Part shown: in pieces, positions 1 to 63,667 of the stretch
Numbering within the stretch: position 1 is the stretch's first letter
How the letters are laid out: every line of letters begins with the position of its first letter
NCBI GenBank assembly: GCA_021811155.1
Contig: JAJZPO010000005.1
Location: forward strand, 1-63,667
Direction: 5' to 3'
DNA: 63,667 nucleotides
Source: Bacillota bacterium
Lineage (GTDB): Bacteria > Bacillota > Desulfitobacteriia > Desulfitobacteriales > JAJXUE01
Notes under the pieces: generated by a model
Databases searched by the model: none
What the model was told of the DNA's origin: nothing
The model's input: the letters and a program-made list of their open reading frames with translations, nothing else
Program-made: the position numbers and the translations under genes

Positions 1-1573
1 AGGTATCGACTATTTTGTACGCAGGTTTGATGCCATGGGCCAGCCGAAGTTTTCGCACACTCAGCTCGCTGCGGTTGGTCAGGCGGCCAATGGCCAGGTC
101 GGAAAACCCCCGCCTTTTGGCCATCTGCAGCAGACTGGGCTGAAGCGGCTCCTGTTTCAGGCGGTGTTCCAGCTCCACCAAACCCTTGATCTTGTGCAGG
201 AAGAAATAATCTATCTCCGTAAGCTGATGGACTTCAGTCAGGGTCCAGGCGCGGCGGAAAGCTTCAGCAACCGCAAACAGGCGCTCATGGTCAGCCTCCC
301 TAAGCTTCTCCTCCAGTTCCATCTCGGTCCACCGGCTGGATTGGGGGATTCTCAAACCCACAGCCCCAATCTCAAGGCTGCGGACAGCCTTGAGCAGAGC
401 TGCCTCCAGATTGCGTTCCAGCGCCATGACTTCTCCGGTAGCCTTCATCTGGGTGCCCAGCCGGTTATCCGCCAGGGTAAACTTGTCAAAGGGCCAGCGG
501 GGAATCTTTACCACCACGTAGTCCAGAGCCGGCTCAAAACAGGCGCTGGTATTCCCTGTGACCGGATTGGTGATTTCTGGCAGGTTGAGGCCTGCCGCAA
601 TCAAGGCTGCCATCTTGGCGATTGGGTAACCCGTAGCTTTCGATGCCAGGGCGCTGGAACGGCTCACCCGCGGGTTTACTTCAATCACCACATATTCAAA
701 GCTTTGGGGATTCAGGGCGAATTGAACATTGCATCCTCCCTCCACCCCCAAGGCCCGGATAATCTTCAGGGATGCCCCCCGCAAGAGCTGGTACTCTTTG
801 TCGGCCAGGGTCTGGGAAGGGGCTACGACGATGCTGTCCCCGGTATGGATCCCCACCGGATCGATGTTTTCCATATTGCATACCGTGATGCAGTTGTCCG
901 CCCCGTCCCGCATCACTTCATACTCGATTTCTTTCCAGCCTGCCACACTTTGCTCTAACAGAATCTGGCCGATAGGGCTGGCCTGCAGGCCCTTCGCAGC
1001 TATTTCCTCCAGTTGGGCAGGTGTTTTTGCCACTCCGCCCCCAGTCCCGCCCAGGGTATATGCCGGGCGGACAATAACCGGGAAACCGATCTCAACGACG
1101 AATGCCATGGCGTCTGTCAGGCTTGTCACTATCTCGCTTTTGGCCACCGGTTCACCAATCTCGAGCATGGTGAGCTTGAAGGATTCCCGGTCTTCAGCCT
1201 TGCGGATGGTCTCCAGGGATGTGCCCAGAAGTTTTACTCCGTACCGCTCCAAGACGCCTTTTTCCGCCAGTTCCACTGCCAGGTTAAGTCCGGTCTGGCC
1301 CCCAAGGGTAGGCAGAAGCCCTTGCGGGCACTCTTTTTCAATTATTCGACCAACCGACTCCCAGGTGAGGGGCTCCAGGTAAACCTTATCGGCCATATGG
1401 GTGTCTGTCATGATAGTGGCCGGGTTGCTGTTGACCAGAACCACCTCAAGGCCCGCTTCCCTCAGAGCCTTGCAGGCCTGGGTTCCGGCATAGTCAAACT
1501 CAGCGGCCTGCCCGATGATGATTGGTCCCGAGCCGATGACCATGACCTTTTTCAGGTCGGATTTTACAGGCAT
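1..1573 (-). CDS. carB: carbamoyl-phosphate synthase large subunit (N-terminal ~524 codons; 3' part lies outside the window)
   Basis: Absent from the ORF track because it runs off the window edge. Reverse-strand translation from ATG at 1573 reads [57 protein letters not shown], the canonical CPSase large-subunit N-terminus. ATGA overlap with the carA stop. Confidence 0.9.
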
Positions 1574-2646
1574 CAGGTAGTTCCCCCATTCATCAATTCT
1601 GCAAACTTGTCAAACAGGTAGAGGGAGTCGCTGGGTCCGGGGCCGGCCTCCGGATGGTACTGGACTGAAAACACGGGCAGCTCAGAATGTTCCAGCCCTT
1701 CCACCGTTCCGTCGTTCAGGTTGCGGTGGGAGACCCTGAGGGGCAGGTGTTCCAGGCTTTTGGCATCTACGGCGTAGCCGTGGTTCTGGGATGTAATGTA
1801 TACCCGCTTGGTGTTCAGGTCCTGTACCGGCTGGTTTGAACCCCTGTGGCCGAATTTCAGCTTGTAGGTATCCCCGCCCATAGCCAGGCACAAGAGCTGG
1901 TGCCCCAGGCAGATGGCGAAGACAGGCAGACGGCCCAGGAGGGTGCGGATGGTCTCCACAGCGCCGGGGACATCCTTGGGGTCTCCCGGCCCGTTGGACA
2001 AGAACAGCCCCTGGGGGTTCAGGTTTAAAATTTCCTGGGCAGTGGCCCAGGCGGGGACCACCACCAGGTCAAAGCCCTTCGCTCCCAGGCTTTCCAGGAT
2101 GTTGGCCTTGATGCCGAAATCCATCACCACCACCCGCGGGCCCTGACCGGGAAAGCCGTAGCTTTCCCGCGTACAGACCTTTTCCACCAGGTCCCTTTCC
2201 GGCGCCCAAGCCCGCACTTCGTCCACCAGCCTGTCTATATCCTCCAGCCGGTTGGTAATCATGCCCTTCAAAGTGCCGTGGACCCTGATTACCCTTGTCA
2301 GGGCCCTGGTGTCTATCCCTTTCAGGCCGATGATGCCCGCTTTGGCCAAAATTTCATCCAGGCTGGCCTGGGAGCGCCAGTTGCTGGGAGTCAGGCAGTC
2401 CTCTTTTACAATAAATCCCCGCACTTGAATCCGCCTGGACTGGTCGTCCTCTGTGTTCATGCCGTAGTTGCCCACCAAGGGATAGGTCATGGTAACAATC
2501 TGGCCCGCGTAAGAGGGATCCGTCAAAACCTCCTGGTACCCTGTCATGCTCGTATTAAACACAACTTCTCCTTTGACTTCACCCTGGGCCCCCAGGGCCT
2601 CTCCCAGGAAAACCTGACCGTTGGCCAAAACCAAGGCTGCTTTCAT
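1573..2646 (-). CDS. carA: carbamoyl-phosphate synthase small (glutaminase) subunit
   Basis: 357-aa ORF with a CPSase small-chain N-domain and class-I amidotransferase motifs ([13 protein letters not shown]). Lies directly upstream of carB. Confidence 0.95.
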
Positions 2647-3842
2647 ACTGCCTCCGTTTCAGCTAAAACGTCATCCAGTACTTGCAAGACCTGCTCCACT
2701 TCGGCTTGACCGATGTTCAGAGGAGGCAGGAACCTCAACACATCGCTTCCCACGCAATTGATCAGGACACCCTTCTCACGGCATTTGTCCACGATGGGAC
2801 GCCCATCCACCTTGAGCTGCAAGCCTCTGATCAAACCCAAACCCCGCACCTCCACTGCAAAGGGATATTTGACGCAGAATTCCTGCAGTCCCGCCGCCAG
2901 GAGTTCACCCATGCGGGCGGAGTTTTCCACCATCTGCTCGGCCAGAAGTGCGCTGAAGGCTGCTGCGCCGGCCGCCGTAGCCAGAGGGTTGCCGCCAAAA
3001 GTTGAAGCGTGGTCCCCAGGGCTGAATGCCTGGGCCACCTCCTCCCTGGCCACCAGGGCGCCTATGGCCACCCCGCCGGCCAGCGCCTTGGCCAAAGTCA
3101 TAATATCAGGCTCCACTCCGGAATGCTCGTAGGCAAAGAGTTTTCCGGTACGGCCCAAACCGCACTGCACCTCGTCAAAAATCAAGAGCGCCCCGTGCTT
3201 CCGGCACAGTTTCTTGACTTCCTGCAGGTAGGCAAAATCCGCCACGTGGACTCCGCCCTCGCCCTGCACCGGCTCCAGCAGCACCGCGCAGGTTGAAGGC
3301 CCCAGGGCCTCTGCCAGAGCGGACAAGTCGTTGATCGGCACATATTTGAAGCCTGCAGGCAGTGGTTCATAGCCCGCCTGGTATTTCTCCTGGCCCGTGG
3401 CGGTCAACGTGGCCAGGGTACGCCCGTGAAAGGAGTGTTTCAGGCTGATTATTTCATACTTCTCAGGCCCGAAAGTCTTTTTGGCGTACTTTCTCGCCAG
3501 CTTGATGGCCCCTTCGTTGGCCTCGGCCCCGCTGTTGCAGAAAAACACCTTGTCACCGAAGGAGTTTTCGACCAACAGCCTGGCCAGTTCCACCTGGGAC
3601 TCGATCCAATACAGGTTTGAGCAGTGCAGGAGCTTGCCCGCCTGTTCCCGGATTGCATCTACCACCTTGGGATGGCAGTGCCCGAGGGAATTCACGGCCA
3701 GGCCGCCGACAAAATCCAGATATTCCCTGCCGTCCGCGTCCCACACTCTGGATCCCTCGCCCCGTACCAGGGCGATGGGCAGTCGCCCGTAAGTGTTCAT
3801 CACATATTTCTGGCCTTTGCTGACTATTTCCGCATTGGTCAT
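2643..3842 (-). CDS. argD: acetylornithine aminotransferase
   Basis: Class-III PLP aminotransferase motifs (NSGAEANEGAIKLARK, DEVQCGLGRTGK). Start trimmed from the longest ORF (4040) to ATG 3842, which has AAGGAGG 8 nt upstream. The discarded 66 codons read through a repeat element. Confidence 0.9.
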   Translation of the reverse strand: MTNAEIVSKGQKYVMNTYGRLPIALVRGEGSRVWDADGREYLDFVGGLAVNSLGHCHPKVVDAIREQAGKLLHCSNLYWIESQVELARLLVENSFGDKVFFCNSGAEANEGAIKLARKYAKKTFGPEKYEIISLKHSFHGRTLATLTATGQEKYQAGYEPLPAGFKYVPINDLSALAEALGPSTCAVLLEPVQGEGGVHVADFAYLQEVKKLCRKHGALLIFDEVQCGLGRTGKLFAYEHSGVEPDIMTLAKALAGGVAIGALVAREEVAQAFSPGDHASTFGGNPLATAAGAAAFSALLAEQMVENSARMGELLAAGLQEFCVKYPFAVEVRGLGLIRGLQLKVDGRPIVDKCREKGVLINCVGSDVLRFLPPLNIGQAEVEQVLQVLDDVLAETEAV

Positions 3843-3870
3843 CTCGACCGCCTCCTTCATTTTTACGGCT

Positions 3871-3981
3871 GTTGAAAAACTTCGTCTAGCTTTGTCGCCG
3901 ATGCTGCTGCCATCCTCACCGTACGCCCAGTACGCTTCCGGTGTCAGCCGCATCGGCTTCGCGCTATACTCGTTTTTGAAC
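3871..3981 (-). repeat. rod-shaped hairpin element, copy B (stem extends to 3867-3985)
   Basis: Reverse complement reads GTTCAAAAACGAGTATAGCGCGAAG...GGCGACAAAGCTAGACGAAGTTTTTCAAC. It shares both ends with the copy at 20842-20952. The interior differs in sequence but keeps its pairing. Confidence 0.8.
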
Positions 3982-3996
3982 AGCCTAATAGGGTCA

Positions 3997-4884
3997 TCAG
4001 AGAACCATTGTGCCGATGCCCTCGTCTGTGAATATTTCAAGCAGGATGGAATGGGGCACCCGCCCGTCGATGATGTGAACCTGGCGCACCCCTGAGCTTA
4101 TGGCATGGACACAGCATTCGACCTTGGGAATCATGCCCCCGCTGATAACGCCTGAGGAAATCAGTCCGTCAACCTCACTCGTCCTTACTGTAGAGATCAG
4201 GCTGTCCTTGTCCTCGTAATCGGCATAAATCCCTTCCACATCTGTGAGCAGAACCAGCTTGTCGGCCCGCAGGGCTCCGGCAATGGCGCCAGCTGCATAG
4301 TCGGCGTTGATGTTGTAGCTCTCTCCGTCTTCCCCTGCTCCCACCGGTGCAATAACCGGAATATAGCTCTTTGTGACCAAAGTCTCGATAATCTCCGGGT
4401 TCACTCCGGTTACTTCCCCAACAAAGCCCAGGTCGATTTCTTCTTCATGACCTTGGTCATCGGTGACTGCCATTTGTTTTTTTGCAGCCGTGAGCAGCCC
4501 GCCGTCCTTGCCGGAAATTCCCACAGCCTTGGCCCCTAAACCTGAGAGCATGGTTACGATTTCCTTATTCAATTTTCCCGCCAGGACCATTTCTGTTATC
4601 TCCATGGTTTCGGCATCGGTCACCCGCAGTCCCTGGACAAATTCAGACCTCTTGCCCACCTTCTTCAGCATGACGCTGATTTCCGGCCCGCCCCCGTGCA
4701 CCACCACCGGGTTGATCCCCACGAATTTCATCAGGGTAATATCGGTCAGCACCGCCCGCTTCAGGCTATCGTCCAGCATAGCATTGCCGCCGTACTTGAT
4801 TACCACGGTTTTGCCCGAAAATTTCTTGATATAGGGTAAAGCCTCCACCAAAATCTCCGCTTTTTCCAAAGCTGATATGCCCAC
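3997..4884 (-). CDS. argB: acetylglutamate kinase
   Basis: Amino-acid kinase family ([20 protein letters not shown]). Start set at GTG 4884, with GAGGAGG 8 nt upstream, giving the usual ~295 aa. The longest ORF starts at 4977. Confidence 0.85.
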
Positions 4885-4996
4885 ACCAATTTCCTCCTCA
4901 CTACACCGGTTAATAAAGTGGGCGCCGGTTCGCACCCCGTTCAAACAACGGCCAACGCTCCAAAGTGAGTCAGTCAAGGACCGTCCCCCGATTGAC

Positions 4997-6205
4997 TCAG
5001 GTGCGGTAACTGCCGTTGATGGTCACATATTCATGACTGAGGTCGCACCCCCAGGCAGTAGCCCGGAAATCCCCCAGGTTTAATTCTACCCGCACCTTGA
5101 TATCTTTTTGGCTGAGGATTTCCTTCGCCTCTTCCTCCGAGAAAGGCAAGCCGCCCCCAGCTTCGCATACCTGCAGTTCACCCAGGAAAATATCAACCAG
5201 GCCTGGGTCGAACCCTTCTATTGAGTAACCCAAGGCGCAGATTATCCTGCCCCAGTTGGCGTCCTCGCCGTAAAACGCGGCCTTAGTCAGACTGGAGCCG
5301 GCAATCCCCCTGGCAGCCCGCCTGGCGTCTTCCAGGCTGCCCGCTCCGCCGACCTCAATCTCCAGAAACTTGGTGGCCCCTTCCCCGTCCCGGGCAATCA
5401 TCTGTGCCAGTTCCCGGCAGACCCGGCTCAAGGCAGCTTTGAACTTCCCATAGTCATCACTTCCGGCCTGCAGGGGGCTGTTGCCGGCCATGCCGTTGGC
5501 CAGGATCAGCAGTGTGTCATTGGTACTGGTATCCCCATCCACCGTGATCATATTGAAAGACTCGTCCGCGGCTTCCCGCAGGGCTTCCTGCAAAAGCCGG
5601 GCATCAATCCTGGCGTCAGTGGTGATGAAACACAGCATGGTGGCCATGTTGGGGTGAATCATCCCCGAACCTTTGGCAACACCGCCGATTCTCACCTTCT
5701 GCCCGGACAGGGAAATCTCCGCCGCTGTTTCCTTGGCAAAAGTATCCGTGGTCATCATGGCCAGGGCCAGTTCATGGCCGCCTTGGGAGGACAGCGCCTT
5801 CCCGGCTTTTTGCACACCGGGGAGGACTTTGTCCATCGGCATCTCCACCCCGATGACCCCGGTGGAAGCTACAGCCACCCGGTCCTCACCTGTCCCCAGT
5901 ACTGCGGCCGCCTCCCGGGCCATGGCCAGGCAGTCGGAGATACCCCGCTCCCCCGTACAGGCATTGGCATTGCCGCTGTTAATAACTATCCCTTTAGCCA
6001 GGCCGCCTTCAACCACTTTTTTGCTGTGTATCACAGGTGCGGCTTTGACCCGGTTTGTGGTAAACACCCCGGCCGCCACCGCCTCCACCTCTGAGACGAT
6101 CAGTCCCACATCATACTTGTCAGCTTTCTTTATCTCCGCCATGGCCGCTCCGGCCAAAAACCCCCTGGGAGCGCACACTCCGCCCGCAATCTGCAGCAAC
6201 TCCAA
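4997..6205 (-). CDS. argJ: bifunctional glutamate N-acetyltransferase / amino-acid acetyltransferase
   Basis: 402-aa ArgJ family protein with the self-cleavage region [14 protein letters not shown] and a GATKF motif. Confidence 0.95.
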
Positions 6206-6224
6206 ACCCTCCTATTACTTCAAG

Positions 6225-7256
6225 TTAGGGCATCAGCGGCACCATTTCCAGGCCCATGCCCTCAGGCAGGCCCCAGAGCAGGTTCATATTCTGCACAGCC
6301 TGCCCCGCCGCACCCTTCACCAGATTGTCAATCACCGAGAGCACCACCAGCCTGCCGGTCCGCCCGTCAACCACCAGGCTAACCATACAGTGGTTGGAGC
6401 CGTAGACCCATTTGGTCTGGGGCAGCACCCCGGCCGGAAGCATGGTCACAAACTGCTCTCCGGCATAAAATTCCGTATAGGCCTGCCTGACCTGGGCCTC
6501 AGTCCAGCCCGGTTTCAGCCTGCCGTAAATAGTTGCCAGAATGCCTCTGGACATCGGCACCAGGTGAGGGGTAAAGCTTACCGTAATCTTTTCCCCCGCC
6601 AGACCGGAAAACTCCTGTTCTATTTCCGGGGTATGCCGGTGTTTGCCCACATTATAAGCTTTAAAGTTTTCATTGACCTCCGAAAAGTGGGACCCCAGGC
6701 TCAACCCCCGGCCCGCCCCGGTGACACCTGATTTGGCGTCGATAATGATGCTTTCCGTCTCAATCATCCCCGTCTTTAGAGCCGGGGCCAGTCCCAGGAT
6801 GCTCGCCGTGGGATAACAGCCGGGATTGGCAACAAGCTTCGCACCTTTTATCAACTCCCGCTTCAGTTCCGGCAGACCGTAAACTGCCTGCTCCAGGTTG
6901 GCCGGGGCAGGGTGCTGATACCACTCCTCATAGACAGCCGGGTCTGCCAGGCGGTAATCAGCGCCCAGGTCTATTACCCGTTTGCCCATTGCCGTTAGTT
7001 TCCCCGCCAAAGCGCCTGCTAACCCATGCGGCAAGGCCAGGATAACCTGGTCAACCCCGGCAAAGTTCTCCGGATTGTCATCCACCAGTTCCAAATCCCC
7101 TACCGGCAGGCTGTGGGGGTAAACCTCACGATATTTTTTCCCCACGTAGCTGTGGGAGCTAAGCAGCCCAATTTCCGTTTCCGGGTGACCCGAGAGCAAT
7201 CGCACCAGTTCAGCCCCGGTGTACCCAGTTGCTCCGATTATGCCTACTTTAATCAT
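6225..7256 (-). CDS. argC: N-acetyl-gamma-glutamyl-phosphate reductase
   Basis: 343 aa. N-terminal Rossmann motif GATGYTG, active-site region NPGCYPT, first gene of the arg operon. Confidence 0.95.
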   Translation of the reverse strand: MIKVGIIGATGYTGAELVRLLSGHPETEIGLLSSHSYVGKKYREVYPHSLPVGDLELVDDNPENFAGVDQVILALPHGLAGALAGKLTAMGKRVIDLGADYRLADPAVYEEWYQHPAPANLEQAVYGLPELKRELIKGAKLVANPGCYPTASILGLAPALKTGMIETESIIIDAKSGVTGAGRGLSLGSHFSEVNENFKAYNVGKHRHTPEIEQEFSGLAGEKITVSFTPHLVPMSRGILATIYGRLKPGWTEAQVRQAYTEFYAGEQFVTMLPAGVLPQTKWVYGSNHCMVSLVVDGRTGRLVVLSVIDNLVKGAAGQAVQNMNLLWGLPEGMGLEMVPLMP

Positions 7257-7270
7257 CCTCGCCCCTCCTG

Positions 7271-7318
7271 ATGAATCATTATTTAATAATTATACAAATC
7301 AATGTATAAAAATGCAAT
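7271..7318. promoter_or_regulatory. two ARG-box-like operators (ArgR/AhrC type)
   Basis: ATGAATCATTATTTAATA (7271-7288) and AATGTATAAAAATGCAAT (7301-7318) each resemble TGAAT-wwww-ATTCA. One covers the -35 hexamer and the other the start region of the argC promoter. Confidence 0.5.
7289..7317 (-). promoter_or_regulatory. sigma-A type promoter of the arg operon
   Basis: The minus strand reads TTGCAT-17 nt-TATAAT, about 30 nt upstream of the argC ATG. Confidence 0.55.
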
Positions 7319-7380
7319 AATAATTGTTGAGCATCCTATCTATTTTTGTGTCCTCCACCGATGGAAAAATGTATTCCATA

Positions 7381-7409
7381 TTGATACATTCCCTGGCAGA
7401 AGATATAAT
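7381..7409 (+). promoter_or_regulatory. sigma-A type promoter of serC
   Basis: TTGATA-17 nt-TATAAT, about 48 nt upstream of the serC ATG. Confidence 0.55.
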
Positions 7410-7456
7410 GTCTAATAAGGTTGTTAAAAATTGAACAAATATCGGGAGGAGTTTTC

Positions 7457-8545
7457 ATGCCAGAAAGAGTCCTTAACTTTAATCCAGGCCCTGCAGCTCT
7501 TCCGCTGCCCGTTTTAGAAGAGGCGCAAAGCGAATTGCTTAATTTTGAAGGTACCGGTATGTCCGTGCTGGAAATCAGTCACCGTTCCAAGGAATATGAA
7601 GCCATCAATTCGGAAGCTGAGGCCCTGCTCAAGGAACTGCTCGGCGTTCCTGACAATTACCGGGTACTTTTCCTGCAAGGGGGCGCCAGCACCCAGTTTG
7701 CAGCCGTCCCGCTGAATTTGACGCCGCACGGCGCCACCGCCGACTACATCTTAACCGGCAGCTGGGCTGAAAAGGCCTACCAGGAAGCAAGCAAGTTTGT
7801 CAGCACCCACGTGGCTGCCAGCACCAAAGAAGGGAACTATCAGCGCATCCCGGTGCCTGACGAAATCAAACTCAGCGACTCTCCCGCCTATGTTCACCTT
7901 TGTTCCAATAACACAATTTTCGGCACCCAGTGGCAGTCTTTCCCCGATTTCGGCACTGTGCCGGTAATTGCCGACATGTCGAGCGACATTCTTTCCCGCC
8001 GCATTGACGCTGCGAAATTTGCCCTGATCTACGCCGGAGCACAAAAGAACCTGGGGCCTGCCGGTGTGACCGTGGTGATTATCCGCAATGACCTGTTGGA
8101 GAAAGTTCCCGCCGGCATCCCAACCATGCTGCGCTACGATATTCACGCCAAGAATGACTCCCTCTACAATACCCCGCCTGCCTTTGCCGTATACATGGTG
8201 AACCTGGTTCTCCGCTGGCTCAAAAACAGCGGCGGCCTGGAAGTAATGGAGAAACGCAACGCTGAAAAAGCCGGCATAATTTATGCGGCTATTGATAACA
8301 GCGGCGGCTTTTACCGCGGCCATGCAGACAAGGACAGCCGCTCCCTGATGAATATCACTTTCCGGCTCCCCAGCGAAGAACTGGAGAAAGAGTTTGCCGC
8401 TGCGGCAAGCAAAGAAGGGCTCGTCGGTTTGAAAGGCCACCGCTCTGTCGGAGGTATCCGGGCCTCGGTTTACAATGCCATGAGCCTGGAGGGATGTCAG
8501 GCTCTTGCCCAGTTCATGGCCGTTTTCCAGAGCAAAAACGGCTGA
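7457..8545 (+). CDS. serC: phosphoserine aminotransferase
   Basis: MPERVLNFNPGPAALP is the typical SerC N-terminus. ATG 7457 is preceded by GGGAGGAG. The longest ORF starts at 7421. Confidence 0.92.
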   Translation: MPERVLNFNPGPAALPLPVLEEAQSELLNFEGTGMSVLEISHRSKEYEAINSEAEALLKELLGVPDNYRVLFLQGGASTQFAAVPLNLTPHGATADYILTGSWAEKAYQEASKFVSTHVAASTKEGNYQRIPVPDEIKLSDSPAYVHLCSNNTIFGTQWQSFPDFGTVPVIADMSSDILSRRIDAAKFALIYAGAQKNLGPAGVTVVIIRNDLLEKVPAGIPTMLRYDIHAKNDSLYNTPPAFAVYMVNLVLRWLKNSGGLEVMEKRNAEKAGIIYAAIDNSGGFYRGHADKDSRSLMNITFRLPSEELEKEFAAAASKEGLVGLKGHRSVGGIRASVYNAMSLEGCQALAQFMAVFQSKNG

Positions 8546-8575
8546 TTCCAGCCCTAAAAACTCACAGAAACACGC

Positions 8576-8618
8576 AAGGAGGCCGCCCTGTACCGGGGCG
8601 TGCCTCCTTACGTCATTT
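8576..8618 (+). terminator. intrinsic terminator after serC
   Basis: GC-rich stem AAGGAGGCCGCCC...GGGGCGTGCCTCCTT, followed by a short T-run. Confidence 0.55.
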
Positions 8619-8723
8619 TCACACGACGTTGCCTCAAAAATTCAGAATATCTAAAGGTATTTTGTTCAATTACAGCGAATTTTTTACCACTGTCTTATAA
8701 CACCTTTAAAGGACTGATAAACT

Positions 8724-10118
8724 TTGACCCAGCTGCTGGATGAACTGTGCCATATTGTGGGCCGGGAGCATGTGTACTCTGCCTACAGCGACCGTTACTG
8801 TTACACCTACGACGCCTCTTTCTGCACCGTGGAAAGCGGTAATCTGCCCGCCTTTATCGTGCACCCCGGTTCTGCGGAGGAAGTCTCCCATCTCATGCGG
8901 CTGGCCAACAGGGAGAAGATTCCGGTCATTCCCCGCGGGGCAGGCAGCAATGTCAGCGGCGGCACGATTCCCGTCAAGGACTGCATGGTCATGGTTTTGA
9001 CCAGACTGAACCGCATTCTGGAAATCGATACCCGCAACCTCGTGGCAGTGGTAGAACCCGGTGTAGTCACCGGAGTGTTTCAGCAGGAGGTGGAAAAGCT
9101 GGGGCTTTTTTATCCGCCTGACCCGGCAAGCCTGCCCTTTTCAACCCTGGGGGGAAATGCCGCCGAGTGTGCCGGCGGTCCCAGGGGGGTAAAATACGGT
9201 GTAACCCGGGATTACGTCCTTGGGCTGCAGGTCGTGCTTCCCGACGGGCAGGTTATCGAAACCGGGGGCCGCACCTTGAAAAATGTCGCGGGCTATGACC
9301 TTACCCGCCTGTTCGTGGGCTCCGAAGGCACTCTAGGGATCATCACCCGCATTACCCTGCGCCTCATCCCCCTGCCGGAAGCCAAGCAGACTATGCTGGC
9401 GGTTTATGACAGCGTGGAGGGAGCCGCTGAAACCGTTGCCGCAGTCATCTCCGCCGGGATTATTCCCGCCACCCTGGAGTTTCTTGACCAGGTCTACATC
9501 AAGAATATTGAGGAATATGCTCACGTAGGCTTTCCGCTGGACGCGGCGGCCGTACTCCTGATTGAAGTGGACGGGGATGCCGCGGTCATCGAAAAACAGA
9601 TTGCCAAAATAGAGGAGACTTGCCGCCGGCAAGGGGCCACGCAGATTAGAATCGCCAGAACCGCCCGGGAAGCGGGCGACCTGTGGCAGGCCCGGCGCGC
9701 TGCCTTCGGTGCCCTGGCCCGGCTAAAGCCTACCATTATCGGGGAAGACGCCACCGTTCCCCGCAGCAGCTTGCCGGAAATGGTCAAAAGAATCCGACGC
9801 ATTGCAGAGGAATTTGACGTTCTGATAGCGGTTGTGGGCCATGCCGGAGACGGCAACCTGCACGCCACTTTTCTGTGTGATGAACGGGATAAAGAGGAAA
9901 TGGCCCGGGTGGACCAGGCTATCGCCGCGGTAATCGATGCAGCTCTGGCCCTCCAGGGCACGGTTTCCGGCGAGCACGGGATAGGCAGGATGAAATCCGG
10001 GTTCCTCGCCCGTCAAGTTGGTCCTGCGGCTTTGGGGCTGATGCGCAGCATCAAGCGCACCCTGGACCCCAATAATATTCTCAATCCCGCTGTGATGTTC
10101 GGGGAGGGACAAGAGTGA
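8724..10118 (+). CDS. FAD-binding oxidase, GlcD / D-lactate dehydrogenase family
   Basis: 464 aa with an FAD_binding_4-type N-domain (IPVIPRGAGSNVSGG) and an FAD-oxidase C-domain (GTVSGEHGIG). TTG start. Substrate not determinable by eye. Confidence 0.85.
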   Translation: MTQLLDELCHIVGREHVYSAYSDRYCYTYDASFCTVESGNLPAFIVHPGSAEEVSHLMRLANREKIPVIPRGAGSNVSGGTIPVKDCMVMVLTRLNRILEIDTRNLVAVVEPGVVTGVFQQEVEKLGLFYPPDPASLPFSTLGGNAAECAGGPRGVKYGVTRDYVLGLQVVLPDGQVIETGGRTLKNVAGYDLTRLFVGSEGTLGIITRITLRLIPLPEAKQTMLAVYDSVEGAAETVAAVISAGIIPATLEFLDQVYIKNIEEYAHVGFPLDAAAVLLIEVDGDAAVIEKQIAKIEETCRRQGATQIRIARTAREAGDLWQARRAAFGALARLKPTIIGEDATVPRSSLPEMVKRIRRIAEEFDVLIAVVGHAGDGNLHATFLCDERDKEEMARVDQAIAAVIDAALALQGTVSGEHGIGRMKSGFLARQVGPAALGLMRSIKRTLDPNNILNPAVMFGEGQE

Positions 10119-11410
10119 ACTCAGATCTGTCCCACCTGGAAAATGAAATTGTCAAGTGTATCCGCTGCGGCGCTTGCCAAAGCGCCTGTCCGGTTTTCCG
10201 CGAAACCGGCAATGAATCAAGTGTCGCCAGGGGCAAGGTAAGGCTGCTCCGCTCCGCCCTCCAGGGTGAAACTCCGCTCAATCCCGAATTATCTGAGCGC
10301 ATGTCTTTATGCCTGATGTGCAAAGCTTGCACCCCGGTCTGCCCCAGCGGTGTAAAAACCGACCGGTTGGTGGCTGGAGCGAGGTCAGCGGCGGTAGCGC
10401 ATCTGGGCCTTTCCTGGCGGAAGCGTCTTGTCTTCCGCCTCGGCCTGAAACACCGCGGGATTTTCCGGTGGGGACTTAAAATGGGCTCTTTGGGACGAAC
10501 ACTCCTTTTCCGCCCCCATCCTTCCGGCCACGGCGTGTTGCCCCGCCTGCCTTTGGGCATCGGCCGCCGCCGCCTGCTGCAGCCTTTAGCCCCCCACAGC
10601 TTTGCAGATGTCTGGCGGAAGAGCAAGGGGTTCAAAACGGTACCTGCACCCAAAACTGCTGATGCCCGGGTGGCCCTGTTCACCGGCTGTATGGTAAATT
10701 ACATGTATGTAGACACAGGCAAGGCAGTGGTGAGAGTTCTGCGGCGCAACGGGGTAGAGGTCATATACCCGGAGGACCAGCACTGCTGCGGCACCCCTGT
10801 ACGGGTGAACGGAGACCTGGAAACCGCAGTGATGATGGCCAAGCACAACCTGGATGTCCTGTACCGCCTGGACGCTGACTTTATCGTCACACCCTGCGCC
10901 TCTTGCGGCCTGGCCCTGAAGCAGGACTATCCGGAACTCCTTAAAAATACCCCGGAATATGCCGCGAAGGCAGAGGCTGTCTCCGGCAAAACCCGGGATT
11001 TTGCCGAATACATCATAACCCTGCCCCATTGGCAGCAGGGCCTCAATCCGCTGGCAGGTGTAATCACCTACCATGACCCCTGCCATCTGGCCCGCGGCCA
11101 GGGCATCCGCCAGGAACCCCGCTCCCTGCTGCAGGGCATACCTGGAGTGTCATTGGTGGAACTCTCGCCAATAGAACAGTGCTGCGGCAGCGCCGGCAGC
11201 TTCAGCCTGAGCCATCCCGATTTGTCCAGGCGGATCGGTGACCGCCGGATTGACAGCGTCGAGCAGTCAGGCGCCGCCGCGGTTGTTTCGGGCTGTTCAG
11301 CCTGCCTGATGCAGCTCCGGGACGGCATTACCCGCCGCAGTTTGAAGGTGGAGACCCTTCATATTGCAGAACTTCTCGACCGCTCCTACGGAACCGCCGC
11401 TGAACAGTGA
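10115..11410 (+). CDS. Fe-S oxidoreductase subunit, GlcF-like (2x[4Fe-4S] + two CCG domains)
   Basis: CIRCGACQSACP and CLMCKACTPVCP ferredoxin motifs plus CCG-type cysteine clusters (CCGTP, PCASCG, CCGSAG). GTGA overlap with the preceding gene. Confidence 0.85.
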   Translation: MNSDLSHLENEIVKCIRCGACQSACPVFRETGNESSVARGKVRLLRSALQGETPLNPELSERMSLCLMCKACTPVCPSGVKTDRLVAGARSAAVAHLGLSWRKRLVFRLGLKHRGIFRWGLKMGSLGRTLLFRPHPSGHGVLPRLPLGIGRRRLLQPLAPHSFADVWRKSKGFKTVPAPKTADARVALFTGCMVNYMYVDTGKAVVRVLRRNGVEVIYPEDQHCCGTPVRVNGDLETAVMMAKHNLDVLYRLDADFIVTPCASCGLALKQDYPELLKNTPEYAAKAEAVSGKTRDFAEYIITLPHWQQGLNPLAGVITYHDPCHLARGQGIRQEPRSLLQGIPGVSLVELSPIEQCCGSAGSFSLSHPDLSRRIGDRRIDSVEQSGAAAVVSGCSACLMQLRDGITRRSLKVETLHIAELLDRSYGTAAEQ

Positions 11411-11419
11411 TCATGCCAA

Positions 11420-12751
11420 ATGAAAGGGGAATATGCCGTGAAGTACTCCCTGCCATATGGCAAATATTTTCTGGAGTTTTCCCTGCCTGCCGGCTCCAGC
11501 CTCACAACCCTCGAAGCTAATCCCAGCCGTCCCCTGGCCGACATCCGGCAGGCTGTCTCATCTGCCCTGGCCTCCCCTACGGGCACGCTTCCCCTGAAGG
11601 AGCTGGTGCACGCCGGGGAAAAAGTTGTCATTGTCACCAGCGACATCACCCGGCTTTCTTTTCGCACAGATGCTTACTTGCCGGTGATTTTGGATGTCTT
11701 GAACAGCGCCGGCATTCCTGATGCCGATATCAGCGTGGTCATGGCCACCGGCAGCCACAGGGTGCAGACAGCGGAAGAACACCGGTTAATTGTTGGCGAC
11801 GAGGCCTACGGCCGGGTCCGGGTAATAGATCACCGCTGCGATGCCCCTGACCTGGCGCCTGCAGGCGTTACTTCCCGGGGCACGGAGATAACTGTCAACC
11901 GCTGGGTGGCCGAAGCCGACCGGCTTATAGTTACAGGGGGTGTCAGCTACCATCTCCTGGCCGGTTTTGGCGGCGGCCGCAAAAGCCTGGTACCGGGGGT
12001 TTGCAGTTGCCGCGGCATTCAGCAGAATCACTCCCTGGCGCTCACACCCCAGGGAGTCCACCCCATGGTCTCAACCGGAGTCATGGACGGAAACCCGGCC
12101 GCAGAAGACATGCTGGAAGGGGCCAGGCTGCTGGAACCTGACTTCCTGGTAAACGTGGTGGTTAACGAGCGCCAGGAAATCGTCAGCGTTGTGGCCGGTG
12201 AACTTGAAGCTGCCTTTCTGGCAGGCTGCCGGGTGGTGGAAGAAACTTTCGGTGTCAAAATCCCGTCTCAGGCCGACCTGGTAATCGCCAGCTGCGGCGG
12301 CTACCCGAAGGACATCCAATTGTACCAAGCCATCAAGGGGCTGGATAACGCCGCCTACGCGGTTCGGCCCGATGCTCCTATCCTTCTTTTGGCCGAATGC
12401 TCCGACGGACTGGGCTCCCGCGACTTCTTGCGCTGGTTCGATTACGGCGGACCTGCTGCGATTCAACAGGTCCTGGAGCAGGAATTTACCATGCCCGGGT
12501 TTGTGGCGCTGCGCACCGCTGAGATTTTGGCCGGACATCCGGTCTACCTTCTTTCCGGCCTGGAAGCTGACACAGCGGAACGTTTGGGCATGCGGCCGGT
12601 CCGGAGGTTGGATCAGGCCCTGGACCACATTTTCAACAGCCCTGCTCTTGGCGGAGAGATTCGGGACATATTGCTGATGCCCCATGCATCCCTGACTTTT
12701 CCCATCCTCGCTTCCGTCCCCACCCCAGCCCGAGGCGAAAAGCCGTCCTAA
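11420..12751 (+). CDS. LarA-like (nickel-pincer dependent lactate racemase family, DUF2088) protein
   Basis: 443 aa with LarA N-domain signatures (SDITR, ATGSHR) and LarA-like length. Alternative start at GTG 11438, which has an AAAGGGGA RBS. Confidence 0.7.
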   Translation: MKGEYAVKYSLPYGKYFLEFSLPAGSSLTTLEANPSRPLADIRQAVSSALASPTGTLPLKELVHAGEKVVIVTSDITRLSFRTDAYLPVILDVLNSAGIPDADISVVMATGSHRVQTAEEHRLIVGDEAYGRVRVIDHRCDAPDLAPAGVTSRGTEITVNRWVAEADRLIVTGGVSYHLLAGFGGGRKSLVPGVCSCRGIQQNHSLALTPQGVHPMVSTGVMDGNPAAEDMLEGARLLEPDFLVNVVVNERQEIVSVVAGELEAAFLAGCRVVEETFGVKIPSQADLVIASCGGYPKDIQLYQAIKGLDNAAYAVRPDAPILLLAECSDGLGSRDFLRWFDYGGPAAIQQVLEQEFTMPGFVALRTAEILAGHPVYLLSGLEADTAERLGMRPVRRLDQALDHIFNSPALGGEIRDILLMPHASLTFPILASVPTPARGEKPS

Positions 12752-12756
12752 CCGGA

Positions 12757-13668
12757 TCACAAAGCCTTTTTTACGTCCATTCTCCTGCTTGTCTTGGACA
12801 ATTGAACCAAGAGGACCCCACTCAAAACAATAACCGCAGAAATTAACACATTGAAAGAAACCGGCTCTCCCAGAATAACCGCTCCCAGAAAAACTCCGAC
12901 GAGAGGATTAATGTAAGCATATGTGCCGGCTTTGGAGGCAGGCCACTTTTGCAAAACATATATAAACGAGCTGTAACCAAGCAGGGAACCAAAGAGAATT
13001 AAATAGAGCATGGCCCCTACACCTCTAACCGTCCACTGTACCAGCGCAGCTTCTCCTAGAAAAAGTCCCGCACTGATCAAGCCAATCCCCCCGCTCAACA
13101 TTTGGATCCCGATATTCATTACGGTCGAACCGGCTGTCTTAAACCTTTGGGAATAAACTGAGCCGACAGACCAAAAAAGCGCCGCAAGTAACACTAACAG
13201 CACACCCGAAACATCGACCGCTTTTGTACCGGAATCCATCATTACCAAGAGCGCAACTCCGCCAAACCCCAAAAACAAACCAAGCCAGCCCGGAAGGCTA
13301 ATTCTTGGGCCATTAAGCAGGAACAACTCCAGAACCGCATTAAACAGCGGAACAATAGCAAATAGCAGTGAGGCTATGCCTGAGTAGACCCATTGCTCCG
13401 CCCAAACCAATAACCCGTTGCCTCCTAACAACAAAAGCAATCCTATGATCGATTGTCTTTTAATATCTGTGAACGACTGAGGAAGCCTCTCCCCTTTGGT
13501 ATAAGCAAACAACAACATGATTGCTCCCGCAACCAAAAACCTGATACCAGCGAATAATTCCGGTGGAAATGCGCTTACCCCAATCCGGATAGCCAGATAA
13601 GTCGACCCCCAGATAATACAGACTGCGATATAAGCTAAAATAACCTTGATTTCTTCTTTCTTCGTCAC
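12757..13668 (-). CDS. EamA/DMT-family transporter
   Basis: 303 aa, about 10 predicted TM helices, two EamA-like halves. GTG start. Confidence 0.8.
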   Translation of the reverse strand: MTKKEEIKVILAYIAVCIIWGSTYLAIRIGVSAFPPELFAGIRFLVAGAIMLLFAYTKGERLPQSFTDIKRQSIIGLLLLLGGNGLLVWAEQWVYSGIASLLFAIVPLFNAVLELFLLNGPRISLPGWLGLFLGFGGVALLVMMDSGTKAVDVSGVLLVLLAALFWSVGSVYSQRFKTAGSTVMNIGIQMLSGGIGLISAGLFLGEAALVQWTVRGVGAMLYLILFGSLLGYSSFIYVLQKWPASKAGTYAYINPLVGVFLGAVILGEPVSFNVLISAVIVLSGVLLVQLSKTSRRMDVKKAL

Positions 13669-13811
13669 TTTTACTCCAAGCCTCTTTCTTCATCCTCATC
13701 TGAGACTCCCACTTCTATAAGTGGGAGTGGTTACGGTAAATCATGACTTTGAAACTTGCGTCTCCCTGGAACCTGGCTGTCATTATGAAGCTGCCGCACA
13801 CGAAAAAGATG

Positions 13812-13850
13812 TTGAAGAAACGACACCCCTTCCGGACACCGGAAGGGGTG
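13812..13850 (-). terminator. intrinsic terminator after the M20 gene
   Basis: Perfect 12-bp stem CACCCCTTCCGG-aca-CCGGAAGGGGTG, followed on the minus strand by TCGTTTCTTC. Confidence 0.6.
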
Positions 13851-13855
13851 CTGAT

Positions 13856-15022
13856 TTAATGGGCGGCGCTGAATTCCCTTTTTATCTTGTGCAGCAGTCT
13901 TGTATCCGTCAAAACATCCACTACCGTCAGGGCCAGGGCCTTGGCCGCCAGGACTGCCAGCCGGCCGCCCTCCTCGGAAAGCGCCACAGTCGCGAATTCC
14001 CGGGTATGTGGAATAGCCAGGCCATCTCCCAGCACCAGGTAGGGGTGAATAGCCGGAACCACCCTGCTCACGTTCCCCATATCCACAGAACCCATGGCGG
14101 TCTGGACGGGAATGATTTTGGCAACCCCCAGGAAGCGCAGGTTTTTGGTAAATATATCAGCCAGAGTCCGGTTGGAGCACATTTCGTCATAGGACAGTTC
14201 GAACTTGCGCCAGGTAACCTGGGCGCCAATCATGCCGGCAGCCCCCTGGGCACAACCGATTACTTTCTCCCGCAATTCATCCAGGTCCCGCCTTTTGGCC
14301 GCCCGCAGGTATAGCCTGGCCACAGCCCGTTCGGGAATGATGTTGGGCGTTATGCCGCCTTCCGTGATGATCCCGCTAACCCGGGCATCTTCCGGCAACT
14401 GCTTTTTCAGCGAATTTAACCCTACAAAAAAGTTCAGCACTGCGTCAAGAGCATTAATGCCGCACTGAGCAGCAGATGCCGCGTGGGCCGCCCTGCCCAC
14501 AAAGATAAATTCCAAGGCATCCAGGGCCAGAGTGGCCACCTCGGACACGTTCTGGCTGCCGGGGTGAAACATCAAGGTGGCGTCGAGGTCGTCAAAATAG
14601 CCCTTTTCCGCCAGGGTCACCTTGCCTCCACTGGTTTCTTCCGCCGGAGTACCCATCACTACTACCGTACCCGGCAGGTTGGCCAGCCTGGCCAGGGCTG
14701 CCGCTGCCCCAACACTGGCAGCGGCTATCAGGTTATGTCCGCACCCGTGCCCTACCCCGGGCAAGGCGTCATATTCGGCCAGGAGTGCAACACTTGGGCC
14801 TGCGTGGCCCCGGCCAAGCTTAGCCTTAAAGGCGGTCGCCAAGCCGCCGATTCCCACGTCCACTGAGAATCCCTGTTCCTGCATAAACCCGGTGAGAACC
14901 CCGGCTGCATAATGTTCCTGGTGTCCAAGTTCCGGGTTTCTGCCGATCAAAGTGGCAATGCGGTAAATCTCAGGCTTTAGCTCGTTAACAAGTTTACAAA
15001 CCTGTTCCTTCCCCACGCCCAT
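13856..15022 (-). CDS. M20-family amidohydrolase/peptidase (AbgB-like)
   Basis: 388 aa with metal-binding motif GHGCGHNLI and GTPAEE. Only 10 nt separate it from the anti-sigma gene. Confidence 0.8.
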   Translation of the reverse strand: MGVGKEQVCKLVNELKPEIYRIATLIGRNPELGHQEHYAAGVLTGFMQEQGFSVDVGIGGLATAFKAKLGRGHAGPSVALLAEYDALPGVGHGCGHNLIAAASVGAAAALARLANLPGTVVVMGTPAEETSGGKVTLAEKGYFDDLDATLMFHPGSQNVSEVATLALDALEFIFVGRAAHAASAAQCGINALDAVLNFFVGLNSLKKQLPEDARVSGIITEGGITPNIIPERAVARLYLRAAKRRDLDELREKVIGCAQGAAGMIGAQVTWRKFELSYDEMCSNRTLADIFTKNLRFLGVAKIIPVQTAMGSVDMGNVSRVVPAIHPYLVLGDGLAIPHTREFATVALSEEGGRLAVLAAKALALTVVDVLTDTRLLHKIKREFSAAH

Positions 15023-15032
15023 TTGTTTTCAC

Positions 15033-15623
15033 CTATTTCTTATATCCTATCAGCCTCTGCACATCATCAACAATTTCCCGGGCCATAAGCCAACCGAAAA
15101 AGCCGACCGCAGCGAGGGCAGCCCACCCACTGGAATTACCGGCAACGGAATTCACCGCCATGCTCAGGGCTTTGCCTCTGTCATCCAGACCGGCCAGCCA
15201 ATCTGCCAGGCTGGAGAATCCGCCTGGATTCAGGAGTACAATCCGGGTCCAGAGCCAAGCCGGTGCATTGCCAAGAGCGTTCTCCAATCCCTGCCAGAAC
15301 AGGGCTGCGAGAAGCGCCAATCCTGTCAGTCCCAGAACTGACACTCCCCAGCCCAGATAACGTGCCATTCGATGCCGGCGCTCGATTTCCAGTTCTTCCG
15401 GCGTCCGTTCCAATTCCAATGCTCTCATGACCCCTGCCAGGAAACCGGGGTCAGGCTCAGGGCCATCCGCGGGAGTGAGCAGGCCAAACAATCTCTTTAA
15501 TTGCCTGAATTCCTGCCGGCAGGAAGAACAGCCAAGCAGATGTTCCTCAACCAGGGTCTTCTCGGCCGCATCAGCCTTACCGTCTAGATACAGCCCCAAC
15601 AGGGGTTTTGGACATTTCGCCAC
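15033..15623 (-). CDS. anti-sigma factor (zf-HC2 type, membrane anchored)
   Basis: N-terminal LDGKADAAEKTLVEEHLLGCSSC (H-x3-C-x2-C) with hydrophobic C-terminal helices. GTG start with GGAGGAAG RBS. Overlaps the sigma gene by 47 nt. Confidence 0.75.
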   Translation of the reverse strand: MAKCPKPLLGLYLDGKADAAEKTLVEEHLLGCSSCRQEFRQLKRLFGLLTPADGPEPDPGFLAGVMRALELERTPEELEIERRHRMARYLGWGVSVLGLTGLALLAALFWQGLENALGNAPAWLWTRIVLLNPGGFSSLADWLAGLDDRGKALSMAVNSVAGNSSGWAALAAVGFFGWLMAREIVDDVQRLIGYKK

Positions 15624-16185
15624 GTTCTTCCTCCCCTTCCAGTGAGATTATCTGCTTGCGCAGGGCTTCCCTGGCCCTAAACAGATGGGTCTTAACTGAA
15701 CTGACCGGTATGCCCAAAGTCTGGGCGATTTCTTCGTAAGAAAGCTCCTGCATATGACGCAGCAGCAAGACACTTTTGAATTTGGCTGGCAGGGCATCAA
15801 TTGCTGTTTGTACCTGCTGGCTGGTTTCCTGTTTCTCCAGCTCCTTGAGCGGGTCCATGCCGCCCGCCACCTGCCGTTCGCCGCCATCCGGCAATGGTTC
15901 GTCCAGGGAAACGTTGTTACGTCCTTTACGGCGCAGGGCGTCGATACACAGGTTGTTGGCGATGGAATAAAGCCAGGGGGAAAACCTGCTGTTCTCCTTG
16001 AATCTGGCCAAGGCCCGATAAGCTTTCAAAAAGGCCTCCTGCGCGATATCCCGGGCATCCTCGCGGTTGCCCACCATCCTGTAGGCCATGGCAAAAATCG
16101 GTTTTTGGTAGCGGCGCACAAGTTCGGCAAAGGCTTCCTTGTCCCCGCGTGCAGCCTTGAAGGCTAATTCTTCATCGCTGAACAT
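15577..16185 (-). CDS. ECF-type RNA polymerase sigma factor (sigma-70 group 4)
   Basis: Region 2 (DIAQEAFLKAYRAL) and region 4 (LSYEEIAQTLGIPVSSVKTHLFRAR) are recognisable. Confidence 0.9.
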   Translation of the reverse strand: MFSDEELAFKAARGDKEAFAELVRRYQKPIFAMAYRMVGNREDARDIAQEAFLKAYRALARFKENSRFSPWLYSIANNLCIDALRRKGRNNVSLDEPLPDGGERQVAGGMDPLKELEKQETSQQVQTAIDALPAKFKSVLLLRHMQELSYEEIAQTLGIPVSSVKTHLFRAREALRKQIISLEGEEERGEMSKTPVGAVSRR

Positions 16186-16235
16186 CTGTCCTCCCTGTTA
16201 CAGGGAATATTTCATGCAACCTCTCTGTCAGTAAT

Positions 16236-16260
16236 TACGCCCGAGCCTCTAAAATGTTTC
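16236..16260 (-). promoter_or_regulatory. ECF (SigW-like) autoregulatory promoter
   Basis: The minus strand reads GAAAC-16 nt-CGTA, matching the TGAAAC-N16-CGTA consensus of SigW-type ECF promoters. It lies about 50 nt upstream of the sigma gene. Confidence 0.55.
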
Positions 16261-16272
16261 GGTAAAAATTTA

Positions 16273-17133
16273 TCAGACATTGCCCGGATGCACGTATTTC
16301 AGATATTGCCTGGCCTCACGCAAAGCCCGGTTCATGCTTTGCCTCGGTGTAGGAGGTAAGTCCATTTTATAGTTTGGAAAATACCGGGTCAAGTGCAAAG
16401 GTATATCAGGCTTGATTTCCGCCAAAAATTTGGCCAGGGCCCCGATCTCCTTCGCCGTATCATTTTTGCCGGGAATCAACAGGGTGGTGACCTCCAGGTG
16501 ACAGTATCCCGCCATGAGCCGGGCATTATCCAGGACATGGGACAGGAAACCGCCGCACATCTGACGGTAAAAATCGTCCGTATAGGACTTAATGTCAAGA
16601 TTGATAGCATCGATGTAGGGCAGAAGCTCTTGCAGCGGCTCTTTTTCCAGATAGCCGTTAGTTACCAGCACATTGCTGAGCCCGTTTTGTTTTACTCTCC
16701 GGGCGCTGTCCAGGACATACTCATACCAAATGACCGGTTCGGAGTAGGTATAGGCTACCCCAATGCAATCAGGGTGGGAACTTGCATACCGCAGCGCCAA
16801 TTCAGCCAATTCCTCCGGGCTGACTTCCCGGGTATCTGGCTTCTGCTGCGAAATTGACCAGTTTTGGCAGTAGCTGCAGCGAAAGTTGCAGCCGAAGGAG
16901 CCCACGGACAGAACAGAACTGCCCGGCTGAAAGTGCCGAAGGGATTTCTTTTCGATAGGGTCCAGGGCTATGCTCGAAACCTGGCCATAGTTAAGGCTGT
17001 AAAGCTTCCCCTGCAGGTTCTGCCGGGCCTGGCAGATGCCAAGCTGACCTTCCCCCAGCCGGCAGCGGTGGGGGCAGAGGCAGCACACCACCCTTCCCTC
17101 GCCCTTCTGCTCAAAATACATAGCTTCATGCAC
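16273..17133 (-). CDS. AmmeMemoRadiSam-system radical SAM enzyme
   Basis: CNFRCSYCQNW radical-SAM cluster, N-terminal CxxCPHxC motif (CCLCPHRC), PflA-activase-like fold. Start uncertain: GTG 17133 (GGGGAGG RBS), ATG 17121 or ATG 17199. Confidence 0.8.
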   Translation of the reverse strand: MHEAMYFEQKGEGRVVCCLCPHRCRLGEGQLGICQARQNLQGKLYSLNYGQVSSIALDPIEKKSLRHFQPGSSVLSVGSFGCNFRCSYCQNWSISQQKPDTREVSPEELAELALRYASSHPDCIGVAYTYSEPVIWYEYVLDSARRVKQNGLSNVLVTNGYLEKEPLQELLPYIDAINLDIKSYTDDFYRQMCGGFLSHVLDNARLMAGYCHLEVTTLLIPGKNDTAKEIGALAKFLAEIKPDIPLHLTRYFPNYKMDLPPTPRQSMNRALREARQYLKYVHPGNV

Positions 17134-17323
17134 CCAGAGGACCTCCCCAGCCACAAAAAATGCTTGAATAAATAGGGTCCCCACAAAATCGTTGCTCATT
17201 AGTCCACCCCAGGATTTCTTACGGAAAACGCTGCTTAGGAGACATTACTGCTTCAGGGAGGGTGAACATTTCTGGAGCAAATTTTCACCTGGTTCATGGA
17301 AGTCAGAGCCGCCGTGCTGACCG

Positions 17324-18766
17324 TCAGCCAAGGAATACACATGTAGGCGGCGGAGTTGAATAGTATCTCTTCACTTCAAACCTGCTCAACTCCACAGGCT
17401 CATCTGGCCCAATGCCGGCTTTCTGCCTCACAATCCGCAGCTGCTCTTCAACGCTGTCAACACCCTCGAGGTTCGGCAGCAGAAGACCCGAACGGCGTCC
17501 ACGCCGGACAATCACTCCATAGAGCTTAGGGTCTAGATCCGCCTCGCTGTCAATCGGTTCTTCCTCGCCGAGGATATCGACTGAACAGGTCAACTCAGGC
17601 AGCTCCTCCAGTTCTATAGGGAAAAAACGGGGATCCTCTGTCCCGGCGCTTACGGCATTGTGGATCACTTCCCGGGCCAGATCGGGCTGGGTTGCGGCTA
17701 TGGTACCGATGCAGCCCCGCAGCTCACCATGCTTTTTCAGAGACACAAACACCCCGGCCCGTTGCGGCAGGTCCCCCGTGAGGGGTGGATACTCATCCAG
17801 GTACTCTCCCGTGCGCAGGTAATGTTCCAGGCTGGCCATAGCCAAGGCTGTTACAGGATGCTGGCCCAGCCTTGCCCCTGCTGCCCGCTTGCGGCGCAGG
17901 TTCCGGAAATCCTCAACCAGTTTGCCCTGGACTCCGCTTTTCCCCTTGGGCGCAAGGCCGGCAACCAGATAGCCAACTCCGAAGGGGCCTTCATAGCTGT
18001 ACACCCGGCTCTCAACATCATAGCCGTCAATTGCCCCAAGCAAAATATTCAGAGGGCGGTAGCCGCATTCCCCCGCCGCTTCGAGCAGGGAAGGTTCCAA
18101 ATCCAGAATGCGGATGAAATCCCTTTCCTTCAGGGCCTGGTAAACAGCCTGGTCGAATTCCCGGCCGCGCAGGTTGTACCCGGCGGGCGCCTCGGGTGTC
18201 AGGCGGTGGGAGAGATCCCCGCTGGCCACAACCGCCACCCTGCCCGGGCCGGCTTCCACCGCCTGCTGTATGGCCATGCCAAAGTCATACAGCTCAGAGG
18301 GTTGGAACCAGGCCATGCCCATGACCACCACTTTTCCCTTAAAACCGGCCCGGCTGAAGTATTCCAGCGGTACCATGACGCCGTGATCCAGCTCCAGTTT
18401 GACTCTGTAGCGGCGTGCCTCAGCCCTGTCCGCAACAGCGGCAAAAATTCCCTTTTTCCCGGCCGCACCGGCAATTCTCCCAGCCAGGTCTGTGTCGTTA
18501 GCATACTCCAGCTGGAGTTGCGGCGCCCCGAATGCTTTAAAATCCCCTTTTAGTTTTTCCTCGCCGAGGATAACAATACCATCCTGAAAAACCGGACCGT
18601 GAGGGGATATGAAAACGATGGTGTCCGGAGCCTCAGCCACCAAATCCCGGGCCAGTTCCTCCAAACCGGCAATGGTTTTTGCCGCCTTGATTCTCTCCCT
18701 GCCGCCAACCTCTTCAATAATTATCGGAGGATGGGGCGCCAAAGCCCCCAGAACAAAATTTCCCAT
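17324..18766 (-). CDS. fusion protein: LigB/Memo-like class-III extradiol dioxygenase domain + AMMECR1 domain
   Basis: N-half: ALAPHPPIII, SPHGP, LDHGVMVP, SGDLSHRL. C-half: GVFVSLKKHGELRGCIGT (AMMECR1). Start at ATG 18766 with AAGGGGGG RBS. The longest ORF starts at 18853. Confidence 0.8.
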   Translation of the reverse strand: MGNFVLGALAPHPPIIIEEVGGRERIKAAKTIAGLEELARDLVAEAPDTIVFISPHGPVFQDGIVILGEEKLKGDFKAFGAPQLQLEYANDTDLAGRIAGAAGKKGIFAAVADRAEARRYRVKLELDHGVMVPLEYFSRAGFKGKVVVMGMAWFQPSELYDFGMAIQQAVEAGPGRVAVVASGDLSHRLTPEAPAGYNLRGREFDQAVYQALKERDFIRILDLEPSLLEAAGECGYRPLNILLGAIDGYDVESRVYSYEGPFGVGYLVAGLAPKGKSGVQGKLVEDFRNLRRKRAAGARLGQHPVTALAMASLEHYLRTGEYLDEYPPLTGDLPQRAGVFVSLKKHGELRGCIGTIAATQPDLAREVIHNAVSAGTEDPRFFPIELEELPELTCSVDILGEEEPIDSEADLDPKLYGVIVRRGRRSGLLLPNLEGVDSVEEQLRIVRQKAGIGPDEPVELSRFEVKRYYSTPPPTCVFLG

Positions 18767-18779
18767 CAGGCACCCCCCC

Positions 18780-19688
18780 TTAGAAAATCCGTTTGCCGAA
18801 GGCAGAGGTGATGAGCCCCACAGCCAATTCGGCAGTTTTGTTGCGGGTATCAAGGATTGGGTTTACTTCGGCCACCTCCAGCGAGGACATGATTCCAGCC
18901 TCAGCCACCAGCTCCATTGCCAGGTGCGCCTCACGGTAATTAATACCTCCCGGCACCGGAGTCCCCACCCCCGGGGCCTCAGACGGGTCAATTACATCCA
19001 TGTCAAAACTCACATGCACTCCGTCTGTACCGTCCGCGGCGATGTCAATGGACCGCCGCATCACTTCTTTCATCCCCAGCTGGTCAATATCGCTCATGGT
19101 AAACACGGTTATCCGGGTCTTTAACAGGGCTTCCCGTTCCTGAGGGTCAAGATTGCGGATGCCGATCAGCACGGTATTTTCCTGGCTGGCCTTGGGACCT
19201 GCGCCGCCGGTCGCGACCAGGCGAGCATCCCCAATGCCCATCCCAACTGAGAGCGGCATGCCGTGGATGTTGCCGCTGCTGGTAGTTTCGGGTGAGTTAA
19301 AATCCCCGTGCGTATCAAACCATAATATCCCCAGCTTTTTCTTTACCCTGCCCATGCCTGCCAGGCTGCCTATCCCGATGCTGTGGTCTCCGCCCAGAAT
19401 CAGAGGGACAAACCCCTCCCCTGCCGCTTCTGCCACCATGTCGCATAACTCCTGGCTGACTTTGAGGATTTCCGGCAGGTACTTCAGCTTGCCGTCCTTG
19501 ATTTCCCTGGTCTCAGGCTGGGGAACATGGATGTTGCCCATATCCTCCACTACCAGCCCCATTCGCAGCAGCTTGGCATTCAGACCCGCATAGCGCATGG
19601 CGCTCGGGCCCATATCCACCCCCCTGCGGTCTGCTCCCAGGTCGATTGGTACGCCAATAATCCTTACTTTCTTGCGCATATCATCCAT
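18780..19688 (-). CDS. rocF: arginase (ureohydrolase family)
   Basis: GGDHSIGIGS, WFDTHGDFNSPETTSSGNIHGMPLS and SFDMDVIDP Mn-binding motifs. Start at ATG 19688, with GGAG 8 nt upstream. Arginase rather than agmatinase is judged from motif flavour and operon context. Confidence 0.8.
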   Translation of the reverse strand: MDDMRKKVRIIGVPIDLGADRRGVDMGPSAMRYAGLNAKLLRMGLVVEDMGNIHVPQPETREIKDGKLKYLPEILKVSQELCDMVAEAAGEGFVPLILGGDHSIGIGSLAGMGRVKKKLGILWFDTHGDFNSPETTSSGNIHGMPLSVGMGIGDARLVATGGAGPKASQENTVLIGIRNLDPQEREALLKTRITVFTMSDIDQLGMKEVMRRSIDIAADGTDGVHVSFDMDVIDPSEAPGVGTPVPGGINYREAHLAMELVAEAGIMSSLEVAEVNPILDTRNKTAELAVGLITSAFGKRIF

Positions 19689-19714
19689 TGTTATCACTTG
19701 TTATCACTCCGGAC

Positions 19715-20785
19715 TCAAAATTCCCTTACCCGTTTGCGCACAAAGGGCGAAGTCATCGCCCCCAGCAGCCCCCCGTAGTTCAGGCCGAATTTCACTGTAT
19801 CCCCGACTTTTATACCCGGTTTTTTGCCCGCATCCAGGATCAAATGATCGCTGCTTGCCCCGATTACCTGAACCCTCTCATCGAGGGGATAGATGCCGTC
19901 CGACGGCACGTCCTGCCGTCCTAAAGCCACTATAGCCCTAATCATTGGGCCCTTGTCTGCGAAATAGGGCACTCGGCCAAATGCATCCTGGCCAACTGTT
20001 CCCCTGGGCAGGGAAGGTTTGACGTGCACTTCAACCACCTCGGCCCTGATAAAAAAGGCATCCTGGTAGGTATCGGGCAAAGGATTGCGGGCAACCGTTT
20101 CCCGCCCGAGCAAAATGCCTTCCCCGATGCGCAGGTGGCTGATGCCCGCTGGAATCTGCCGGTCGAACAAGAGCCCAAGACTGCTGCTGTTTCCCCCTGA
20201 TACCACTTCTAAGTTTGTGCCGGTTTCCCGTTCCACATTCTTCGTCAGTTCCACCAACTGACTAAGGTTTTCCACTGATGGCGCCACTCCGCCGTAGCAT
20301 GCCAGGTTCACCCCCAGACCTCTCAGTCTGAGTCCCCTGTTCTTGCTTACCTGCCGTGCCAGGGGAAGCGCTTCCTTAGGCAGGACGCCTTCCCGCAGGT
20401 CCCCCAGGTCCACCATAATAATTACTCCGTGCAGCTTTCCCTGGTGTTTGGCCTCTTCGCCCAGGGCTGACATAACTTCATATTCCGAGTTGAGACTGGT
20501 TTCAGCCAGTGCGACCGTGTCTTTCACCTGGGACAGTCCCGGAATTCGCAAGAGCATGAGCGGGACCCCCAGGCCTAACCTCCGCAGGTGCTCCAGGTTT
20601 TCCAGCCTTGAATCGGCCAGTTCCGCGACTCCCCCGGCCACCATAGCCCGGGCCACCGCCTCATGCGCCAGGCAGGCCTTGGTCACCCCCGCGACTTTGA
20701 TATTGTGGGCTGCTGCCTTCTCACACACGACCCGGGCATTGTGAGTAAGCTTGGCCAGATCGATGACAATTTCCGGGTAACCCAA
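19715..20785 (-). CDS. orr: ornithine racemase (alanine-racemase-fold PLP enzyme)
   Basis: Alanine-racemase N-domain (KVAGVTKA PLP-lysine region), ~356 aa like Orr, located in the ornithine operon. Start at TTG 20785 with GAGGAAGGGA RBS. The longest ORF starts at 20833. Confidence 0.7.
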   Translation of the reverse strand: MGYPEIVIDLAKLTHNARVVCEKAAAHNIKVAGVTKACLAHEAVARAMVAGGVAELADSRLENLEHLRRLGLGVPLMLLRIPGLSQVKDTVALAETSLNSEYEVMSALGEEAKHQGKLHGVIIMVDLGDLREGVLPKEALPLARQVSKNRGLRLRGLGVNLACYGGVAPSVENLSQLVELTKNVERETGTNLEVVSGGNSSSLGLLFDRQIPAGISHLRIGEGILLGRETVARNPLPDTYQDAFFIRAEVVEVHVKPSLPRGTVGQDAFGRVPYFADKGPMIRAIVALGRQDVPSDGIYPLDERVQVIGASSDHLILDAGKKPGIKVGDTVKFGLNYGGLLGAMTSPFVRKRVREF

Positions 20786-20841
20786 GGTGATCCCTTCCTC
20801 TCTGTCCAAAGAGCATCCCAAAATGACCCTCAACTGAGACC

Positions 20842-20952
20842 GTTCAAAAACAAGTATAGCGCGAAGTCATGCCTGCCGGCACCGGAGGCGTGCTAAACGC
20901 ACGTTGAGGATGCCGGTAGGTATGGCGACAAAGCTAGACGCAGTTTTTCAAC
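20842..20952 (+). repeat. rod-shaped hairpin element, copy A (stem extends to 20835-20959)
   Basis: GTTCAAAAACAAGTATAGCGCGAAG...GGCGACAAAGCTAGACGCAGTTTTTCAAC fills the whole gap between the reactivase gene and orr. A 14-bp inner stem and an apical CGTGC/GCACG hairpin are visible. Confidence 0.8.
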
Positions 20953-20956
20953 GGTC

Positions 20957-22318
20957 TCACCTCTCGATCCCCATGCTCTCCCGCATCAGGTAAGTCGCCC
21001 CGGTCCTGTGGCGGCGGGCCAGAACACCAAGGGAAGCAAAAATATAGTAGTTATCCAGCAAAACCGCCGCAGTCCGGCGGGGCAGCAGTTCCTTCGCCTG
21101 GTCTGAGGTAACAGACTGCAGAATTTCCGCTCCTCCGGGCAGACGGGTCAGCGCTCCGCCTGTGCCGATAACAAACTTGACTTTGGTCAGGTCTTTCCCT
21201 TCGGCCAGGGTGATCCTGCCGCCGGGCCCGTAGGTAGTTATGAGCCGGCCGGCGTGGCGTTTTACAGCCACCTCCACAGCCTTGGCTGTAAGTTCACGGC
21301 TCATGGCAATTTCCTCATCTGACTCCGGCACAGGCTTGATTAGCCCGGTAAAGCCGCCTCCGTAGCGGGAGGCCAGGCTCTCTTTCCCTATTAGTTCTGT
21401 CAAGTGGGGAGCATTTACATATACCCCCAGGTCCCCTTCCACTGTCCGCTTGGCGACAGGTTCCGGCCCAGTGGAGATTTTACTGATTTCCTCCGCCCCT
21501 TCCGTCACCGAGTGGACATCCGTGGTGGCTCCACCCACGTCCACCACCATCAGATCGCCGATTTCCGCATAAAGCTCCCTGGCTCCCTGCATAACCGCGC
21601 CTGGGGTCGGCATAATCTCACCCAGGACCTTTTCCCTTATTCTGCTCATGCCGGGGGCCTGTGTGATATGCTTTTCAAACACCCGCTGGATTGCTTTTCG
21701 GGTCGGCTCCACATTAAGCTGATCGATGTTTGGATACACATTTTCCACCAGAGATATTTCCATTCCCCTGGCCCGGAAAATCCCTTCGACCTCCTGCGCG
21801 GCTGCAGTATTGCCGGCATAAATCACCGGTGTTTCTGTTTTCCTTTTCTCCAGGGCCTGGCTGAGAACCCGGGCATTGTGGAGCACAACCTCCTTATCCC
21901 CGTAGTCGACCCCGCCCGAGAGCAGAATGATATTAGGCCCAACTGCGAAGATTTGGCCCAGATCCGCCTCTCCCAGCTTGCCCGCCGTTGCCAGACGGAG
22001 TACTGCCCCCGCCCCCAGTGCCGCTTCCCTGGCCGCCTTGACCGTCATATCGTAAACGAGGCCGTGGACCGTCATCTTCAAGCCGCCTGCAGCCGAGCTG
22101 GTGGCATAAAACCCGTCATAATTCAGTTCTTCCCCCAGCCGGTCCCGCAGTTGCTCTAAGGCCTGGTTCAGCCCCAGCAGCACATCTCCGCGGGATACAC
22201 TGGTGGGGGCAAAGCCCTGGCCGACAAAGCAGGGGTTTTCCCCGTCCAAGCCGGTAAAGGCGTTAACCACGGTTGTTGTGCTGCCAATCTCCGCCACGAG
22301 GGTAGTAGCCATGCCCAT
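20957..22318 (-). CDS. GlmL/MutL-like aminomutase reactivase (acetate/sugar-kinase fold ATPase)
   Basis: MATTLVAEIGSTTTVVNAF is typical of the methylaspartate-mutase accessory protein family. ATGA start/stop overlap with oraE at 22318. Confidence 0.7.
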   Translation of the reverse strand: MGMATTLVAEIGSTTTVVNAFTGLDGENPCFVGQGFAPTSVSRGDVLLGLNQALEQLRDRLGEELNYDGFYATSSAAGGLKMTVHGLVYDMTVKAAREAALGAGAVLRLATAGKLGEADLGQIFAVGPNIILLSGGVDYGDKEVVLHNARVLSQALEKRKTETPVIYAGNTAAAQEVEGIFRARGMEISLVENVYPNIDQLNVEPTRKAIQRVFEKHITQAPGMSRIREKVLGEIMPTPGAVMQGARELYAEIGDLMVVDVGGATTDVHSVTEGAEEISKISTGPEPVAKRTVEGDLGVYVNAPHLTELIGKESLASRYGGGFTGLIKPVPESDEEIAMSRELTAKAVEVAVKRHAGRLITTYGPGGRITLAEGKDLTKVKFVIGTGGALTRLPGGAEILQSVTSDQAKELLPRRTAAVLLDNYYIFASLGVLARRHRTGATYLMRESMGIER

Positions 22319-24522
22319 CACCCTTTTTGCGCCATTTCCCGTCTCTTTTGCACCAAGAAAGTAGCCACCTGGATTCCCTTGGCGCCCCGGCCAAAACCGG
22401 CGTCCAGGCCGCACTCCCGGGCCATCTCATCATTGATTTGGGTGCCGCCGCACACCAGAATTACTTTGTTGCGTATTCCCTTTTCCACGCACAGTTCGTG
22501 CAGCCGGCGCATCTGAATGCGGTGGATGTCGGCGTGGGTGATGATGGTGCTTATAAGGATAGCCTGAGCGCCTGTTTCCATTGCCGCATCCACCACCTTG
22601 TTCACGGGTACCGATGTTCCCAGGTAGTGGGGCTTAAAGCCCAATCCCTCTATCCCGCCGTGTTTGATGTCGATAATTTCCCTTAAGCCCACGGAATGTT
22701 CATCTTCGCCTACCGTGGCTGCCACCAGCCGAAACTCCTCTGAGGCCAGATCCTGCCTGATTTCCTCCGCGCTCAAAAGTTTCTCCTCCGGCGGCAGGAC
22801 CAGACCGGCGGGGTCAATCGCAAAGGGAACACGGCCTTTCAGCTCGAGGAGTGTTCCTTCCGCCGGGTGCATTACCTGCCTGTGAATAATTTCCGCCTCT
22901 TCCAGGTTCATCTTTTTCGCGATCTCCAGAGCCGCAGCCTCAGCCGTACGCTGCTCCGCCGGCAGGAACATGGTTACCTGCACAATTCCATCCCCGGCCC
23001 ATTCCACTTCCGGCTTGATAAGTTCCCGGCGGAAAGGCCTGTTTGCTTCCAGACGCTGTGAAGCATTATCTTCCTCGTCTAATTCGTCGATATATTGTAT
23101 TTTTTCCGGCCGGCACAGGGTACATCCTTCTATGCCGTCACACGCCTTGCGCTTTGCTTCCGCGGGCAGGTTGTTATGCCCGAAATGGCCGCATACGGGC
23201 GCAAAATAATCTTCATCCCGGGGGACTGCGCTGCCGGCCCCGACGCCTGCTTCGGGCAGGCGGGAGATTCCGTCACCGTTCCTCTCGGGGTAGCAGCCGG
23301 AATCTACAAAAAACCCCGCGTTTACCGCCTCGAAGTACCCCCCCGCCGAGAGGATTTCCTCCAGGAAAAGGACCGCCCTCTCCTTAAGTTCCCGGGCCTT
23401 GCTGCCCAGATAACCGTCCTTTTTGATGCCGACCATTTCCCGCAATCCATCAAGTCCTACCAGAGCCTGCTTGGCCGTGTTAACGGCGTGGACTGAATTA
23501 AAATGCCAGGGCACGTTTCGCCCTTCATCAGGTGTGATAGTGCTCTGGATGTCCGCTGATGTGAGCCGTGACAACAGGACGTTCAGGGTATGAGTGACCG
23601 TAACTTCCCTGGTGTCTGATTCCATGTACTTGGTGTTCATCTGGGCCCGCATCCGATAGCCCGCAAATAAGTCCCGCAATGCGGCAGCATAGGGTAGATC
23701 CAGCTTCAGGGCCGGCGCAGGCGGGGCCGTGGGCGGGACGGTAGAGAGGCAGATCAATTCCCTGGGCATGCCTGCCCCCTCGGAGTAGGCACAGTTGATG
23801 GCATGCTGCACCAATAGCTCAGGCATGACCTTCCAAGCTTCCCTGGCCGTGGCGTTTGCATTGTGAGCTCCGTCAATCTGAGCCATGCCTGCTCCAGCCA
23901 TCAGGGTCTTGGCTTCCGCCGCATCCACAAAGGAGCGGACCATGTTGACATTGCGGTACAGGACATTGTACTGAGGGTCCTGATGCGCCCCGTTTACACC
24001 TTCCTCAGCAAACAGGACCGCCACTTCCGGCCCCGCAACCCCGCTCACATAGGAGTGGAGGTTGATCGGCCTGCCCACTTCATCCTCAATTAAGTCCAAG
24101 GCCTTGCGAGTTGCCCGGATTTGCTTGCGGCTTATGGGCACTCCGCCGACCCCCTCGGGTGTCCCCTCAATCAGGCCGTCAAAATGGCTCTGCCCCGCTG
24201 TACGGATGACCATGATGTGGTCCGCGCCGTGCCACGCCGCCATGCGCATGCGGCGCAGGTCGTCTTCAAACCTGCCGGATGCAATCTCACTGGTAATGGT
24301 GCATTCAGGCTGGGGGTCAATGCCGCCAAAATACTTGGCAGCAGGCAAAGAGCCTCCCTCTGCCAGGGAAGGTGATGTCTGACTGTACGTAAAAGCCCCC
24401 AGCTCCTGTTCCGGCAGGCGTTTGCGCCAGGTCCAGCCTTTGCGCCGGGGCCGGTAACTCTCCAGGCCTTCCAGAACCTTTTCCACATCAAGCTTCTGTT
24501 GGGGATCCAACTTAATTTTCAC
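22318..24522 (-). CDS. oraE: D-ornithine 4,5-aminomutase, large (beta, B12/PLP-binding) subunit
   Basis: 734 aa with a C-terminal B12-binding domain carrying DxHxxG (DEHSVG). Follows oraS with a GTGA overlap. Confidence 0.85.
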   Translation of the reverse strand: MKIKLDPQQKLDVEKVLEGLESYRPRRKGWTWRKRLPEQELGAFTYSQTSPSLAEGGSLPAAKYFGGIDPQPECTITSEIASGRFEDDLRRMRMAAWHGADHIMVIRTAGQSHFDGLIEGTPEGVGGVPISRKQIRATRKALDLIEDEVGRPINLHSYVSGVAGPEVAVLFAEEGVNGAHQDPQYNVLYRNVNMVRSFVDAAEAKTLMAGAGMAQIDGAHNANATAREAWKVMPELLVQHAINCAYSEGAGMPRELICLSTVPPTAPPAPALKLDLPYAAALRDLFAGYRMRAQMNTKYMESDTREVTVTHTLNVLLSRLTSADIQSTITPDEGRNVPWHFNSVHAVNTAKQALVGLDGLREMVGIKKDGYLGSKARELKERAVLFLEEILSAGGYFEAVNAGFFVDSGCYPERNGDGISRLPEAGVGAGSAVPRDEDYFAPVCGHFGHNNLPAEAKRKACDGIEGCTLCRPEKIQYIDELDEEDNASQRLEANRPFRRELIKPEVEWAGDGIVQVTMFLPAEQRTAEAAALEIAKKMNLEEAEIIHRQVMHPAEGTLLELKGRVPFAIDPAGLVLPPEEKLLSAEEIRQDLASEEFRLVAATVGEDEHSVGLREIIDIKHGGIEGLGFKPHYLGTSVPVNKVVDAAMETGAQAILISTIITHADIHRIQMRRLHELCVEKGIRNKVILVCGGTQINDEMARECGLDAGFGRGAKGIQVATFLVQKRREMAQKG

Positions 24523-24887
24523 TCACGCTGCCTCCCTGCAAACCACGCTTTGGCTTCATCCCAGTACTTGTCCCCGGCCAGCCCCAAACCTGCCTCCCGC
24601 AGGGGAATACCTTTCAGGCGCGAGATCCGCCAGACCACGTGTCCCGCTCCTTTGCCCAGGAGGCCGTGCTCCAGGCACTTGGCTGCAATTGCCTGGGACT
24701 CCAGGCTGGAAAAACCCATACGCAGCAAAACCGAGCGCTCGATAGAGGGGGAAGTGTGGGTTTTGGCCAATTCCAGGAGCGGTTCCGCCACTTCCCGGGC
24801 CAGCTGCCAAAACCTTTCTTTCAGTTGTTCATCGCTAAGTCCTGCCAGTTCCTTGCGCCTGGCTGCAAAATCATCAGTTCTGGCCAC
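24519..24887 (-). CDS. oraS: D-ornithine 4,5-aminomutase, small (alpha) subunit
   Basis: 122 aa, with OraS-like size, sequence and position. GTG start with GGGAGGGA RBS. Confidence 0.8.
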   Translation of the reverse strand: MARTDDFAARRKELAGLSDEQLKERFWQLAREVAEPLLELAKTHTSPSIERSVLLRMGFSSLESQAIAAKCLEHGLLGKGAGHVVWRISRLKGIPLREAGLGLAGDKYWDEAKAWFAGRQRE

Positions 24888-26319
24888 GGCCGGTCCCTCC
24901 CGTAATAATACCCATTGCTGCCAGTTCCTGTTTCACCCAATCCAGGCTTCCCCCGCAGTCTTCAGCCAGGAATTCCAAGTCAGCCTGGGTAATCCTGGCG
25001 TCAGGCAGCAGAGCGGCGGCGTTTTTAAGATAAGAGCGCCTGGCCCGGGTTAAATCTACATCCTGAATCTTGATCTGTCCGGGATGGTTAGGTATCACAA
25101 TCCGTCGGCCCGGGATATTTTCCGCCGGATCTCCCCGTGTGATTTCAATGCCGTTGCTGCGGGCAAAAGTGAGCTGGGAGTTAGGATGTTTTCCTGCCCC
25201 GGTGTATTCGGTCTCCTGCACCACCAGTATCTGATCTTCATCCATTTCCCGGGCCAGGGCAAAGGCGGCGGTCAGGGAGGTGTTCCCGGCCGGGCCGCGT
25301 TCCAGCCCTTCCAGCGCCGCCAAAGCTTCCGTCATGTAAAACACTTCTCCCTGGGTAACTGTGACATAGCGGTCCAGGTAGCGCAGAGGCCTTGCCGCGT
25401 TCCGGGGCACGTCCGCCCGGTCGGGCCAGGTGGCAAAGGGCAGCCCGAAACCCGTATGGCCGGTGGTAAAGGATTTGCGGTTGAAATCGTGGTCGCTGGC
25501 CATGTGGAGTCCTTTCAGGTCCACACTCGCCCCAATTACTTTGGTACTCTTACACCCTGCCTTTGCCAGCCCCCGGGCCGTGCCGGTAACATTTCCTCCC
25601 CCGGCGTGAGTCACCACCACAGCATCCGGGTCCCGCCCCGCCAGCTCTCTCACCTGCCCGGCCAGTTCCCAGCCCAGGGTCTCCACTCCGGCTATGCCAA
25701 ACGGTGTATAAAGCGAAGCGTTGAAATAGCCTGTTTCCTCTAACAGTACCAGGAAATAATAGAAGAGTTCGGGTCCTACTGTAAGCTGTACCACTTCAGC
25801 GCCGTAAGCTTCACAGGCCCGCCCCTTTTCCAGAATCTCCGGCTGCCCCACACCCCTGCTGTCAAAAACCTCCTGTACAATGATGCAGTTCAGTCCCCGC
25901 ATGGCGGCCTGGGAAGCAACGGCCGCGCCGTAGTTTCCGCTGGTTGCGGCAATTACGCCCCGGTAGCCGTTTCTTTGGGCGTGATAGATGGAGATGGCAG
26001 CGCGTCTGGCCTTGAAACTGCCCGAGGGATTAGCTGCCTCATCCTTAACAAAAATCCTGGCCCCTTTGCCCTTAGGCGCAAGCTTACGGGCCAGAGCGGT
26101 GAGATTCCTCATCTCCAAGAGCGGGGTATTGCCCACTCCTGTCTCCCTTTGAATCTTGGCCATTTCCTCGATGCTGTAAGCCGCCTGGCGCATCATCCCC
26201 TCATAGTCAAACCCCAGGGCGCCGCGCGAGAACTGCTCATAATCTATGCCTACAGCCTTTTTGACAATGTCCAGCTTGCGGTCCATCACCGCTTGGTAAC
26301 CCATGTCAGCCAACCTCAC
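24874..26319 (-). CDS. ortB: 2-amino-4-ketopentanoate thiolase, beta (PLP) subunit
   Basis: 481 aa, tryptophan-synthase-beta-fold PLP enzyme (NPSGSFKARRA). Start may be 6-15 nt downstream (TTG 26313 or ATG 26304). Confidence 0.8.
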   Translation of the reverse strand: MRLADMGYQAVMDRKLDIVKKAVGIDYEQFSRGALGFDYEGMMRQAAYSIEEMAKIQRETGVGNTPLLEMRNLTALARKLAPKGKGARIFVKDEAANPSGSFKARRAAISIYHAQRNGYRGVIAATSGNYGAAVASQAAMRGLNCIIVQEVFDSRGVGQPEILEKGRACEAYGAEVVQLTVGPELFYYFLVLLEETGYFNASLYTPFGIAGVETLGWELAGQVRELAGRDPDAVVVTHAGGGNVTGTARGLAKAGCKSTKVIGASVDLKGLHMASDHDFNRKSFTTGHTGFGLPFATWPDRADVPRNAARPLRYLDRYVTVTQGEVFYMTEALAALEGLERGPAGNTSLTAAFALAREMDEDQILVVQETEYTGAGKHPNSQLTFARSNGIEITRGDPAENIPGRRIVIPNHPGQIKIQDVDLTRARRSYLKNAAALLPDARITQADLEFLAEDCGGSLDWVKQELAAMGIITGGTGRGQN

Positions 26320-26620
26320 TGCCTCCCTTCAGCAGGGTCCTGAGTTCCTGGCAAATCTCAAGCAGCTCCGGCTGGGGTTCACCAAAGTTGTGGGTATATG
26401 CGGGCAGCACTCCTGCAAGTCGCCCCCTCACCGTCCGTCCCGTCACTGTTTTGATTGAAACTTCTTTCCCTGTTTCGCCGGCAGCCTCGGTCAGGAAGCC
26501 CTTAACCCACATCTCCAGCGGCACTTTTTGGGTATCTTCCGGCACCTGGGGCGCCCGCTCCCCTGCCGCAAGCACCACCCTGTAGACCTGAACCCAGTCT
26601 CCTTGTTTGGCGCTTCCCAT
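26306..26620 (-). CDS. ortA: 2-amino-4-ketopentanoate thiolase, alpha subunit
   Basis: 104 aa. The KQGDWVQVYRVVLAAGERAPQVPEDTQKVPLEMWVKGFL region is typical of OrtA. Confidence 0.8.
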   Translation of the reverse strand: MGSAKQGDWVQVYRVVLAAGERAPQVPEDTQKVPLEMWVKGFLTEAAGETGKEVSIKTVTGRTVRGRLAGVLPAYTHNFGEPQPELLEICQELRTLLKGGSEVG

Positions 26621-27676
26621 CTATTTTCGTCCCCCCCGCATTTCCACCAGGCGGCGCACATCACCCGCCAGAGCGGCCGGCACTGGCAAATCAGCCATGC
26701 TCAGAAGTCCCACCGGCGCTGTAATCACCTGGGGAATCATGTTGACTGCCATAGCCATGGTCCCCAAGCCGCCAGGAATTTCCGGCTGTATTTTCACGCT
26801 TATATCCGGCTCTCCTTCAATATTTATGTAGTCTCCCGTTTCTACTCCCTCCAATTGAGGCAGTATCTGCTGGGGATGAATCAGTTCAATCAGGACCCGC
26901 CCCTTTGACAGTCCCCGGGCGGTGTGCCTGCAGCCGGCCACCTGCCCCGGTTCCACCACAGCATAGGCCGTCTGCCGCCGCACTTTCGAAAGAATAGGCT
27001 CCCTGGTTTCCCTGACTTCGTCAATGTCCCAGCCCAGGGCCCGGGCAATCATGGCGATGGACTGTTGAAAACCCACATGGCCCACAATTTTCCCGCTGGC
27101 CAGTCCGGCTTCGAATTCCTCAGGTGTGGTCCCAACTCCTTGGGTGGCCATAACCGTTGGCCCGAAGGGGGACAGATCATTTATACGCGAGGCTGTTATT
27201 TTGTTAACCCTGAGGCATGGCCCTGTCAGGGCGATTACCAGGGTATCCAGCACGAATCCCGGGTTAATGCCGGTACCCAGGACGGAGACCCCTCTGGTTT
27301 TGGCAATTTCATCAATCTGAGCTGCCAGCTTCTCTTCCCCGGCAGCCGGAAAGGCCATTTCCTCAGCGATGGTGATTACATTCAGACCCGCTTCAGCAGA
27401 GACTTTAATTTGATTGAATACTTCCTTGGTAAAGGAGGAAGTAGCAATAACCACAATGTCTGCAGAGGGAAAGCCACCCCCATTCCGGGGTGGTTCGGTT
27501 ACGACCACGTCTAATTTCCCCGTTAAATTCAACACGTCAGCCAGGTCCCGGCCGAGCTTGCCGGGATCACGGTCAAATGCGCCAACGCTCGATAAACCGG
27601 CCTTTTCGTTTACCAGCCGGGCTATGCCTCTTCCCATGGCGCCCAAACCCCAGTGAACTACTCTGATTGCGTCCAT
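26621..27676 (-). CDS. ord: 2,4-diaminopentanoate dehydrogenase
   Basis: 351 aa with a DapB-like NAD(P) domain (VVHWGLGAMGRG). First gene of the operon. Confidence 0.8.
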   Translation of the reverse strand: MDAIRVVHWGLGAMGRGIARLVNEKAGLSSVGAFDRDPGKLGRDLADVLNLTGKLDVVVTEPPRNGGGFPSADIVVIATSSFTKEVFNQIKVSAEAGLNVITIAEEMAFPAAGEEKLAAQIDEIAKTRGVSVLGTGINPGFVLDTLVIALTGPCLRVNKITASRINDLSPFGPTVMATQGVGTTPEEFEAGLASGKIVGHVGFQQSIAMIARALGWDIDEVRETREPILSKVRRQTAYAVVEPGQVAGCRHTARGLSKGRVLIELIHPQQILPQLEGVETGDYINIEGEPDISVKIQPEIPGGLGTMAMAVNMIPQVITAPVGLLSMADLPVPAALAGDVRRLVEMRGGRK

Positions 27677-27829
27677 CTTTCCCTTCTTTACCTCTTTCCA
27701 CCTGTATATTTTACCTGTTTATTTTCACCACCCTGACTGGTTTTGATGTGTCCGGGTGCGGGGTGCTTTTTGTATACTTTGTACTTAAGAGTATTGGATA
27801 TTGCTCGACTAAATCCTTCCTGTTGCGCC

Positions 27830-27857
27830 AATAAAAGAACCCCTCAAAAAGGGGTTT
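27830..27857 (-). terminator. intrinsic terminator (probable end of the cwlD transcript)
   Basis: The minus strand reads AACCCCT-ttttg-AGGGGTT followed by CTTTTATT. It lies 270 nt beyond the cwlD stop. Confidence 0.6.
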
Positions 27858-27928
27858 ATCTCGAGCTGGTCCGATGTCTTGACATTCTCATTCTGCCCTG
27901 AAAGAAGCGTTTTTGGCCTGCTCGGGTC

Positions 27929-28018
27929 GAATTTTCTTTCTGCTCCGTTCAGCAGACTACGTCGCCTAGCATGCTTTTCGGCTCCTCCGTAATGCTTCTC
28001 TGCGCAGAAAGAAAATTC
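27929..28018. repeat. perfect 15-bp inverted repeat with 60-nt spacer
   Basis: GAATTTTCTTTCTGC (27929-27943) pairs with GCAGAAAGAAAATTC (28004-28018). The pair is bracketed by the 18-nt direct repeat CTTGACA[T/C]TCTCATTCTG at 27878 and 28089. Confidence 0.75.
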
Positions 28019-28069
28019 ACCCTTGAGCTAGCGGCCTGTTTCATTCATCAGAGGAGTGTCAATGGAGGA

Positions 28070-28096
28070 GTGTCAGGGGGACAGTCCCCTTGACAC
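28070..28096. repeat. GTGTCA-GGGGAC palindrome (family member)
   Basis: GTGTCAGGGGGAC-A-GTCCCCTTGACAC, preceded by half-site duplications GGAGTGTCAA and GGAGTGTCAGG. Confidence 0.8.
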
Positions 28097-28128
28097 TCTC
28101 ATTCTGACTTCTGGCTCCTGACTCCTGA

Positions 28129-28878
28129 CTACTTGTTCTCCGTCAAGTATTTGCTCAGGCCGCGGTAAATGCCCCACGCCAGTTTGGCCTGGTAATTAGG
28201 GTCCTGCAGTTTGGTTTCCTCTGACGGATTCGAGATAAAGCCCACCTCTACCGTGATTGCCGGAACATTGTTTTTCTTCAGCACAAAGAAGTCCTGATTC
28301 GCCTTTGCTACCCGCTTGTTTTCCGGGACCTCCGCCACCAGCTCCGCCTGTACAGCCTGGGCCAGCTTCCTGCCGGAATCAGATTTGCTGTGGTAAAAAG
28401 TTTGGGCGCCACTGAGGTTCTTGCCGGGAAAACTGTTGGTGTGGATACTGAGGTATACATCTGCCTTAGATTCTTCGGCTATAGCCAGGCGCTTGGCCAG
28501 GTCTTCGCGCTTCTTTTGCAGCAGGCCGGTAGTCCCCGGCGAGCTTAGGTCCACATCTTCCTCCCGGATCATCACGGCCGTGCCGCCACCCTGGGAAATA
28601 TATTCTTTTAATTTTTTCGCCACTGCCAGGTTGATGTCTTTTTCCAGTACTTTGCTTGGTCCTACCGCACCAGGGTCTACCCCGCCATGGCCTGCATCAA
28701 TTACGATTACTTTGCCCGCCACTGACCAACTCATTATTTTTTGGGACCTTACGGACCCTGCGGCATATACCAGGACCACCAAGGCCAGGCAGAGTACAAC
28801 GCCCTTAAGTGCGAGCCGCCCCGGCCGCAAAACCCCCGCATAGGTAATCCGCAAACTATCCCTCCTCCCATGCATCAC
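28129..28878 (-). CDS. cwlD: N-acetylmuramoyl-L-alanine amidase, CwlD-like (germination-specific)
   Basis: Amidase_3 motifs (VIDAGHGGVDPGA, LSIHTNS), an N-terminal membrane anchor, and the conserved position downstream of rpsI as in Bacillus. Confidence 0.8.
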   Translation of the reverse strand: MMHGRRDSLRITYAGVLRPGRLALKGVVLCLALVVLVYAAGSVRSQKIMSWSVAGKVIVIDAGHGGVDPGAVGPSKVLEKDINLAVAKKLKEYISQGGGTAVMIREEDVDLSSPGTTGLLQKKREDLAKRLAIAEESKADVYLSIHTNSFPGKNLSGAQTFYHSKSDSGRKLAQAVQAELVAEVPENKRVAKANQDFFVLKKNNVPAITVEVGFISNPSEETKLQDPNYQAKLAWGIYRGLSKYLTENK

Positions 28879-28912
28879 TACTTAAAGAATATGACGCCGG
28901 TCGGATTGTAGA

Positions 28913-28956
28913 ATAAAAAAGGACGCCGCTTCACAATCAAGTAAAGCGGCGTCCTT
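28913..28956 (-). terminator. intrinsic terminator after rpsI
   Basis: 13-bp stem AAGGACGCCGCTT/AAGCGGCGTCCTT, followed on the minus strand by TTTTTTATT. Confidence 0.8.
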
Positions 28957-28968
28957 AAATCTGGCATT

Positions 28969-29361
28969 CTAACGTTTTGAGAACTGGGAAGCCTTACGGG
29001 CCTTCTTCAGACCGTATTTTCTGCGCTCCTTCATTCTCGGGTCGCGGGTAAGGAATCCAGCCCGCTTTAAAGCCGGGCGCAGCGTCGCGTCTGCTTTCAG
29101 TAAAGCCCGGGCTATGCCAAGGCGCACTGCACCGGCCTGACCGGTTGTGCCGCCTCCATGTACCAGAGCGACAATATCGAATTTGCCCACAGTCTCAGTA
29201 GTTTCCAGGGGTTGTTTGACAATCATCTCCAGAGTACGTTTACCAAAGTACTCCAGCAGCCCCTTATTATTAACCAGCATTCGGCCCTCGCCCTGTACCA
29301 GCCGTACACGGGCCACCGCATTTTTGCGGCGTCCGGTGCCATTAAATTGAACTTGTGCCAT
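28969..29361 (-). CDS. rpsI: 30S ribosomal protein S9
   Basis: 130 aa ending in the ...[12 protein letters not shown] tail typical of S9. Confidence 0.97.
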
Positions 29362-29381
29362 TTACAATTCCTCCCTCCTGC

Positions 29382-29810
29382 CTAACCTTGCCAAACTTCA
29401 GGTTTTTGAGCTTGATGGGGATGCTCAGAACCCCGGTAAACTTTGAGCTTGCCAAACATCTGGCTGCCCAGCTTGTTATGGGGGATCATTCCTTTTACAG
29501 CCAGTTCAATGGCCTTTTCGGGGTTTTTCTGAAGCAAGGTTTTGTAGCCAACGGCTTTAAGACCGCCAGGATATCCGGAATGATGGTAGTAAACCTTTTG
29601 TTCAATCTTTTTGCCTGTAAGCCGGACTTTTTCCGCATTGATGATAATAACATGGTCTCCTGTATCCACGTTGGGGGTGAAAGTGGGCTTATGCTTTCCC
29701 CTCAGCAGGCGGGCTGCTTCCGTTGCCAGGCGTCCGAGCGGCCTATTGGCAGCGTCCAGGACATACCATTTTCTTTCTATATTTTGAGGCGTCGCCATAA
29801 ATGTCGACAT
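29382..29810 (-). CDS. rplM: 50S ribosomal protein L13
   Basis: [23 protein letters not shown] 29810 is preceded by GGAGGG. The longest ORF starts at 29855. Confidence 0.95.
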
Positions 29811-29859
29811 TAAATTCCCTCCTAGAAATGCTGAATCCTGCAAAACCTCTGACAAGATT

Positions 29860-29922
29860 CCGGTGGGGCTCAGGCACCGGTTTTCTTAGTTTACAAATAA
29901 CCGGCGTGGGGCTCAGGCACGC
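29860..29922 (-). promoter_or_regulatory. rplM 5' leader with two hairpins carrying an identical 9-nt loop
   Basis: The minus strand reads GCGTG-CCTGAGCCC-CACGC and CCGGTG-CCTGAGCCC-CACCGG. The stems differ while the loops are identical. The hairpins lie 50-110 nt upstream of the rplM ATG. Confidence 0.45.
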
Positions 29923-30010
29923 AGGCTAAAAAGTCACAAATATATTTTAATTAAATTGCGCCCTGATGTCAAGCTAATATCTGGCCGCAGGTGGAATATC
30001 ATAGCAAATA

Positions 30011-30044
30011 AAAAATCCTTCAGGTCTTTTGACTGGAGGATTTT
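30011..30044. terminator. bidirectional terminator-like hairpin at the left island border
   Basis: AAAATCCTTCAG-gtcttttga-CTGGAGGATTTT, with A-runs and T-runs on both sides. Confidence 0.4.
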
Positions 30045-30137
30045 GGCATAAAATCGCGAATTTTTGAATTGTTGAGACTTTCTTGCTGCGTATAGAAATA
30101 TTTTTTTGACTTAAGTAACACAGAAGGTGGTGCTTAT

Positions 30138-32609
30138 ATGTCCATTGCAAAACGCTGTAATACCAAAAGCTTATATTTTTCAGAGCGAATAATTGAAGCT
30201 ATGCACAGGATCTTTGATCATCCCCTGACCATCGTCGAAGCGCCCATGGGCTATGGAAAAACTACTGCTGTCAGGGAGTATTTAAATAATACCGGCGCCC
30301 TTGTATTGTGGCAAAGAGTTAATGACAGTTCAATAAACAGCTATTGGCATGGCTTTGGCCGCCTGTTTGGTAAATTGGATGACTACCGCTCACAGAGCCT
30401 TGTCCAGCTTGGGTTTCCTAATGACAGCGTATCAAGGCAGGAAGCCTTAAATATTATTGAGGCTATTGAGCTGCCTGCTCAAACTGTGCTGGTGATCGAT
30501 GATTACCACCTGATCGACAGTTCCGATGTCAACAGCTTGATTGAGTTTCTGGTGAGAAACGAAATAGATAATCTTCACATAGTCCTTACTGTACGCTTTA
30601 CAGAGCTGCAAAACCTTGATGAACTTAGGCTTAAGGGGTATTTACATCATATAACCAAGGAAACCTTTGAGTTAAGGCCCAAGGAAATTATAAAGTATTA
30701 CAGGCTGTGCGGAATCAGCCTTAAGGATACTGAAGCCGACGAGCTGTATTCCTTTACCGAAGGCTGGATAAGTGCCCTGTATCTCCTTATGCTTAACTAT
30801 CTTGAGGAGGGCAACTTTACGACGATAGTCAGCATCTATAAGCTGGTTGAAAAGGCTGTCTACAAACCTTTTTCGGAGGAAATCAAAGATCTCCTGTTAA
30901 CTCTCTGTATTTTCGGCAGTTTTACCCTTGAACAGGCCTCCCACATGTGGCAGAAAGAAAATACGGACAAGCTTTTAACTGAGATTACTAATAAAAACGC
31001 CTTTATAAAATATGATGTGCGAACTAAAACCTATCAAATCCACAATATCTTTACCAACTTCCTGAAAGATGTGCTTGAAAGCAAACACGTTAAAAACGAA
31101 CTCTACCGGAGAGCGGCAGATTGGTTCTTGAAAACAGGCGACTATACGGAAGCTATGCATTATTTTTATGCGTGCAAGGATTTTGATAATTTACTTCTTG
31201 CGCTGGAAGAAGAAAAATCGAAAAGAATAAATGTTGAATATAATAAAGAATTGCTCATCAAGTATTATGAAGAATGCCTGGCTGAGGTTAAGGCTAAGCA
31301 TCCTTTTGCTTTGCTGATCTTCGCCATACGTTTGTTTTCCTTGCATGAAATGGTATTGTTTGGCAAGGCCTGCGGGGAATTTATCCGCAACCTGCAATTG
31401 GATGAGAGTTTAAATACGGACTTAAGAAAACGGCTCTTAGGAGAATATGAGCTCTTAATGAGTTTCACAAAATATAATGACATTGCCAAAATGTCAGAAC
31501 AGCACCAAAAATCCGGCAATCTGCTGAGTGAGCCTTCTACATTAATCTATTCGAATGGCAGTTGGACCTTTGGTTCTCCTTCGGTCTTATATATGTTTTA
31601 TCGAGAAACCGGTAAGCTTGAAAGGCAGGTTCAGGATCTAATAGGAGCGCTTCCCTATTACTACAAGCTTACAGACGGAAATGGCAGCGGTGCGGAATAT
31701 GTAATGGAGGCTGAAAGGTATTTTAATCTGGGCGATAGGGAAAATGCTGAGATAACAGTCAACAAAGCTTTATACAAAGCGCAATCCAATACACAGGTAG
31801 GAATCATAATCTGTGCCATCTTCCTGCAAATTCGCCTTAATTTGATAAAAGGTGATTTTTCCAGCATTGGGGATCTTTTTCAGAAAATGCGTGAGGATAT
31901 CACCAGCAGCAGAGAATACCTCTTTATTCACACCATGGATATCTGTGAGGGTTATATCTATTCACTCCTCAAGCAAACGGATAAGATACCGGAGTGGATT
32001 ACAAGAGGGGATTTTAACAGCAAACGTTTGCAGTTCCCTGTACTGGCTATGTTAAATATCGTGTACGGACGAGCGCTTTTAATCAAAGGAGACTACTTAA
32101 AGCTCATCGGCAGCTCGGAACATTTTATCGGTATCGCCTCTGTTTTTCCCAACCTGCTCGGACATATTTATACGTACATCTGCCTTGCGGCAGCCAACAA
32201 ACAAATCTTCAGGGAGAACGAGGCGCTTATCGCCCTGCGGCAGGCGCTCAATCTGGCCGTGCCGGACAAAGTATATATGCCTTTTGTGGAAAACTGCGAT
32301 TACATAAAACCTCTCCTCGAGCAGCTTTACAGAGAGGGTATGTACCGGGAGGATATTACCAGGATATTGGAGCTTTCTACTGCCTATCAGAGGGCGGTAG
32401 AGCAAATCATTAAGGAATATTTTAGTGAAGGAAAACCCCAACTGACCGAAAGGGAAATGGAGATAGCGCAGTTAGCGGCGGACGGGCTTACCAATAAGGA
32501 GATCGGCGGGCGCTTGTTTATTTCTCCCAACACGGTGAAAACCCAGCTAAAAAGCATTTTTGAGAAGCTTGGTGTAAACTCACGGACACTTTTACACGGG
32601 CACTTTTAA
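30138..32609 (+). CDS. MalT-like STAND ATPase / LuxR-family transcriptional regulator
   Basis: 823 aa with Walker [10 protein letters not shown], Walker B VLVIDDYH, the TEGW signature, a long helical-repeat (TPR-like) middle section and a C-terminal LuxR HTH ([45 protein letters not shown]). Confidence 0.88.
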
Positions 32610-32665
32610 AGGAAGTCGATTTCCATTAATTCCGCTAGAGCCTAAAAAGGATGAACAGCATAACA

Positions 32666-32740
32666 AAAGATCACCCGATGGGTGATATAAACAAGAAAAA
32701 ATCCACTGTACAATTTTTGTGTGGTGGATTTTTGCTTTTT
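32666..32740 (+). repeat. two-hairpin module, copy 1 (small palindrome + long-stem terminator)
   Basis: ATCACCCGATGGGTGAT, then AATCCACTGTACAA-ttt-TTGTGTGGTGGATT followed by a T-run. About 85 percent identical by eye to 37205-37276. Confidence 0.8.
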
Positions 32741-32755
32741 GGAGGGGGTGATGAA

Positions 32756-32986
32756 GTGAGCCGTATAAAAAGTGTGGTGCCCAAGGGGGATTACCGCTTG
32801 GAGGTGCTTTTGGATAACGGCAGCAGCGTAATTCTGAATCTGGAAAGCAGACTGCAGACGTTGAGGTTCGGCATGCTTTCGGACAAGGAGTTTTTTAAAA
32901 CGGCAACCACTGATGGAATCTGTATCCGGTGGGGCGATTTGATTGAAATTTCCGTCACTGAAGTATTTCAGCTGGCGCAGAAATAA
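32756..32986 (+). CDS. DUF2442-family small protein
   Basis: 76 aa from GTG 32756, with GGAGGGGG RBS. The pattern IKSVVPKGDYRLEVLLDNGSSVILNL...FGMLSDKEFF...ICIRWGDLIEIS matches my recollection of the DUF2442 profile. The longer 111-aa ORF would start inside the upstream terminator. Confidence 0.6.
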   Translation: MSRIKSVVPKGDYRLEVLLDNGSSVILNLESRLQTLRFGMLSDKEFFKTATTDGICIRWGDLIEISVTEVFQLAQK

Positions 32987-33012
32987 CAACAATAAAAAGT
33001 GAGGAAAAGTAT

Positions 33013-36000
33013 ATGAAAAATGTTAAGAAGCTATTGAGTATCGTATTAACGGTATGCATGATATTATCAGTGCTGCCCATGACGGCGCTGGCGGCCATGG
33101 CGCCGGCGGTGAAGCTATCCAGCCTCACGGCGGGCAGCACCGTCAGCTACGGCGGGCTTGACTGGACCGTCCTCAATCCCCAGACAGGATATCTCTGTAT
33201 GAAAAACGCGTGGAGCGATTCTAGTATCGCTTACGACATCGCTTACGACAAGTATGCAAGTGCCATCTATGATCCGACCTATACAAATAATATCGCGTAC
33301 GCCGCCAATACGACCTTTTACAACTCCCTGCCGGCTGCCGATGCCGCGCTGATCCAGCCCCACACATGGAATATCGGTTATTATGATCAAGCTGCAAAGC
33401 CGAACGTCAATCATGAAACCGATAAAACCGCCAGCTGCAAAATCGGCATGCTCAGCTACACCGAATGGCAAAGCTATCATCAATATATCAGCGAGCCAAG
33501 TAAGTTCTGGCTGATTACACCGTCGGAAAGCGGCTATAGTTGTGCATTTCGAAATTGGATCTCCTCGAATGCAGGCGGTGTGATTACCTTGTATGGTACA
33601 AATTCCAATTCAACCGGGCCCGCCCTGTTTTCGCTGTATTTATCTCCCGATGCTGCCGTTTCAAATGGTACCGTACTGGGTGGCACGACTCCTTATCCTG
33701 TCCCGGCGGTGACAGGCGTCAGCCCGTCAACGGGCTATACCGTCGGGGGAGCATCCGTCACCGTCACCGGCTACGGATTTCTGAATGCATCGGCCGTGAA
33801 TTTTGGAGCAAATGCGGCAACAAGCTTCACGGTTGATGACAACAACACCATCACAGCCGTCGCGCCGGCCGGAACCGGAACTGTCGATGTGACCGTCACA
33901 GGTCCGGGCGGAACGAGTTCTGCGGTTTCAGCAGATCAGTTTGTCTATACAGCGGCGCCTGCACCCACCGTCACCGGCATCAGTCCCACCATCGGCCTGA
34001 CAATCGGCGGCGGGACAGTCACAATCATCGGTTCCGATTTGACCGGAGCTACCGAGGTTGATTTCGGTGCAACGAAAGCAACAAGCTTCACGGTTGATGA
34101 CGACAACACCATCACAGCCGTCGCGCCGGCCGGTACCGGAACCGTCGATGTGACCGTCACAGGTCCGGGCGGCATGAGTGCGGCGCTGCCGGCCGATCAG
34201 TACACATATGTCGCCGGTTCGATACCGGCTGTCACATCGGTGGCGCCTGCCGTCGGCTCAAACGACGGCGGGACATCGGTGACGATCACCGGAACCGGCT
34301 TTGCTGGGACGACAGCCGTTACCTTTGGTTCAATCGCGGCGACCGGCTTTGACGTCAACAATGACGGCACGCAGATTACAGCCATCGCCCCGGCTCAGTC
34401 TGCAGCCACCGTCGATGTCACCGTGACCAACCCCTTGGGGACGAGCAGCACGAGCAGCGCCAACATGTTTACGTATCAGACGACGCTATATTCCATTACC
34501 GTCGCTAGCGGCGTCACAGGCGGCACAATCACACCCAGCGTCACCTCGGCTGCTTCGGGAACAACCGTGACGCTGGCGGTTACCCCCGATGACAACATGA
34601 TGCTGAAAAGCGGAACGCTGATGGTCAATGGAAACGGCATTCCGGGAGACAGCTTCACAATGCCCGCAGGAAATGTGACGATCACCGCGACGTTTCAGTC
34701 CGTGTACGTCTTTGACAGTTCAACCGGAACAATCGTCAGTTATATTGGGACCGGCGGCAACATCTCCATTCCCTCCCAGATCGGCGGTGTCACGGTGACC
34801 GCCATCGGAGCCGGCGCGTTCAGCCATTCGGCGGCGATCACGTCCCTGGTTATACCGGATTCCGTCACGTCGATTGGCAGCGCCGCATTTTACGGTTGCT
34901 ACAATTTAACCTCGGTGACAATCCCCGACAGTGTGACAAGTATCGGCAGCACCGCGTTTGCTTACACCGGGTTGACCTCGGTTACGCTGCCAAGCCGCCT
35001 TGCAAAGCTGGCCGTCGGCGTGTTCTATTACACAGACCTGACCAGCGTCACCATACCGGCCAGCGTCACAGCCATAGACGCGGGCGCCTTTCAGGACTGT
35101 CTTGACTTAAGGCAGGTCACCTTCCAGGGGTCATGCCCCACCTTCGGCAACTTAGTCTTTTCTAACAGCAGCACAAATCAGAATCTCGTCACGATCTATT
35201 ATCCGGGCGGGGATACGGCATATACGGCAGAGCATGTTCTGTCCGGCATCACACTGACTGCTTACTATACTGTCACATATAACGCAAACAACGCTGACTC
35301 CGGCTCCGTGCCGTCAGACAGCACGATGTACTATGACGGCAGCGCCGTCACCGTCTCGAGCAATACCGGAAACCTCGCGCGAACCGGGTATGTCTTTGAC
35401 GGGTGGAATACCGCCGCCGACGGCAGCGGAACGCGTTATGCTCCAGCCGACGCCATCACCTTCGGGACGGGAACGGGCAATGTCAAATCTGCCGTCACAC
35501 TCTGTGCCCAGTGGCTGAAAACCTCGTATACTCCACCTTCAACTCCAACACCGACTACGGTTACAGGCAGTGTGATAAACGGGACCAACGGGGCCAAGGT
35601 ATCCAATATTACCGCCACAGTCACTACCGACAGCAGCGGCAACAGCACAGTATCCATGCAGGCGGCTGATGTGATCGGGATGAAAGGGCCGGACGGAACC
35701 GGCGGCAGCATGTTCGGCGACTTGTCCAAACTGGCCTTGACAAGCACCGGGGGTTCAGCCATCACCGTTACCGCCGAAGGTACATTAAGTATCGGAAGCC
35801 TGGCCAAAGGCACGGACAATACTTATGATATTGTTTATGACCTGGGCAACGGCCAGAAGATCGTGGTCGGCACCATGGAAGTGAAGATTGACAGCAGCGG
35901 CAAAGTCAGCTTAACGGCTAGCTTAATAGACCCCTACGGAATCATCACGGACGCAACAACCGGCAAAGCCCTGGCGGGAGTCAATGTCACCCTGTACTAT

Positions 36001-37185
36001 GCTGATACCTCCCGGAACAAAGCCGCGGGCAAAACTCCGGATACCGTTGTCGTCCTGCCCGGCATCACAGGATTCAAACCTAACAATAACCAGGATCCCC
36101 AGACCAGTGACTTAAGCGGTACCTATGGCTTCATGGTTTTTCAGGACACCGATTACTACATCGTTGCCACCAAGGACGGGTATGACCAGTACACAAGCCC
36201 GACGATTTCCGTGGATAAGGAAATCGTGCACTGGGACTTCAAGATGAGCCCAACTACTTCCGGAGTGACAAGACTGGCGGGCCAAAGCCGGGTCGATACA
36301 GCACTCGCCATCGCCAAAGCGGAATACCCGGGCAAGCTTGAGAATGTCGTCCTGGCCACGGCGGACAACTATCCGGATGCCTTAGCCGGAAGTGCCCTGG
36401 CCTATAAGCTGAATGCGCCTATACTCCTCGTGGGGAGTTCAGAAGCGGATCAGGCAAAAGTTCTGGACTACTTGAAGTCCAACCTGGATCCGGCAGGAAC
36501 TGTCTATATCCTGGGCGGCACCGGAGCAGTCAGCAGCGCCATGGAAGCCAAAGTGACAGCGACTGGTTTCAACCATATCACCAGGCTCGGTGGAACAGAC
36601 CGCTATGAAACCGCCGTCAAAATAGCGGGCCAATTAGGAGTCAGGAGCGGAACCCCGGTTGTGCTGGTGACCGGTGAAAACTATCCGGACGGACTGTCCG
36701 TCAGCAGTGTTGCGGCGCAAATGCAGCTGCCGGTCTTGTTGGTCCGGAAAGATGGGATCAGTGGCGCCGTCGCGCAGGAAATTGCTGCCATCAAGCCCGC
36801 CAAAGTCTATATCATCGGAAGGGAAGGGGCCATCGGCACAGCTGTGGAAAACCAGGTTGCCCAAATCACGGGTCTGGCTCAGGCGAATATTGTCAGGATC
36901 GGGGGAGCCGACCGCTATGAAACCTCTCTGGCTGTCGCCCAATACTTCAGGTTATCCGGGCAAAGTGTCTGTGTGGCCACAGGCAACAACTTCCCCGATG
37001 CCATGGCCGGAAGTGTCTATGCTGCCAACTTCAATGCCCCGATTATCTTAGCCGATGGCAGCTTGTCGGATAAGGCCATGAATTATTTGCAGACCAGAAA
37101 AATGACCGGAGCGACAATATTCGGCGGAGAGGCAGTTGTCAGTAAAGACATTGAGCAGAAGCTTTTACAGTTGATTGGGAAATAG
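33013..37185 (+). CDS. large secreted, cell-wall-anchored mosaic surface protein
   Basis: Signal peptide MKNVKKLLSIVLTVCMILSVLPMTALA. Three IPT/TIG-like repeats (VTG[VI]SP..G...GG..VT[VI].G). An InlB-B-repeat-like module. BspA-type LRRs (IPDSVTSIGSAAFYGCYNLTSVTIPDSVTSIG). A Listeria-Bacteroides repeat (YTVTYNANNADSGSVP...GYVFDGWNTAADGSG). A CarboxypepD_reg-like beta-sandwich. Three C-terminal CWB2 repeats (R[LI][AG]G.[DS]R[YV][ED]T..). Confidence 0.85.
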   Translation: MKNVKKLLSIVLTVCMILSVLPMTALAAMAPAVKLSSLTAGSTVSYGGLDWTVLNPQTGYLCMKNAWSDSSIAYDIAYDKYASAIYDPTYTNNIAYAANTTFYNSLPAADAALIQPHTWNIGYYDQAAKPNVNHETDKTASCKIGMLSYTEWQSYHQYISEPSKFWLITPSESGYSCAFRNWISSNAGGVITLYGTNSNSTGPALFSLYLSPDAAVSNGTVLGGTTPYPVPAVTGVSPSTGYTVGGASVTVTGYGFLNASAVNFGANAATSFTVDDNNTITAVAPAGTGTVDVTVTGPGGTSSAVSADQFVYTAAPAPTVTGISPTIGLTIGGGTVTIIGSDLTGATEVDFGATKATSFTVDDDNTITAVAPAGTGTVDVTVTGPGGMSAALPADQYTYVAGSIPAVTSVAPAVGSNDGGTSVTITGTGFAGTTAVTFGSIAATGFDVNNDGTQITAIAPAQSAATVDVTVTNPLGTSSTSSANMFTYQTTLYSITVASGVTGGTITPSVTSAASGTTVTLAVTPDDNMMLKSGTLMVNGNGIPGDSFTMPAGNVTITATFQSVYVFDSSTGTIVSYIGTGGNISIPSQIGGVTVTAIGAGAFSHSAAITSLVIPDSVTSIGSAAFYGCYNLTSVTIPDSVTSIGSTAFAYTGLTSVTLPSRLAKLAVGVFYYTDLTSVTIPASVTAIDAGAFQDCLDLRQVTFQGSCPTFGNLVFSNSSTNQNLVTIYYPGGDTAYTAEHVLSGITLTAYYTVTYNANNADSGSVPSDSTMYYDGSAVTVSSNTGNLARTGYVFDGWNTAADGSGTRYAPADAITFGTGTGNVKSAVTLCAQWLKTSYTPPSTPTPTTVTGSVINGTNGAKVSNITATVTTDSSGNSTVSMQAADVIGMKGPDGTGGSMFGDLSKLALTSTGGSAITVTAEGTLSIGSLAKGTDNTYDIVYDLGNGQKIVVGTMEVKIDSSGKVSLTASLIDPYGIITDATTGKALAGVNVTLYYADTSRNKAAGKTPDTVVVLPGITGFKPNNNQDPQTSDLSGTYGFMVFQDTDYYIVATKDGYDQYTSPTISVDKEIVHWDFKMSPTTSGVTRLAGQSRVDTALAIAKAEYPGKLENVVLATADNYPDALAGSALAYKLNAPILLVGSSEADQAKVLDYLKSNLDPAGTVYILGGTGAVSSAMEAKVTATGFNHITRLGGTDRYETAVKIAGQLGVRSGTPVVLVTGENYPDGLSVSSVAAQMQLPVLLVRKDGISGAVAQEIAAIKPAKVYIIGREGAIGTAVENQVAQITGLAQANIVRIGGADRYETSLAVAQYFRLSGQSVCVATGNNFPDAMAGSVYAANFNAPIILADGSLSDKAMNYLQTRKMTGATIFGGEAVVSKDIEQKLLQLIGK

Positions 37186-37204
37186 GAAAGAGTAGAGGTT
37201 GCTT

Positions 37205-37276
37205 AAAAATCACCCGCTGGGTGATATAACCAGCCAAGAATCCACTGTACAATTTTTGTATGGTGGATTTTTTTGG
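37205..37276 (+). repeat. two-hairpin module, copy 2
   Basis: ATCACCCGCTGGGTGAT, then AATCCACTGTACAA-ttt-TTGTATGGTGGATT followed by a T-run. Lies just after the surface-protein stop. Its 3' arm plus the following bases read TTGTAT-17 nt-TATAAT. Confidence 0.8.
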
Positions 37277-37299
37277 AGTATAATACGGGGAGATATTTT

Positions 37300-38709
37300 A
37301 TGAGAAAAAAAATCAGCACAATTATTGTACTAATTTTTATTATTGCGGCTTTGCGATATTCTCTTTTTTACGTTACCGCGCTTGACGCCTCTCTTAGAGT
37401 GTTTTACAGCATTCAAGGGTTATCCCTGTTTTTTGCCTATTATTATACTATAATTGGGTATATTGGTTTATTCAGACTGAAAAAAAGGCCAATAATAAAT
37501 AGGGGAAAATTCCATAGTTTTGCGGTGCTTGTGTCAGCACACAATGAGGAAAAGGTTATCGGTGATATAATTGATAATTTGGAGCAATTATACTACCCCA
37601 AAAATCTATACGACGTGTATGTGTTATGCGATAATTGTACCGACAATACTGCTGCAATCGTAAAATCAAAACGTCATGCCATAACTTTGGAACGAAATGA
37701 TCCATTGCGAGTTGGAAAAGGCTATGGCCTTGAATGGGCGTTTGATAAATTATGGGAGCTAGAAGACCGAGGTAAGAAATATGATGCGATTGTAATGTTC
37801 GATGCGGATAATCTTGTCAGTAAAAGTTTTCTTATGTTTGCGAATGATAAGTTATTAGAGGGGCATGAGGTAATTCAAGGTTACTTGGATTGTAAGAATC
37901 CAACGGATAACTGGATTACAAAAGCTTATGCATTTTCCTACTGGTCAACCAACAGGACCTTCCAATTAGCACGTGAAAATCTAGGCTTAAGCGCACAATT
38001 GGGAGGAAGCGGTGTTATCGTTACTACAAAGGTTATAAAGGAAATCGGCTGGGGATCCACCTCCTTAACCGAGGACTTGGAATTTACACAGCGCTATATT
38101 TTAGAAACTGGAAAACGTGTAGCATGGGCTCATGATGCCAAGGTTTATGATGAAAAGCCAACAGGAATTAGAGCATCGTGGAAACAACGGGTCCGCTGGA
38201 TGTCTGGTCATGCTGACTGTATGGTAAGATATTTTCCCCGAATGCTCAAAGAAGCCATAAGAAAAGGAAGTTTACTGCACCTTGATGGAGCAATTTATTT
38301 AGTCCAACCATCTCGAATAGTTATTTCATCGGTGCTGTTATTTGCCGTGGCAATTTCATTTATTCCAGCGCCAGGAGCTTATAAGTTTCTTCTCTATGGA
38401 AGATTAACATTTCTAAACCGTTGGGTGGCTTTGGCGGGTATGTTAGGCTATTATTCTCTTCCGTTTGTTGGGCTTATTCTTGAAGGAAAGGCAAAGGCTA
38501 TTTGGTGGACTGTTGGCACTTATATCTACAGTTTAACTTGGATGCCGATAACCTTATTAGGGATTGTTAGAAGAAAGGAAAAAAACTGGGCACATACTCA
38601 ACATGCGCGCAGCATGTCTATCAATGATTTGACATTAAAGTCATCAGATATAATCGCGATGGAGGAAGCATATCGTTGCCTGGAACAAGCAGCTGCGGCT
38701 AAAGAATAG
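37300..38709 (+). CDS. membrane-embedded processive family-2 glycosyltransferase (synthase type)
   Basis: N-terminal and C-terminal TM helices flank a GT2 core with D/DxD/D and QxxRW motifs (SAHNEE, CDNCTDN, FDADN, TEDLE, QRVRW). ATG 37300 is preceded by GGGGAG. Confidence 0.85.
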   Translation: MRKKISTIIVLIFIIAALRYSLFYVTALDASLRVFYSIQGLSLFFAYYYTIIGYIGLFRLKKRPIINRGKFHSFAVLVSAHNEEKVIGDIIDNLEQLYYPKNLYDVYVLCDNCTDNTAAIVKSKRHAITLERNDPLRVGKGYGLEWAFDKLWELEDRGKKYDAIVMFDADNLVSKSFLMFANDKLLEGHEVIQGYLDCKNPTDNWITKAYAFSYWSTNRTFQLARENLGLSAQLGGSGVIVTTKVIKEIGWGSTSLTEDLEFTQRYILETGKRVAWAHDAKVYDEKPTGIRASWKQRVRWMSGHADCMVRYFPRMLKEAIRKGSLLHLDGAIYLVQPSRIVISSVLLFAVAISFIPAPGAYKFLLYGRLTFLNRWVALAGMLGYYSLPFVGLILEGKAKAIWWTVGTYIYSLTWMPITLLGIVRRKEKNWAHTQHARSMSINDLTLKSSDIIAMEEAYRCLEQAAAAKE

Positions 38710-38798
38710 GGAAATTTGATACTGACGAACTTCATTTTCCCGTGGACTTTTTGTCATTTTTTCCTTCCTTTACCCTGGTGCGTCACTCTGCACAGGTT

Positions 38799-39884
38799 TT
38801 AAAAAACCAACATCGCCACAGCGCCTGTGATGATGCCGCACAAAGCTACCGCGCCGGCAACAAGCATCAGCACCCGCGTCGGGAAACTGCGTTTTATCAT
38901 GAGCAGCGAGGGCAGGCTCACAGCTGGAAGGGTCATGAGCAGGGCCGCTCCCGGACCTGCACCGAGGCCAAAGGCCATCATCGACTGAACAATCGGTATT
39001 TCTGCAGCAGTGGGGATGACAAATAATGTTCCAGCGATCGCAAGCCCGATTAACACCAAAATACTGCTGCCCAATGCGGGATTGATTTCCGGGAAAAGCC
39101 AGGCGCGCACAGCCCCAAGTATTGCCACCACTATAAAGTAGGCAGGGATGGTATCAAGGATCAAAGGGCCCAGGGCGCGCAGCCAGCGTACAAACAAGTT
39201 TCCTTGTTCAACTTCAGAGCTCTGCGCCGGCATAATATCCTCAGGTATATCCTGCTCTTTGCTAAAGCGGTTGGCCAGGTAACCAATTCCCAGCACCATG
39301 ATTACTCCGGCAATAATACGCATGAGGGCAAATTTCCAGGACAGCACAAATCCCATGAAAACAATGGTTGCCGGATTTAGTACCGGGTTGGAGATCCAGT
39401 AGGACAGGGCGGCTCCAGCAGAGGCCTTGCCTTTGCGCAAACCCACCACCACTGGGGCGGAACAGCAGGTACACATCATCGAGGGTATGCCCATAACAGC
39501 AGCGAGGGCTGTATTTGAAAAACCTGTACGGCCAAGGGCCTTTTGAATCCAGTTCGAAGGTAATAGCACTTGCACCAAGGAGCCCAGCAGAAGTCCTAGG
39601 ACCACGGCTTGCCAAACTGCTTTAAAGTAACTGACCGCATAAGACCAAGCGGCAGACCATGATGGGACCGGCGGCGCGGCTGCCTTACCTGAAATAAATG
39701 ATACGCCGATCGAATGCTGGCTGGCTGCCACAAAGGCTTTGTGATAATATGGGTTCCATTTTACATACCATACGCCCACAACGAAAACCACTGCAAACAA
39801 AAGAATATAGGGAAGATAGGCGCGATCCCCCTCCCGGCCTTTTTGTGTACTTGAAGATCCCGGGGTTACAACGTTTTGATTCAC
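38799..39884 (-). CDS. ArsP/DUF318-type permease
   Basis: 361 aa, polytopic, with the cysteine motif MMCTCCSAPV typical of this permease family. GTG start with GAGAGGAG RBS. Confidence 0.7.
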   Translation of the reverse strand: MNQNVVTPGSSSTQKGREGDRAYLPYILLFAVVFVVGVWYVKWNPYYHKAFVAASQHSIGVSFISGKAAAPPVPSWSAAWSYAVSYFKAVWQAVVLGLLLGSLVQVLLPSNWIQKALGRTGFSNTALAAVMGIPSMMCTCCSAPVVVGLRKGKASAGAALSYWISNPVLNPATIVFMGFVLSWKFALMRIIAGVIMVLGIGYLANRFSKEQDIPEDIMPAQSSEVEQGNLFVRWLRALGPLILDTIPAYFIVVAILGAVRAWLFPEINPALGSSILVLIGLAIAGTLFVIPTAAEIPIVQSMMAFGLGAGPGAALLMTLPAVSLPSLLMIKRSFPTRVLMLVAGAVALCGIITGAVAMLVF

Positions 39885-40063
39885 TTGCCTTTTCTCCTCT
39901 CGTTTTTGTCAGTTCCTGTGAAGTAAAGAAACATTTCATAAGTTTCAGTTATATATACAATATAATTATATTATACTACGATTGCCAAGTTTGCACTACC
40001 CTCCTGCCACAATACCAGACTTTTTGAGCCGGCAGTACTCTGAGCATGCCGGGCATACAACAC

Positions 40064-40095
40064 AAAAACGTCAGCGCTGTCTGCTGACGTTTTTT
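40064..40095 (-). terminator. intrinsic (bidirectional) terminator after truA
   Basis: AAAAACGTCAGC-gctgtct-GCTGACGTTTTT, 6 nt after the truA stop. Confidence 0.8.
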
Positions 40096-40101
40096 AACAA
40101 A

Positions 40102-40842
40102 TCAATATTCAACGTGCATGAGGCAAAGTCCTTGGGGCGGCGCCGTGACTCCACCTGTAGTCCGGTCGTGGGATCCGATTATGCCCGGGATATCCGCCGG
40201 GTAGATCTTTCCCTTACCCACCTCCACCAAGGTGCCGCTGATTATTCTGACCATATTGTACAGGAATCCGTCGGCCTCGCAGGTAATCCGGATTAGCGGT
40301 CCCTCTCGCAGAACTTCACACTTGGTAAGGCTTCTGACAAAGTTTTTTACCGGGCTCCCTGCAGCACAGAATGCTCGAAAGTCCTTCCTTCCTTCCATCA
40401 GCAGCGCTGCTTCTTGCATAGCCGGAAAGTCCAGCCGTTGCGGCACGTGGTAGGTAAAGCGACGGTTGAAAACAGAGGAGACGGGCTGGTTGTAAAGGCT
40501 GTAGCAGTAGCGCTTCCATCTGGCTGAAAACCTGGCATTAAATTCAGGCGGAACAATTTCGGCCTGCTTTACCCGGATGTCGTAGGGAAGTAGGCTGTTT
40601 AAAGCTTTAGGGAGCTTGTCCATAGGAATCTTTGTGTCGGATGTAAAGTTTATCACCTGTCCTAAAGCATGGACTCCGGCATCGGTTCTTCCGGCCATAA
40701 TCAGCTTTACACTTTGGTTGGTAAGCCTGGCCAATCTGTCTTCCAATATTCCCTGGATAGTTGGTCCGTGAAACATGGGCTGGCGTTGAAAACCATGGTA
40801 GTCTGTCCCATCGTATTCCAACACAAGTTTGATGTTGAACAT
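40102..40842 (-). CDS. truA: tRNA pseudouridine(38-40) synthase
   Basis: MFNIKLVLEYDGTDYHGFQRQ and GRTDAGVHA catalytic motif. Confidence 0.95.
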   Translation of the reverse strand: MFNIKLVLEYDGTDYHGFQRQPMFHGPTIQGILEDRLARLTNQSVKLIMAGRTDAGVHALGQVINFTSDTKIPMDKLPKALNSLLPYDIRVKQAEIVPPEFNARFSARWKRYCYSLYNQPVSSVFNRRFTYHVPQRLDFPAMQEAALLMEGRKDFRAFCAAGSPVKNFVRSLTKCEVLREGPLIRITCEADGFLYNMVRIISGTLVEVGKGKIYPADIPGIIGSHDRTTGGVTAPPQGLCLMHVEY

Positions 40843-40844
40843 GC

Positions 40845-41648
40845 TTACCTCCCAAACAACCGTACCCCTAACACAAACAGCAGGATGCAGGTGACCGCGG
40901 TCAGGACTAGATAGTCCGGCACAGTCAGGCGCATCTCACGGAAGCGGGTCCTGCCGTCTCCTCCCCGGTAGCAGCGCACTTCCATGGCCAGGGCCAGGTC
41001 ATCCGCCCGCCTGAAGGCCCCGATCAGCAGGGGAATGAGCAGGGGCATGAAGCCCCGTGCGCGTTTCAGGGGTCCTCCCCTGCCGAGGTCAGCTCCCCTG
41101 GCCTGCAAGGCTTTTACCAGACGGTCCCCTTCCTCCATGATGGCAGGGACGAACCGGATGGCAATGGTCATCATCAGAGCCACTTCGTGGCCGGGAAAGC
41201 CCAGCCTGGCTAAAGGCTTGAACAGCCTTTCCAGCCGGTCCGTCAGGTCCACCGGCGATGTGGTAAATGTGAAGACCCCCGTAACCAATACCGTCAGGGC
41301 CAGGCGGGAAGCCATAAAAAGGCCTGCATCAAGGCCCTCTGAACTTAGTACAACAGGTCCCAGCCTAGCCAGTGGCTTCCCGGGGAAGGTCAGGGAGTTA
41401 ATAACCAGTGTAACCAGGAAGATCGGCCACAGGGCTTTGATGCTGGTCAGGTAGTGTTTCAGGGGCACCCCAGCCAGGGCAATTATACCTGCTAGAAGCA
41501 GGACTACGGCCAACAAGCCGGGCCAGCCGGCTGGAAGAAAAACCAGCAAGATCAGGACCGCAGTCCCCCACAGTTTCGTTCCCGGGTCAAGTTTGTGGAC
41601 GAAGGAGTTACCGGGCATGAACTGGCCAAGCCGCAAGTCTTTAAACAT
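40845..41648 (-). CDS. ecfT: ECF transporter transmembrane (T) component
   Basis: 267 aa, CbiQ family (FVHKLDPGTKL, ARG..L motifs), located after two EcfA genes. Confidence 0.9.
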   Translation of the reverse strand: MFKDLRLGQFMPGNSFVHKLDPGTKLWGTAVLILLVFLPAGWPGLLAVVLLLAGIIALAGVPLKHYLTSIKALWPIFLVTLVINSLTFPGKPLARLGPVVLSSEGLDAGLFMASRLALTVLVTGVFTFTTSPVDLTDRLERLFKPLARLGFPGHEVALMMTIAIRFVPAIMEEGDRLVKALQARGADLGRGGPLKRARGFMPLLIPLLIGAFRRADDLALAMEVRCYRGGDGRTRFREMRLTVPDYLVLTAVTCILLFVLGVRLFGR

Positions 41649-41650
41649 TT

Positions 41651-42481
41651 CTACTTCCCCCTGGCCAAAATAGCGCTGACTGCTTCCGCCTCGCTCAGCA
41701 CCGGCATCCCCTTAGATTTAAGCCCCAGCAGTTTCCCCAGCCGAACCGCCTCCGGGGGCTCCAGATCCCAGCTTTCCAGATCAGGGCTGGTCAGAACCTC
41801 CCTAACACTCCCCTTGTCCGCTACCCTGCCATCCTTAAGTACCACTGCCTGACGTGCAATATCGGCAACTTCGTCCAGGTCATGAGAAACCATTACCATG
41901 GCGGTACCCTGCCTGTTCAGGTCATTGAGAAGCGAGAGTAAATTTGCCCTGGTGCCCGGATCCAGTCCTGACGTGGGCTCATCCAGCAGCAGTACCCTTG
42001 GTTGCATGGCCAGTACGCCGGCCAGTGCAACTTTTCTCTTTTCTCCCCCGCTAAGGCTAAAAGGAGAACGGTCTTTGACAGAGGGAGCCAGCCTCACCAT
42101 CTCCAGCGCCCGGGTAACGGCCTGAGCCAGTGCCCTGCCACGCAAACCGTGGTTTAGCGGAGCATACGCCACGTCCTCGTAGACAGTCTGGCCAAAGAAG
42201 TTAGTTTCGGCAAATTGAAACAAAAGACCTACGTCTCGCCGCAACCTGCTTAGATCAAAACCCTTGGCGTGGATATCCCCGCCCATATATAGCACACGGC
42301 CTGCTGCAGGCCGCAGCAGGCCGTCAAGGTGCAGCAGCACAGTCGATTTGCCAGAACCGGATGGGCCGACCAGGGCAATAGAATCGCCTTCACTCACCGT
42401 TAAGTCAATGCCGTTAAGTGCAGCCTTGTTTGCCCCCAGTTCTGCATATTTGAAGTAGACACCCCTCAGTTCTAAGAGCAT
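41651..42481 (-). CDS. ecfA2: ECF transporter ATPase component A'
   Basis: ABC ATPase (GPSGSGKST, LSGGEKRKVALAG, LLLDEPTSGLD). Start trimmed to ATG 42481 (MLLELRGVYFKY), overlapping the ecfA1 stop by 10 nt. Confidence 0.9.
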   Translation of the reverse strand: MLLELRGVYFKYAELGANKAALNGIDLTVSEGDSIALVGPSGSGKSTVLLHLDGLLRPAAGRVLYMGGDIHAKGFDLSRLRRDVGLLFQFAETNFFGQTVYEDVAYAPLNHGLRGRALAQAVTRALEMVRLAPSVKDRSPFSLSGGEKRKVALAGVLAMQPRVLLLDEPTSGLDPGTRANLLSLLNDLNRQGTAMVMVSHDLDEVADIARQAVVLKDGRVADKGSVREVLTSPDLESWDLEPPEAVRLGKLLGLKSKGMPVLSEAEAVSAILARGK

Positions 42482-43338
42482 AAAGCATCGACCAGCTCCT
42501 CCACCGTCAAAATGCCAGGCGGCAGATTCCAGCCTTGTTCTTTCAAAGCGTGGGCTACCCTGACCGCAAATGGTGTACCCAGCCCCCACGATGTTAGAGC
42601 TTCACTGGCGGAAAAAACCTGGGAAGGTGTCCCCTCTCGCACTAATTTGCCGTTCACCAGTACCGCAATCCTATCCGCCAGGGCTGCCTCCTTCATGTGA
42701 TGCGTTATCATGACTACCCCAACCCCACTGGCCTTGAGGCGCAGGGCTATAGTTAGCAGTTGCTTCCGACCAGTTGGATCCAACATGGATGTGGCTTCAT
42801 CCAACACCAGGTAGTTTGGCTGCATCGCCAAAACCCCAGCAATGGCCACACGCTGCTTCTGACCGCCGGACAGGCGATTAGGGGGCCACCCTGCGTATTC
42901 GCTCATCCCTACCTGTTGCAGTGCCTGCCCGATCCTGCGCCTTATCTCCGAGGGCTCCACGCCCAGGTTTTCCGGGCCAAAGGCTACGTCATCCTCTACC
43001 GTGGGTGCGACCATTTGATTGTCCGGATTTTGCAGGATCAGCCCGACTCTCCGCCGCACTTCCCACACCAAGTCTTCCGCGGTGGTTTCCAGGCCCTCTA
43101 CCGTAACCTTCCCCTGGGTAGGCAGTATCATGCCGTTGAGCAATTTCGCCAAGGTAGACTTCCCCGACCCATTAGGCCCAATTACAGCCACTAACTCCCC
43201 CCGACGAATGCTCAGATCAATATCCTCCAGCACCGCCTCCTCTCTCTCCGGATAGCGGTACCCCACCTTCTCCAGCCTGATCAAACCCCCACCCCCCAAT
43301 TTAACCCCACAAAATCCCGGGGCATTCTCTGTGGACAT
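42472..43338 (-). CDS. ecfA1: ECF transporter ATPase component A
   Basis: ABC ATPase (GPNGSGKST, LSGGQKQRVAIAG, LVLDEATSMLD). Start uncertain: ATG 43338 or TTG 43284. The longest ORF starts at 43377. Confidence 0.88.
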   Translation of the reverse strand: MSTENAPGFCGVKLGGGGLIRLEKVGYRYPEREEAVLEDIDLSIRRGELVAVIGPNGSGKSTLAKLLNGMILPTQGKVTVEGLETTAEDLVWEVRRRVGLILQNPDNQMVAPTVEDDVAFGPENLGVEPSEIRRRIGQALQQVGMSEYAGWPPNRLSGGQKQRVAIAGVLAMQPNYLVLDEATSMLDPTGRKQLLTIALRLKASGVGVVMITHHMKEAALADRIAVLVNGKLVREGTPSQVFSASEALTSWGLGTPFAVRVAHALKEQGWNLPPGILTVEELVDALCS

Positions 43339-43394
43339 GATTTTGCGGGGACCCCATGTAAGTCCAAGCCCTGGCAAAGGAAACAGTCCCTGGG

Positions 43395-43473
43395 GAGTGT
43401 CAAGGGGACTGTCCCTTTGACACTCCGAGTTGCCGCTTGAAAAACAGTGTCAAGGGGACTGTCCCCCTGACAC
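43395..43473. repeat. two full copies of the GTGTCAAGGGGAC palindrome plus a partial third copy
   Basis: GAGTGTCAAGGGGACTGTCCCTTTGACACTC (43395-43425) and GTGTCAAGGGGACTGTCCCCCTGACAC (43447-43473), then CCCTGACACCCC (43480-43490). Confidence 0.85.
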
Positions 43474-43511
43474 CCCTCCCCCTGACACCCCCCGATATTC
43501 CCCCTAACGCA

Positions 43512-43561
43512 AAAGGTCAGGTTCCACCCTGCGGGTCCGCAGCGGTTGGAGCCTGACCTTT
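43512..43561 (-). terminator. intrinsic terminator after rplQ
   Basis: Long stem AAAGGTCAGG...CCTGACCTTT, followed on the minus strand by TTTTGCGTT. Confidence 0.7.
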
Positions 43562-43581
43562 AAGCCGGGACTCATGCCGGG

Positions 43582-43920
43582 CTACACCAATTCCACCAAA
43601 ACCATGGAGGCAGCATCGCCGCGGCGGACGCCCAGTTTCACAATCCGGGTATATCCTCCCTGGCGGTCAGCGTACTTCGGAGCAATCTTGTCAAACAGCT
43701 CGATTACCACTGCCTCGTCCATGAGGTAGGAAAGCGCCATCCGTTTGGCATGGAGGTCTCCGCGCTTGCCCAGGGTAATCATCTTTTCCGCAATCCGGTT
43801 CAGTTCTTTCGCCTTGGGTTCAGTGGTCTGAATCCTGCCGTGCTTGAGCAGGGAAGTCACAATACTGCGGAGCATAGCCCGGCGGTTGCCGGAGTTGCGG
43901 TTCAACTTACGGTAAGCCAA
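43582..43920 (-). CDS. rplQ: 50S ribosomal protein L17
   Basis: [33 protein letters not shown]. Confidence 0.97.
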
Positions 43921-43943
43921 CCTAATCCCTCCTTTGCTGTGGA

Positions 43944-44891
43944 TTAATCTTCAGATTTCTTGAAGGACAGCCCAAGTTCCTTGAGCTTCTGTTCAACTTC
44001 TTCCAGGGACTTGCGGCCAAGGTTGCGCACCTTAATCATGTCCTCTTCAGTCTTTTGGATCAATTCCTGAACAGTATTGATGCCTGCGCGCTTAAGACAA
44101 TTATAGGAACGCACGGACAAGTCCAGTTCTTCGATAGTCATCTCCAAAATCTTGTCCTTGGCCTCTTCTTCTTTTTCCACCATAATCTCAACATTGTTGA
44201 TTTTTTCCGTAAGGCCGATAAAAAGCCTGAGGTGCTCGCTCAAGATTTTGGCGGAGAGGCTCGTCGCTTCATCAGGTGATATACTGCCGTCAGTCCAGAC
44301 TTCCAGAACCAATTTGTCGTAGTCGGTAATCTGACCAACCCGGGTGTCCTGAACGGTATAATTCACTTTATAGACCGGCGAAAATATGGAATCAACCGGG
44401 ATTACTCCGATCACGTGGTCGGGTCGTTTATTCTTGTCGGCTACAGTGTAACCCCGTCCCCGCTCCGCGGTCAGCTCGGCAAAAAAACGTCCGTTCCGGT
44501 CCAGGGTTGCGATCATCAGCTCGGGATTGAGGATTTCCACATCGGCGTCAGTAATGATGTCCCCTGCGGTAACCACTCCCTCGCCCTCGGCTTCGATGCG
44601 CAGGATCCTTGGTTCATCAGTGTACATTTTCAGCGCCAGAGCCTTCAGGTTGAGAATAATATCGGCAGTGTCCTCTTTTACTCCCTGGATCGTGGAAAAT
44701 TCATGCAGTACCCCGTCAATCTTGATTGAGGTAACAGCTGCTCCAGGCAAAGAGGACAGCAGGATCCTTCTTAAGGAGTTACCAAGGGTTATGCCGTAAC
44801 CTCTCTCCAGAGGCTCAACCACAAACCTGCCATAGGTGTTGTCCTCATTGCGTTCTACACATTCAATTTTGGGCTTCTCAATTTCCAGCAT
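43944..44891 (-). CDS. rpoA: DNA-directed RNA polymerase alpha subunit
   Basis: [13 protein letters not shown]... from ATG 44891, with AAGGAGGG upstream. The C-terminal domain motif [17 protein letters not shown] is present. Confidence 0.97.
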
Positions 44892-44949
44892 GGAAAAACT
44901 CACCCTCCTTAACGAAACTCACGAAACCCTTAACCTCCACCGGCTAAAA

Positions 44950-45573
44950 TTAGCGCGAGTATTTCTCTACGATGAGGTGTTCCTGAACGGGCACATCGAT
45001 GTCTTCGCGGGCAGGAAGGGCGGTAACGGTACCACTCAGGGCGGTAGCATCAAAGCTTAACCATGCCGGAATAGCCTTGGGACCTCTGGTTTCAATCAGT
45101 TCTTTAATCCTGGCGTTTTTGCTTTCCTCGCGCAGGCTTACAGTTTGGCCAACCTTCATTAGGTAAGAAGGAATGTTAACCTTATGCCCGTTAACGTCAA
45201 AATGGCCATGACGGACCATCTGCCGGGCTTCAGCCCTTGAAGCGGCAAAACCCAGCCGGTACACTACATTGTCCAAACGCCGTTCCAAGAGGCGGAGCAG
45301 GTTTTCACCTGTCATGCCCTTTTGGCGGTTGGCTTCCTCAAAATAACCCCTGAACTGGCCTTCAAGTACGCCATAAATGCGGCGGGCCTTCTGTTTTTCC
45401 CGCAGCTGAATCCCGTACTCGGTGGGTTTCTTACGCCCTTGGCCGTGTTGGCCGGGAGCATAGGCCCGGCGGTCGATGGCGCATTTGCCTGTATAGCAGC
45501 GATCGCCCTTCAAATATAGTTTGATACCCTCCCGGCGGCAAAGCCTGCACACGGGTCCTGTATATCTTGCCAT
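44950..45573 (-). CDS. rpsD: 30S ribosomal protein S4
   Basis: [26 protein letters not shown]. Confidence 0.97.
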
Positions 45574-45584
45574 GGAAACACCTC

Positions 45585-45974
45585 CTAAACTCTTCTGCGC
45601 TTGGGCGGACGGCAGCCGTTATGAGGAATGGGGGTTACATCCTTAATCATGTTGACCTCCAGCCCTGCAGCCTGCAAAGACCGGATTGCCGCTTCCCGTC
45701 CGGCGCCAGGGCCTTTGACAAAACACTCCACTTCTCTGAGGCCGTGTTCCATGGCTTCCTTGGCTGCAGTTTCTGCAGCCATTTGGGCAGCATAGGGTGT
45801 GCTCTTGCGGGAGCCTTTGAAGCCCATGGCCCCTGCGCTGGCCCAGGAAAGAGCATTGCCTGTCCGGTCGGTGATAGTGACGATGGTATTATTGAAGGTG
45901 GACCGGATATGCGCCACACCAGACTCAATGTTCTTGCGTTCTTTGCGTTTTGTCCGGGTAACTTTTCGTGCCAT
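45585..45974 (-). CDS. rpsK: 30S ribosomal protein S11
   Basis: [18 protein letters not shown]...[16 protein letters not shown]. Confidence 0.97.
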
Positions 45975-45993
45975 TTACTGCAAACCCCCTTTA

Positions 45994-46365
45994 CTACTTC
46001 TTGCGCCGTGCGCCCACGGTTTTGGCGGGACCCTTGCGGGTGCGGGCATTGGTTTTAGTCCGCTGTCCCCTGACAGGCAGTCCCCGGCGGTGACGCAGGC
46101 CCCTGTAGCAGCCGATTTCCATCAGCCGCTTGATGTTCAGGGACACCTCCCGCCGCAGGTCGCCCTCAACGTTATAATTCTTGTCGATGATTTCCCGCAG
46201 ACGGTTGATTTCTTCTTCGGTCAGGTCCCTGACACGGGTATCAGGATTCACGCCGCTGCCGGCCAGAATCTTCTGCGCACTGGGCCGTCCTAAACCGTAA
46301 ATGTAAGTCAGGGCAATTTCAACCCGTTTTTCCCGGGGCAGGTCAACTCCTGCAATACGTGCCAT
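45994..46365 (-). CDS. rpsM: 30S ribosomal protein S13
   Basis: [24 protein letters not shown]. Confidence 0.97.
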
Positions 46366-46469
46366 TTAATTCTTGCACCCCCAAATGGTTTTTAAAAAGC
46401 GATCTAACCTCGGGGAGGTTGAACCCCAGTTCAACCAGCCGCGCTCCCCGTATGATTAGCAGGAAACTC

Positions 46470-46583
46470 TCAGCCTTGTTTTTGTTTGTGCTTGGGATTT
46501 TCGCAAATCACCATTACTTTCCCGTGACGCTTAATGATTTTGCATTTTTCGCATATGGGCTTCACAGAAGGCCTTACTTTCAC
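46470..46583 (-). CDS. rpmJ: 50S ribosomal protein L36 (zinc form)
   Basis: Too short for the ORF track. The minus strand from GTG 46583 (AAGGAGGA RBS) translates to [37 protein letters not shown] followed by TGA. Confidence 0.93.
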
Positions 46584-46604
46584 TTAGGTATCCTCCTTAA
46601 AACC

Positions 46605-46823
46605 TTACTTAAAGCGGTAAACTATCCGTCCGCGGGTCAAATCATAGGGGGATAACTCAACGGTTACCCTGTCACCTGGCAGAATGCGAATAAAATTCAT
46701 CCGGATCTTGCCGGAAACATGAGCCAACACTTTGTGGCCGTTTTCCAGTTCCACCCGAAACATCCCGTTCGGCAGAGGTTCTATGACCTTACCCTCTACT
46801 TCAATTGCGTCCTGTTTGGCCAT
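46605..46823 (-). CDS. infA: translation initiation factor IF-1
   Basis: [51 protein letters not shown]. Confidence 0.97.
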
Positions 46824-47125
46824 GGGTCGAACCCTCCTCCAGCAGTCGAATCACTTTCAACGGGCTCTGCGCCCAGTAGGGTTTCAATGGCAGAAGCCAC
46901 CTTGGAATTTGTCCATGTGCCTGCATTGGCGGTCAGTTCATGGGCCACCAGGTCCAAGCCCCGCAGGTGCTTTTTCTTCTTGCGCTTAGGTCGCTCAACC
47001 TTGCGCAAGCTTCCGTCCACAAGGCTGACATAACCGTCGTCAAATACCTGATAAACCAGGAAGTAACGCCCTTGGTCCCGTCCTGCCCGCGAGAGAACCA
47101 GTTGGCCCGAAATCAGTTCTCCCAT
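46796..47125 (-). CDS. KOW-domain small RNA-binding protein (YbzG-like)
   Basis: [24 protein letters not shown], followed by a lysine-rich [12 protein letters not shown] stretch. Same map-x-infA position as B. subtilis ybzG. ATG 47125 has GGGAGG upstream. The 3' end overlaps infA by 28 nt. Confidence 0.65.
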
Positions 47126-47160
47126 ATGTGCACCTCCCACTATTCATACAATAACGGTCC

Positions 47161-48566
<1,406 letters not shown>

Positions 48567-48574
48567 TCAAGCAA

Positions 48575-49864
48575 TTATTTCATAAAGCCTTGATAATGGC
48601 GCATCAGCAGGTGGGATTCAAGCTGCTTCATGGTTTCCAGCGCCACGCCGACCACAATCAGCAAAGAAGTCCCGCCAAAATAGATGTTTTTAAATCCTGT
48701 CAGCCCGATTACGATGCTGGGCAGTACTGCTATCAATGCCAGAAATACAGCTCCGGCCATGGTAATCCTGCTCAAGACTTTGCTGATATACTCCGCAGTC
48801 GGCCTGCCGGGTCTAAGCCCCGGGATAAACCCGCCATACTTCTTGATATTGTCAGCCACATCAATCGGGTTGAAGGTGATACCGGTGTAGAAGTACGTGA
48901 AAAGAATAATCATCATCGCATAGACAAGCAGATAAGGGATGGACTGCCAGGTTCCGTTCATCTGAAACCAGGTTTGAACGAAATTAGCAAACCATGAACC
49001 GCGGAACCAGGTGGAAATTTGCTGGGGAAAAGCCAGAATCGAGATAGCAAAGATTACGGGTATCACGCCGGCCTGGTTAACCTTCATAGGGATGTGCGTG
49101 CTTTGGCCTCCGTAGACCTTACGTCCTACCACCCGCTTGGCATACTGGACCGGGATTCTCCTTTGCCCTTCCTGAATGTAAACTATGGCGGCGATAACCA
49201 GTACCGCAATTACGATCAGGACCAGCAAAGAAAGAATATTGGCCTCACCGGCCTGTACCAGCTGCAGAATGTATTTCAAGCCATCGGGTACCCGGGACAC
49301 AATCCCGGCGAAGATGATCAGCGAAATGCCGTTGCCAATGCCCCGTTCGGTAATCATCTCTCCCAGCCACATCAGGAAGGCTGTTCCGGCGGTCAACACC
49401 AGCGAAATCAACAGGATAACGGGCCACTTGTAACCAGGCGCCGGCAGGGCCAGGGTTGGCTGGAGCAAGCCGATGGACAAACCCAAGGCCTGAATAAACC
49501 CTAAGACCACAGTACCGTAGCGGATATATTGGGTAATCTTTTTGCGCCCTTCATCGCCCTCTTTGGCCAGTTGCTGCAGACTGGGTATTACTACCTGCAG
49601 GAGCTGCATGATAATTGAAGCGTTGATGTAAGGGGCAATACTCATGGCGAAAACAGTAAAACTCTTAAAAGCTCCGCCGGAGATAGCATCGAAGAACTGT
49701 ACCAGCGTGCCTTCGCCAATCAGCTGCAGCAGTTTGGTCCGGTCAATGAATGGGACGGGAATATGGGCGCCGATTCGGAAAACCAGAAACATTAGCAGGG
49801 TAAAGAGAATCTTTTTTCTGAGGTCCGCGACTTTCCAAGCGCTTTTCAAGGAGTCGACGATCAT
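48575..49864 (-). CDS. secY: preprotein translocase subunit SecY
   Basis: 429 aa, 10 TM helices, conserved position between rplO and adk. Confidence 0.97.
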   Translation of the reverse strand: MIVDSLKSAWKVADLRKKILFTLLMFLVFRIGAHIPVPFIDRTKLLQLIGEGTLVQFFDAISGGAFKSFTVFAMSIAPYINASIIMQLLQVVIPSLQQLAKEGDEGRKKITQYIRYGTVVLGFIQALGLSIGLLQPTLALPAPGYKWPVILLISLVLTAGTAFLMWLGEMITERGIGNGISLIIFAGIVSRVPDGLKYILQLVQAGEANILSLLVLIVIAVLVIAAIVYIQEGQRRIPVQYAKRVVGRKVYGGQSTHIPMKVNQAGVIPVIFAISILAFPQQISTWFRGSWFANFVQTWFQMNGTWQSIPYLLVYAMMIILFTYFYTGITFNPIDVADNIKKYGGFIPGLRPGRPTAEYISKVLSRITMAGAVFLALIAVLPSIVIGLTGFKNIYFGGTSLLIVVGVALETMKQLESHLLMRHYQGFMK

Positions 49865-49866
49865 GA

Positions 49867-50307
49867 TTAGATCACCTCAACTTTTCCACCGGCGGCAACT
49901 ATTTTTTCTGCCGCCGACCGGCTAACACTGTTTACTTTAACGGTCAGCGCTTTGGTCAATTCTCCTGTGCCTAAGATTTTCACGCCGTCTTTAAAGGACT
50001 TGATTACTCCGGCAGCCAACAGGGTATCCGCAGTTACTTCGGCGCCGGCGTCGAATATCTCCAGCCTGTCAAGGTTGACAATGCTATATTCCTTCTTGAG
50101 CGGATTTCTGAAACCACGTTTCGGCATCCTGCGGGCCAGAGGTTGCTGCCCTCCCTCAAAACCAGGGCGTACTCCCCCGCCGGACCGGGCTTTTTGCCCC
50201 TTGTGGCCTTTACCGGCGGTTTTGCCCAGTCCTGAGCCAATGCCGCGGCCTTTGCGCTTCGGTTCCTGACGAGAACCGGGAGCAGGTTGGAGTTCGTGCA
50301 ATCTCAT
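49867..50307 (-). CDS. rplO: 50S ribosomal protein L15
   Basis: [43 protein letters not shown]. Confidence 0.97.
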
Positions 50308-50339
50308 TGTGCTTTAACACCTCCCTTAAAAACAGAGTT

Positions 50340-50522
50340 TTATCCGTTGATTTCTTCTACGGCTACCAGATGGCTCACCTTGCGAATCATGCCCCGAATT
50401 GCGGGGTTATCGGTATGAACGGCAGAGCTGTTCAGCTTATTGAGGCCCAGGGCCCGGACAGTCGCCCGTTGGTCTTGGGTTTTGCCGTTTAAACTTTTTA
50501 CCAGGGTCACTTTAATGTTCAC
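50340..50522 (-). CDS. rpmD: 50S ribosomal protein L30
   Basis: [27 protein letters not shown]. Confidence 0.95.
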
Positions 50523-50540
50523 GGCTCTAAACCTCCTATC

Positions 50541-51041
50541 CTAGCCCATAATTTCTTCAATAGCCTTGCCGCGCAGCTTTGCTACATCTTCAGCCCGCTT
50601 AAGAGCCTTCAAACCCGCCATAGTGGCATTCACCATGTTGTGGGCGTTGGCAGAACCCAGGGATTTGGTTAGAATATCGTGGACACCGGCAGCTTCCAGG
50701 ATTGCCCGTACCGCCCCGCCGGCAATGACACCGGTACCACGGGCAGCCGGTTTGAGCAGGACCTTGCCGGCGCCGAAGATGCCAAGGACTTCGTGGGGAA
50801 TGGTCGTTCCCACCAGGGGAACATCGATCATATTCTTTTTAGCATCCTCCACACCTTTGCGAATCGCCTCAGGTACTTCAGTAGCTTTACCCAAGCCGAA
50901 GCCAACCCGGCCCTTGCCGTCGCCCACAACAACCAGAGCGCTGAAGCTAAAACGACGGCCGCCCTTGACCACTTTGGCGACACGATTGATATGAACTATT
51001 TTTTCAACCAACTCGGATTTGCTTTCCGCGAAATGCGCCAC
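50541..51041 (-). CDS. rpsE: 30S ribosomal protein S5
   Basis: [24 protein letters not shown]. Confidence 0.97.
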
Positions 51042-51058
51042 TTTTTTACCTCCTTCTC

Positions 51059-51424
51059 TTAAAACTCCAGGCCTGCTTGCCGGGCTGCTTCGGCCAGAGC
51101 CGCAACTCTGCCATGGTAGATATTGCCCCCGCGATCAAAGGAAACCCGGGTAATGCCTTTTTCCACAGCCTTTTTGGCCAGGAGGTCGCCCACGGCCTTG
51201 GCGCCTTCGACATTGCCTCCGTCCACCTGATCTTTCAAGGCTGGCTCAAGAGAAGAAGCAGCAACCAGGGTGACACCCTGAACATCGTCGATAATCTGGG
51301 CGTAAATGTGTTTTAAGCTGCGGAATACGCTTAAACGCGGGCGTTCCGTGGTGCCGAATACATGTTTCCTTACCCGCAGGTGCCTTTTCTTGCGCACTTC
51401 CCTGCGGTCCTGCCGCTTAATCAA
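51059..51424 (-). CDS. rplR: 50S ribosomal protein L18
   Basis: [39 protein letters not shown] start. Confidence 0.96.
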
Positions 51425-51484
51425 CAGCCTTCAACTCCTTTCAGTTGACTGCAAGAGATTTTGCCCTTGCTCTTAGTGTCCGGT

Positions 51485-52039
51485 TTATTTCTTGCCACCT
51501 TTTTTGCCGCCGGTCTTACCGACTTTGCGGCGGACAATCTCACCCTCGTACTTTATGCCCTTGCCTTTATAGGGCTCGGGCTCTCTGACTGAGCGGATGT
51601 TGGCGGCCAGAGCTCCTACTTTTTCCTTATCCGCGCCCTTAACTATGATTTTGGTAGGGGCGGGAACTTCAATCTCCAAACCTTCACCGGGCTGAATCTC
51701 GACGGGATGGGATTTCCCCACTGTCAAAACCAGTTTCGTGCCTTGTTTTGCCGCCCTGTAGCCAACCCCGACCAAATCCAGGCCCTTTGCAAAACCCTGG
51801 CTGACGCCAAACACCATGTTAGCGAGCAGTGTACGGGTTAGGCCGTGCAGGGAGCGGTGCAGGGGCTCGTCACTGGGACGGGTAACAACTATTTGATTTT
51901 CTGCAATATTTATACTCATGTCTTTATGAAACTCTTTGGTTAAAGTCCCCTTAGGGCCTTTAACGCTAACGGCATTGCCTTCAATTTTAACCTCTACCCC
52001 CTGGGGAATCCCAATGGGCAATTTACCAATTCTGGACAT
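51485..52039 (-). CDS. rplF: 50S ribosomal protein L6
   Basis: [17 protein letters not shown] from ATG 52039, with GGAGGTG RBS. Confidence 0.96.
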
Positions 52040-52061
52040 TCGCTGCACCTCCTATCTGGGA

Positions 52062-52460
52062 TTACCAGATGTAGCAAATCACTTCTCCGCCCAGGCCTTC
52101 TTTGCGGGCGCGCTTGTCGGACATTATCCCCTTGGAAGTGGAAATCACGGCAATACCCAGACCGCCCAGGACCTTGGGAACTTCGTCTTTCTTGGCATAA
52201 ACCCTGAGACCGGGTTTGCTGATCCGCTTCAGGCCGCTGATGACCTTTTCGCGGTTGGGCCCGTACTTCAGGTACAGGCGCAGAACACCTTGTTTGCCGT
52301 CTTGAATGAATTCGACGTCTTTCAAAAAGCCTTCGGCTTTAAATATCTCAGCGAGATCCCGCTTGATTCGGGAAGCAGGAACTTCCACTTTTTCATGGTA
52401 TACGGTGTTGGCATTCCTGATTCTGGTCAACAGGTCTGCGATGGGATCTGTCATAACCAT
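52062..52460 (-). CDS. rpsH: 30S ribosomal protein S8
   Basis: [17 protein letters not shown]. Confidence 0.97.
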
Positions 52461-52489
52461 CGTTTGTCTTCCCCCTTCCGATAGTGTTT

Positions 52490-52672
52490 TTACCAGCTGG
52501 CCTTGGTGACCCCTGGAATTTCTCCTTTATAGGCCAGGTGCCGGAAACAAATACGACATATTCCGAACTTCCTCATATAGGCGTGGGGGCGACCGCAAAG
52601 CTTGCACCTGTTGTGGGCCCGCACCGAATACTTTGGCCTGGACGCCTTGACGATCATCGATCTTTTGGCCAC
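52490..52672 (-). CDS. rpsZ: 30S ribosomal protein S14 type Z (zinc form)
   Basis: Short form (60 aa in the ORF track) with [20 protein letters not shown] (CxxC...CxxC). Confidence 0.96.
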
Positions 52673-52684
52673 TAATAACCCTCC

Positions 52685-53227
52685 TTACTGTTCACGGAAC
52701 GGCATTCCCATTAATTTCAGCAATTCCCTGGCTTCCTCATCGCTCTTGGCCGTAGTCACAAAAACTACATCCATGCCCCGGAGCTTATCAATCTTGTCAT
52801 ATTCAATCTCCGGGAAAATCAACTGTTCTTTTAAACCCAAGGTGTAATTGCCGCGTCCGTCAAAGGCTTTGGGCGATACGCCGCGGAAGTCCCTTACCCG
52901 GGGCAGGGCCACATTAAACAGCTTATCTATAAATTCATACATCCGTTCCCCGCGCAGGGTGACCTTGGTGCCAATTGCCATGCCTTCTCTCAATTTGAAC
53001 GCTGCAATTGACTTTTTGGCCCGGGTGACAACCGGCTTTTGACCGGAGATTTTCGTCAAGTCTGTAACCGCGGCGTCCATGGCCTTAGGATTGCCAATGG
53101 CCTCGCCAACACCCATATTGACTACAACCTTTTCAATTTTGGGTGTCTGCATAACGTTCTGATAGTTAAACTTCTGCAGCAGAGCAGGAGCTACTTCTTT
53201 CTGATACTTTTCCTTTAGCCTTGCCAT
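52685..53227 (-). CDS. rplE: 50S ribosomal protein L5
   Basis: [43 protein letters not shown]. Confidence 0.97.
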
Positions 53228-53246
53228 AGTTGACCCCCCTTCCTAA

Positions 53247-53579
53247 TTATTTGTCCTGAACTTCACCGCAGTGCTTGCAAACCCGGACGAACTTTCCGTC
53301 CAATTCCTTGTGTCCGACCCGCGTAGGAGCATTGCACTTTTCACAGTAAAGCATGACGTTGGAGCTGGCTATGGGCGCCTCTTTTTCCTGAATTCCGCCT
53401 TGGGGCAGTTTCTGGCTGGGCTTCGCATGCTTCTTTACGATATTGACTTTCTCAACCACAACCCGTCCCGTTTTCGGAATTACTTCCAGGACTTTGCCCT
53501 TGGTACCTGCGTTTTTGCCGCTGATAACCATAACCATATCGCCTTTTCTGACGTGTATCTTCTGGCGTGGAGCTGCCAA
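53247..53579 (-). CDS. rplX: 50S ribosomal protein L24 (with a CxxC...CxxC C-terminal cluster)
   Basis: [27 protein letters not shown] motif. Start at TTG 53579, after GAGGTG. The longest ORF starts at 53612. Confidence 0.93.
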
Positions 53580-53620
53580 ATTGTTCACCTCCAAAAGTTC
53601 GTAGTTCCTCACTGCTGTGG

Positions 53621-53989
53621 TTACAAAACCTCCGGTGCAAGTGAGACAATCTTCATAAAGTCCTTCTCGCGCAGTTCCCGGGCCACAGGCCCAAAGATCC
53701 TGGTTCCCCTGGGACTTTTATCATCCCTGATAATTACGGCAGCATTTTCACTGAAGCGGATGTAAGACCCGTCAGGCCGTTTTACTTCTTTTCTGGTCCG
53801 GACCACTACAGCTTTCACCACATCGCCCTTCTTAACAACGCCCCCTGGTGTTGCCTCTTTCACAGCAGCGATGATGATATCGCCAATACCGGCGTATCTG
53901 CGAAATGAACCACCCAAGACGCGGATGCACATCAGCTTCTTGGCCCCGGTGTTATCGCCTACTTTAAGGATTGTCTGTGCCTGAATCAC
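53621..53989 (-). CDS. rplN: 50S ribosomal protein L14
   Basis: [27 protein letters not shown]. Confidence 0.97.
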
Positions 53990-54014
53990 GGCTTATACCC
54001 CCTTTCGGTTGTAT

Positions 54015-54275
54015 TTAGAGGACCTCTGCCCTGTCGATAATCTCTATGACCCTCCAGCGCTTGTCTTTGCTCAGGGGACGGGTTTCCATGATGCGCACCC
54101 TGTCGCCGATCCTGCACTGGTTTTCCTGGTCATGAGCCTTAAATTTCTTGGTCTGCGTTACCGTCCGTTTGTAAATAGGATGACTGATAGTCATTTCGAC
54201 AGCCACCACTACAGTCTTATCCATTTTATCGCTAACTACCCGGCCAACCCGGGTCTTACGCAGCGCTCTCTCCAC
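54015..54275 (-). CDS. rpsQ: 30S ribosomal protein S17
   Basis: [22 protein letters not shown]. Confidence 0.97.
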
Positions 54276-54296
54276 TGTTCAGACCTCCTTTACCCA

Positions 54297-54500
54297 TTAG
54301 GCGCCCTGGCCTTTAAGTTCCCTTTCGCGCAGGATAGTCTTGCTCTGAGCAATACCGGTGCGGACTTCGCGGATGCGCATCGGATTTTCCAACTGCCCTG
54401 TAGCCAATTGGAAACGCAAATTAAACAACTCTTCCTTCAACTCGTCAACCTTGCGGGCCAATTCTTCACTGGTCAAGTCACGGAGGTCTTTAGTCTTCAT
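54297..54500 (-). CDS. rpmC: 50S ribosomal protein L29
   Basis: [31 protein letters not shown] from ATG 54500, with GGGAGGTG RBS. Confidence 0.95.
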
Positions 54501-54924
54501 TTGCGTCACCTCCCAATTCTTCGCGCGTAACAAATTTGGTTTTGATAGGAAGCTTGTGGGAAGCCAGGCGCAGCGCCTCGCGGGCTACTTCTTCCGGAAC
54601 GCCTGCAAGTTCAAACATAATCCTCCCGGGCTTGACGACAGCGACCCAGTATTCAGGCGCGCCTTTGCCGCTTCCCATCCTTGTCTCAGCCGGCTTTGCA
54701 GTGATGGGTTTATCCGGAAAAATCTTAATCCACACTTTGCCGCCCCGTTTGATGTAACGGGTCATGGCAATACGGGCGGCTTCAATTTGCCGGTTGGTTA
54801 TCCAGGCGGGTTCCAAAGCTTTCAGACCGTATTCGCCAAAGGTAACGGTATTGCCGCGGCTGGCTGTTCCGGTCAAGCGGCCCCGGTGCTGCTTGCGGTG
54901 CTTAACTCTGGTAGGTATAAGCAT
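54490..54924 (-). CDS. rplP: 50S ribosomal protein L16
   Basis: [19 protein letters not shown]. Confidence 0.97.
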
Positions 54925-55584
54925 CTATTTTCCTCCTTCCGCCTGCACAGTCTTCCTGGCGGGAAGAACTTCGCCCTTATAGATCCAAACTTTAACTCCG
55001 ATCTTGCCATAGGTTGTATTGGCCTCGGCAAAACCATAGTCGATATCAGCCCTGAGTGTATGCAGGGGCACTTTTCCCTCATTATACCATTCGGTACGGG
55101 CGATTTCGGCGCCGCCCAAGCGGCCGGCACACATAATCTTAATCCCCTCGGCCCCCAGCCGCATGGTCCGTCCTACAGCCTGCTTCATGGCACGGCGGAA
55201 GGAAATGCGTTTTTCCAGTTGGGCTGCTACACCTTCAGCCACCAATTGAGCATCCAGTTCTGGCTTTTTGATCTCAACTATGTTGACGTTAACCTGCTTG
55301 CCGGTCATTTTCTCCAGGGTTTTACGCAGGTTATCAACTTCTGAGCCGCCGCGGCCGATGACAATACCCGGTTTGGCGGTATGAATCGAGATTTTAATCC
55401 GGTTCGCGGCACGTTCGATCTCGACCTTGGGAACTCCGGCGGCAAAAAGTTTCCGCTTGATAAACTTGCGAAGCTTTATATCTTCATGCAGCATTTCAGC
55501 ATAATTCTTTTCGGAAAACCAACGGCTTTCCCAGTCTCGGATGATGCCGACCCTCAGCCCTTTGGGATTAACCTTTTGACCCAC
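54925..55584 (-). CDS. rpsC: 30S ribosomal protein S3
   Basis: [26 protein letters not shown] start. Confidence 0.97.
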
Positions 55585-55587
55585 CGC

Positions 55588-55929
55588 TTATCCCTCCTTT
55601 TTCTCACTTACTACTACGGTAATGTGGCTGCTCCGCTTGCGGATAACGTCGGCCCGGCCCATGGCCCGAGGCCTGAACCGCTTCATTGTCGGGCCCTGGT
55701 CAACAAAAACTTCTTTGACTACCAAGTCTTCGGCAGTCATTTCGTAATTGTGTTCGGCGTTAGCCACGGCTGACTTAAGCGCCTTCTCCACCGCTGCAGC
55801 TGACAAGTTGGGCGTAAACTTCAGGATGGCAAACGCCTCTCCAACCCCTTTGCCGCGAATCAGGTCAACAACCTGCCGCACTTTCCGGGGGGAGATGCGA
55901 ATGTATTTGGCAACAGCTTTAGCTTGCAT
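55588..55929 (-). CDS. rplV: 50S ribosomal protein L22
   Basis: [27 protein letters not shown]. Confidence 0.97.
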
Positions 55930-55946
55930 CGTCGATTCCCCCTTTC

Positions 55947-56225
55947 CTAGCGCAGGCCGCTGGATTTGTCGCCGGCATGGCCTTTAAAGACTCGAGTGGG
56001 AGCAAATTCACCTAGTTTATGGCCTACCATGTCCTCGCTGATATAGACCGGGACATGTTTTCTGCCGTCATGCACAGCAATGGTATGGCCTACCATCTGC
56101 GGGAAGATAGTGGATCTCCTGGACCAGGTTTTAACCACTCTTTTATCGTTTTTCGCATTCATCACTTCAATGCGCTCGAACAGGCTGGCTTCCACGTATG
56201 GACCCTTTTTGAGCGATCTGCCCAT
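55947..56225 (-). CDS. rpsS: 30S ribosomal protein S19
   Basis: [15 protein letters not shown] from ATG 56225. The longest ORF starts at 56243. Confidence 0.96.
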
Positions 56226-56264
56226 GATTTGGCCTCCCTTCAACCAAATGAGGTAAGTTAGCGC

Positions 56265-57092
56265 TTACTTACTGCGCCGTTTCACAATAAAGCGGTCACT
56301 GGGATTCTTTTTCTTACGGGTCTTGGCTCCCAGAGCTGGTTTGCCCCACGGCGTAACCGGATTGCGGCCGATAGGATTGCGTCCTTCGCCGCCGCCATGC
56401 GGGTGGTCATTCGGGTTCATCACGGAACCGCGCACTGTTGGCCTGATGCCCAGCCATCTGGAACGGCCGGCTTTGCCAATGTTAATATTCTCGTGTTCCA
56501 GGTTCCCCACCTGCCCGATGGTTGCCCGGCACAGAATATGCACTTGTCTCATCTCACCGGAAGGCAGCCGCAGGGTCGCATAGTTTCCTTCTTTAGCCAT
56601 GAGTTGGGCTGACCCACCTGCCGACCTGACAATTTGCGCCCCTTTGCCCGGTTTCATTTCGATATTGTGGATTACAGTACCTACAGGAATGTTCTTCAAT
56701 GGCATGGCATTGCCAACTTTAATGTCGGAACCCGCGCCGGAAAAAATATTGTCCCCGACTTTCAGCCCCTGGGGAGCTAGAATGTATCTCATTTCCCCGT
56801 CCATATACTTGATGAGAGCAATATTGGCTGAACGGTTAGGATCATATTCTATGGTCGCAACCCTGCCCGGCACGCCATCTTTGTCACGCTTAAAATCAAT
56901 AATCCTGTACTTGCGTTTGTGGCCGCCGCCCTGATGCCTGACGCTGATCCTTCCCTGATTATTGCGTCCTCCCTTGCGTTTCAGGGGGGCCAGCAGTGAA
57001 CGTTCAGGTTGGTCAACTGTAATCTCTTCGAAGGTAGAGACCGTCATTTGTCTTCTGCCTGGTGAAGTAGGCTTAAAAGATTTAACTGGCAT
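56265..57092 (-). CDS. rplB: 50S ribosomal protein L2
   Basis: [18 protein letters not shown]...GGGEGR. Confidence 0.97.
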
Positions 57093-57124
57093 GAGTTTTC
57101 CCTCCTTTGCTCCTGGTTTTTGCC

Positions 57125-57412
57125 TTACAGGCCTTCGTAAACGGTTATCTTATCACCGGCTCTAAGGGTGACAACAGCCTTTTTCTTATCGCTGGTATAA
57201 CCGGAGTACTTTCCCTGCCGTTTCAGTTTACCCTTGACATGCAGTGTCCGCACGTCAATAACATGTACCTTAAAAATCTCTTCTACGGCCTTCTTGATCT
57301 CAATCTTGTTGGCCTTGGGGTCAACCAAAAAAGTGTATTTGTTCTCTTCCATCATCGCCATGGATTTCTCGGAAACCACCGGGCGCTTCAGAATCTCGCG
57401 AGGATTACGCAT
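57125..57412 (-). CDS. rplW: 50S ribosomal protein L23
   Basis: [25 protein letters not shown]. Confidence 0.96.
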
Positions 57413-58035
57413 TAAGCCAGCACCTCCTCTACTTTGGCCACAGCATCCTTGGTTACAACCAGGGTGTCGTGGTTAAGGATGTCATACACGTTCAGCCCGC
57501 TTACGTCCAAAGCCGCCACACCAGGGATATTCCTGGCTGACTTTTCCACTACGGCATCGCTTTCTCCGGTTACAATCAGCGCTTTATCCGCAATCTTTAA
57601 AACGTCAAGCAGTTCAACTATCTGTTTTGTCTTTGGAGCTTCCAGTCTCAAATCGTCCAGGACAATAAGCTTGCCGCCCTGGGCCTTGGAAGCCAGCGCC
57701 GATTTCAGAGCCAAACGGCGTACTTTCCGGGGTAAAACAAAGTCATAGGAACGGGGTTTAGGGCCAAAAAGAATGGCGCCGCCCCTCCACAAAGGTGAAC
57801 GAATGCTGCCCGCGCGGGCACGGCCGGTACCTTTTTGACGCCAAGGCTTACGCCCGCCGCCGCGCACCTCGCCCCGCAGCTTGGTCGAATGTGTCCCACG
57901 GCGTTGGCTTGCCAACTGCAGCACCACTGCCGAGTGGAGGACCGCTGTGTTAACTTCAATGCCGAAAACTTCAGCTTTCAGTTCAATTTCGCCCACCTGG
58001 GCGCCTTGCATATTGTAAACCGCTACTTTAGGCAT
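57412..58035 (-). CDS. rplD: 50S ribosomal protein L4
   Basis: [19 protein letters not shown]...[16 protein letters not shown]. Confidence 0.97.
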
Positions 58036-58063
58036 GGTATTTCCTCCTTTCTCGCCAGTCGTG

Positions 58064-58693
58064 TTACTTCGCCTTGACCGACGGCTTAATCATTATCAGT
58101 GCCTTTTTCGGACCAGGTACAGCGCCCTTAATCAAGAGCAGGTTGCGTTCGGCATCTACCCTGACCACTTCAAGGTTTTGTACCGTAACCCTGACCCCCC
58201 CGAGACGACCGGGAAGCAGGCGCCCCTTAAATACCCTGGCCGGGCCTTTCGCGCCTAAAGAACCTGGGCGGCGATGGTACTTGGAGCCGTGTTTCATTGG
58301 TCCGCGGTGAAAGCCGTGGCGCTTAATCCCGCCGGCAAATCCCTTGCCTTTGGACGTGCCCACCACATCTACCTTGTCACCTGTCGAAAATACATCGGCT
58401 TTAATTTCCTGCCCCACCTGGTAATCATCTACATTATCCAGGCGCATCTCTCTAATGAACCGCACGGGGCTGACGTTTGCCTTGGCAAAATGGCCCTTAA
58501 GCGGTTTGTTAACCAGGGACTCGCGTTTGACGTCAAAGCCGACCTGCAGGGCGTTGTAGCCGTCGCTGGCGCCGGTCTTCTTTTGAATCACTGTGCAGGG
58601 ACCTGCCAGCACTACAGTCACCGGGACTACCTGTCCCTTGTCATTAAATATTTGGGTCATACCGACCTTTTTACCCAATATTCCTATAGACAC
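58064..58693 (-). CDS. rplC: 50S ribosomal protein L3
   Basis: [15 protein letters not shown] from GTG 58693, with AGGAGG 8 nt upstream. The longest ORF starts at 58726. Confidence 0.95.
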
Positions 58694-58828
58694 GATTGCC
58701 ACCTCCTGAACTGCTTTGAAGTGCACTCCTTTGAGGGCACAATAGCGTTCAAATTTTTGAACTCATATACACTTAGCCGGGCGTTTCTTCACACCCGTAC
58801 AAAAAAACACACTGTTGCCCTATTTGGT

Positions 58829-59137
58829 TTAGAGCTTGATTTCTATATCAACTCCTGCGGGCAAATCGAGCCTCATCAGCGCATCCACCGTCTTGGGAGT
58901 CGGATCAATAATGTCAATCAGGCGTTTGTGCGTGCGCATTTCAAATTGCTCGCGGGAATCCTTGTTTACATGGGGAGAACGCAGGATAGTATAAATGCTC
59001 TTCTCTGTCGGGAGAGGCACCGGGCCGGAAACTGACGCGCCGGTCCGTTTCGCTGTGTCAACGATTTTTTCGGCAGACTGGTCCAATGTCTTGTGGTCAA
59101 ATGCTTTAAGCCTGATGCGAATTTTTTGTTTGCTCAA
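58829..59137 (-). CDS. rpsJ: 30S ribosomal protein S10
   Basis: [33 protein letters not shown] start after AAGGAGGG. Confidence 0.97.
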
Positions 59138-59261
59138 GATATATTCCCTCCTTAAGTCGCCCGGTTCACTCCGGACTTACTCGGTGAAAATTCCCCGGCT
59201 GGCGCGGGAACATGTGGGTACTGCCACCCGGCAACCTTCCACCTCATCGCTGTTTCCCAGC

Positions 59262-59304
59262 AAAAACAGGGGGAAGTACTGCGACATTCCGCAGTACTTT
59301 TCCC
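59262..59304 (-). terminator. terminator/attenuator hairpin between tuf and the S10 operon
   Basis: The minus strand reads GGAAAAGTACTGCG-gaatgt-CGCAGTACTTCC followed by CCCTGTTTTTGC. Confidence 0.6.
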
Positions 59305-59324
59305 GCCTGTCAGCCTAAACTTCT

Positions 59325-60527
59325 TTATTTGGCAATCGCGGTTACGACCCCGGCGCCTACCGTACGGCCGCCTTCACGGATAGCAAAGCGCAGTCCTTCT
59401 TCGATGGCGATAGAGGTAATCAGCTGGATTTCAAATTTGACCCTGTCCCCAGGCATAACCATCTCTACCCCTTCAGGCAGGGTTACAACACCGGTCACGT
59501 CAGTGGTACGGAAGTAGAACTGGGGCCTGTAGCCGTTGAAAAACGGAGTATGGCGTCCGCCCTCTTCCTTGGACAGGACATATACTTCTGCCGAAAAGGC
59601 AGTGTGGGGTTTGATGGAACCGGGCTTGGCCAAAACCTGGCCGCGCTCGATTTCTTTGCGGTCAACCCCCCGCAGCAGTGCGCCAACATTGTCCCCGGCC
59701 TGGGCAAAGTCCAGCAGTTTGCGGAACATCTCCACTCCGGTTACCACGCTCTTGCGCGGAGCTTCATTCAGGCCTACGATTTCAATCTCGTCGCCCACTT
59801 TGATCTGACCGCGCTCCACCCGACCGGTAGCCACGGTGCCGCGTCCGGTAATCGTGAACACGTCCTCAACCGGCATCAGGAAGGGCTTGTCGGTGTCCCG
59901 CACAGGGGTGGGGATGTAGCTGTCCACTGCGTCCATCAGCTGCCAAATCTTGCCGCACCACTCGCAGTCCCTGCTGCCGCAGCCGCATTCCAGCGCTTTC
60001 AGGCCGGAACCCGCTACGATGGGGATATCGTCGCCGGGGAACTCGTATTCGCTTAACAGTTCCCGGATTTCCATTTCCACCAGTTCCATCAGCTCGGGAT
60101 CGTCAACCATGTCGGCTTTGTTCAGCCAGACCACGATGTTGGGAACACCGACCTGGCGGGCCAGGAGGATGTGCTCACGGGTCTGGGGCATGGGGCCGTC
60201 AGCGGCGGATACCACCAGGATGGCGCCGTCCATTTGGGCAGCTCCGGTAATCATGTTCTTGACATAGTCGGCATGGCCTGGGCAGTCTACGTGGGCATAG
60301 TGCCGGTTCCCGGTCTCATATTCCACGTGGGCGGTATTGATGGTAATGCCCCGCTCCCTTTCTTCCGGCGCCTTGTCAATCTCGTCAAATTTGGTCGCCA
60401 CAGCGCCGCCGGTTTTGGACAACACATAGGTGATTGCAGCGGTTGTGGTGGTCTTGCCATGGTCAACGTGACCAATGGTTCCGACGTTAACGTGCGGTTT
60501 GGTACGCTCAAATTTTTGTTTCGCCAT
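59325..60527 (-). CDS. tuf: elongation factor Tu
   Basis: [27 protein letters not shown], 400 aa. Carries a Cys-rich insertion [11 protein letters not shown] at residues 181-191. Confidence 0.98.
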
Positions 60528-60569
60528 TTGTTTTTCACTCCTTCAAAAAAATGCTTTGAGCCTCTTTGC

Positions 60570-62648
60570 CTAAGAGCCCTGCCGCTTGGCAATGATTCCT
60601 TCGGCAATGTTTTTAGGAACTTCCTCAAAATGATCGAACTGCATGACATAGACGCCGCGCCCCTGGGTACGGGACCGCAGATCAGTGGCATAGCCGAACA
60701 TCTCAGACAGCGGTACAAAGCCCCTGATTACCTGCGCGCCTGCCCTGGCCTCCATTCCCTCAATGCGGCCGCGGCGGGCGTTCATGTCCCCGATTACGTC
60801 ACCCATGTATTCTTCCGGGACAGTCACTTCCACCTTCATCACCGGCTCAAGGATAACCGGACCGGCTTTTGCAGCTGCCGCTTTGAAGGCCATGGAACCG
60901 GCTATTTTAAAGGCCATTTCTGAAGAGTCCACATCATGGTAGGAGCCGTCAAATACCGTAGCTTTCATGTCAATGGCAGGGTACCCGGCGAGAATTCCGT
61001 TTTGCATAGACTCTTCTATGCCCGCGCCAATAGGAGCAATATACTCTCTGGGGATAACACCGCCTACAATCTTGTTCTCAAACACAAAGCCCGAACCGGG
61101 TTCAAGCGGCTCTAACTCTATCCAGCAGTGACCATATTGGCCGCGTCCACCGGATTGACGCACAAATTTTCCTTCTGCCTTGACTTGTTTGCGGATGGTT
61201 TCTTTGTACGCAACCTGGGGGCGTCCCACATTTGCATTGACTTTGAACTCCCGCATCAAACGGTCCACGATAATTTCCAGGTGCAGTTCTCCCATGCCGG
61301 AGATGATGGTTTGACCTGTTTCCTTATCCGTATGCATCCGGAAGGTAGGATCTTCTTCCGCCAACCGGGCCAGGGCCACGCCCAATTTCTCCTGGTCAGC
61401 CTTGGTCGCAGGCTCAATGGCCACATCGATAACAGGTTCCGGGAACACCATGGACTCCAGGATAATCGGGCTTTTTTCGTCACACAGTGTGTCTCCGGTG
61501 GTGGTATCTTTTAGGCCCACTGCTGCAGCAATATCCCCGGTATAAACCTCATTAATTTCTTCACGGTGATTAGCATGCATCTGGAGAATCCGACCGATGC
61601 GCTCCTTTTTGTCCTTAGTAGAGTTGTAGACATAAGAACCGGAGCTCAGAATGCCAGAGTAAACCCTGAAGAAGGTAAGCTTGCCAACGTAAGGGTCGGC
61701 CATGATTTTAAAAGCTAAGGCTGAGAAAGGCTCGCTGTCGCTGGATACGCGCTGGTCCTCTTCACCCGTACCAGGATGAACGCCACGGATAGCGGGGACA
61801 TCAGTAGGAGCAGGCATATAGTCTATAACAGCATCCAACAGGGGCTGTACCCCTTTGTTTTTGAAGGAAGAGCCGCACAGAACCGGAGTGAATTTGACAG
61901 CGATGGTACCCTTGCGCAGGCCAGTCTTGATTTCCTCAGCCGAAAGCTCTTCGCCTTCCAGGTATTTCATCATCAGCTCTTCATCGGATTCCGCTACTGC
62001 TTCCAAAAGTTTTTCCCGGTACTCGTCAGCCAGATCCTTAAGCTCTTCGGGGATATCGGTGACTTCACTGGTGGTCCCCAGGTCATCAACGTAGATGATG
62101 GCCTTCATGGTTACCAAATCAACAATGCCGCGGAATTTGTCTTCCACTCCGATAGGCAGTTGAATCGGTACGGGATGTGCTCCCAACCGGTCTGTGATCA
62201 TTGCTACCCCCCGGAAGAAGTCAGCCCCGATCCGGTCCATTTTATTAATGTAGGCAATTCGCGGTACGCCATATTTATCCGCTTGGCGCCACACGGTCTC
62301 AGACTGAGGTTCAACCCCGCCGACCGAACAAAATACCGCCACAGCTCCATCAAGCACGCGCAGTGAGCGCTCCACTTCCACAGTGAAGTCCACGTGCCCT
62401 GGTGTGTCGATGATATTAATCCGATGATCTTTCCACAGACATGTGGTGGCAGCTGATGTGATGGTGATGCCGCGCTCCTGCTCCTGGACCATCCAGTCCA
62501 TGGTCGCCGCGCCGTCATGAACTTCGCCAATTTTGTGCACACGGCCGGTGTAGAACAGAATGCGTTCGGTAGTAGTGGTCTTCCCGGCGTCTATATGGGC
62601 CATTATGCCAATATTCCGGGTTCTCTCTAACGGAAACTTCCTAGCCAC
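60570..62648 (-). CDS. fusA: elongation factor G
   Basis: [35 protein letters not shown], 692 aa. Confidence 0.98.
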
Positions 62649-62690
62649 GATAATCCCCCTTTCCTGCGGATTTTCATGTGGTCAAAACTA

Positions 62691-63161
<471 letters not shown>

Positions 63162-63201
63162 TTATTTCCCCCCTTTGCTGTGGGCCTAAAGCTTCCTGCC
63201 A

Positions 63202-63627
63202 CTACTTTGCGGCTTTCTTAGGCCGTTTAGCCCCATATTTGGAGCGGGCCTGCTCACGTTTCTGCACACCGGTGGTATCAAGCGCGCCGCGGACGATGTG
63301 ATAGCGAACACCAGGCAGATCTTTTACCCTGCCGCCCCGCACCAGGACAACCGAGTGTTCCTGCAGGTTATGACCGATGCCCGGAATGTAGGCAGTCACT
63401 TCTATGCCGTTGGTCAAACGCACCCTGGCTACCTTGCGCAGGGCCGAGTTCGGTTTCTTGGGAGTTGTGGTGTAAACCCTGGTGCAAACACCTCTTTTTT
63501 GCGGTGAACCACCGGAGGGAAACTGTTGGCGTCTCAAAGAATTTAAACCCCATTGCAGTGCAGGAGCAGTTGATTTTTTCTCAATGGTTTCTCTACCGTG
63601 ACGAATCAATTGGCTAATCGTAGGCAT
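63202..63627 (-). CDS. rpsL: 30S ribosomal protein S12
   Basis: [13 protein letters not shown] from ATG 63627, with AAGGAGGTG 6 nt upstream. [16 protein letters not shown] is present. Confidence 0.97.
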
Positions 63628-63667
63628 GACGTACACCTCCTTCCCAAAATGTCAAATAAGATCGGAA

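Follow-up and report, generated by a model that had tools for sequence, protein, structure and literature searches.

The window analysed here, a stretch of 63,667 nucleotides from a Bacillota bacterium, carries two copies of a rod-shaped hairpin element, each in a gap between genes. Pfam matches place copy B between argB (stop codon at 3997-3999) and argD (start at 3842), in the sense orientation, and copy A between a MutL-type reactivase-like gene and a gene of the alanine-racemase fold, in the antisense orientation. A sequence-only reading of the window had put the two copies in these settings, at 20842-20952 (top strand +) and 3871-3981 (top strand -), and its coordinates and strands are right; its claim that the stem base of copy A overlaps the reactivase stop codon is also borne out. 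In the window, their shared ends of 25 nt and 29 nt have exactly two occurrences apiece, whereas shuffled sequence predicts none. An 18-bit match at 28917-28959, considered as a possible third copy, is an ordinary terminator hairpin. As that reading had stated, no U-tract follows either copy, and no terminator-like site was found at A or B, implying that they are not intrinsic terminators.

Table 1. Parts of the two window copies, and direct repeats flanking four copies at other loci.
Feature	Position	Strand	Sequence or extent	Basis or match
Copy A, rod-shaped hairpin	20835..20959	+		fold; covariance model R1, 140.5 bits
Copy A, stems P1 and P2	within 20835..20959	+	P1 TGAGACCGTTCAAAAAC / GTTTTTCAACGGTCTCA; P2 TAGC/GCTA	
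Copy A, lower internal loop, then P3	within 20835..20959	+	GCGAAG / GCGACAAA	
Copy A, upper internal loop, P4 and apical loop	within 20835..20959	+	CCGGAGG / TTGAGGA; P4 CGTGC/GCACG; apical loop 5 nt	
Copy A, 5' leader	20808..20834	+	AAAGAGCATCCCAAAATGACCCTCAAC	alignment AGAGCA....AAAA..ACCCT with AGAGCACTGAAAAACTACCCT
TGA stop of MutL-type reactivase-like gene (20957-22414), within outer P1 of copy A	20957..20959	-	TGA	Pfam context
Copy B, same rod architecture as copy A	3867..3986	-	P1 AGGCTGTTCAAAAAC / GTTTTTCAACAGCC; P4 CGTAC/GTACG	fold; model R1, 130.1 bits
Copy B, short leader remnant directly 3' of argB stop	3987..3996	-	TGACCCTATT	
Direct repeat, locus L004			CCGAATAG	8/8
Direct repeat, locus L006			CCGGGAAG	8/8
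Direct repeat, locus L012			GYGGTACC	7/8
Direct repeat, locus L026			STAGAAGT	7/8

Folding recovered the stems proposed earlier, including the two G-T pairs of copy A and the compensated change that distinguishes the two P4 stems. The predicted folds are stable on both strands, at -72 kcal/mol (z = -10) for the top strand of copy A and -58.6 for its bottom strand, and at -57.4 kcal/mol (z = -6.2) and -56.3, respectively, for copy B. The extensions tgagacc/ggtctca and ggct/agcc, previously taken for differing flanks that happen to lengthen each stem, were reproduced in the folds, but they are the outer part of P1 rather than unrelated flank: across the wider family P1 is a conserved, covarying stem (GGAGGCC/GGCCTCC, GCAGGCT/AGCCTGC). 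Both copies also have a conserved 5' leader of 10-27 nt containing ACCC, which had been overlooked. The leader of copy A shares homology with the left end of Desulfocucumis copies, which in turn resembles the right terminus.

The folded shape of the element is maintained by selection, as its first description had argued from the two copies. In an alignment of the first 30 copies, 96.2% of the cells are paired and 28 of 44 pairs show double changes, values that none of 500 shuffles reached. Paired positions contain 76 G-U against 22 A-C combinations, implying that one strand is favoured, and two G-U pairs at the base of P4 are conserved. The conserved core consists of a stem and the internal loops AGCGCGAAR / YGACAAAGCTA and CCGNAGG / TYGAGGA, lying below the CGTAC/GTACG tip. 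The loop motifs AGCGCGAAR, CCGNAGGCGTAC, GTACGTYGAGGA and YGACAAAGCTA persist from Carboxydocellales to Anaerovibrio on stems that all covary. Across orders, these unpaired interior motifs have changed less than the terminal repeats, the opposite of what is seen in an ordinary MITE. Within a single genome the copies are nearly invariant except in a 5-bp stem core, which is as variable as host DNA, even though decay has affected their flanks and any duplications, a pattern that indicates either gene conversion or constraint that continues once a copy has inserted. The variable stem does not appear to be copied from the flanking target, because a copy's own flanks match it no better than those of other copies.

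The element is not confined to the window. Searches by pattern and by covariance model, of the kind the sequence-only reading had proposed, brought to light more than 90 others, in Carboxydocellales, Thermincola, Desulfocucumis and other Bacillota MAGs; exact-pattern scans and model R1 together gave 92 different full copies across the fetched loci. One Carboxydocellales MAG has more than 70, and in several groups of anaerobic Bacillota a genome carries tens to about 100. Read depth is consistent with these counts: in the window's source metagenomes the element is covered 15-50x as deeply as its flanks, and in the Desulfocucumis source run its depth is 1300-2700 against 36-66 (20-75x). Contigs end at the element. 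Members are 135-160 bp long and non-coding, with an apical loop and stems of variable length and no conserved reading frame. Distant relatives in Anaerovibrio are not dispersed; they stand in tandem at a single locus, an orthologous site, where the unit varies from 0 to 3 copies as a tandem repeat; in Anaerovibrio lipolyticus LB2005 the site is pgk|tpiA. The orthologous unit occurs in three Anaerovibrio species, with three compensatory double changes, and is also present in rumen metatranscriptome contigs.

Both window copies sit in arginine or ornithine operons, and a shared cis-regulatory site coupling arginine synthesis to its breakdown had been considered. This idea did not survive a wider survey. 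None of 38 ORFs neighbouring other copies is arginine-related by Pfam (2 of the 38 have no Pfam match), the identified neighbours including purD, lepA, hemN-like, recQ, folD, a Mur ligase and ABC ATPases. Nor did the covariance model find the element in 80 argB loci (488 kb) of other genomes, where the top score was 28.7 bits and true copies exceed 90 bits. The arginine setting of the two copies is a coincidence. The sequence-only reading had itself held that dozens of copies scattered without functional bias would speak against a special role, and with dozens now found between unrelated genes that role has largely failed. The survey thus disposes of an appealing but mistaken regulatory connection between the synthesis of arginine and the breakdown of ornithine. 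A close relative with an empty argB-argD site was also sought: the best ArgB among 185,579 species genomes shares only 65% identity, the X8 metagenome relatives are too distant, and four metagenomes held no empty site for copy B.

The placement of the copies is biased towards gene 3' ends, in either orientation, and avoids divergent promoter regions: co-directional genes flank 45 copies (27 of them antisense and 18 sense), convergent genes 15 and divergent genes only 2. Where a gene converges on the 3' end of the element, its stop codon lies no more than about 8 nt from that end, or within the outer stem, in approximately 70% of cases. The insertions are in or beside hairpins at these gene ends. 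The terminal inverted repeats are imperfect and coincide with P1 (GGCYGTTSAAAAAC...), with arms of 17-20 bp; in Desulfocucumis the left end GAG--CACTGAAAAACT agrees with the complement of the right end, GAGGCCGCTGAAAAACT, at 14 of 15 aligned positions, with a 2-nt gap. At four loci (L004, L006, L012 and L026) 8-bp duplications flank the element at identical boundaries, and in the first three the duplicated sequence is the loop or centre of a terminator-like hairpin; at L018 a hairpin of 22 nt is duplicated. Such duplications were detected in only about 5 of 91 copies, the overall count being 21 of 91 against 17.7 in controls, and window copies A and B have none. Nested, tandem, truncated and 'mini' copies are present as products of decay.

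Imperfect terminal inverted repeats, 8-bp direct repeats and terminator-hairpin sites in the youngest copies are the marks of a MITE. We therefore consider that the family is probably a non-autonomous, MITE-like transposable element, one of the dispersed palindromic repeats of anaerobic Bacillota; of the three options that had been raised for the window copies, a REP/MITE-like element fits best. As expected of MITEs, its members are non-coding, shorter than about 300 bp, bounded by terminal inverted repeats and dispersed in many copies per genome. No autonomous IS sharing the element's termini was seen in the fetched loci: approximately 690 kb around copies contained neither a transposase nor an autonomous element, and the termini nowhere formed a long inverted pair. 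The ORF families that recur near copies encode ABC ATPases, methyltransferases, glycosyltransferases and similar proteins. We suggest that copies would be moved in trans by a putative transposase making 8-bp staggered cuts, and that only lineages keeping the fold and the unpaired loop motifs would persist, which in turn suggests that a protein or a transposition intermediate may read the loops on the single-stranded top strand. An element inserted in an operon, as at argB-argD or between the reactivase and racemase genes, would be transcribed with its neighbours and, in the mRNA, would be no more than a stable hairpin with a passive role.

The conservation of the interior could instead mean that a dedicated protein, either an HUH/Y1 enzyme (a RAYT or an IS200/IS605-type transposase) or another hairpin-binding factor, recognises the single-stranded DNA form of the hairpin and reads the asymmetric top-strand loops, the copies being kept in place to serve the host or the protein and not simply as junk. 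The excess of G-U pairs, including the two at the P4 base, the loop motifs shared from Carboxydocellales to Anaerovibrio on covarying stems, the near invariance of same-genome copies outside the 5-bp core and the orthologous Anaerovibrio unit with its compensatory changes are all consistent with this, as are the lack of target duplications in most copies and an REP-like preference for gene 3' ends over promoters. Single-strand Y1 transposition, however, makes no direct repeats, and exact 8-bp repeats flank the young copies. Moreover, no bias in the orientation of copies was seen, no RAYT-like gene was present in 8-kb pieces of carrier genomes, and the rod, of about 120 nt, is 3-5 times the length of an REP, a 20-40-bp palindrome, and has no terminal, unpaired GTAG or CGTC tag (PMC3733652). 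We consider this explanation unlikely. Hardly better placed is a broader proposal, which we offer as speculation: that the conserved core is an ancient functional single-strand module whose two asymmetric loops are read on one strand by a putative protein, fixed at a single locus in Negativicutes and multiplied in MITE form in Carboxydocellales and Desulfotomaculia-like lineages. It might be a Bacillota counterpart of the REP-RAYT system or a new protein-binding RNA or DNA motif, and the hypervariable paired 5-bp core might serve as a spacer outside the protein's contacts.

A function at the transcript level is distinctly improbable, whether that of a small RNA, of a self-cleaving ribozyme or of a hairpin with cis-regulatory, processing or stabilising activity; the genomic copies would then be genes for RNAs or elements of mRNAs. 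This reading would explain the strong covariation, the confinement of conserved nucleotides to internal loops and the top-strand preference for G-U; copies A and B lie within operons and must therefore be transcribed, and the Anaerovibrio unit is found in metatranscriptome contigs. Against this, with 18 sense and 27 antisense copies in co-directional contexts, the conserved loops appear in the host transcripts of only about 40% of those copies; neither the fixed orientation nor the recurrent gene association of a cis-acting mRNA element is seen, the adjoining genes being functionally unrelated. Target duplications, nesting and fragments are features of DNA. The Rfam check that had been suggested gave no match at gathering score in the whole window, and over copy A no matching family even at E values up to 10, the single chance match (MEG3, 11 bits) lying almost wholly in the outside flank. 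On visual inspection, the loops do not match the core of a hammerhead ribozyme, a hairpin ribozyme or a k-turn. Promoter and terminator consensus sequences are not conserved, and a search that included inspection by eye found no conserved -35/-10 pair at workable spacing for an outward or internal promoter. It is possible that the hairpin processes or stabilises mRNA as a side effect; such a role cannot account for loops conserved on a specific strand, since the elements point either way relative to transcription. Very remote indeed is the idea of a single-strand DNA initiation signal akin to the ssoA-type origins of rolling-circle plasmids, a hairpin read by RNA polymerase or primase only when single-stranded. 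The long, strand-specific imperfect palindrome of about 130 nt suits such a signal, and its TAGCGC and GAAAAA/GAGAAA motifs loosely recall CS-6 and RSB, quoted in a preprint as TAGCGT and GAGAAAA. The copies are nevertheless chromosomal and number tens to about 100, TAGCG lies in the lower stem or loop rather than the terminal loop, and searches of 72,556 plasmids, 50,697 phage records and viral contigs gave no match, which also discounts a plasmid, phage or viral origin.

We know of no published description of this dispersed hairpin family; its motifs turn up in the literature only as unrelated primers, and we found no literature on repeats of Carboxydocella or Thermincola. We conclude that it is a new family of the MITE/REP/ERIC-like kind. 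To our knowledge REP-like elements have barely been described in Bacillota, and this work adds a structured repeat of high copy number from little-studied anaerobes of the phylum, one that breaks metagenome assemblies at every copy. The approximately 90 aligned copies, with their strong covariation, form a ready set, and strains of the lineages that carry the element could be typed with it as a marker. A dedicated hairpin-binding protein, should one exist, would make the system a new case of partnership between host and repeat.

Several known systems are instructive by comparison. The ERIC or IRU elements of enterobacteria are imperfect palindromes of about 127 bp, intergenic and co-transcribed in either orientation, with no known transposase. 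The present family resembles them in size, in its long imperfect hairpin, in being intergenic and co-transcribed in both orientations, in its tens to hundreds of copies with fold-preserving substitutions, and in having no known transposase; it differs in belonging to another phylum, with no sequence similarity, and in its 8-bp target duplications (in young copies), hypervariable 5-bp stem core and loop motifs conserved across orders. RUP and BOX of Streptococcus pneumoniae, bcr1 of the Bacillus cereus group and Correia/NEMIS of Neisseria make duplications of 2-5 bp (TA or TTTAT) and are tied to known IS families. They share with our family a non-coding length of 100-160 bp, terminal inverted repeats, a stable stem-loop, locations near gene ends and within operons, and nested and truncated copies, whereas ours has an 8-bp duplication, no assigned parent IS and an interior conserved above its termini. 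Integron attC sites have RYYYAAC ... GTTRRRY cores and form same-orientation arrays between cassettes; the ends GTTCAAA / TTTCAAC do not fit these cores, and our copies stand singly between housekeeping genes in both orientations. REPs are 20-40 bp long with a GTAG or CGTC tag, and no REP families are listed for Firmicutes, a term absent from the text of that source (PMC3733652). REP, BIME and REPIN elements with their RAYTs (PMC3733652, PMC2817692) resemble our family in being palindromes outside genes, at gene 3' ends, whose hairpins are maintained by compensatory changes, in having unpaired motifs specific to one strand, and in occurring head-to-head and in tandem. REPs have no target duplication, whereas young copies here have one of 8 bp, and no RAYT is linked to the family.

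The length of the target duplication recalls the IS6/IS26 family, which also duplicates 8 bp; we know of no hairpin targeting by IS6 elements. No IS6-type transposase was seen in the fetched loci, and the resemblance at the terminus is short and restricted to one clade, so that we treat it only as a lead. ISL3 was considered as a parent and set aside, because the inverted repeat in question belongs to IS6. That inverted repeat reads GGTTCTGTTGCAAAG... (PMC2920175), and the terminus core CTGTTGAAAA agrees with CTGTTGCAAA at 9 of 10 positions, a match equalled in only 21 of 2000 shuffles, which may hint at a parent of this kind.

The two hairpins of the window probably belong to a new family of non-autonomous mobile repeats that target hairpins, with fold and loop motifs under selection on one strand. 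Both copies of the sequence-only reading, A and B, were found where it had placed them (see table). Their shared ends, 25 nt at the 5' side and 29 nt at the 3' side, have exactly two occurrences each within the 63.7-kb window and none in shuffles. As claimed, each top strand forms a single extended rod, with folding energies of -72 kcal/mol for copy A (z = -10) and -57.4 kcal/mol for copy B (z = -6.2); in copy A the complementary strand is 13 kcal/mol less stable, because its G-T pairs turn into A-C mismatches. The reactivase stop codon does lie inside the stem base of copy A, and a T-tract is indeed absent after both copies. At copy B the leader directly follows the upstream stop codon (TGA, then TGACCC). 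A possible third window copy, a weak match to the covariance model of the family (R1), is an ordinary terminator hairpin. Downstream of the ornithine-degradation genes, a gene for a LigB-domain and AMMECR1-domain fusion protein adjoins an arginase-family gene; the two ORFs, mechanically listed, share 74 nt, and one start is probably mis-set.

Coordinates and composition of the element, its copies and neighboring features; parts of the element run from outermost (leader) to innermost (apical loop)
Feature	Location	Size or match	Motif or context
Copy A	window 20842-20952, top strand +		ornithine aminomutase, MutL-type reactivase-like gene, copy A (antisense), racemase-fold gene, arginase (Pfam)
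Copy B	window 3871-3981, top strand -		argC-argJ-argB-copy B (sense)-argD-carA (Pfam)
Reactivase stop codon	window 20957-20959
Weak R1 match	window 28917-28959
LigB/AMMECR1 fusion gene	window 17324-18853 (-)
Arginase-family gene	window 18780-19697 (-)
Leader	5'	10-35 nt	contains (G/T)ACCC
P1		~17-20 bp	GGCYGTTSAAAAAC... and its complement
P2			TAGC/GCTA
Lower loop		asymmetric	5' side GCGAAR, 3' side YGACAAA
P3		12-14 bp
Upper loop		7 by 7	CCGNAGG and TYGAGGA
P4			CGTAC/GTACG
Apical loop		4-6 nt
Direct repeat	Desulfocucumis copy	8/8	CCGAATAG
Direct repeat	Desulfocucumis copy	8/8	CCGGGAAG
Direct repeat	Desulfocucumis copy	7/8	GYGGTACC
Direct repeat	metagenome copy L026	7/8	STAGAAGT
lepA stop codon and antisense copy	L009 2615-2620; L109 5150-5160
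Anaerovibrio unit	L131 4787-4912; L159 7156-7495	124 nt
Second small repeat	L009 2330-2480; beside copies in L003, L007, L022		ACCGTCCCC(A)AGTGACTCAC and GTGAGTCA
Palindromic insert	L011 2408-2475; corresponding part of L022	~65 nt	GGGGYCCCCRCAAAATC ... GATTTTGTGGGGTA
Extra module, 3' parts of copies	L023 1500-1570; L129, L110, L119, L137	~62 nt	ATCCTGAAAATTCATACTTAATTTTCATATACTGTTGGTGCCACGTTAGTGGCATGGATGTCT
Diverged terminal repeat, 5' flanks	L023 1290-1360; L138, L160, L153, L137		CAGTTTGTTGAGAAAC
'Mini' elements	window 3892-3962 (joints in run X2)		CCT or CCTT in place of P3 and P4

The family is sizeable. Exact-pattern scans, covering one genome per species, found 12 loci and then 25, and a pattern fixing only part of the 3' half found 87; with R1, the count rose to 92 distinct full copies in fetched DNA, >70 of which come from a single Carboxydocellales MAG. 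Carriers are DBS2-4.bin25 (an unclassified Bacillota bin), Desulfocucumis, Carboxydocellales, Thermincola, a Eubacteriales bin and a Negativicutes bin; three Anaerovibrio genomes contain distant relatives. Read depth tells the same story: copy B stands at 15-50x its flanks in metagenomes holding the window, where contigs end at the element, and in the Desulfocucumis source run the element reaches 1300-2700 vs 36-66 for the flanks (ratio 20-75). Other copies lie beside purD, lepA, hemN-like, recQ, folD, Mur ligase, symporter, ABC ATPase and other genes, none of them for arginine metabolism. Nor did R1 detect the element in 488 kb of DNA comprising 80 argB loci of other genomes, where the best score was 28.7 bits vs >90 bits for true copies; the best ArgB match to the window's lineage, without a close sequenced relative, is 65% identical. 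Together, these three results rule out the proposed link to arginine synthesis and breakdown, whereas the suggestion of a REP/MITE-like element is supported.

Selection on structure, also proposed from the sequence alone, is borne out by a 30-copy alignment: standard pairs make up 96.2% of cells, and double-sided changes occur at 28 of 44 pairs, values that no shuffle or register-slid control came near. With two conserved G-U pairs set aside, the stems of 83 copies contain 76 G-U vs 22 A-C mismatches, a ratio that is indicative only, as some of these alignment cells share ancestry; the excess implies that it is the top-strand fold that is preserved. Across lineages, the interior loops are better conserved than the termini. 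Loop invariance is partly due to the search patterns used, but each half of the element is still conserved where the pattern required only the other half, and Anaerovibrio has the same loop motifs together with a wholly different P1 and P3. Within DBS2-4.bin25, the 5-bp core of P3 varies as much as the host flanks yet is always paired, while all other positions are nearly invariant, with the apical loop only moderately variable. This contrast points to constraint acting after insertion, to gene conversion or to several old master lineages; copying of the core from flanking DNA was ruled out.

The copies sit at gene ends. Among 62 flanked by called genes at each end, 45 have co-directional neighbors (27 antisense, 18 sense), 15 convergent and 2 divergent ones. 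A gene running into the element's 3' end has its stop codon within ~8 nt of that end, or in the outer stem, in ~70% of cases, and the leader of sense copies lies close behind the upstream stop codon. In two different orders an antisense copy lies within 2-5 nt behind the lepA stop codon, through targeting that occurred independently or through an old insertion that both share; given the copy number, chance alone predicts one such coincidence.

Several signs point to mobility. Near-identical Desulfocucumis copies define a unit, (CA)GAGCACTGAAAAACTACCC...GTTTTTCAGCGGCCTC, and three of the four have 8-bp direct repeats at identical boundaries. The octamer duplicated in L004 and L012 forms the loop or center of a hairpin that is preceded by an A-run and followed by a T-run, an intrinsic terminator between convergent genes, and in L018 a complete 22-nt hairpin is duplicated, one on each side. 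The unit's left end resembles the complement of its right end, so the 'leader' amounts to a third terminal repeat, lying outside the other two. Many loci have decayed or rearranged: they include copies nested in copies, full copies with a partial copy behind them, isolated 5' or 3' fragments, 'mini' forms without P3 and P4, and elements into which other small repeats have inserted. Such repeats, duplications and decay products are the usual marks of a MITE inserting into hairpins at gene ends, which explains both the placement and the absence of an orientation rule. In the window's operons, the copies would be passengers that provide the mRNA with a highly stable hairpin, and may affect message stability or processing.

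A plain MITE does not account for everything: the loops being better conserved than the termini and the variable P3 core amid nearly invariant positions both sit badly with it. Across 91 copies duplications were no commoner than in shuffled pairings (21 vs 17.7), neither window copy has a convincing one, and ~690 kb around copies showed neither a transposase nor a long inverted pair of termini. Moreover, the orthologous pgk|tpiA spacer of three Anaerovibrio species contains a unit of the same architecture that runs antisense to the operon; assemblies have 1-3 such units in tandem, and rumen transcriptome contigs add forms with 0 and with 2. Between these species no loop varies and, in P3, three pairs are altered on both sides, implying that pairing is maintained in place. 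By analogy with REP-RAYT, the conserved core could be a functional, protein-binding single-strand module; the loop conservation is consistent with this, but we consider it unlikely. REPs as defined elsewhere, 20-40 bp with GTAG or CGTC tags (PMC3733652, in whose text 'Firmicutes' is absent), exclude the element by size and tags. Rfam yielded no matching family, plasmid, phage and viral collections no match, and a full-text literature search no description. The closest analogues in behavior are ERIC, RUP/BOX and Correia elements. IS6 elements, for their part, produce 8-bp duplications. The terminus core CTGTTGAAAA resembles the IS6-family inverted repeat CTGTTGCAAA (PMC2920175), and 21 of 2000 shuffles did equally well; this is a lead rather than a finding. 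We keep to hairpin-targeting mobile repeats as the preferred reading.

Other small repeats accompany the element. DBS2-4.bin25 has a second one, several units of which stand in tandem between the element and the start of a hemN-like gene. A palindromic insert nested in the 3' P1 strand of two copies resembles a further MITE-like family, for which the element would serve as target. At least five Carboxydocellales copies share an extra module between GCTA and GRCGGGG. A diverged terminal repeat abuts unique G+C-rich hairpins, on both sides and in inverted orientation in L023 and L138. Finally, the source metagenome (run X2) contains 'mini' elements at 3-5x single-copy depth.

Follow-up and report, generated by a model that had tools for sequence, protein, structure and literature searches.

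The spacer between truA and rplM in this uncultured Bacillota genome, within the 63,667-nt stretch of DNA that we analysed (the window), is best explained as a composite, lineage-specific insertion around a portable module for the expression of a giant surface protein. We put the probability of this reading, together with the regulatory mechanism proposed below, at roughly two in three. It builds on established observations: the insertion and its gene content, the synteny of the module across genomes, a 68-nt cis element with near-fixed motif spacing and a covarying hairpin, and a duplicate of that element. A first-pass annotation had described the interval as five genes in mixed orientation that form one functional unit. 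The five genes are borne out (open reading frames from 30138 to 39884), and the unity holds for the first three, encoding a regulator, a small DUF2442-fold protein and the surface protein, which are linked by synteny (regulator and small gene in 19/24 informative loci) and a common element. A GT2 glycosyltransferase would join them only through the second element copy, and a permease, with neither element nor linkage, falls outside the unit.

The regulator, the small protein and the surface protein

The first gene (30138-32609, + strand) encodes an 823-aa MalT-type STAND NTPase with a C-terminal LuxR/GerE HTH. Its translation contains a Walker A motif, GYGKTT, and a Walker B motif, VLVIDD, and residues 15-348 align to the NOD of MalT (PDB 8bob, E 6.7e-12). 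Residues 768-817 match GerE (PF00196) at 61.8 bits against a cut-off of 23.5, and the GerE, NarL and VraR structures are among the matches in a PDB comparison. Two features of MalT/LAL-type proteins, a NOD with Walker A and B motifs and a GerE HTH, are thus present. Two further models score below threshold (Pfam AAA_16, 26.6 versus 32.6; TPR_MalT, 18.6 bits versus 45), and PF25873 (WHD_MalT), often with PF17874, is precomputed for a 99%-identical protein (P0121) and for other homologues. Family members occur at 56-86% identity in Desulfosporosinus, Syntrophomonas and Sporomusa.

Like MalT/LAL activators, the regulator combines a P-loop NOD, a probable helical sensor region and, at the C-terminus, a GerE/LuxR HTH, and is encoded beside the operon that it presumably activates. 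It differs from them in that there are no maltose genes here, its predicted target is an inverted repeat (7-3-7) rather than the direct-repeat MalT boxes, a 76-aa DUF2442 gene is its constant partner, and the cargo consists of giant surface proteins. The predicted half-site, GGGTGA, appears to resemble the MalT-box core, GGA(T/G)GA. We rejected the assignment as a MalT orthologue: the NCBIfam MalT model covers residues 11-359 with 146 bits, where the equivalog cut-off is 537, and mal genes are found in no neighbourhood. Nor did the regulator match a known model of a STAND/Avs-like anti-phage defence system, PADLOC giving only an HTH-region match (CARF3, E 5e-8) and a P-loop fragment.

The second gene (32756-32986, + strand) encodes a 76-aa, presumably cytoplasmic protein, starts with GTG behind a GGAGG site, and would be the first gene of the regulated operon; a 111-aa open reading frame considered in its place was rejected. 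Its 76-aa homologues are 76-87% identical, and the mean column identity of the subfamily is 78%. The protein is predicted to adopt the DUF2442 fold, like the N-terminal domain of Nitrosomonas NE0471 (PDB 2AUW): its AF2 model (pLDDT 91.6) matches 2auw_A in Foldseek with TMq 0.80, probability 1.00 and rmsd 2.0 Å, and 3k8r with TMq 0.71. The family model, PF10387, scores 18.9 bits against a Pfam gathering threshold of 23.9, which is not reached, and is flagged on many homologues at 80-87% identity. DUF2442 proteins often pair with DUF4160 in toxin-antitoxin-like loci. The small protein shares their fold and differs in forming a tight 76-aa subfamily paired with a STAND/LuxR regulator, and not with DUF4160 or an HTH fusion.

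The third gene (33013-37185, + strand) encodes a 1390-aa secreted surface protein. Its Pfam domains and other features run from a signal peptide through a DUF6273-like N-domain, three TIG domains, Flg_new_2, BspA-type LRR_5, Flg_new and a conserved, CarboxypepD_reg-like stalk to three CWB2 domains. The N-terminus reads in translation as KK, a hydrophobic stretch and ALA-A; the CWB2 match (PF04122, 193 bits) falls in three stretches at residues about 1086-1390, a region that the NCBIfam SlpA model also matches. Proteins of the Clostridioides difficile Cwp family likewise join a signal peptide and variable functional domains to three CWB2 repeats in tandem. In contrast to that family, the CWB2 repeats here are C-terminal on a conserved stalk, the adhesin-like head is of the DUF6273-like/TIG/Flg_new/BspA-LRR type, and the gene belongs to a dedicated regulator module outside any slpA/cwp cluster. 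The earlier term wall-anchored is to be read as attachment by three non-covalent CWB2 domains and not by a sortase: the C-terminus is CWB2 ending in ...QKLLQLIGK, and LPXTG is absent. The window showed no wall-polymer locus. Over residues 853-1390, the protein shares 68% identity with the C-terminus of a 1423-aa CWB2 protein of Desulfosporosinus fructosivorans with an unrelated head, and the D. orientis protein is 57% identical in the stalk and 72% in the CWB2 region, again with a different head. The N-domain shares 40% identity with a domain pair from another locus (L108).

Synteny was compared among regulator homologues that are 43-86% identical. The regulator and the 76-aa gene are adjacent in 19 of the 24 informative loci, including those of Desulfosporosinus; the small gene lies 100-270 bp downstream of the regulator in L095, L099-L101, L105-L108, L110-L116, L118, L119 and L123, and five informative loci are without it (L096, L103, L104, L109 and L117). 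In most loci long enough to show it, the next gene encodes a large protein that is secreted or surface-located, with YDG/MBG/Calx-beta, SLH, Flg_new, LRR_5 or CWB2 domains; the heads vary, and the wall anchors suit the host. The module occupies unrelated sites elsewhere, for example behind smpB in D. orientis. This arrangement argues that the regulator, the DUF2442 protein and the surface protein are one unit, recurring in many anaerobic Firmicutes. The module and its cis element appear to be undescribed so far.

The 68-nt element

Between the regulator and the small gene lies a 17-bp palindrome, ATCACCC-GAT-GGGTGAT (box 1, 32670-32686, + strand), a predicted site for a LuxR-type domain. It is followed by a hairpin and T-run that a terminator scan identifies as closing the regulator gene (32697-32733, + strand), and a predicted -10 hexamer, TACAAT (32709-32714, + strand), lies within that hairpin, 31 nt from the box centre. 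The consensus, ATCACCC-N3-GGGTGAT, has two sites in the window versus 0.09 expected, and in 17 other loci it follows the regulator gene. Its ACCC/GGGT core is unchanged in 21 instances, 19 of the 21 instances with a located hexamer have it 31 nt from the box centre, and none of the 21 sequences departs from the T, the A or the unpaired final T of TAnnnT. Pairing in the hairpin is also conserved: compensatory double changes are seen at 9 of 14 pairs, 95% of cells are paired, and the covariation score is 0.291 versus 0.149 for shuffles and at most 0.075 for slid controls. Its G-U pairs occur on the + strand only. A second copy of the element (37205-37272, + strand; box 37209-37225, TACAAT 37248-37253, hairpin 37236-37272) closes the surface gene just ahead of GT2. 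The two copies are direct repeats, 88% identical, and the closest relative of the second is the first.

We read the element as a putative LuxR-type activator-dependent promoter embedded in a terminator. LuxR/TraR class II (lux-box) promoters are known to have the same geometry, with a palindrome of about 17-20 bp near -42/-43 in place of a -35 and at a fixed distance from the -10. They differ from the element in two respects: here, the -10 sits inside the hairpin that terminates the preceding gene, and the predicted activator is a STAND ATPase rather than an acyl-homoserine-lactone receptor. Upon some signal, the regulator would bind the palindrome, centred at about -43, as a dimer or oligomer, and the bound regulator would recruit RNA polymerase to a promoter that has no -35. 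We infer both this binding and the transcription start, the latter from motif geometry alone. The -10, TACAAT, would occupy the left arm and the loop of the same hairpin at which the regulator's own transcript ends; transcripts from this promoter would not contain the left arm and so would escape termination and continue into the DUF2442/surface-protein operon. The DUF2442 protein, which is constant while the cargo is variable, would most likely be an auto-induced feedback partner of the regulator and not act on the cargo.

A broader proposal, which we make tentatively and at less than even odds, is that the regulator, the DUF2442 protein and the 68-nt element form a portable, undescribed on/off switch for giant, head-variable surface adhesins in anaerobic Firmicutes, with DUF2442 as a new auto-induced STAND partner and an element that can be copied before unrelated genes. 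If this is true, copying the element ahead of unrelated genes, here GT2, recruits them into the regulon.

Alternatively, the 68-nt repeat may be a mere 3'-end RNA element, a small hairpin plus terminator with no promoter, and GT2 independent of the regulator. The palindrome core could itself form an RNA hairpin, in which case the unit could be the two-hairpin 3' end of upstream genes. The hairpin with its T-run is a textbook terminator, the covariation and strand-specific G-U pairs suggest an RNA role, and the second copy of the element does close the surface gene, with a separate TATAAT ahead of GT2. However, a terminator leaves unexplained the invariant palindrome core, the 31-nt spacing to TAnnnT and the invariant unpaired T. 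It also leaves unexplained that, in every locus, the first regulated gene comes directly after the element, and the 20-40 nt ahead of the small gene show no other obvious promoter. On balance, we judge this alternative unlikely, while giving it some weight.

The glycosyltransferase, the permease and base composition

The fourth gene (37300-38709, + strand) encodes a 469-aa membrane GT2 glycosyltransferase of the processive type. Its translation carries CDNCTD (D), FDADN (DxD), LTEDLEF (TED) and QRVRW between hydrophobic N- and C-terminal segments, that is, the D, DxD, TED and Q(Q/R)xRW motifs and flanking transmembrane segments of processive GT2 enzymes; Pfam matches are Glyco_tranf_2_3 (PF13641, 85 bits) and PF13632 (76 bits). 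These core motifs and segments are shared with PgaC/IcaA, EpsU, cellulose-synthase-like and monoglucosyl-diacylglycerol synthases, from which the enzyme differs in having no partner genes like PgaABD or BcsB and in scoring below every equivalog cut-off. EpsU (152 of 700 bits) and PgaC/IcaA (56.8 of 422 bits) were rejected as equivalogs. The best homologues, 52-58% identical, are in Peribacillus, other Bacillaceae and Clostridium. GT2 homologues stand alone in unrelated contexts, and one adjoins ltaS and teichoic-acid genes.

The second copy of the element ends 27 nt before the GT2 ATG and would put this compositionally foreign gene in the regulator's regulon; under the same control, an envelope glycan or glycolipid would be made alongside the surface protein. 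We infer this co-regulation, as we do the roles of GT2 and of the DUF2442 protein. A TATAAT with a weak -35 (TTGTAT, 16-nt spacer) between the second copy and the GT2 start suggests that GT2 is possibly transcribed independently. The link between the element and GT2 is seen in this genome only.

The fifth gene (38799-39884, - strand) encodes a 361-aa ArsP_1-family permease (ArsP_1, 98 bits). It shares the orientation of truA and converges on GT2, has a promoter-like site (39988-39959, - strand), and has no box nearby in a palindrome scan of the window. No permease homologue was found near any regulator or GT2 homologue. The permease is an unrelated neighbour of the module.

Base composition also separates these genes. 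The backbone has a GC content of 0.547 +/- 0.036 and a GC3 of 0.611 +/- 0.056; the corresponding values are 0.424 and 0.490 for the regulator, about 0.44 and 0.47 for the small gene, 0.557 and 0.644 for the surface gene, 0.394 and 0.353 for GT2, and 0.527 and 0.550 for the permease. GT2 is the strongest outlier, with a GC3 4.6 sd under the backbone, and the regulator lies 2.2 sd under. The mosaic composition noticed earlier is thus real, as is the AT-richness of the regulator and GT2, while the surface gene, which had been called GC-rich, is backbone-like. Because regulator homologues are 4-13 GC points below their own flanks in every host examined, the AT-richness of the regulator is partly intrinsic to its family.

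These data bear on the first-pass reading that all five genes, permease included, are one co-acquired, singly regulated envelope/adhesion system. The genes form an uninterrupted run between the truA terminator and the rplM promoter, all same-species contigs entering the block have the same ends, and every product is envelope-related. Yet the genes fall into at least three GC3 classes (0.35, 0.47-0.49, 0.55 and 0.64), and the permease, oriented against GT2, has its own promoter-like site and no box. Nor are the five genes together elsewhere: about 30 regulator loci have no GT2 or permease homologue in their vicinity, and the surroundings of three GT2 homologues contain neither a regulator nor a small or CWB2 gene. 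A single system of five genes is accordingly improbable, and the block is a composite, with three or more compositional histories, rather than one co-acquired system. The regulator (GC3 0.49) and the surface gene (0.64) are unlike in composition, yet both are about 70% identical to Desulfosporosinus proteins; given this difference, the module in this genome may itself be chimeric.

The insertion site and its edges

The inserted block spans about 29986-40101, from the rplM promoter to the truA stop codon, in a backbone of rpsI (28969-29361), rplM (29382-29810), truA (40102-40842) and ecfT (40845-41648), all on the - strand; it extends the truA-rplM distance to about 10.1 kb. Its limits follow from one contig (L002) that is 100% identical to the window across 9,095 bp and departs at 29985/29986, and from two (L012, L013) that stop at the truA stop codon, at 40101/40100. 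The left edge proposed earlier, 29931, lies about 55 bp within the rplM promoter and leader, since the block starts at about 29986. This promoter and 5' leader (29856-29972, - strand), with a near-consensus TTGACA-17-TAAAAT (29972-29944, - strand), are backbone and outside the island. The truA intrinsic terminator reported earlier was found at 40064-40094 (- strand; 12-pair stem and T-run). The junction in L002, the sole within-species alternative, is covered by 301 bp at the end of a contig and may be an artefact of assembly.

In the closest sampled relative (L014; TruA 72%, RplM 80%, RpsI 91%), truA and rplM are separated by about 200 bp with no block, the rplM promoter begins about 25 nt past the truA stop, and the truA terminator was not found in the spacer. 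The gap has a median of 182 bp and is at most 300 bp in 28 of 36 other genomes from many lineages. The insertion of about 10 kb claimed for this junction is thus confirmed, the site being empty in L014 and most genomes. Also in agreement with the earlier account, we found no tRNA in a scan of the window, no integrase or transposase domains in Pfam and NCBIfam searches of the block proteins, and no 8-mer or longer common to both block edges. The integrase, tRNA/tmRNA target and flanking repeats of a classical integrase-mediated island are therefore missing, while two other marks of an island, absence from relatives and deviant composition, are present. The insertion in itself is ordinary. It is lineage-specific and lies at a normally tight junction.

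It is very improbable that the content is ancestral at this site and was lost in relatives without any insertion. The absence of mobility genes, tRNA and target-site repeats would fit such a history, as would the backbone-like composition of the surface gene and permease and the same-species contigs entering the block, all of which have identical ends and none an empty site. It conflicts with the tight spacer in the nearest relative and in 28/36 other genomes, the rplM promoter so close to truA in L014, the departure of GT2 and the regulator from backbone composition, and the unrelated sites of the module elsewhere, as in D. orientis. Least probable of all is that the 68-nt direct repeats are recombination substrates around a swappable or excisable DUF2442 and surface cassette for on/off or head switching: they bracket precisely the small and surface genes, heads vary between species on a conserved stalk and anchor, and no short-read contig spans the surface gene, but the repeats are just 88% identical with a longest identical run of about 20 nt, a recombinase is absent nearby, D. 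orientis and D. fructosivorans have a single element copy, and internal TIG and CWB2 repeats account for the contig breaks.

The rplM leader contains two hairpins with a common loop, CCUGAGCCC. This 15-mer has exactly two copies in the window versus 0.01 expected, and it also occurs twice in the rplM leader of L014, where the stems differ.

The inserted block and its site

The backbone of the window is the ribosomal-protein supercluster, which reads on the minus strand, in transcription order, rpoA, rplQ, ecfA, ecfA', ecfT (40845-41648), truA (40102-40842), the inserted block, rplM (29382-29810), rpsI (28969-29361) and a CwlD-like Amidase_3 gene. The truA terminator lies at 40064-40094 and a near-consensus rplM promoter at 29972-29944. 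Between truA and rplM are five ORFs. The first three, all on the plus strand, encode an 823-aa regulator (30138-32609) whose N-terminus carries a P-loop and matches MalT and whose C-terminus is a GerE/LuxR HTH, a 76-aa DUF2442-like protein (32756-32986; the same call is made in an independent assembly), and a secreted 1390-aa surface protein (33013-37185) with 3 TIG, Flg_new_2, BspA-type LRR_5, Flg_new and three C-terminal CWB2 domains. They are followed by genes for a 469-aa membrane GT2 enzyme (37300-38709, plus strand) and an ArsP_1 permease (38799-39884, minus strand). The first-pass annotation had described a five-gene, mixed-orientation block of about 10 kb parting truA from rplM, and the gene calls bear this out.

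That this block is an insertion relative to kin is also borne out. All that is known of the source, an uncultured member of the Bacillota, comes from metagenome assemblies (GCA_027356595.1 and several sequencing runs); the source samples include runs SRR22746123-138, SRR13189623 and SRR10278331. A comparison with 185,579 species representatives places its closest TruA, at 72% identity, in locus L014, and all others are at most 52% identical. In this nearest sampled relative, the truA-rplM gap is about 200 bp and the rplM promoter begins about 25 nt past the truA stop. Across 36 fetched genomes with rplM within reach of truA, the gap has a median of 182 bp and is at most 300 bp in 28, while in eight the gap is taken up by unrelated DNA of 0.5-7.9 kb. 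Although tight as a rule, the junction is not inviolate, and the insertion seen here is an ordinary case of cargo settling between two operons.

Within the species, the same island ends recur at 99.5-100% identity in contigs from several samples. One contig, L002, matches the window at 100% identity over 9,095 bp but parts from it exactly at 29985/29986. Past the break, its positions 1-301 encode the C-terminal end of a BTAD/TPR protein, in the rplM direction and immediately upstream of the rplM promoter. This fragment has no counterpart elsewhere in the window or in the compared loci, and the L002 junction represents either a second cargo at the site or an assembly chimera. Two further contigs stop at the truA stop codon. 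Such contig ends hint at population heterogeneity, which is indistinguishable here from assembly artefacts. As the first reading had held, the block carries no visible trace of its mobilization: domain searches found no integrase or transposase, a tRNA/tmRNA scan was empty, and the block edges share no direct or inverted repeat of 8 nt or more. A repeat search of the whole block returned only a 68-nt pair and the intragenic TIG and CWB2 repeats, and PADLOC returned no defence-system match.

A constant regulator and small-protein pair with variable surface cargo

The regulator belongs to a large and well-conserved family of more than 2,000 homologs, with members at 56-86% identity across Desulfosporosinus, Syntrophomonas, Sporomusa, Pelotomaculum and many metagenomic Firmicutes. 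We compared its neighborhoods in D. fructosivorans (L095), D. orientis DSM 765 (L123), two metagenomic contigs (L094, L096) and 23 JGI metagenome loci (L097-L119). A homolog of the 76-aa protein lies 100-270 bp downstream of the regulator in 19 of the 24 informative loci, and the window's copy is 86-87% identical to those of Desulfosporosinus. The genes that come after this pair encode large secreted or envelope proteins whose domains vary by locus, including YDG/MBG/Calx-beta/Big_13 (>2,509 aa), SLH with cadherin-like (1,576 aa), eleven Flg_new repeats (>1,955 aa), DUF6273-like with Flg_new, LRR_5, MORN/zinc-ribbon and chagasin-like inhibitor types, and, in the two Desulfosporosinus species, Collar plus CWB2 giants. 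Even where the anchor is shared, the head differs. Residues 853-1390 of the window's surface protein (stalk and three CWB2 domains) share 68% identity with the protein of D. fructosivorans, and the stalk and CWB2 region are 57% and 72% identical, respectively, to that of D. orientis, whereas the N-terminal heads are unrelated to either. Because the pair recurs while the cargo domains and heads differ, the regulator and the small protein form the constant part of the module and the surface cargo its variable part.

The small protein gave nothing significant against the PDB by sequence. Its AlphaFold model (mean pLDDT 91.6) matches the DUF2442-type N-domain of NE0471 (2auw, TMq 0.80). DUF2442 proteins are usually paired with DUF4160 in toxin-antitoxin-like loci; the protein described here shares their fold but not that pairing, and DUF2442 thereby gains a first non-toxin-antitoxin context. 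The surface protein resembles Cwp proteins in its anchor. It had been described as wall-anchored, which holds insofar as it carries three CWB2 wall-binding domains, although that attachment is non-covalent rather than sortase-mediated.

Several loci show local variations on the arrangement. Collar (PF07484) phage-tail-collar proteins are encoded between the DUF2442 gene and the CWB2 giant at L095 4436-4981 and L123 7341-7973, and the window is without them. Two modules are decayed: at L109 1400-1530, one half-site of the palindrome described below is lost and the small gene breaks off after about 10 codons, and at L094 4463-5203 an in-frame fusion joins the small gene to a remnant of CWB2. Inside the TIG domains of the window's surface gene, a 141-nt tandem-like repeat (33800-34201; 87% identical, 261-nt period) accompanies the repeated CWB2 units, and these internal repeats probably explain the lack of a short-read contig spanning the gene.

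A predicted promoter within a terminator

The 68-nt direct repeat occurs at 32666-32733, between the regulator stop and the small gene, and at 37205-37272, between the surface-gene stop and the GT2 start, with 88% identity between the copies. The same element lies 3' of the regulator gene in homologous loci. It has two parts. One is a 17-bp palindrome, ATCACCC-N3-GGGTGAT, which is present exactly twice in the 63.7-kb window against an expectation of 0.09. Across loci, its inner ACCC/GGGT is invariant and the outer positions vary symmetrically (for example, GTACCC...GGGTAC). A hairpin with a 12-14-bp stem follows, and then a T-run. Compensatory changes at 9 of 14 stem pairs (95% of cells paired), a covariation score of 0.291 compared with 0.149 for shuffles and at most 0.075 for slid partners, and G-U pairs found on the plus strand only together show that this is a real RNA hairpin, and it serves to terminate the regulator gene.

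A hexamer, TACAAT in the window, is found across the left arm and loop of this hairpin and could be located in 21 instances of the element. Its T, A and last T are invariant in all 21, and the last T is unpaired. It lies 31 nt from the palindrome centre in 19 instances, and 30 and 32 nt away in the other two. Such a pattern is the signature of a -10 element. The alternative -10 candidate TGATATAAA, which overlaps the right half-site, was ruled out because its last position is A rather than T in nearly all loci. With the hexamer set at -12 to -7, the palindrome centre falls near -43 and there is no -35. Class II LuxR-type activator-dependent promoters, in which the box replaces the -35, have such a geometry, and the predicted promoter is in this respect like lux-box promoters. 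Transcripts from the hairpin hexamer would start in the right arm of the hairpin, 6-8 nt past TACAAT (about 32720 and 37260 in the window), and would thus be unable to form the terminator. We infer that the element is a predicted promoter embedded in the terminator of the upstream gene. In L096 (5932-6569), the box is intact and the hairpin is interrupted, followed by an ORF that looks like a reverse transcriptase of a group II intron; group II introns habitually insert at terminators, and this arrangement would fit that habit.

In regard to known systems, the regulator has the architecture of MalT/LAL proteins but is not a MalT orthologue, scoring 146 bits against a cut-off of 537. We classify the module as a variant of a familiar arrangement, in which a STAND/LuxR activator is encoded next to the operon it targets. 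The recurrent cassette with its sharply defined cis element and small partner protein is apparently undescribed so far, and a full-text literature search returned no description of the module, the palindrome or the organism. Giant surface proteins are the main interface of uncultured anaerobic Firmicutes with substrates, partners and phages, and to our knowledge almost nothing is known of how their expression is controlled. The locus offers a concrete regulatory unit, met again in Desulfosporosinus, Syntrophomonas-like and other lineages, which combines a regulator of a defined family, a 17-bp predicted operator, a fixed-geometry predicted promoter inside a terminator, and a constant small partner protein.

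Composition, the GT2 and permease genes, and the flanks

The base composition of the block had been called mosaic, and this assessment stands. Backbone genes (58 ORFs) have a GC of 0.547 +/- 0.036 and a GC3 of 0.611 +/- 0.056. The GT2 gene is a clear outlier at GC3 0.353, 4.6 sd below the backbone, and the regulator (0.49) and small gene (0.47) are about 2 sd low. The surface gene, which had been read as GC-rich, is instead backbone-like (0.644), as is the permease gene (0.550). Regulator homologs are 4-13 GC points under their flanks in every host examined, so part of the AT-richness of the regulator (GC2 = 0.31) stems from amino-acid composition. As a mosaic, the block combines at least three histories. 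Elsewhere in the window, an EamA-family transporter gene (12757-13668, minus strand) is also AT-rich relative to the backbone (GC 0.465, GC3 0.497) and may be another small acquisition.

The second copy of the element ends 27 nt before the GT2 ATG, with the box perfect and the 31-nt spacing, TACAAT and the hairpin all retained. Of all the elements, the first copy is the one most closely related to it, which suggests that it arose by duplication within this genome. In its D, DxD, TED and QRVRW motifs, the GT2 protein agrees with processive-type family-2 synthases; it misses every equivalog cut-off, and its only PDB match is a weak N-terminal one to TarP. Its closest relatives, at 52-58% identity, are stand-alone genes in Bacillaceae and Clostridium, one of which adjoins ltaS and teichoic-acid genes, and no regulator, DUF2442 or CWB2 gene was found near them. 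In D. orientis and D. fructosivorans the element occurs once and GT2 is absent. On the simplest interpretation of these comparisons, the predicted regulon took up a foreign synthase gene in this lineage. Copying of the 68-nt element would be a simple route for wiring a foreign gene into an existing predicted regulon. A TATAAT with a weak -35 between the second copy and the GT2 ATG leaves room for independent transcription.

The permease gene lies on the strand opposite to the module genes with its own promoter-like site. The window-wide search placed no box at it, no linkage to the module was seen in the compared loci, and we treat it as an unrelated neighbor. The proposal that all five genes form one envelope and adhesion system narrows to the recurring regulator, small-protein and surface-protein unit, which the GT2 gene would join through the second copy of the element; the permease falls outside it, and the GT2 relatives stand alone.

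Beyond the block, the rplM 5' leader (29856-29943, minus strand) contains two hairpins that share one 9-nt loop, CCUGAGCCC. The window contains exactly two copies of the 15-mer GTGCCTGAGCCCCAC, against 0.01 expected, and there are two more in the leader of L014 (10810-10900), the relative with the 72% identical TruA, where the stem sequences are different. Rfam gave no match to the leader, none at gathering score in the whole window, and at E <= 1 over 29.7-40.2 kb only a chance match to CrcZ; neither the leader nor the 68-nt element is a described Rfam family. The leader is a candidate for lineage-specific autoregulation by L13. Farther downstream, past rpsI and cwlD, an ornithine/lysine fermentation cluster (~18969-27676, minus strand) encodes OrtA, a PALP enzyme, OAM/lysine aminomutase subunits with a B12-binding domain, a MutL-like reactivase, an alanine racemase and an arginase, which indicates an amino-acid-fermenting anaerobe.
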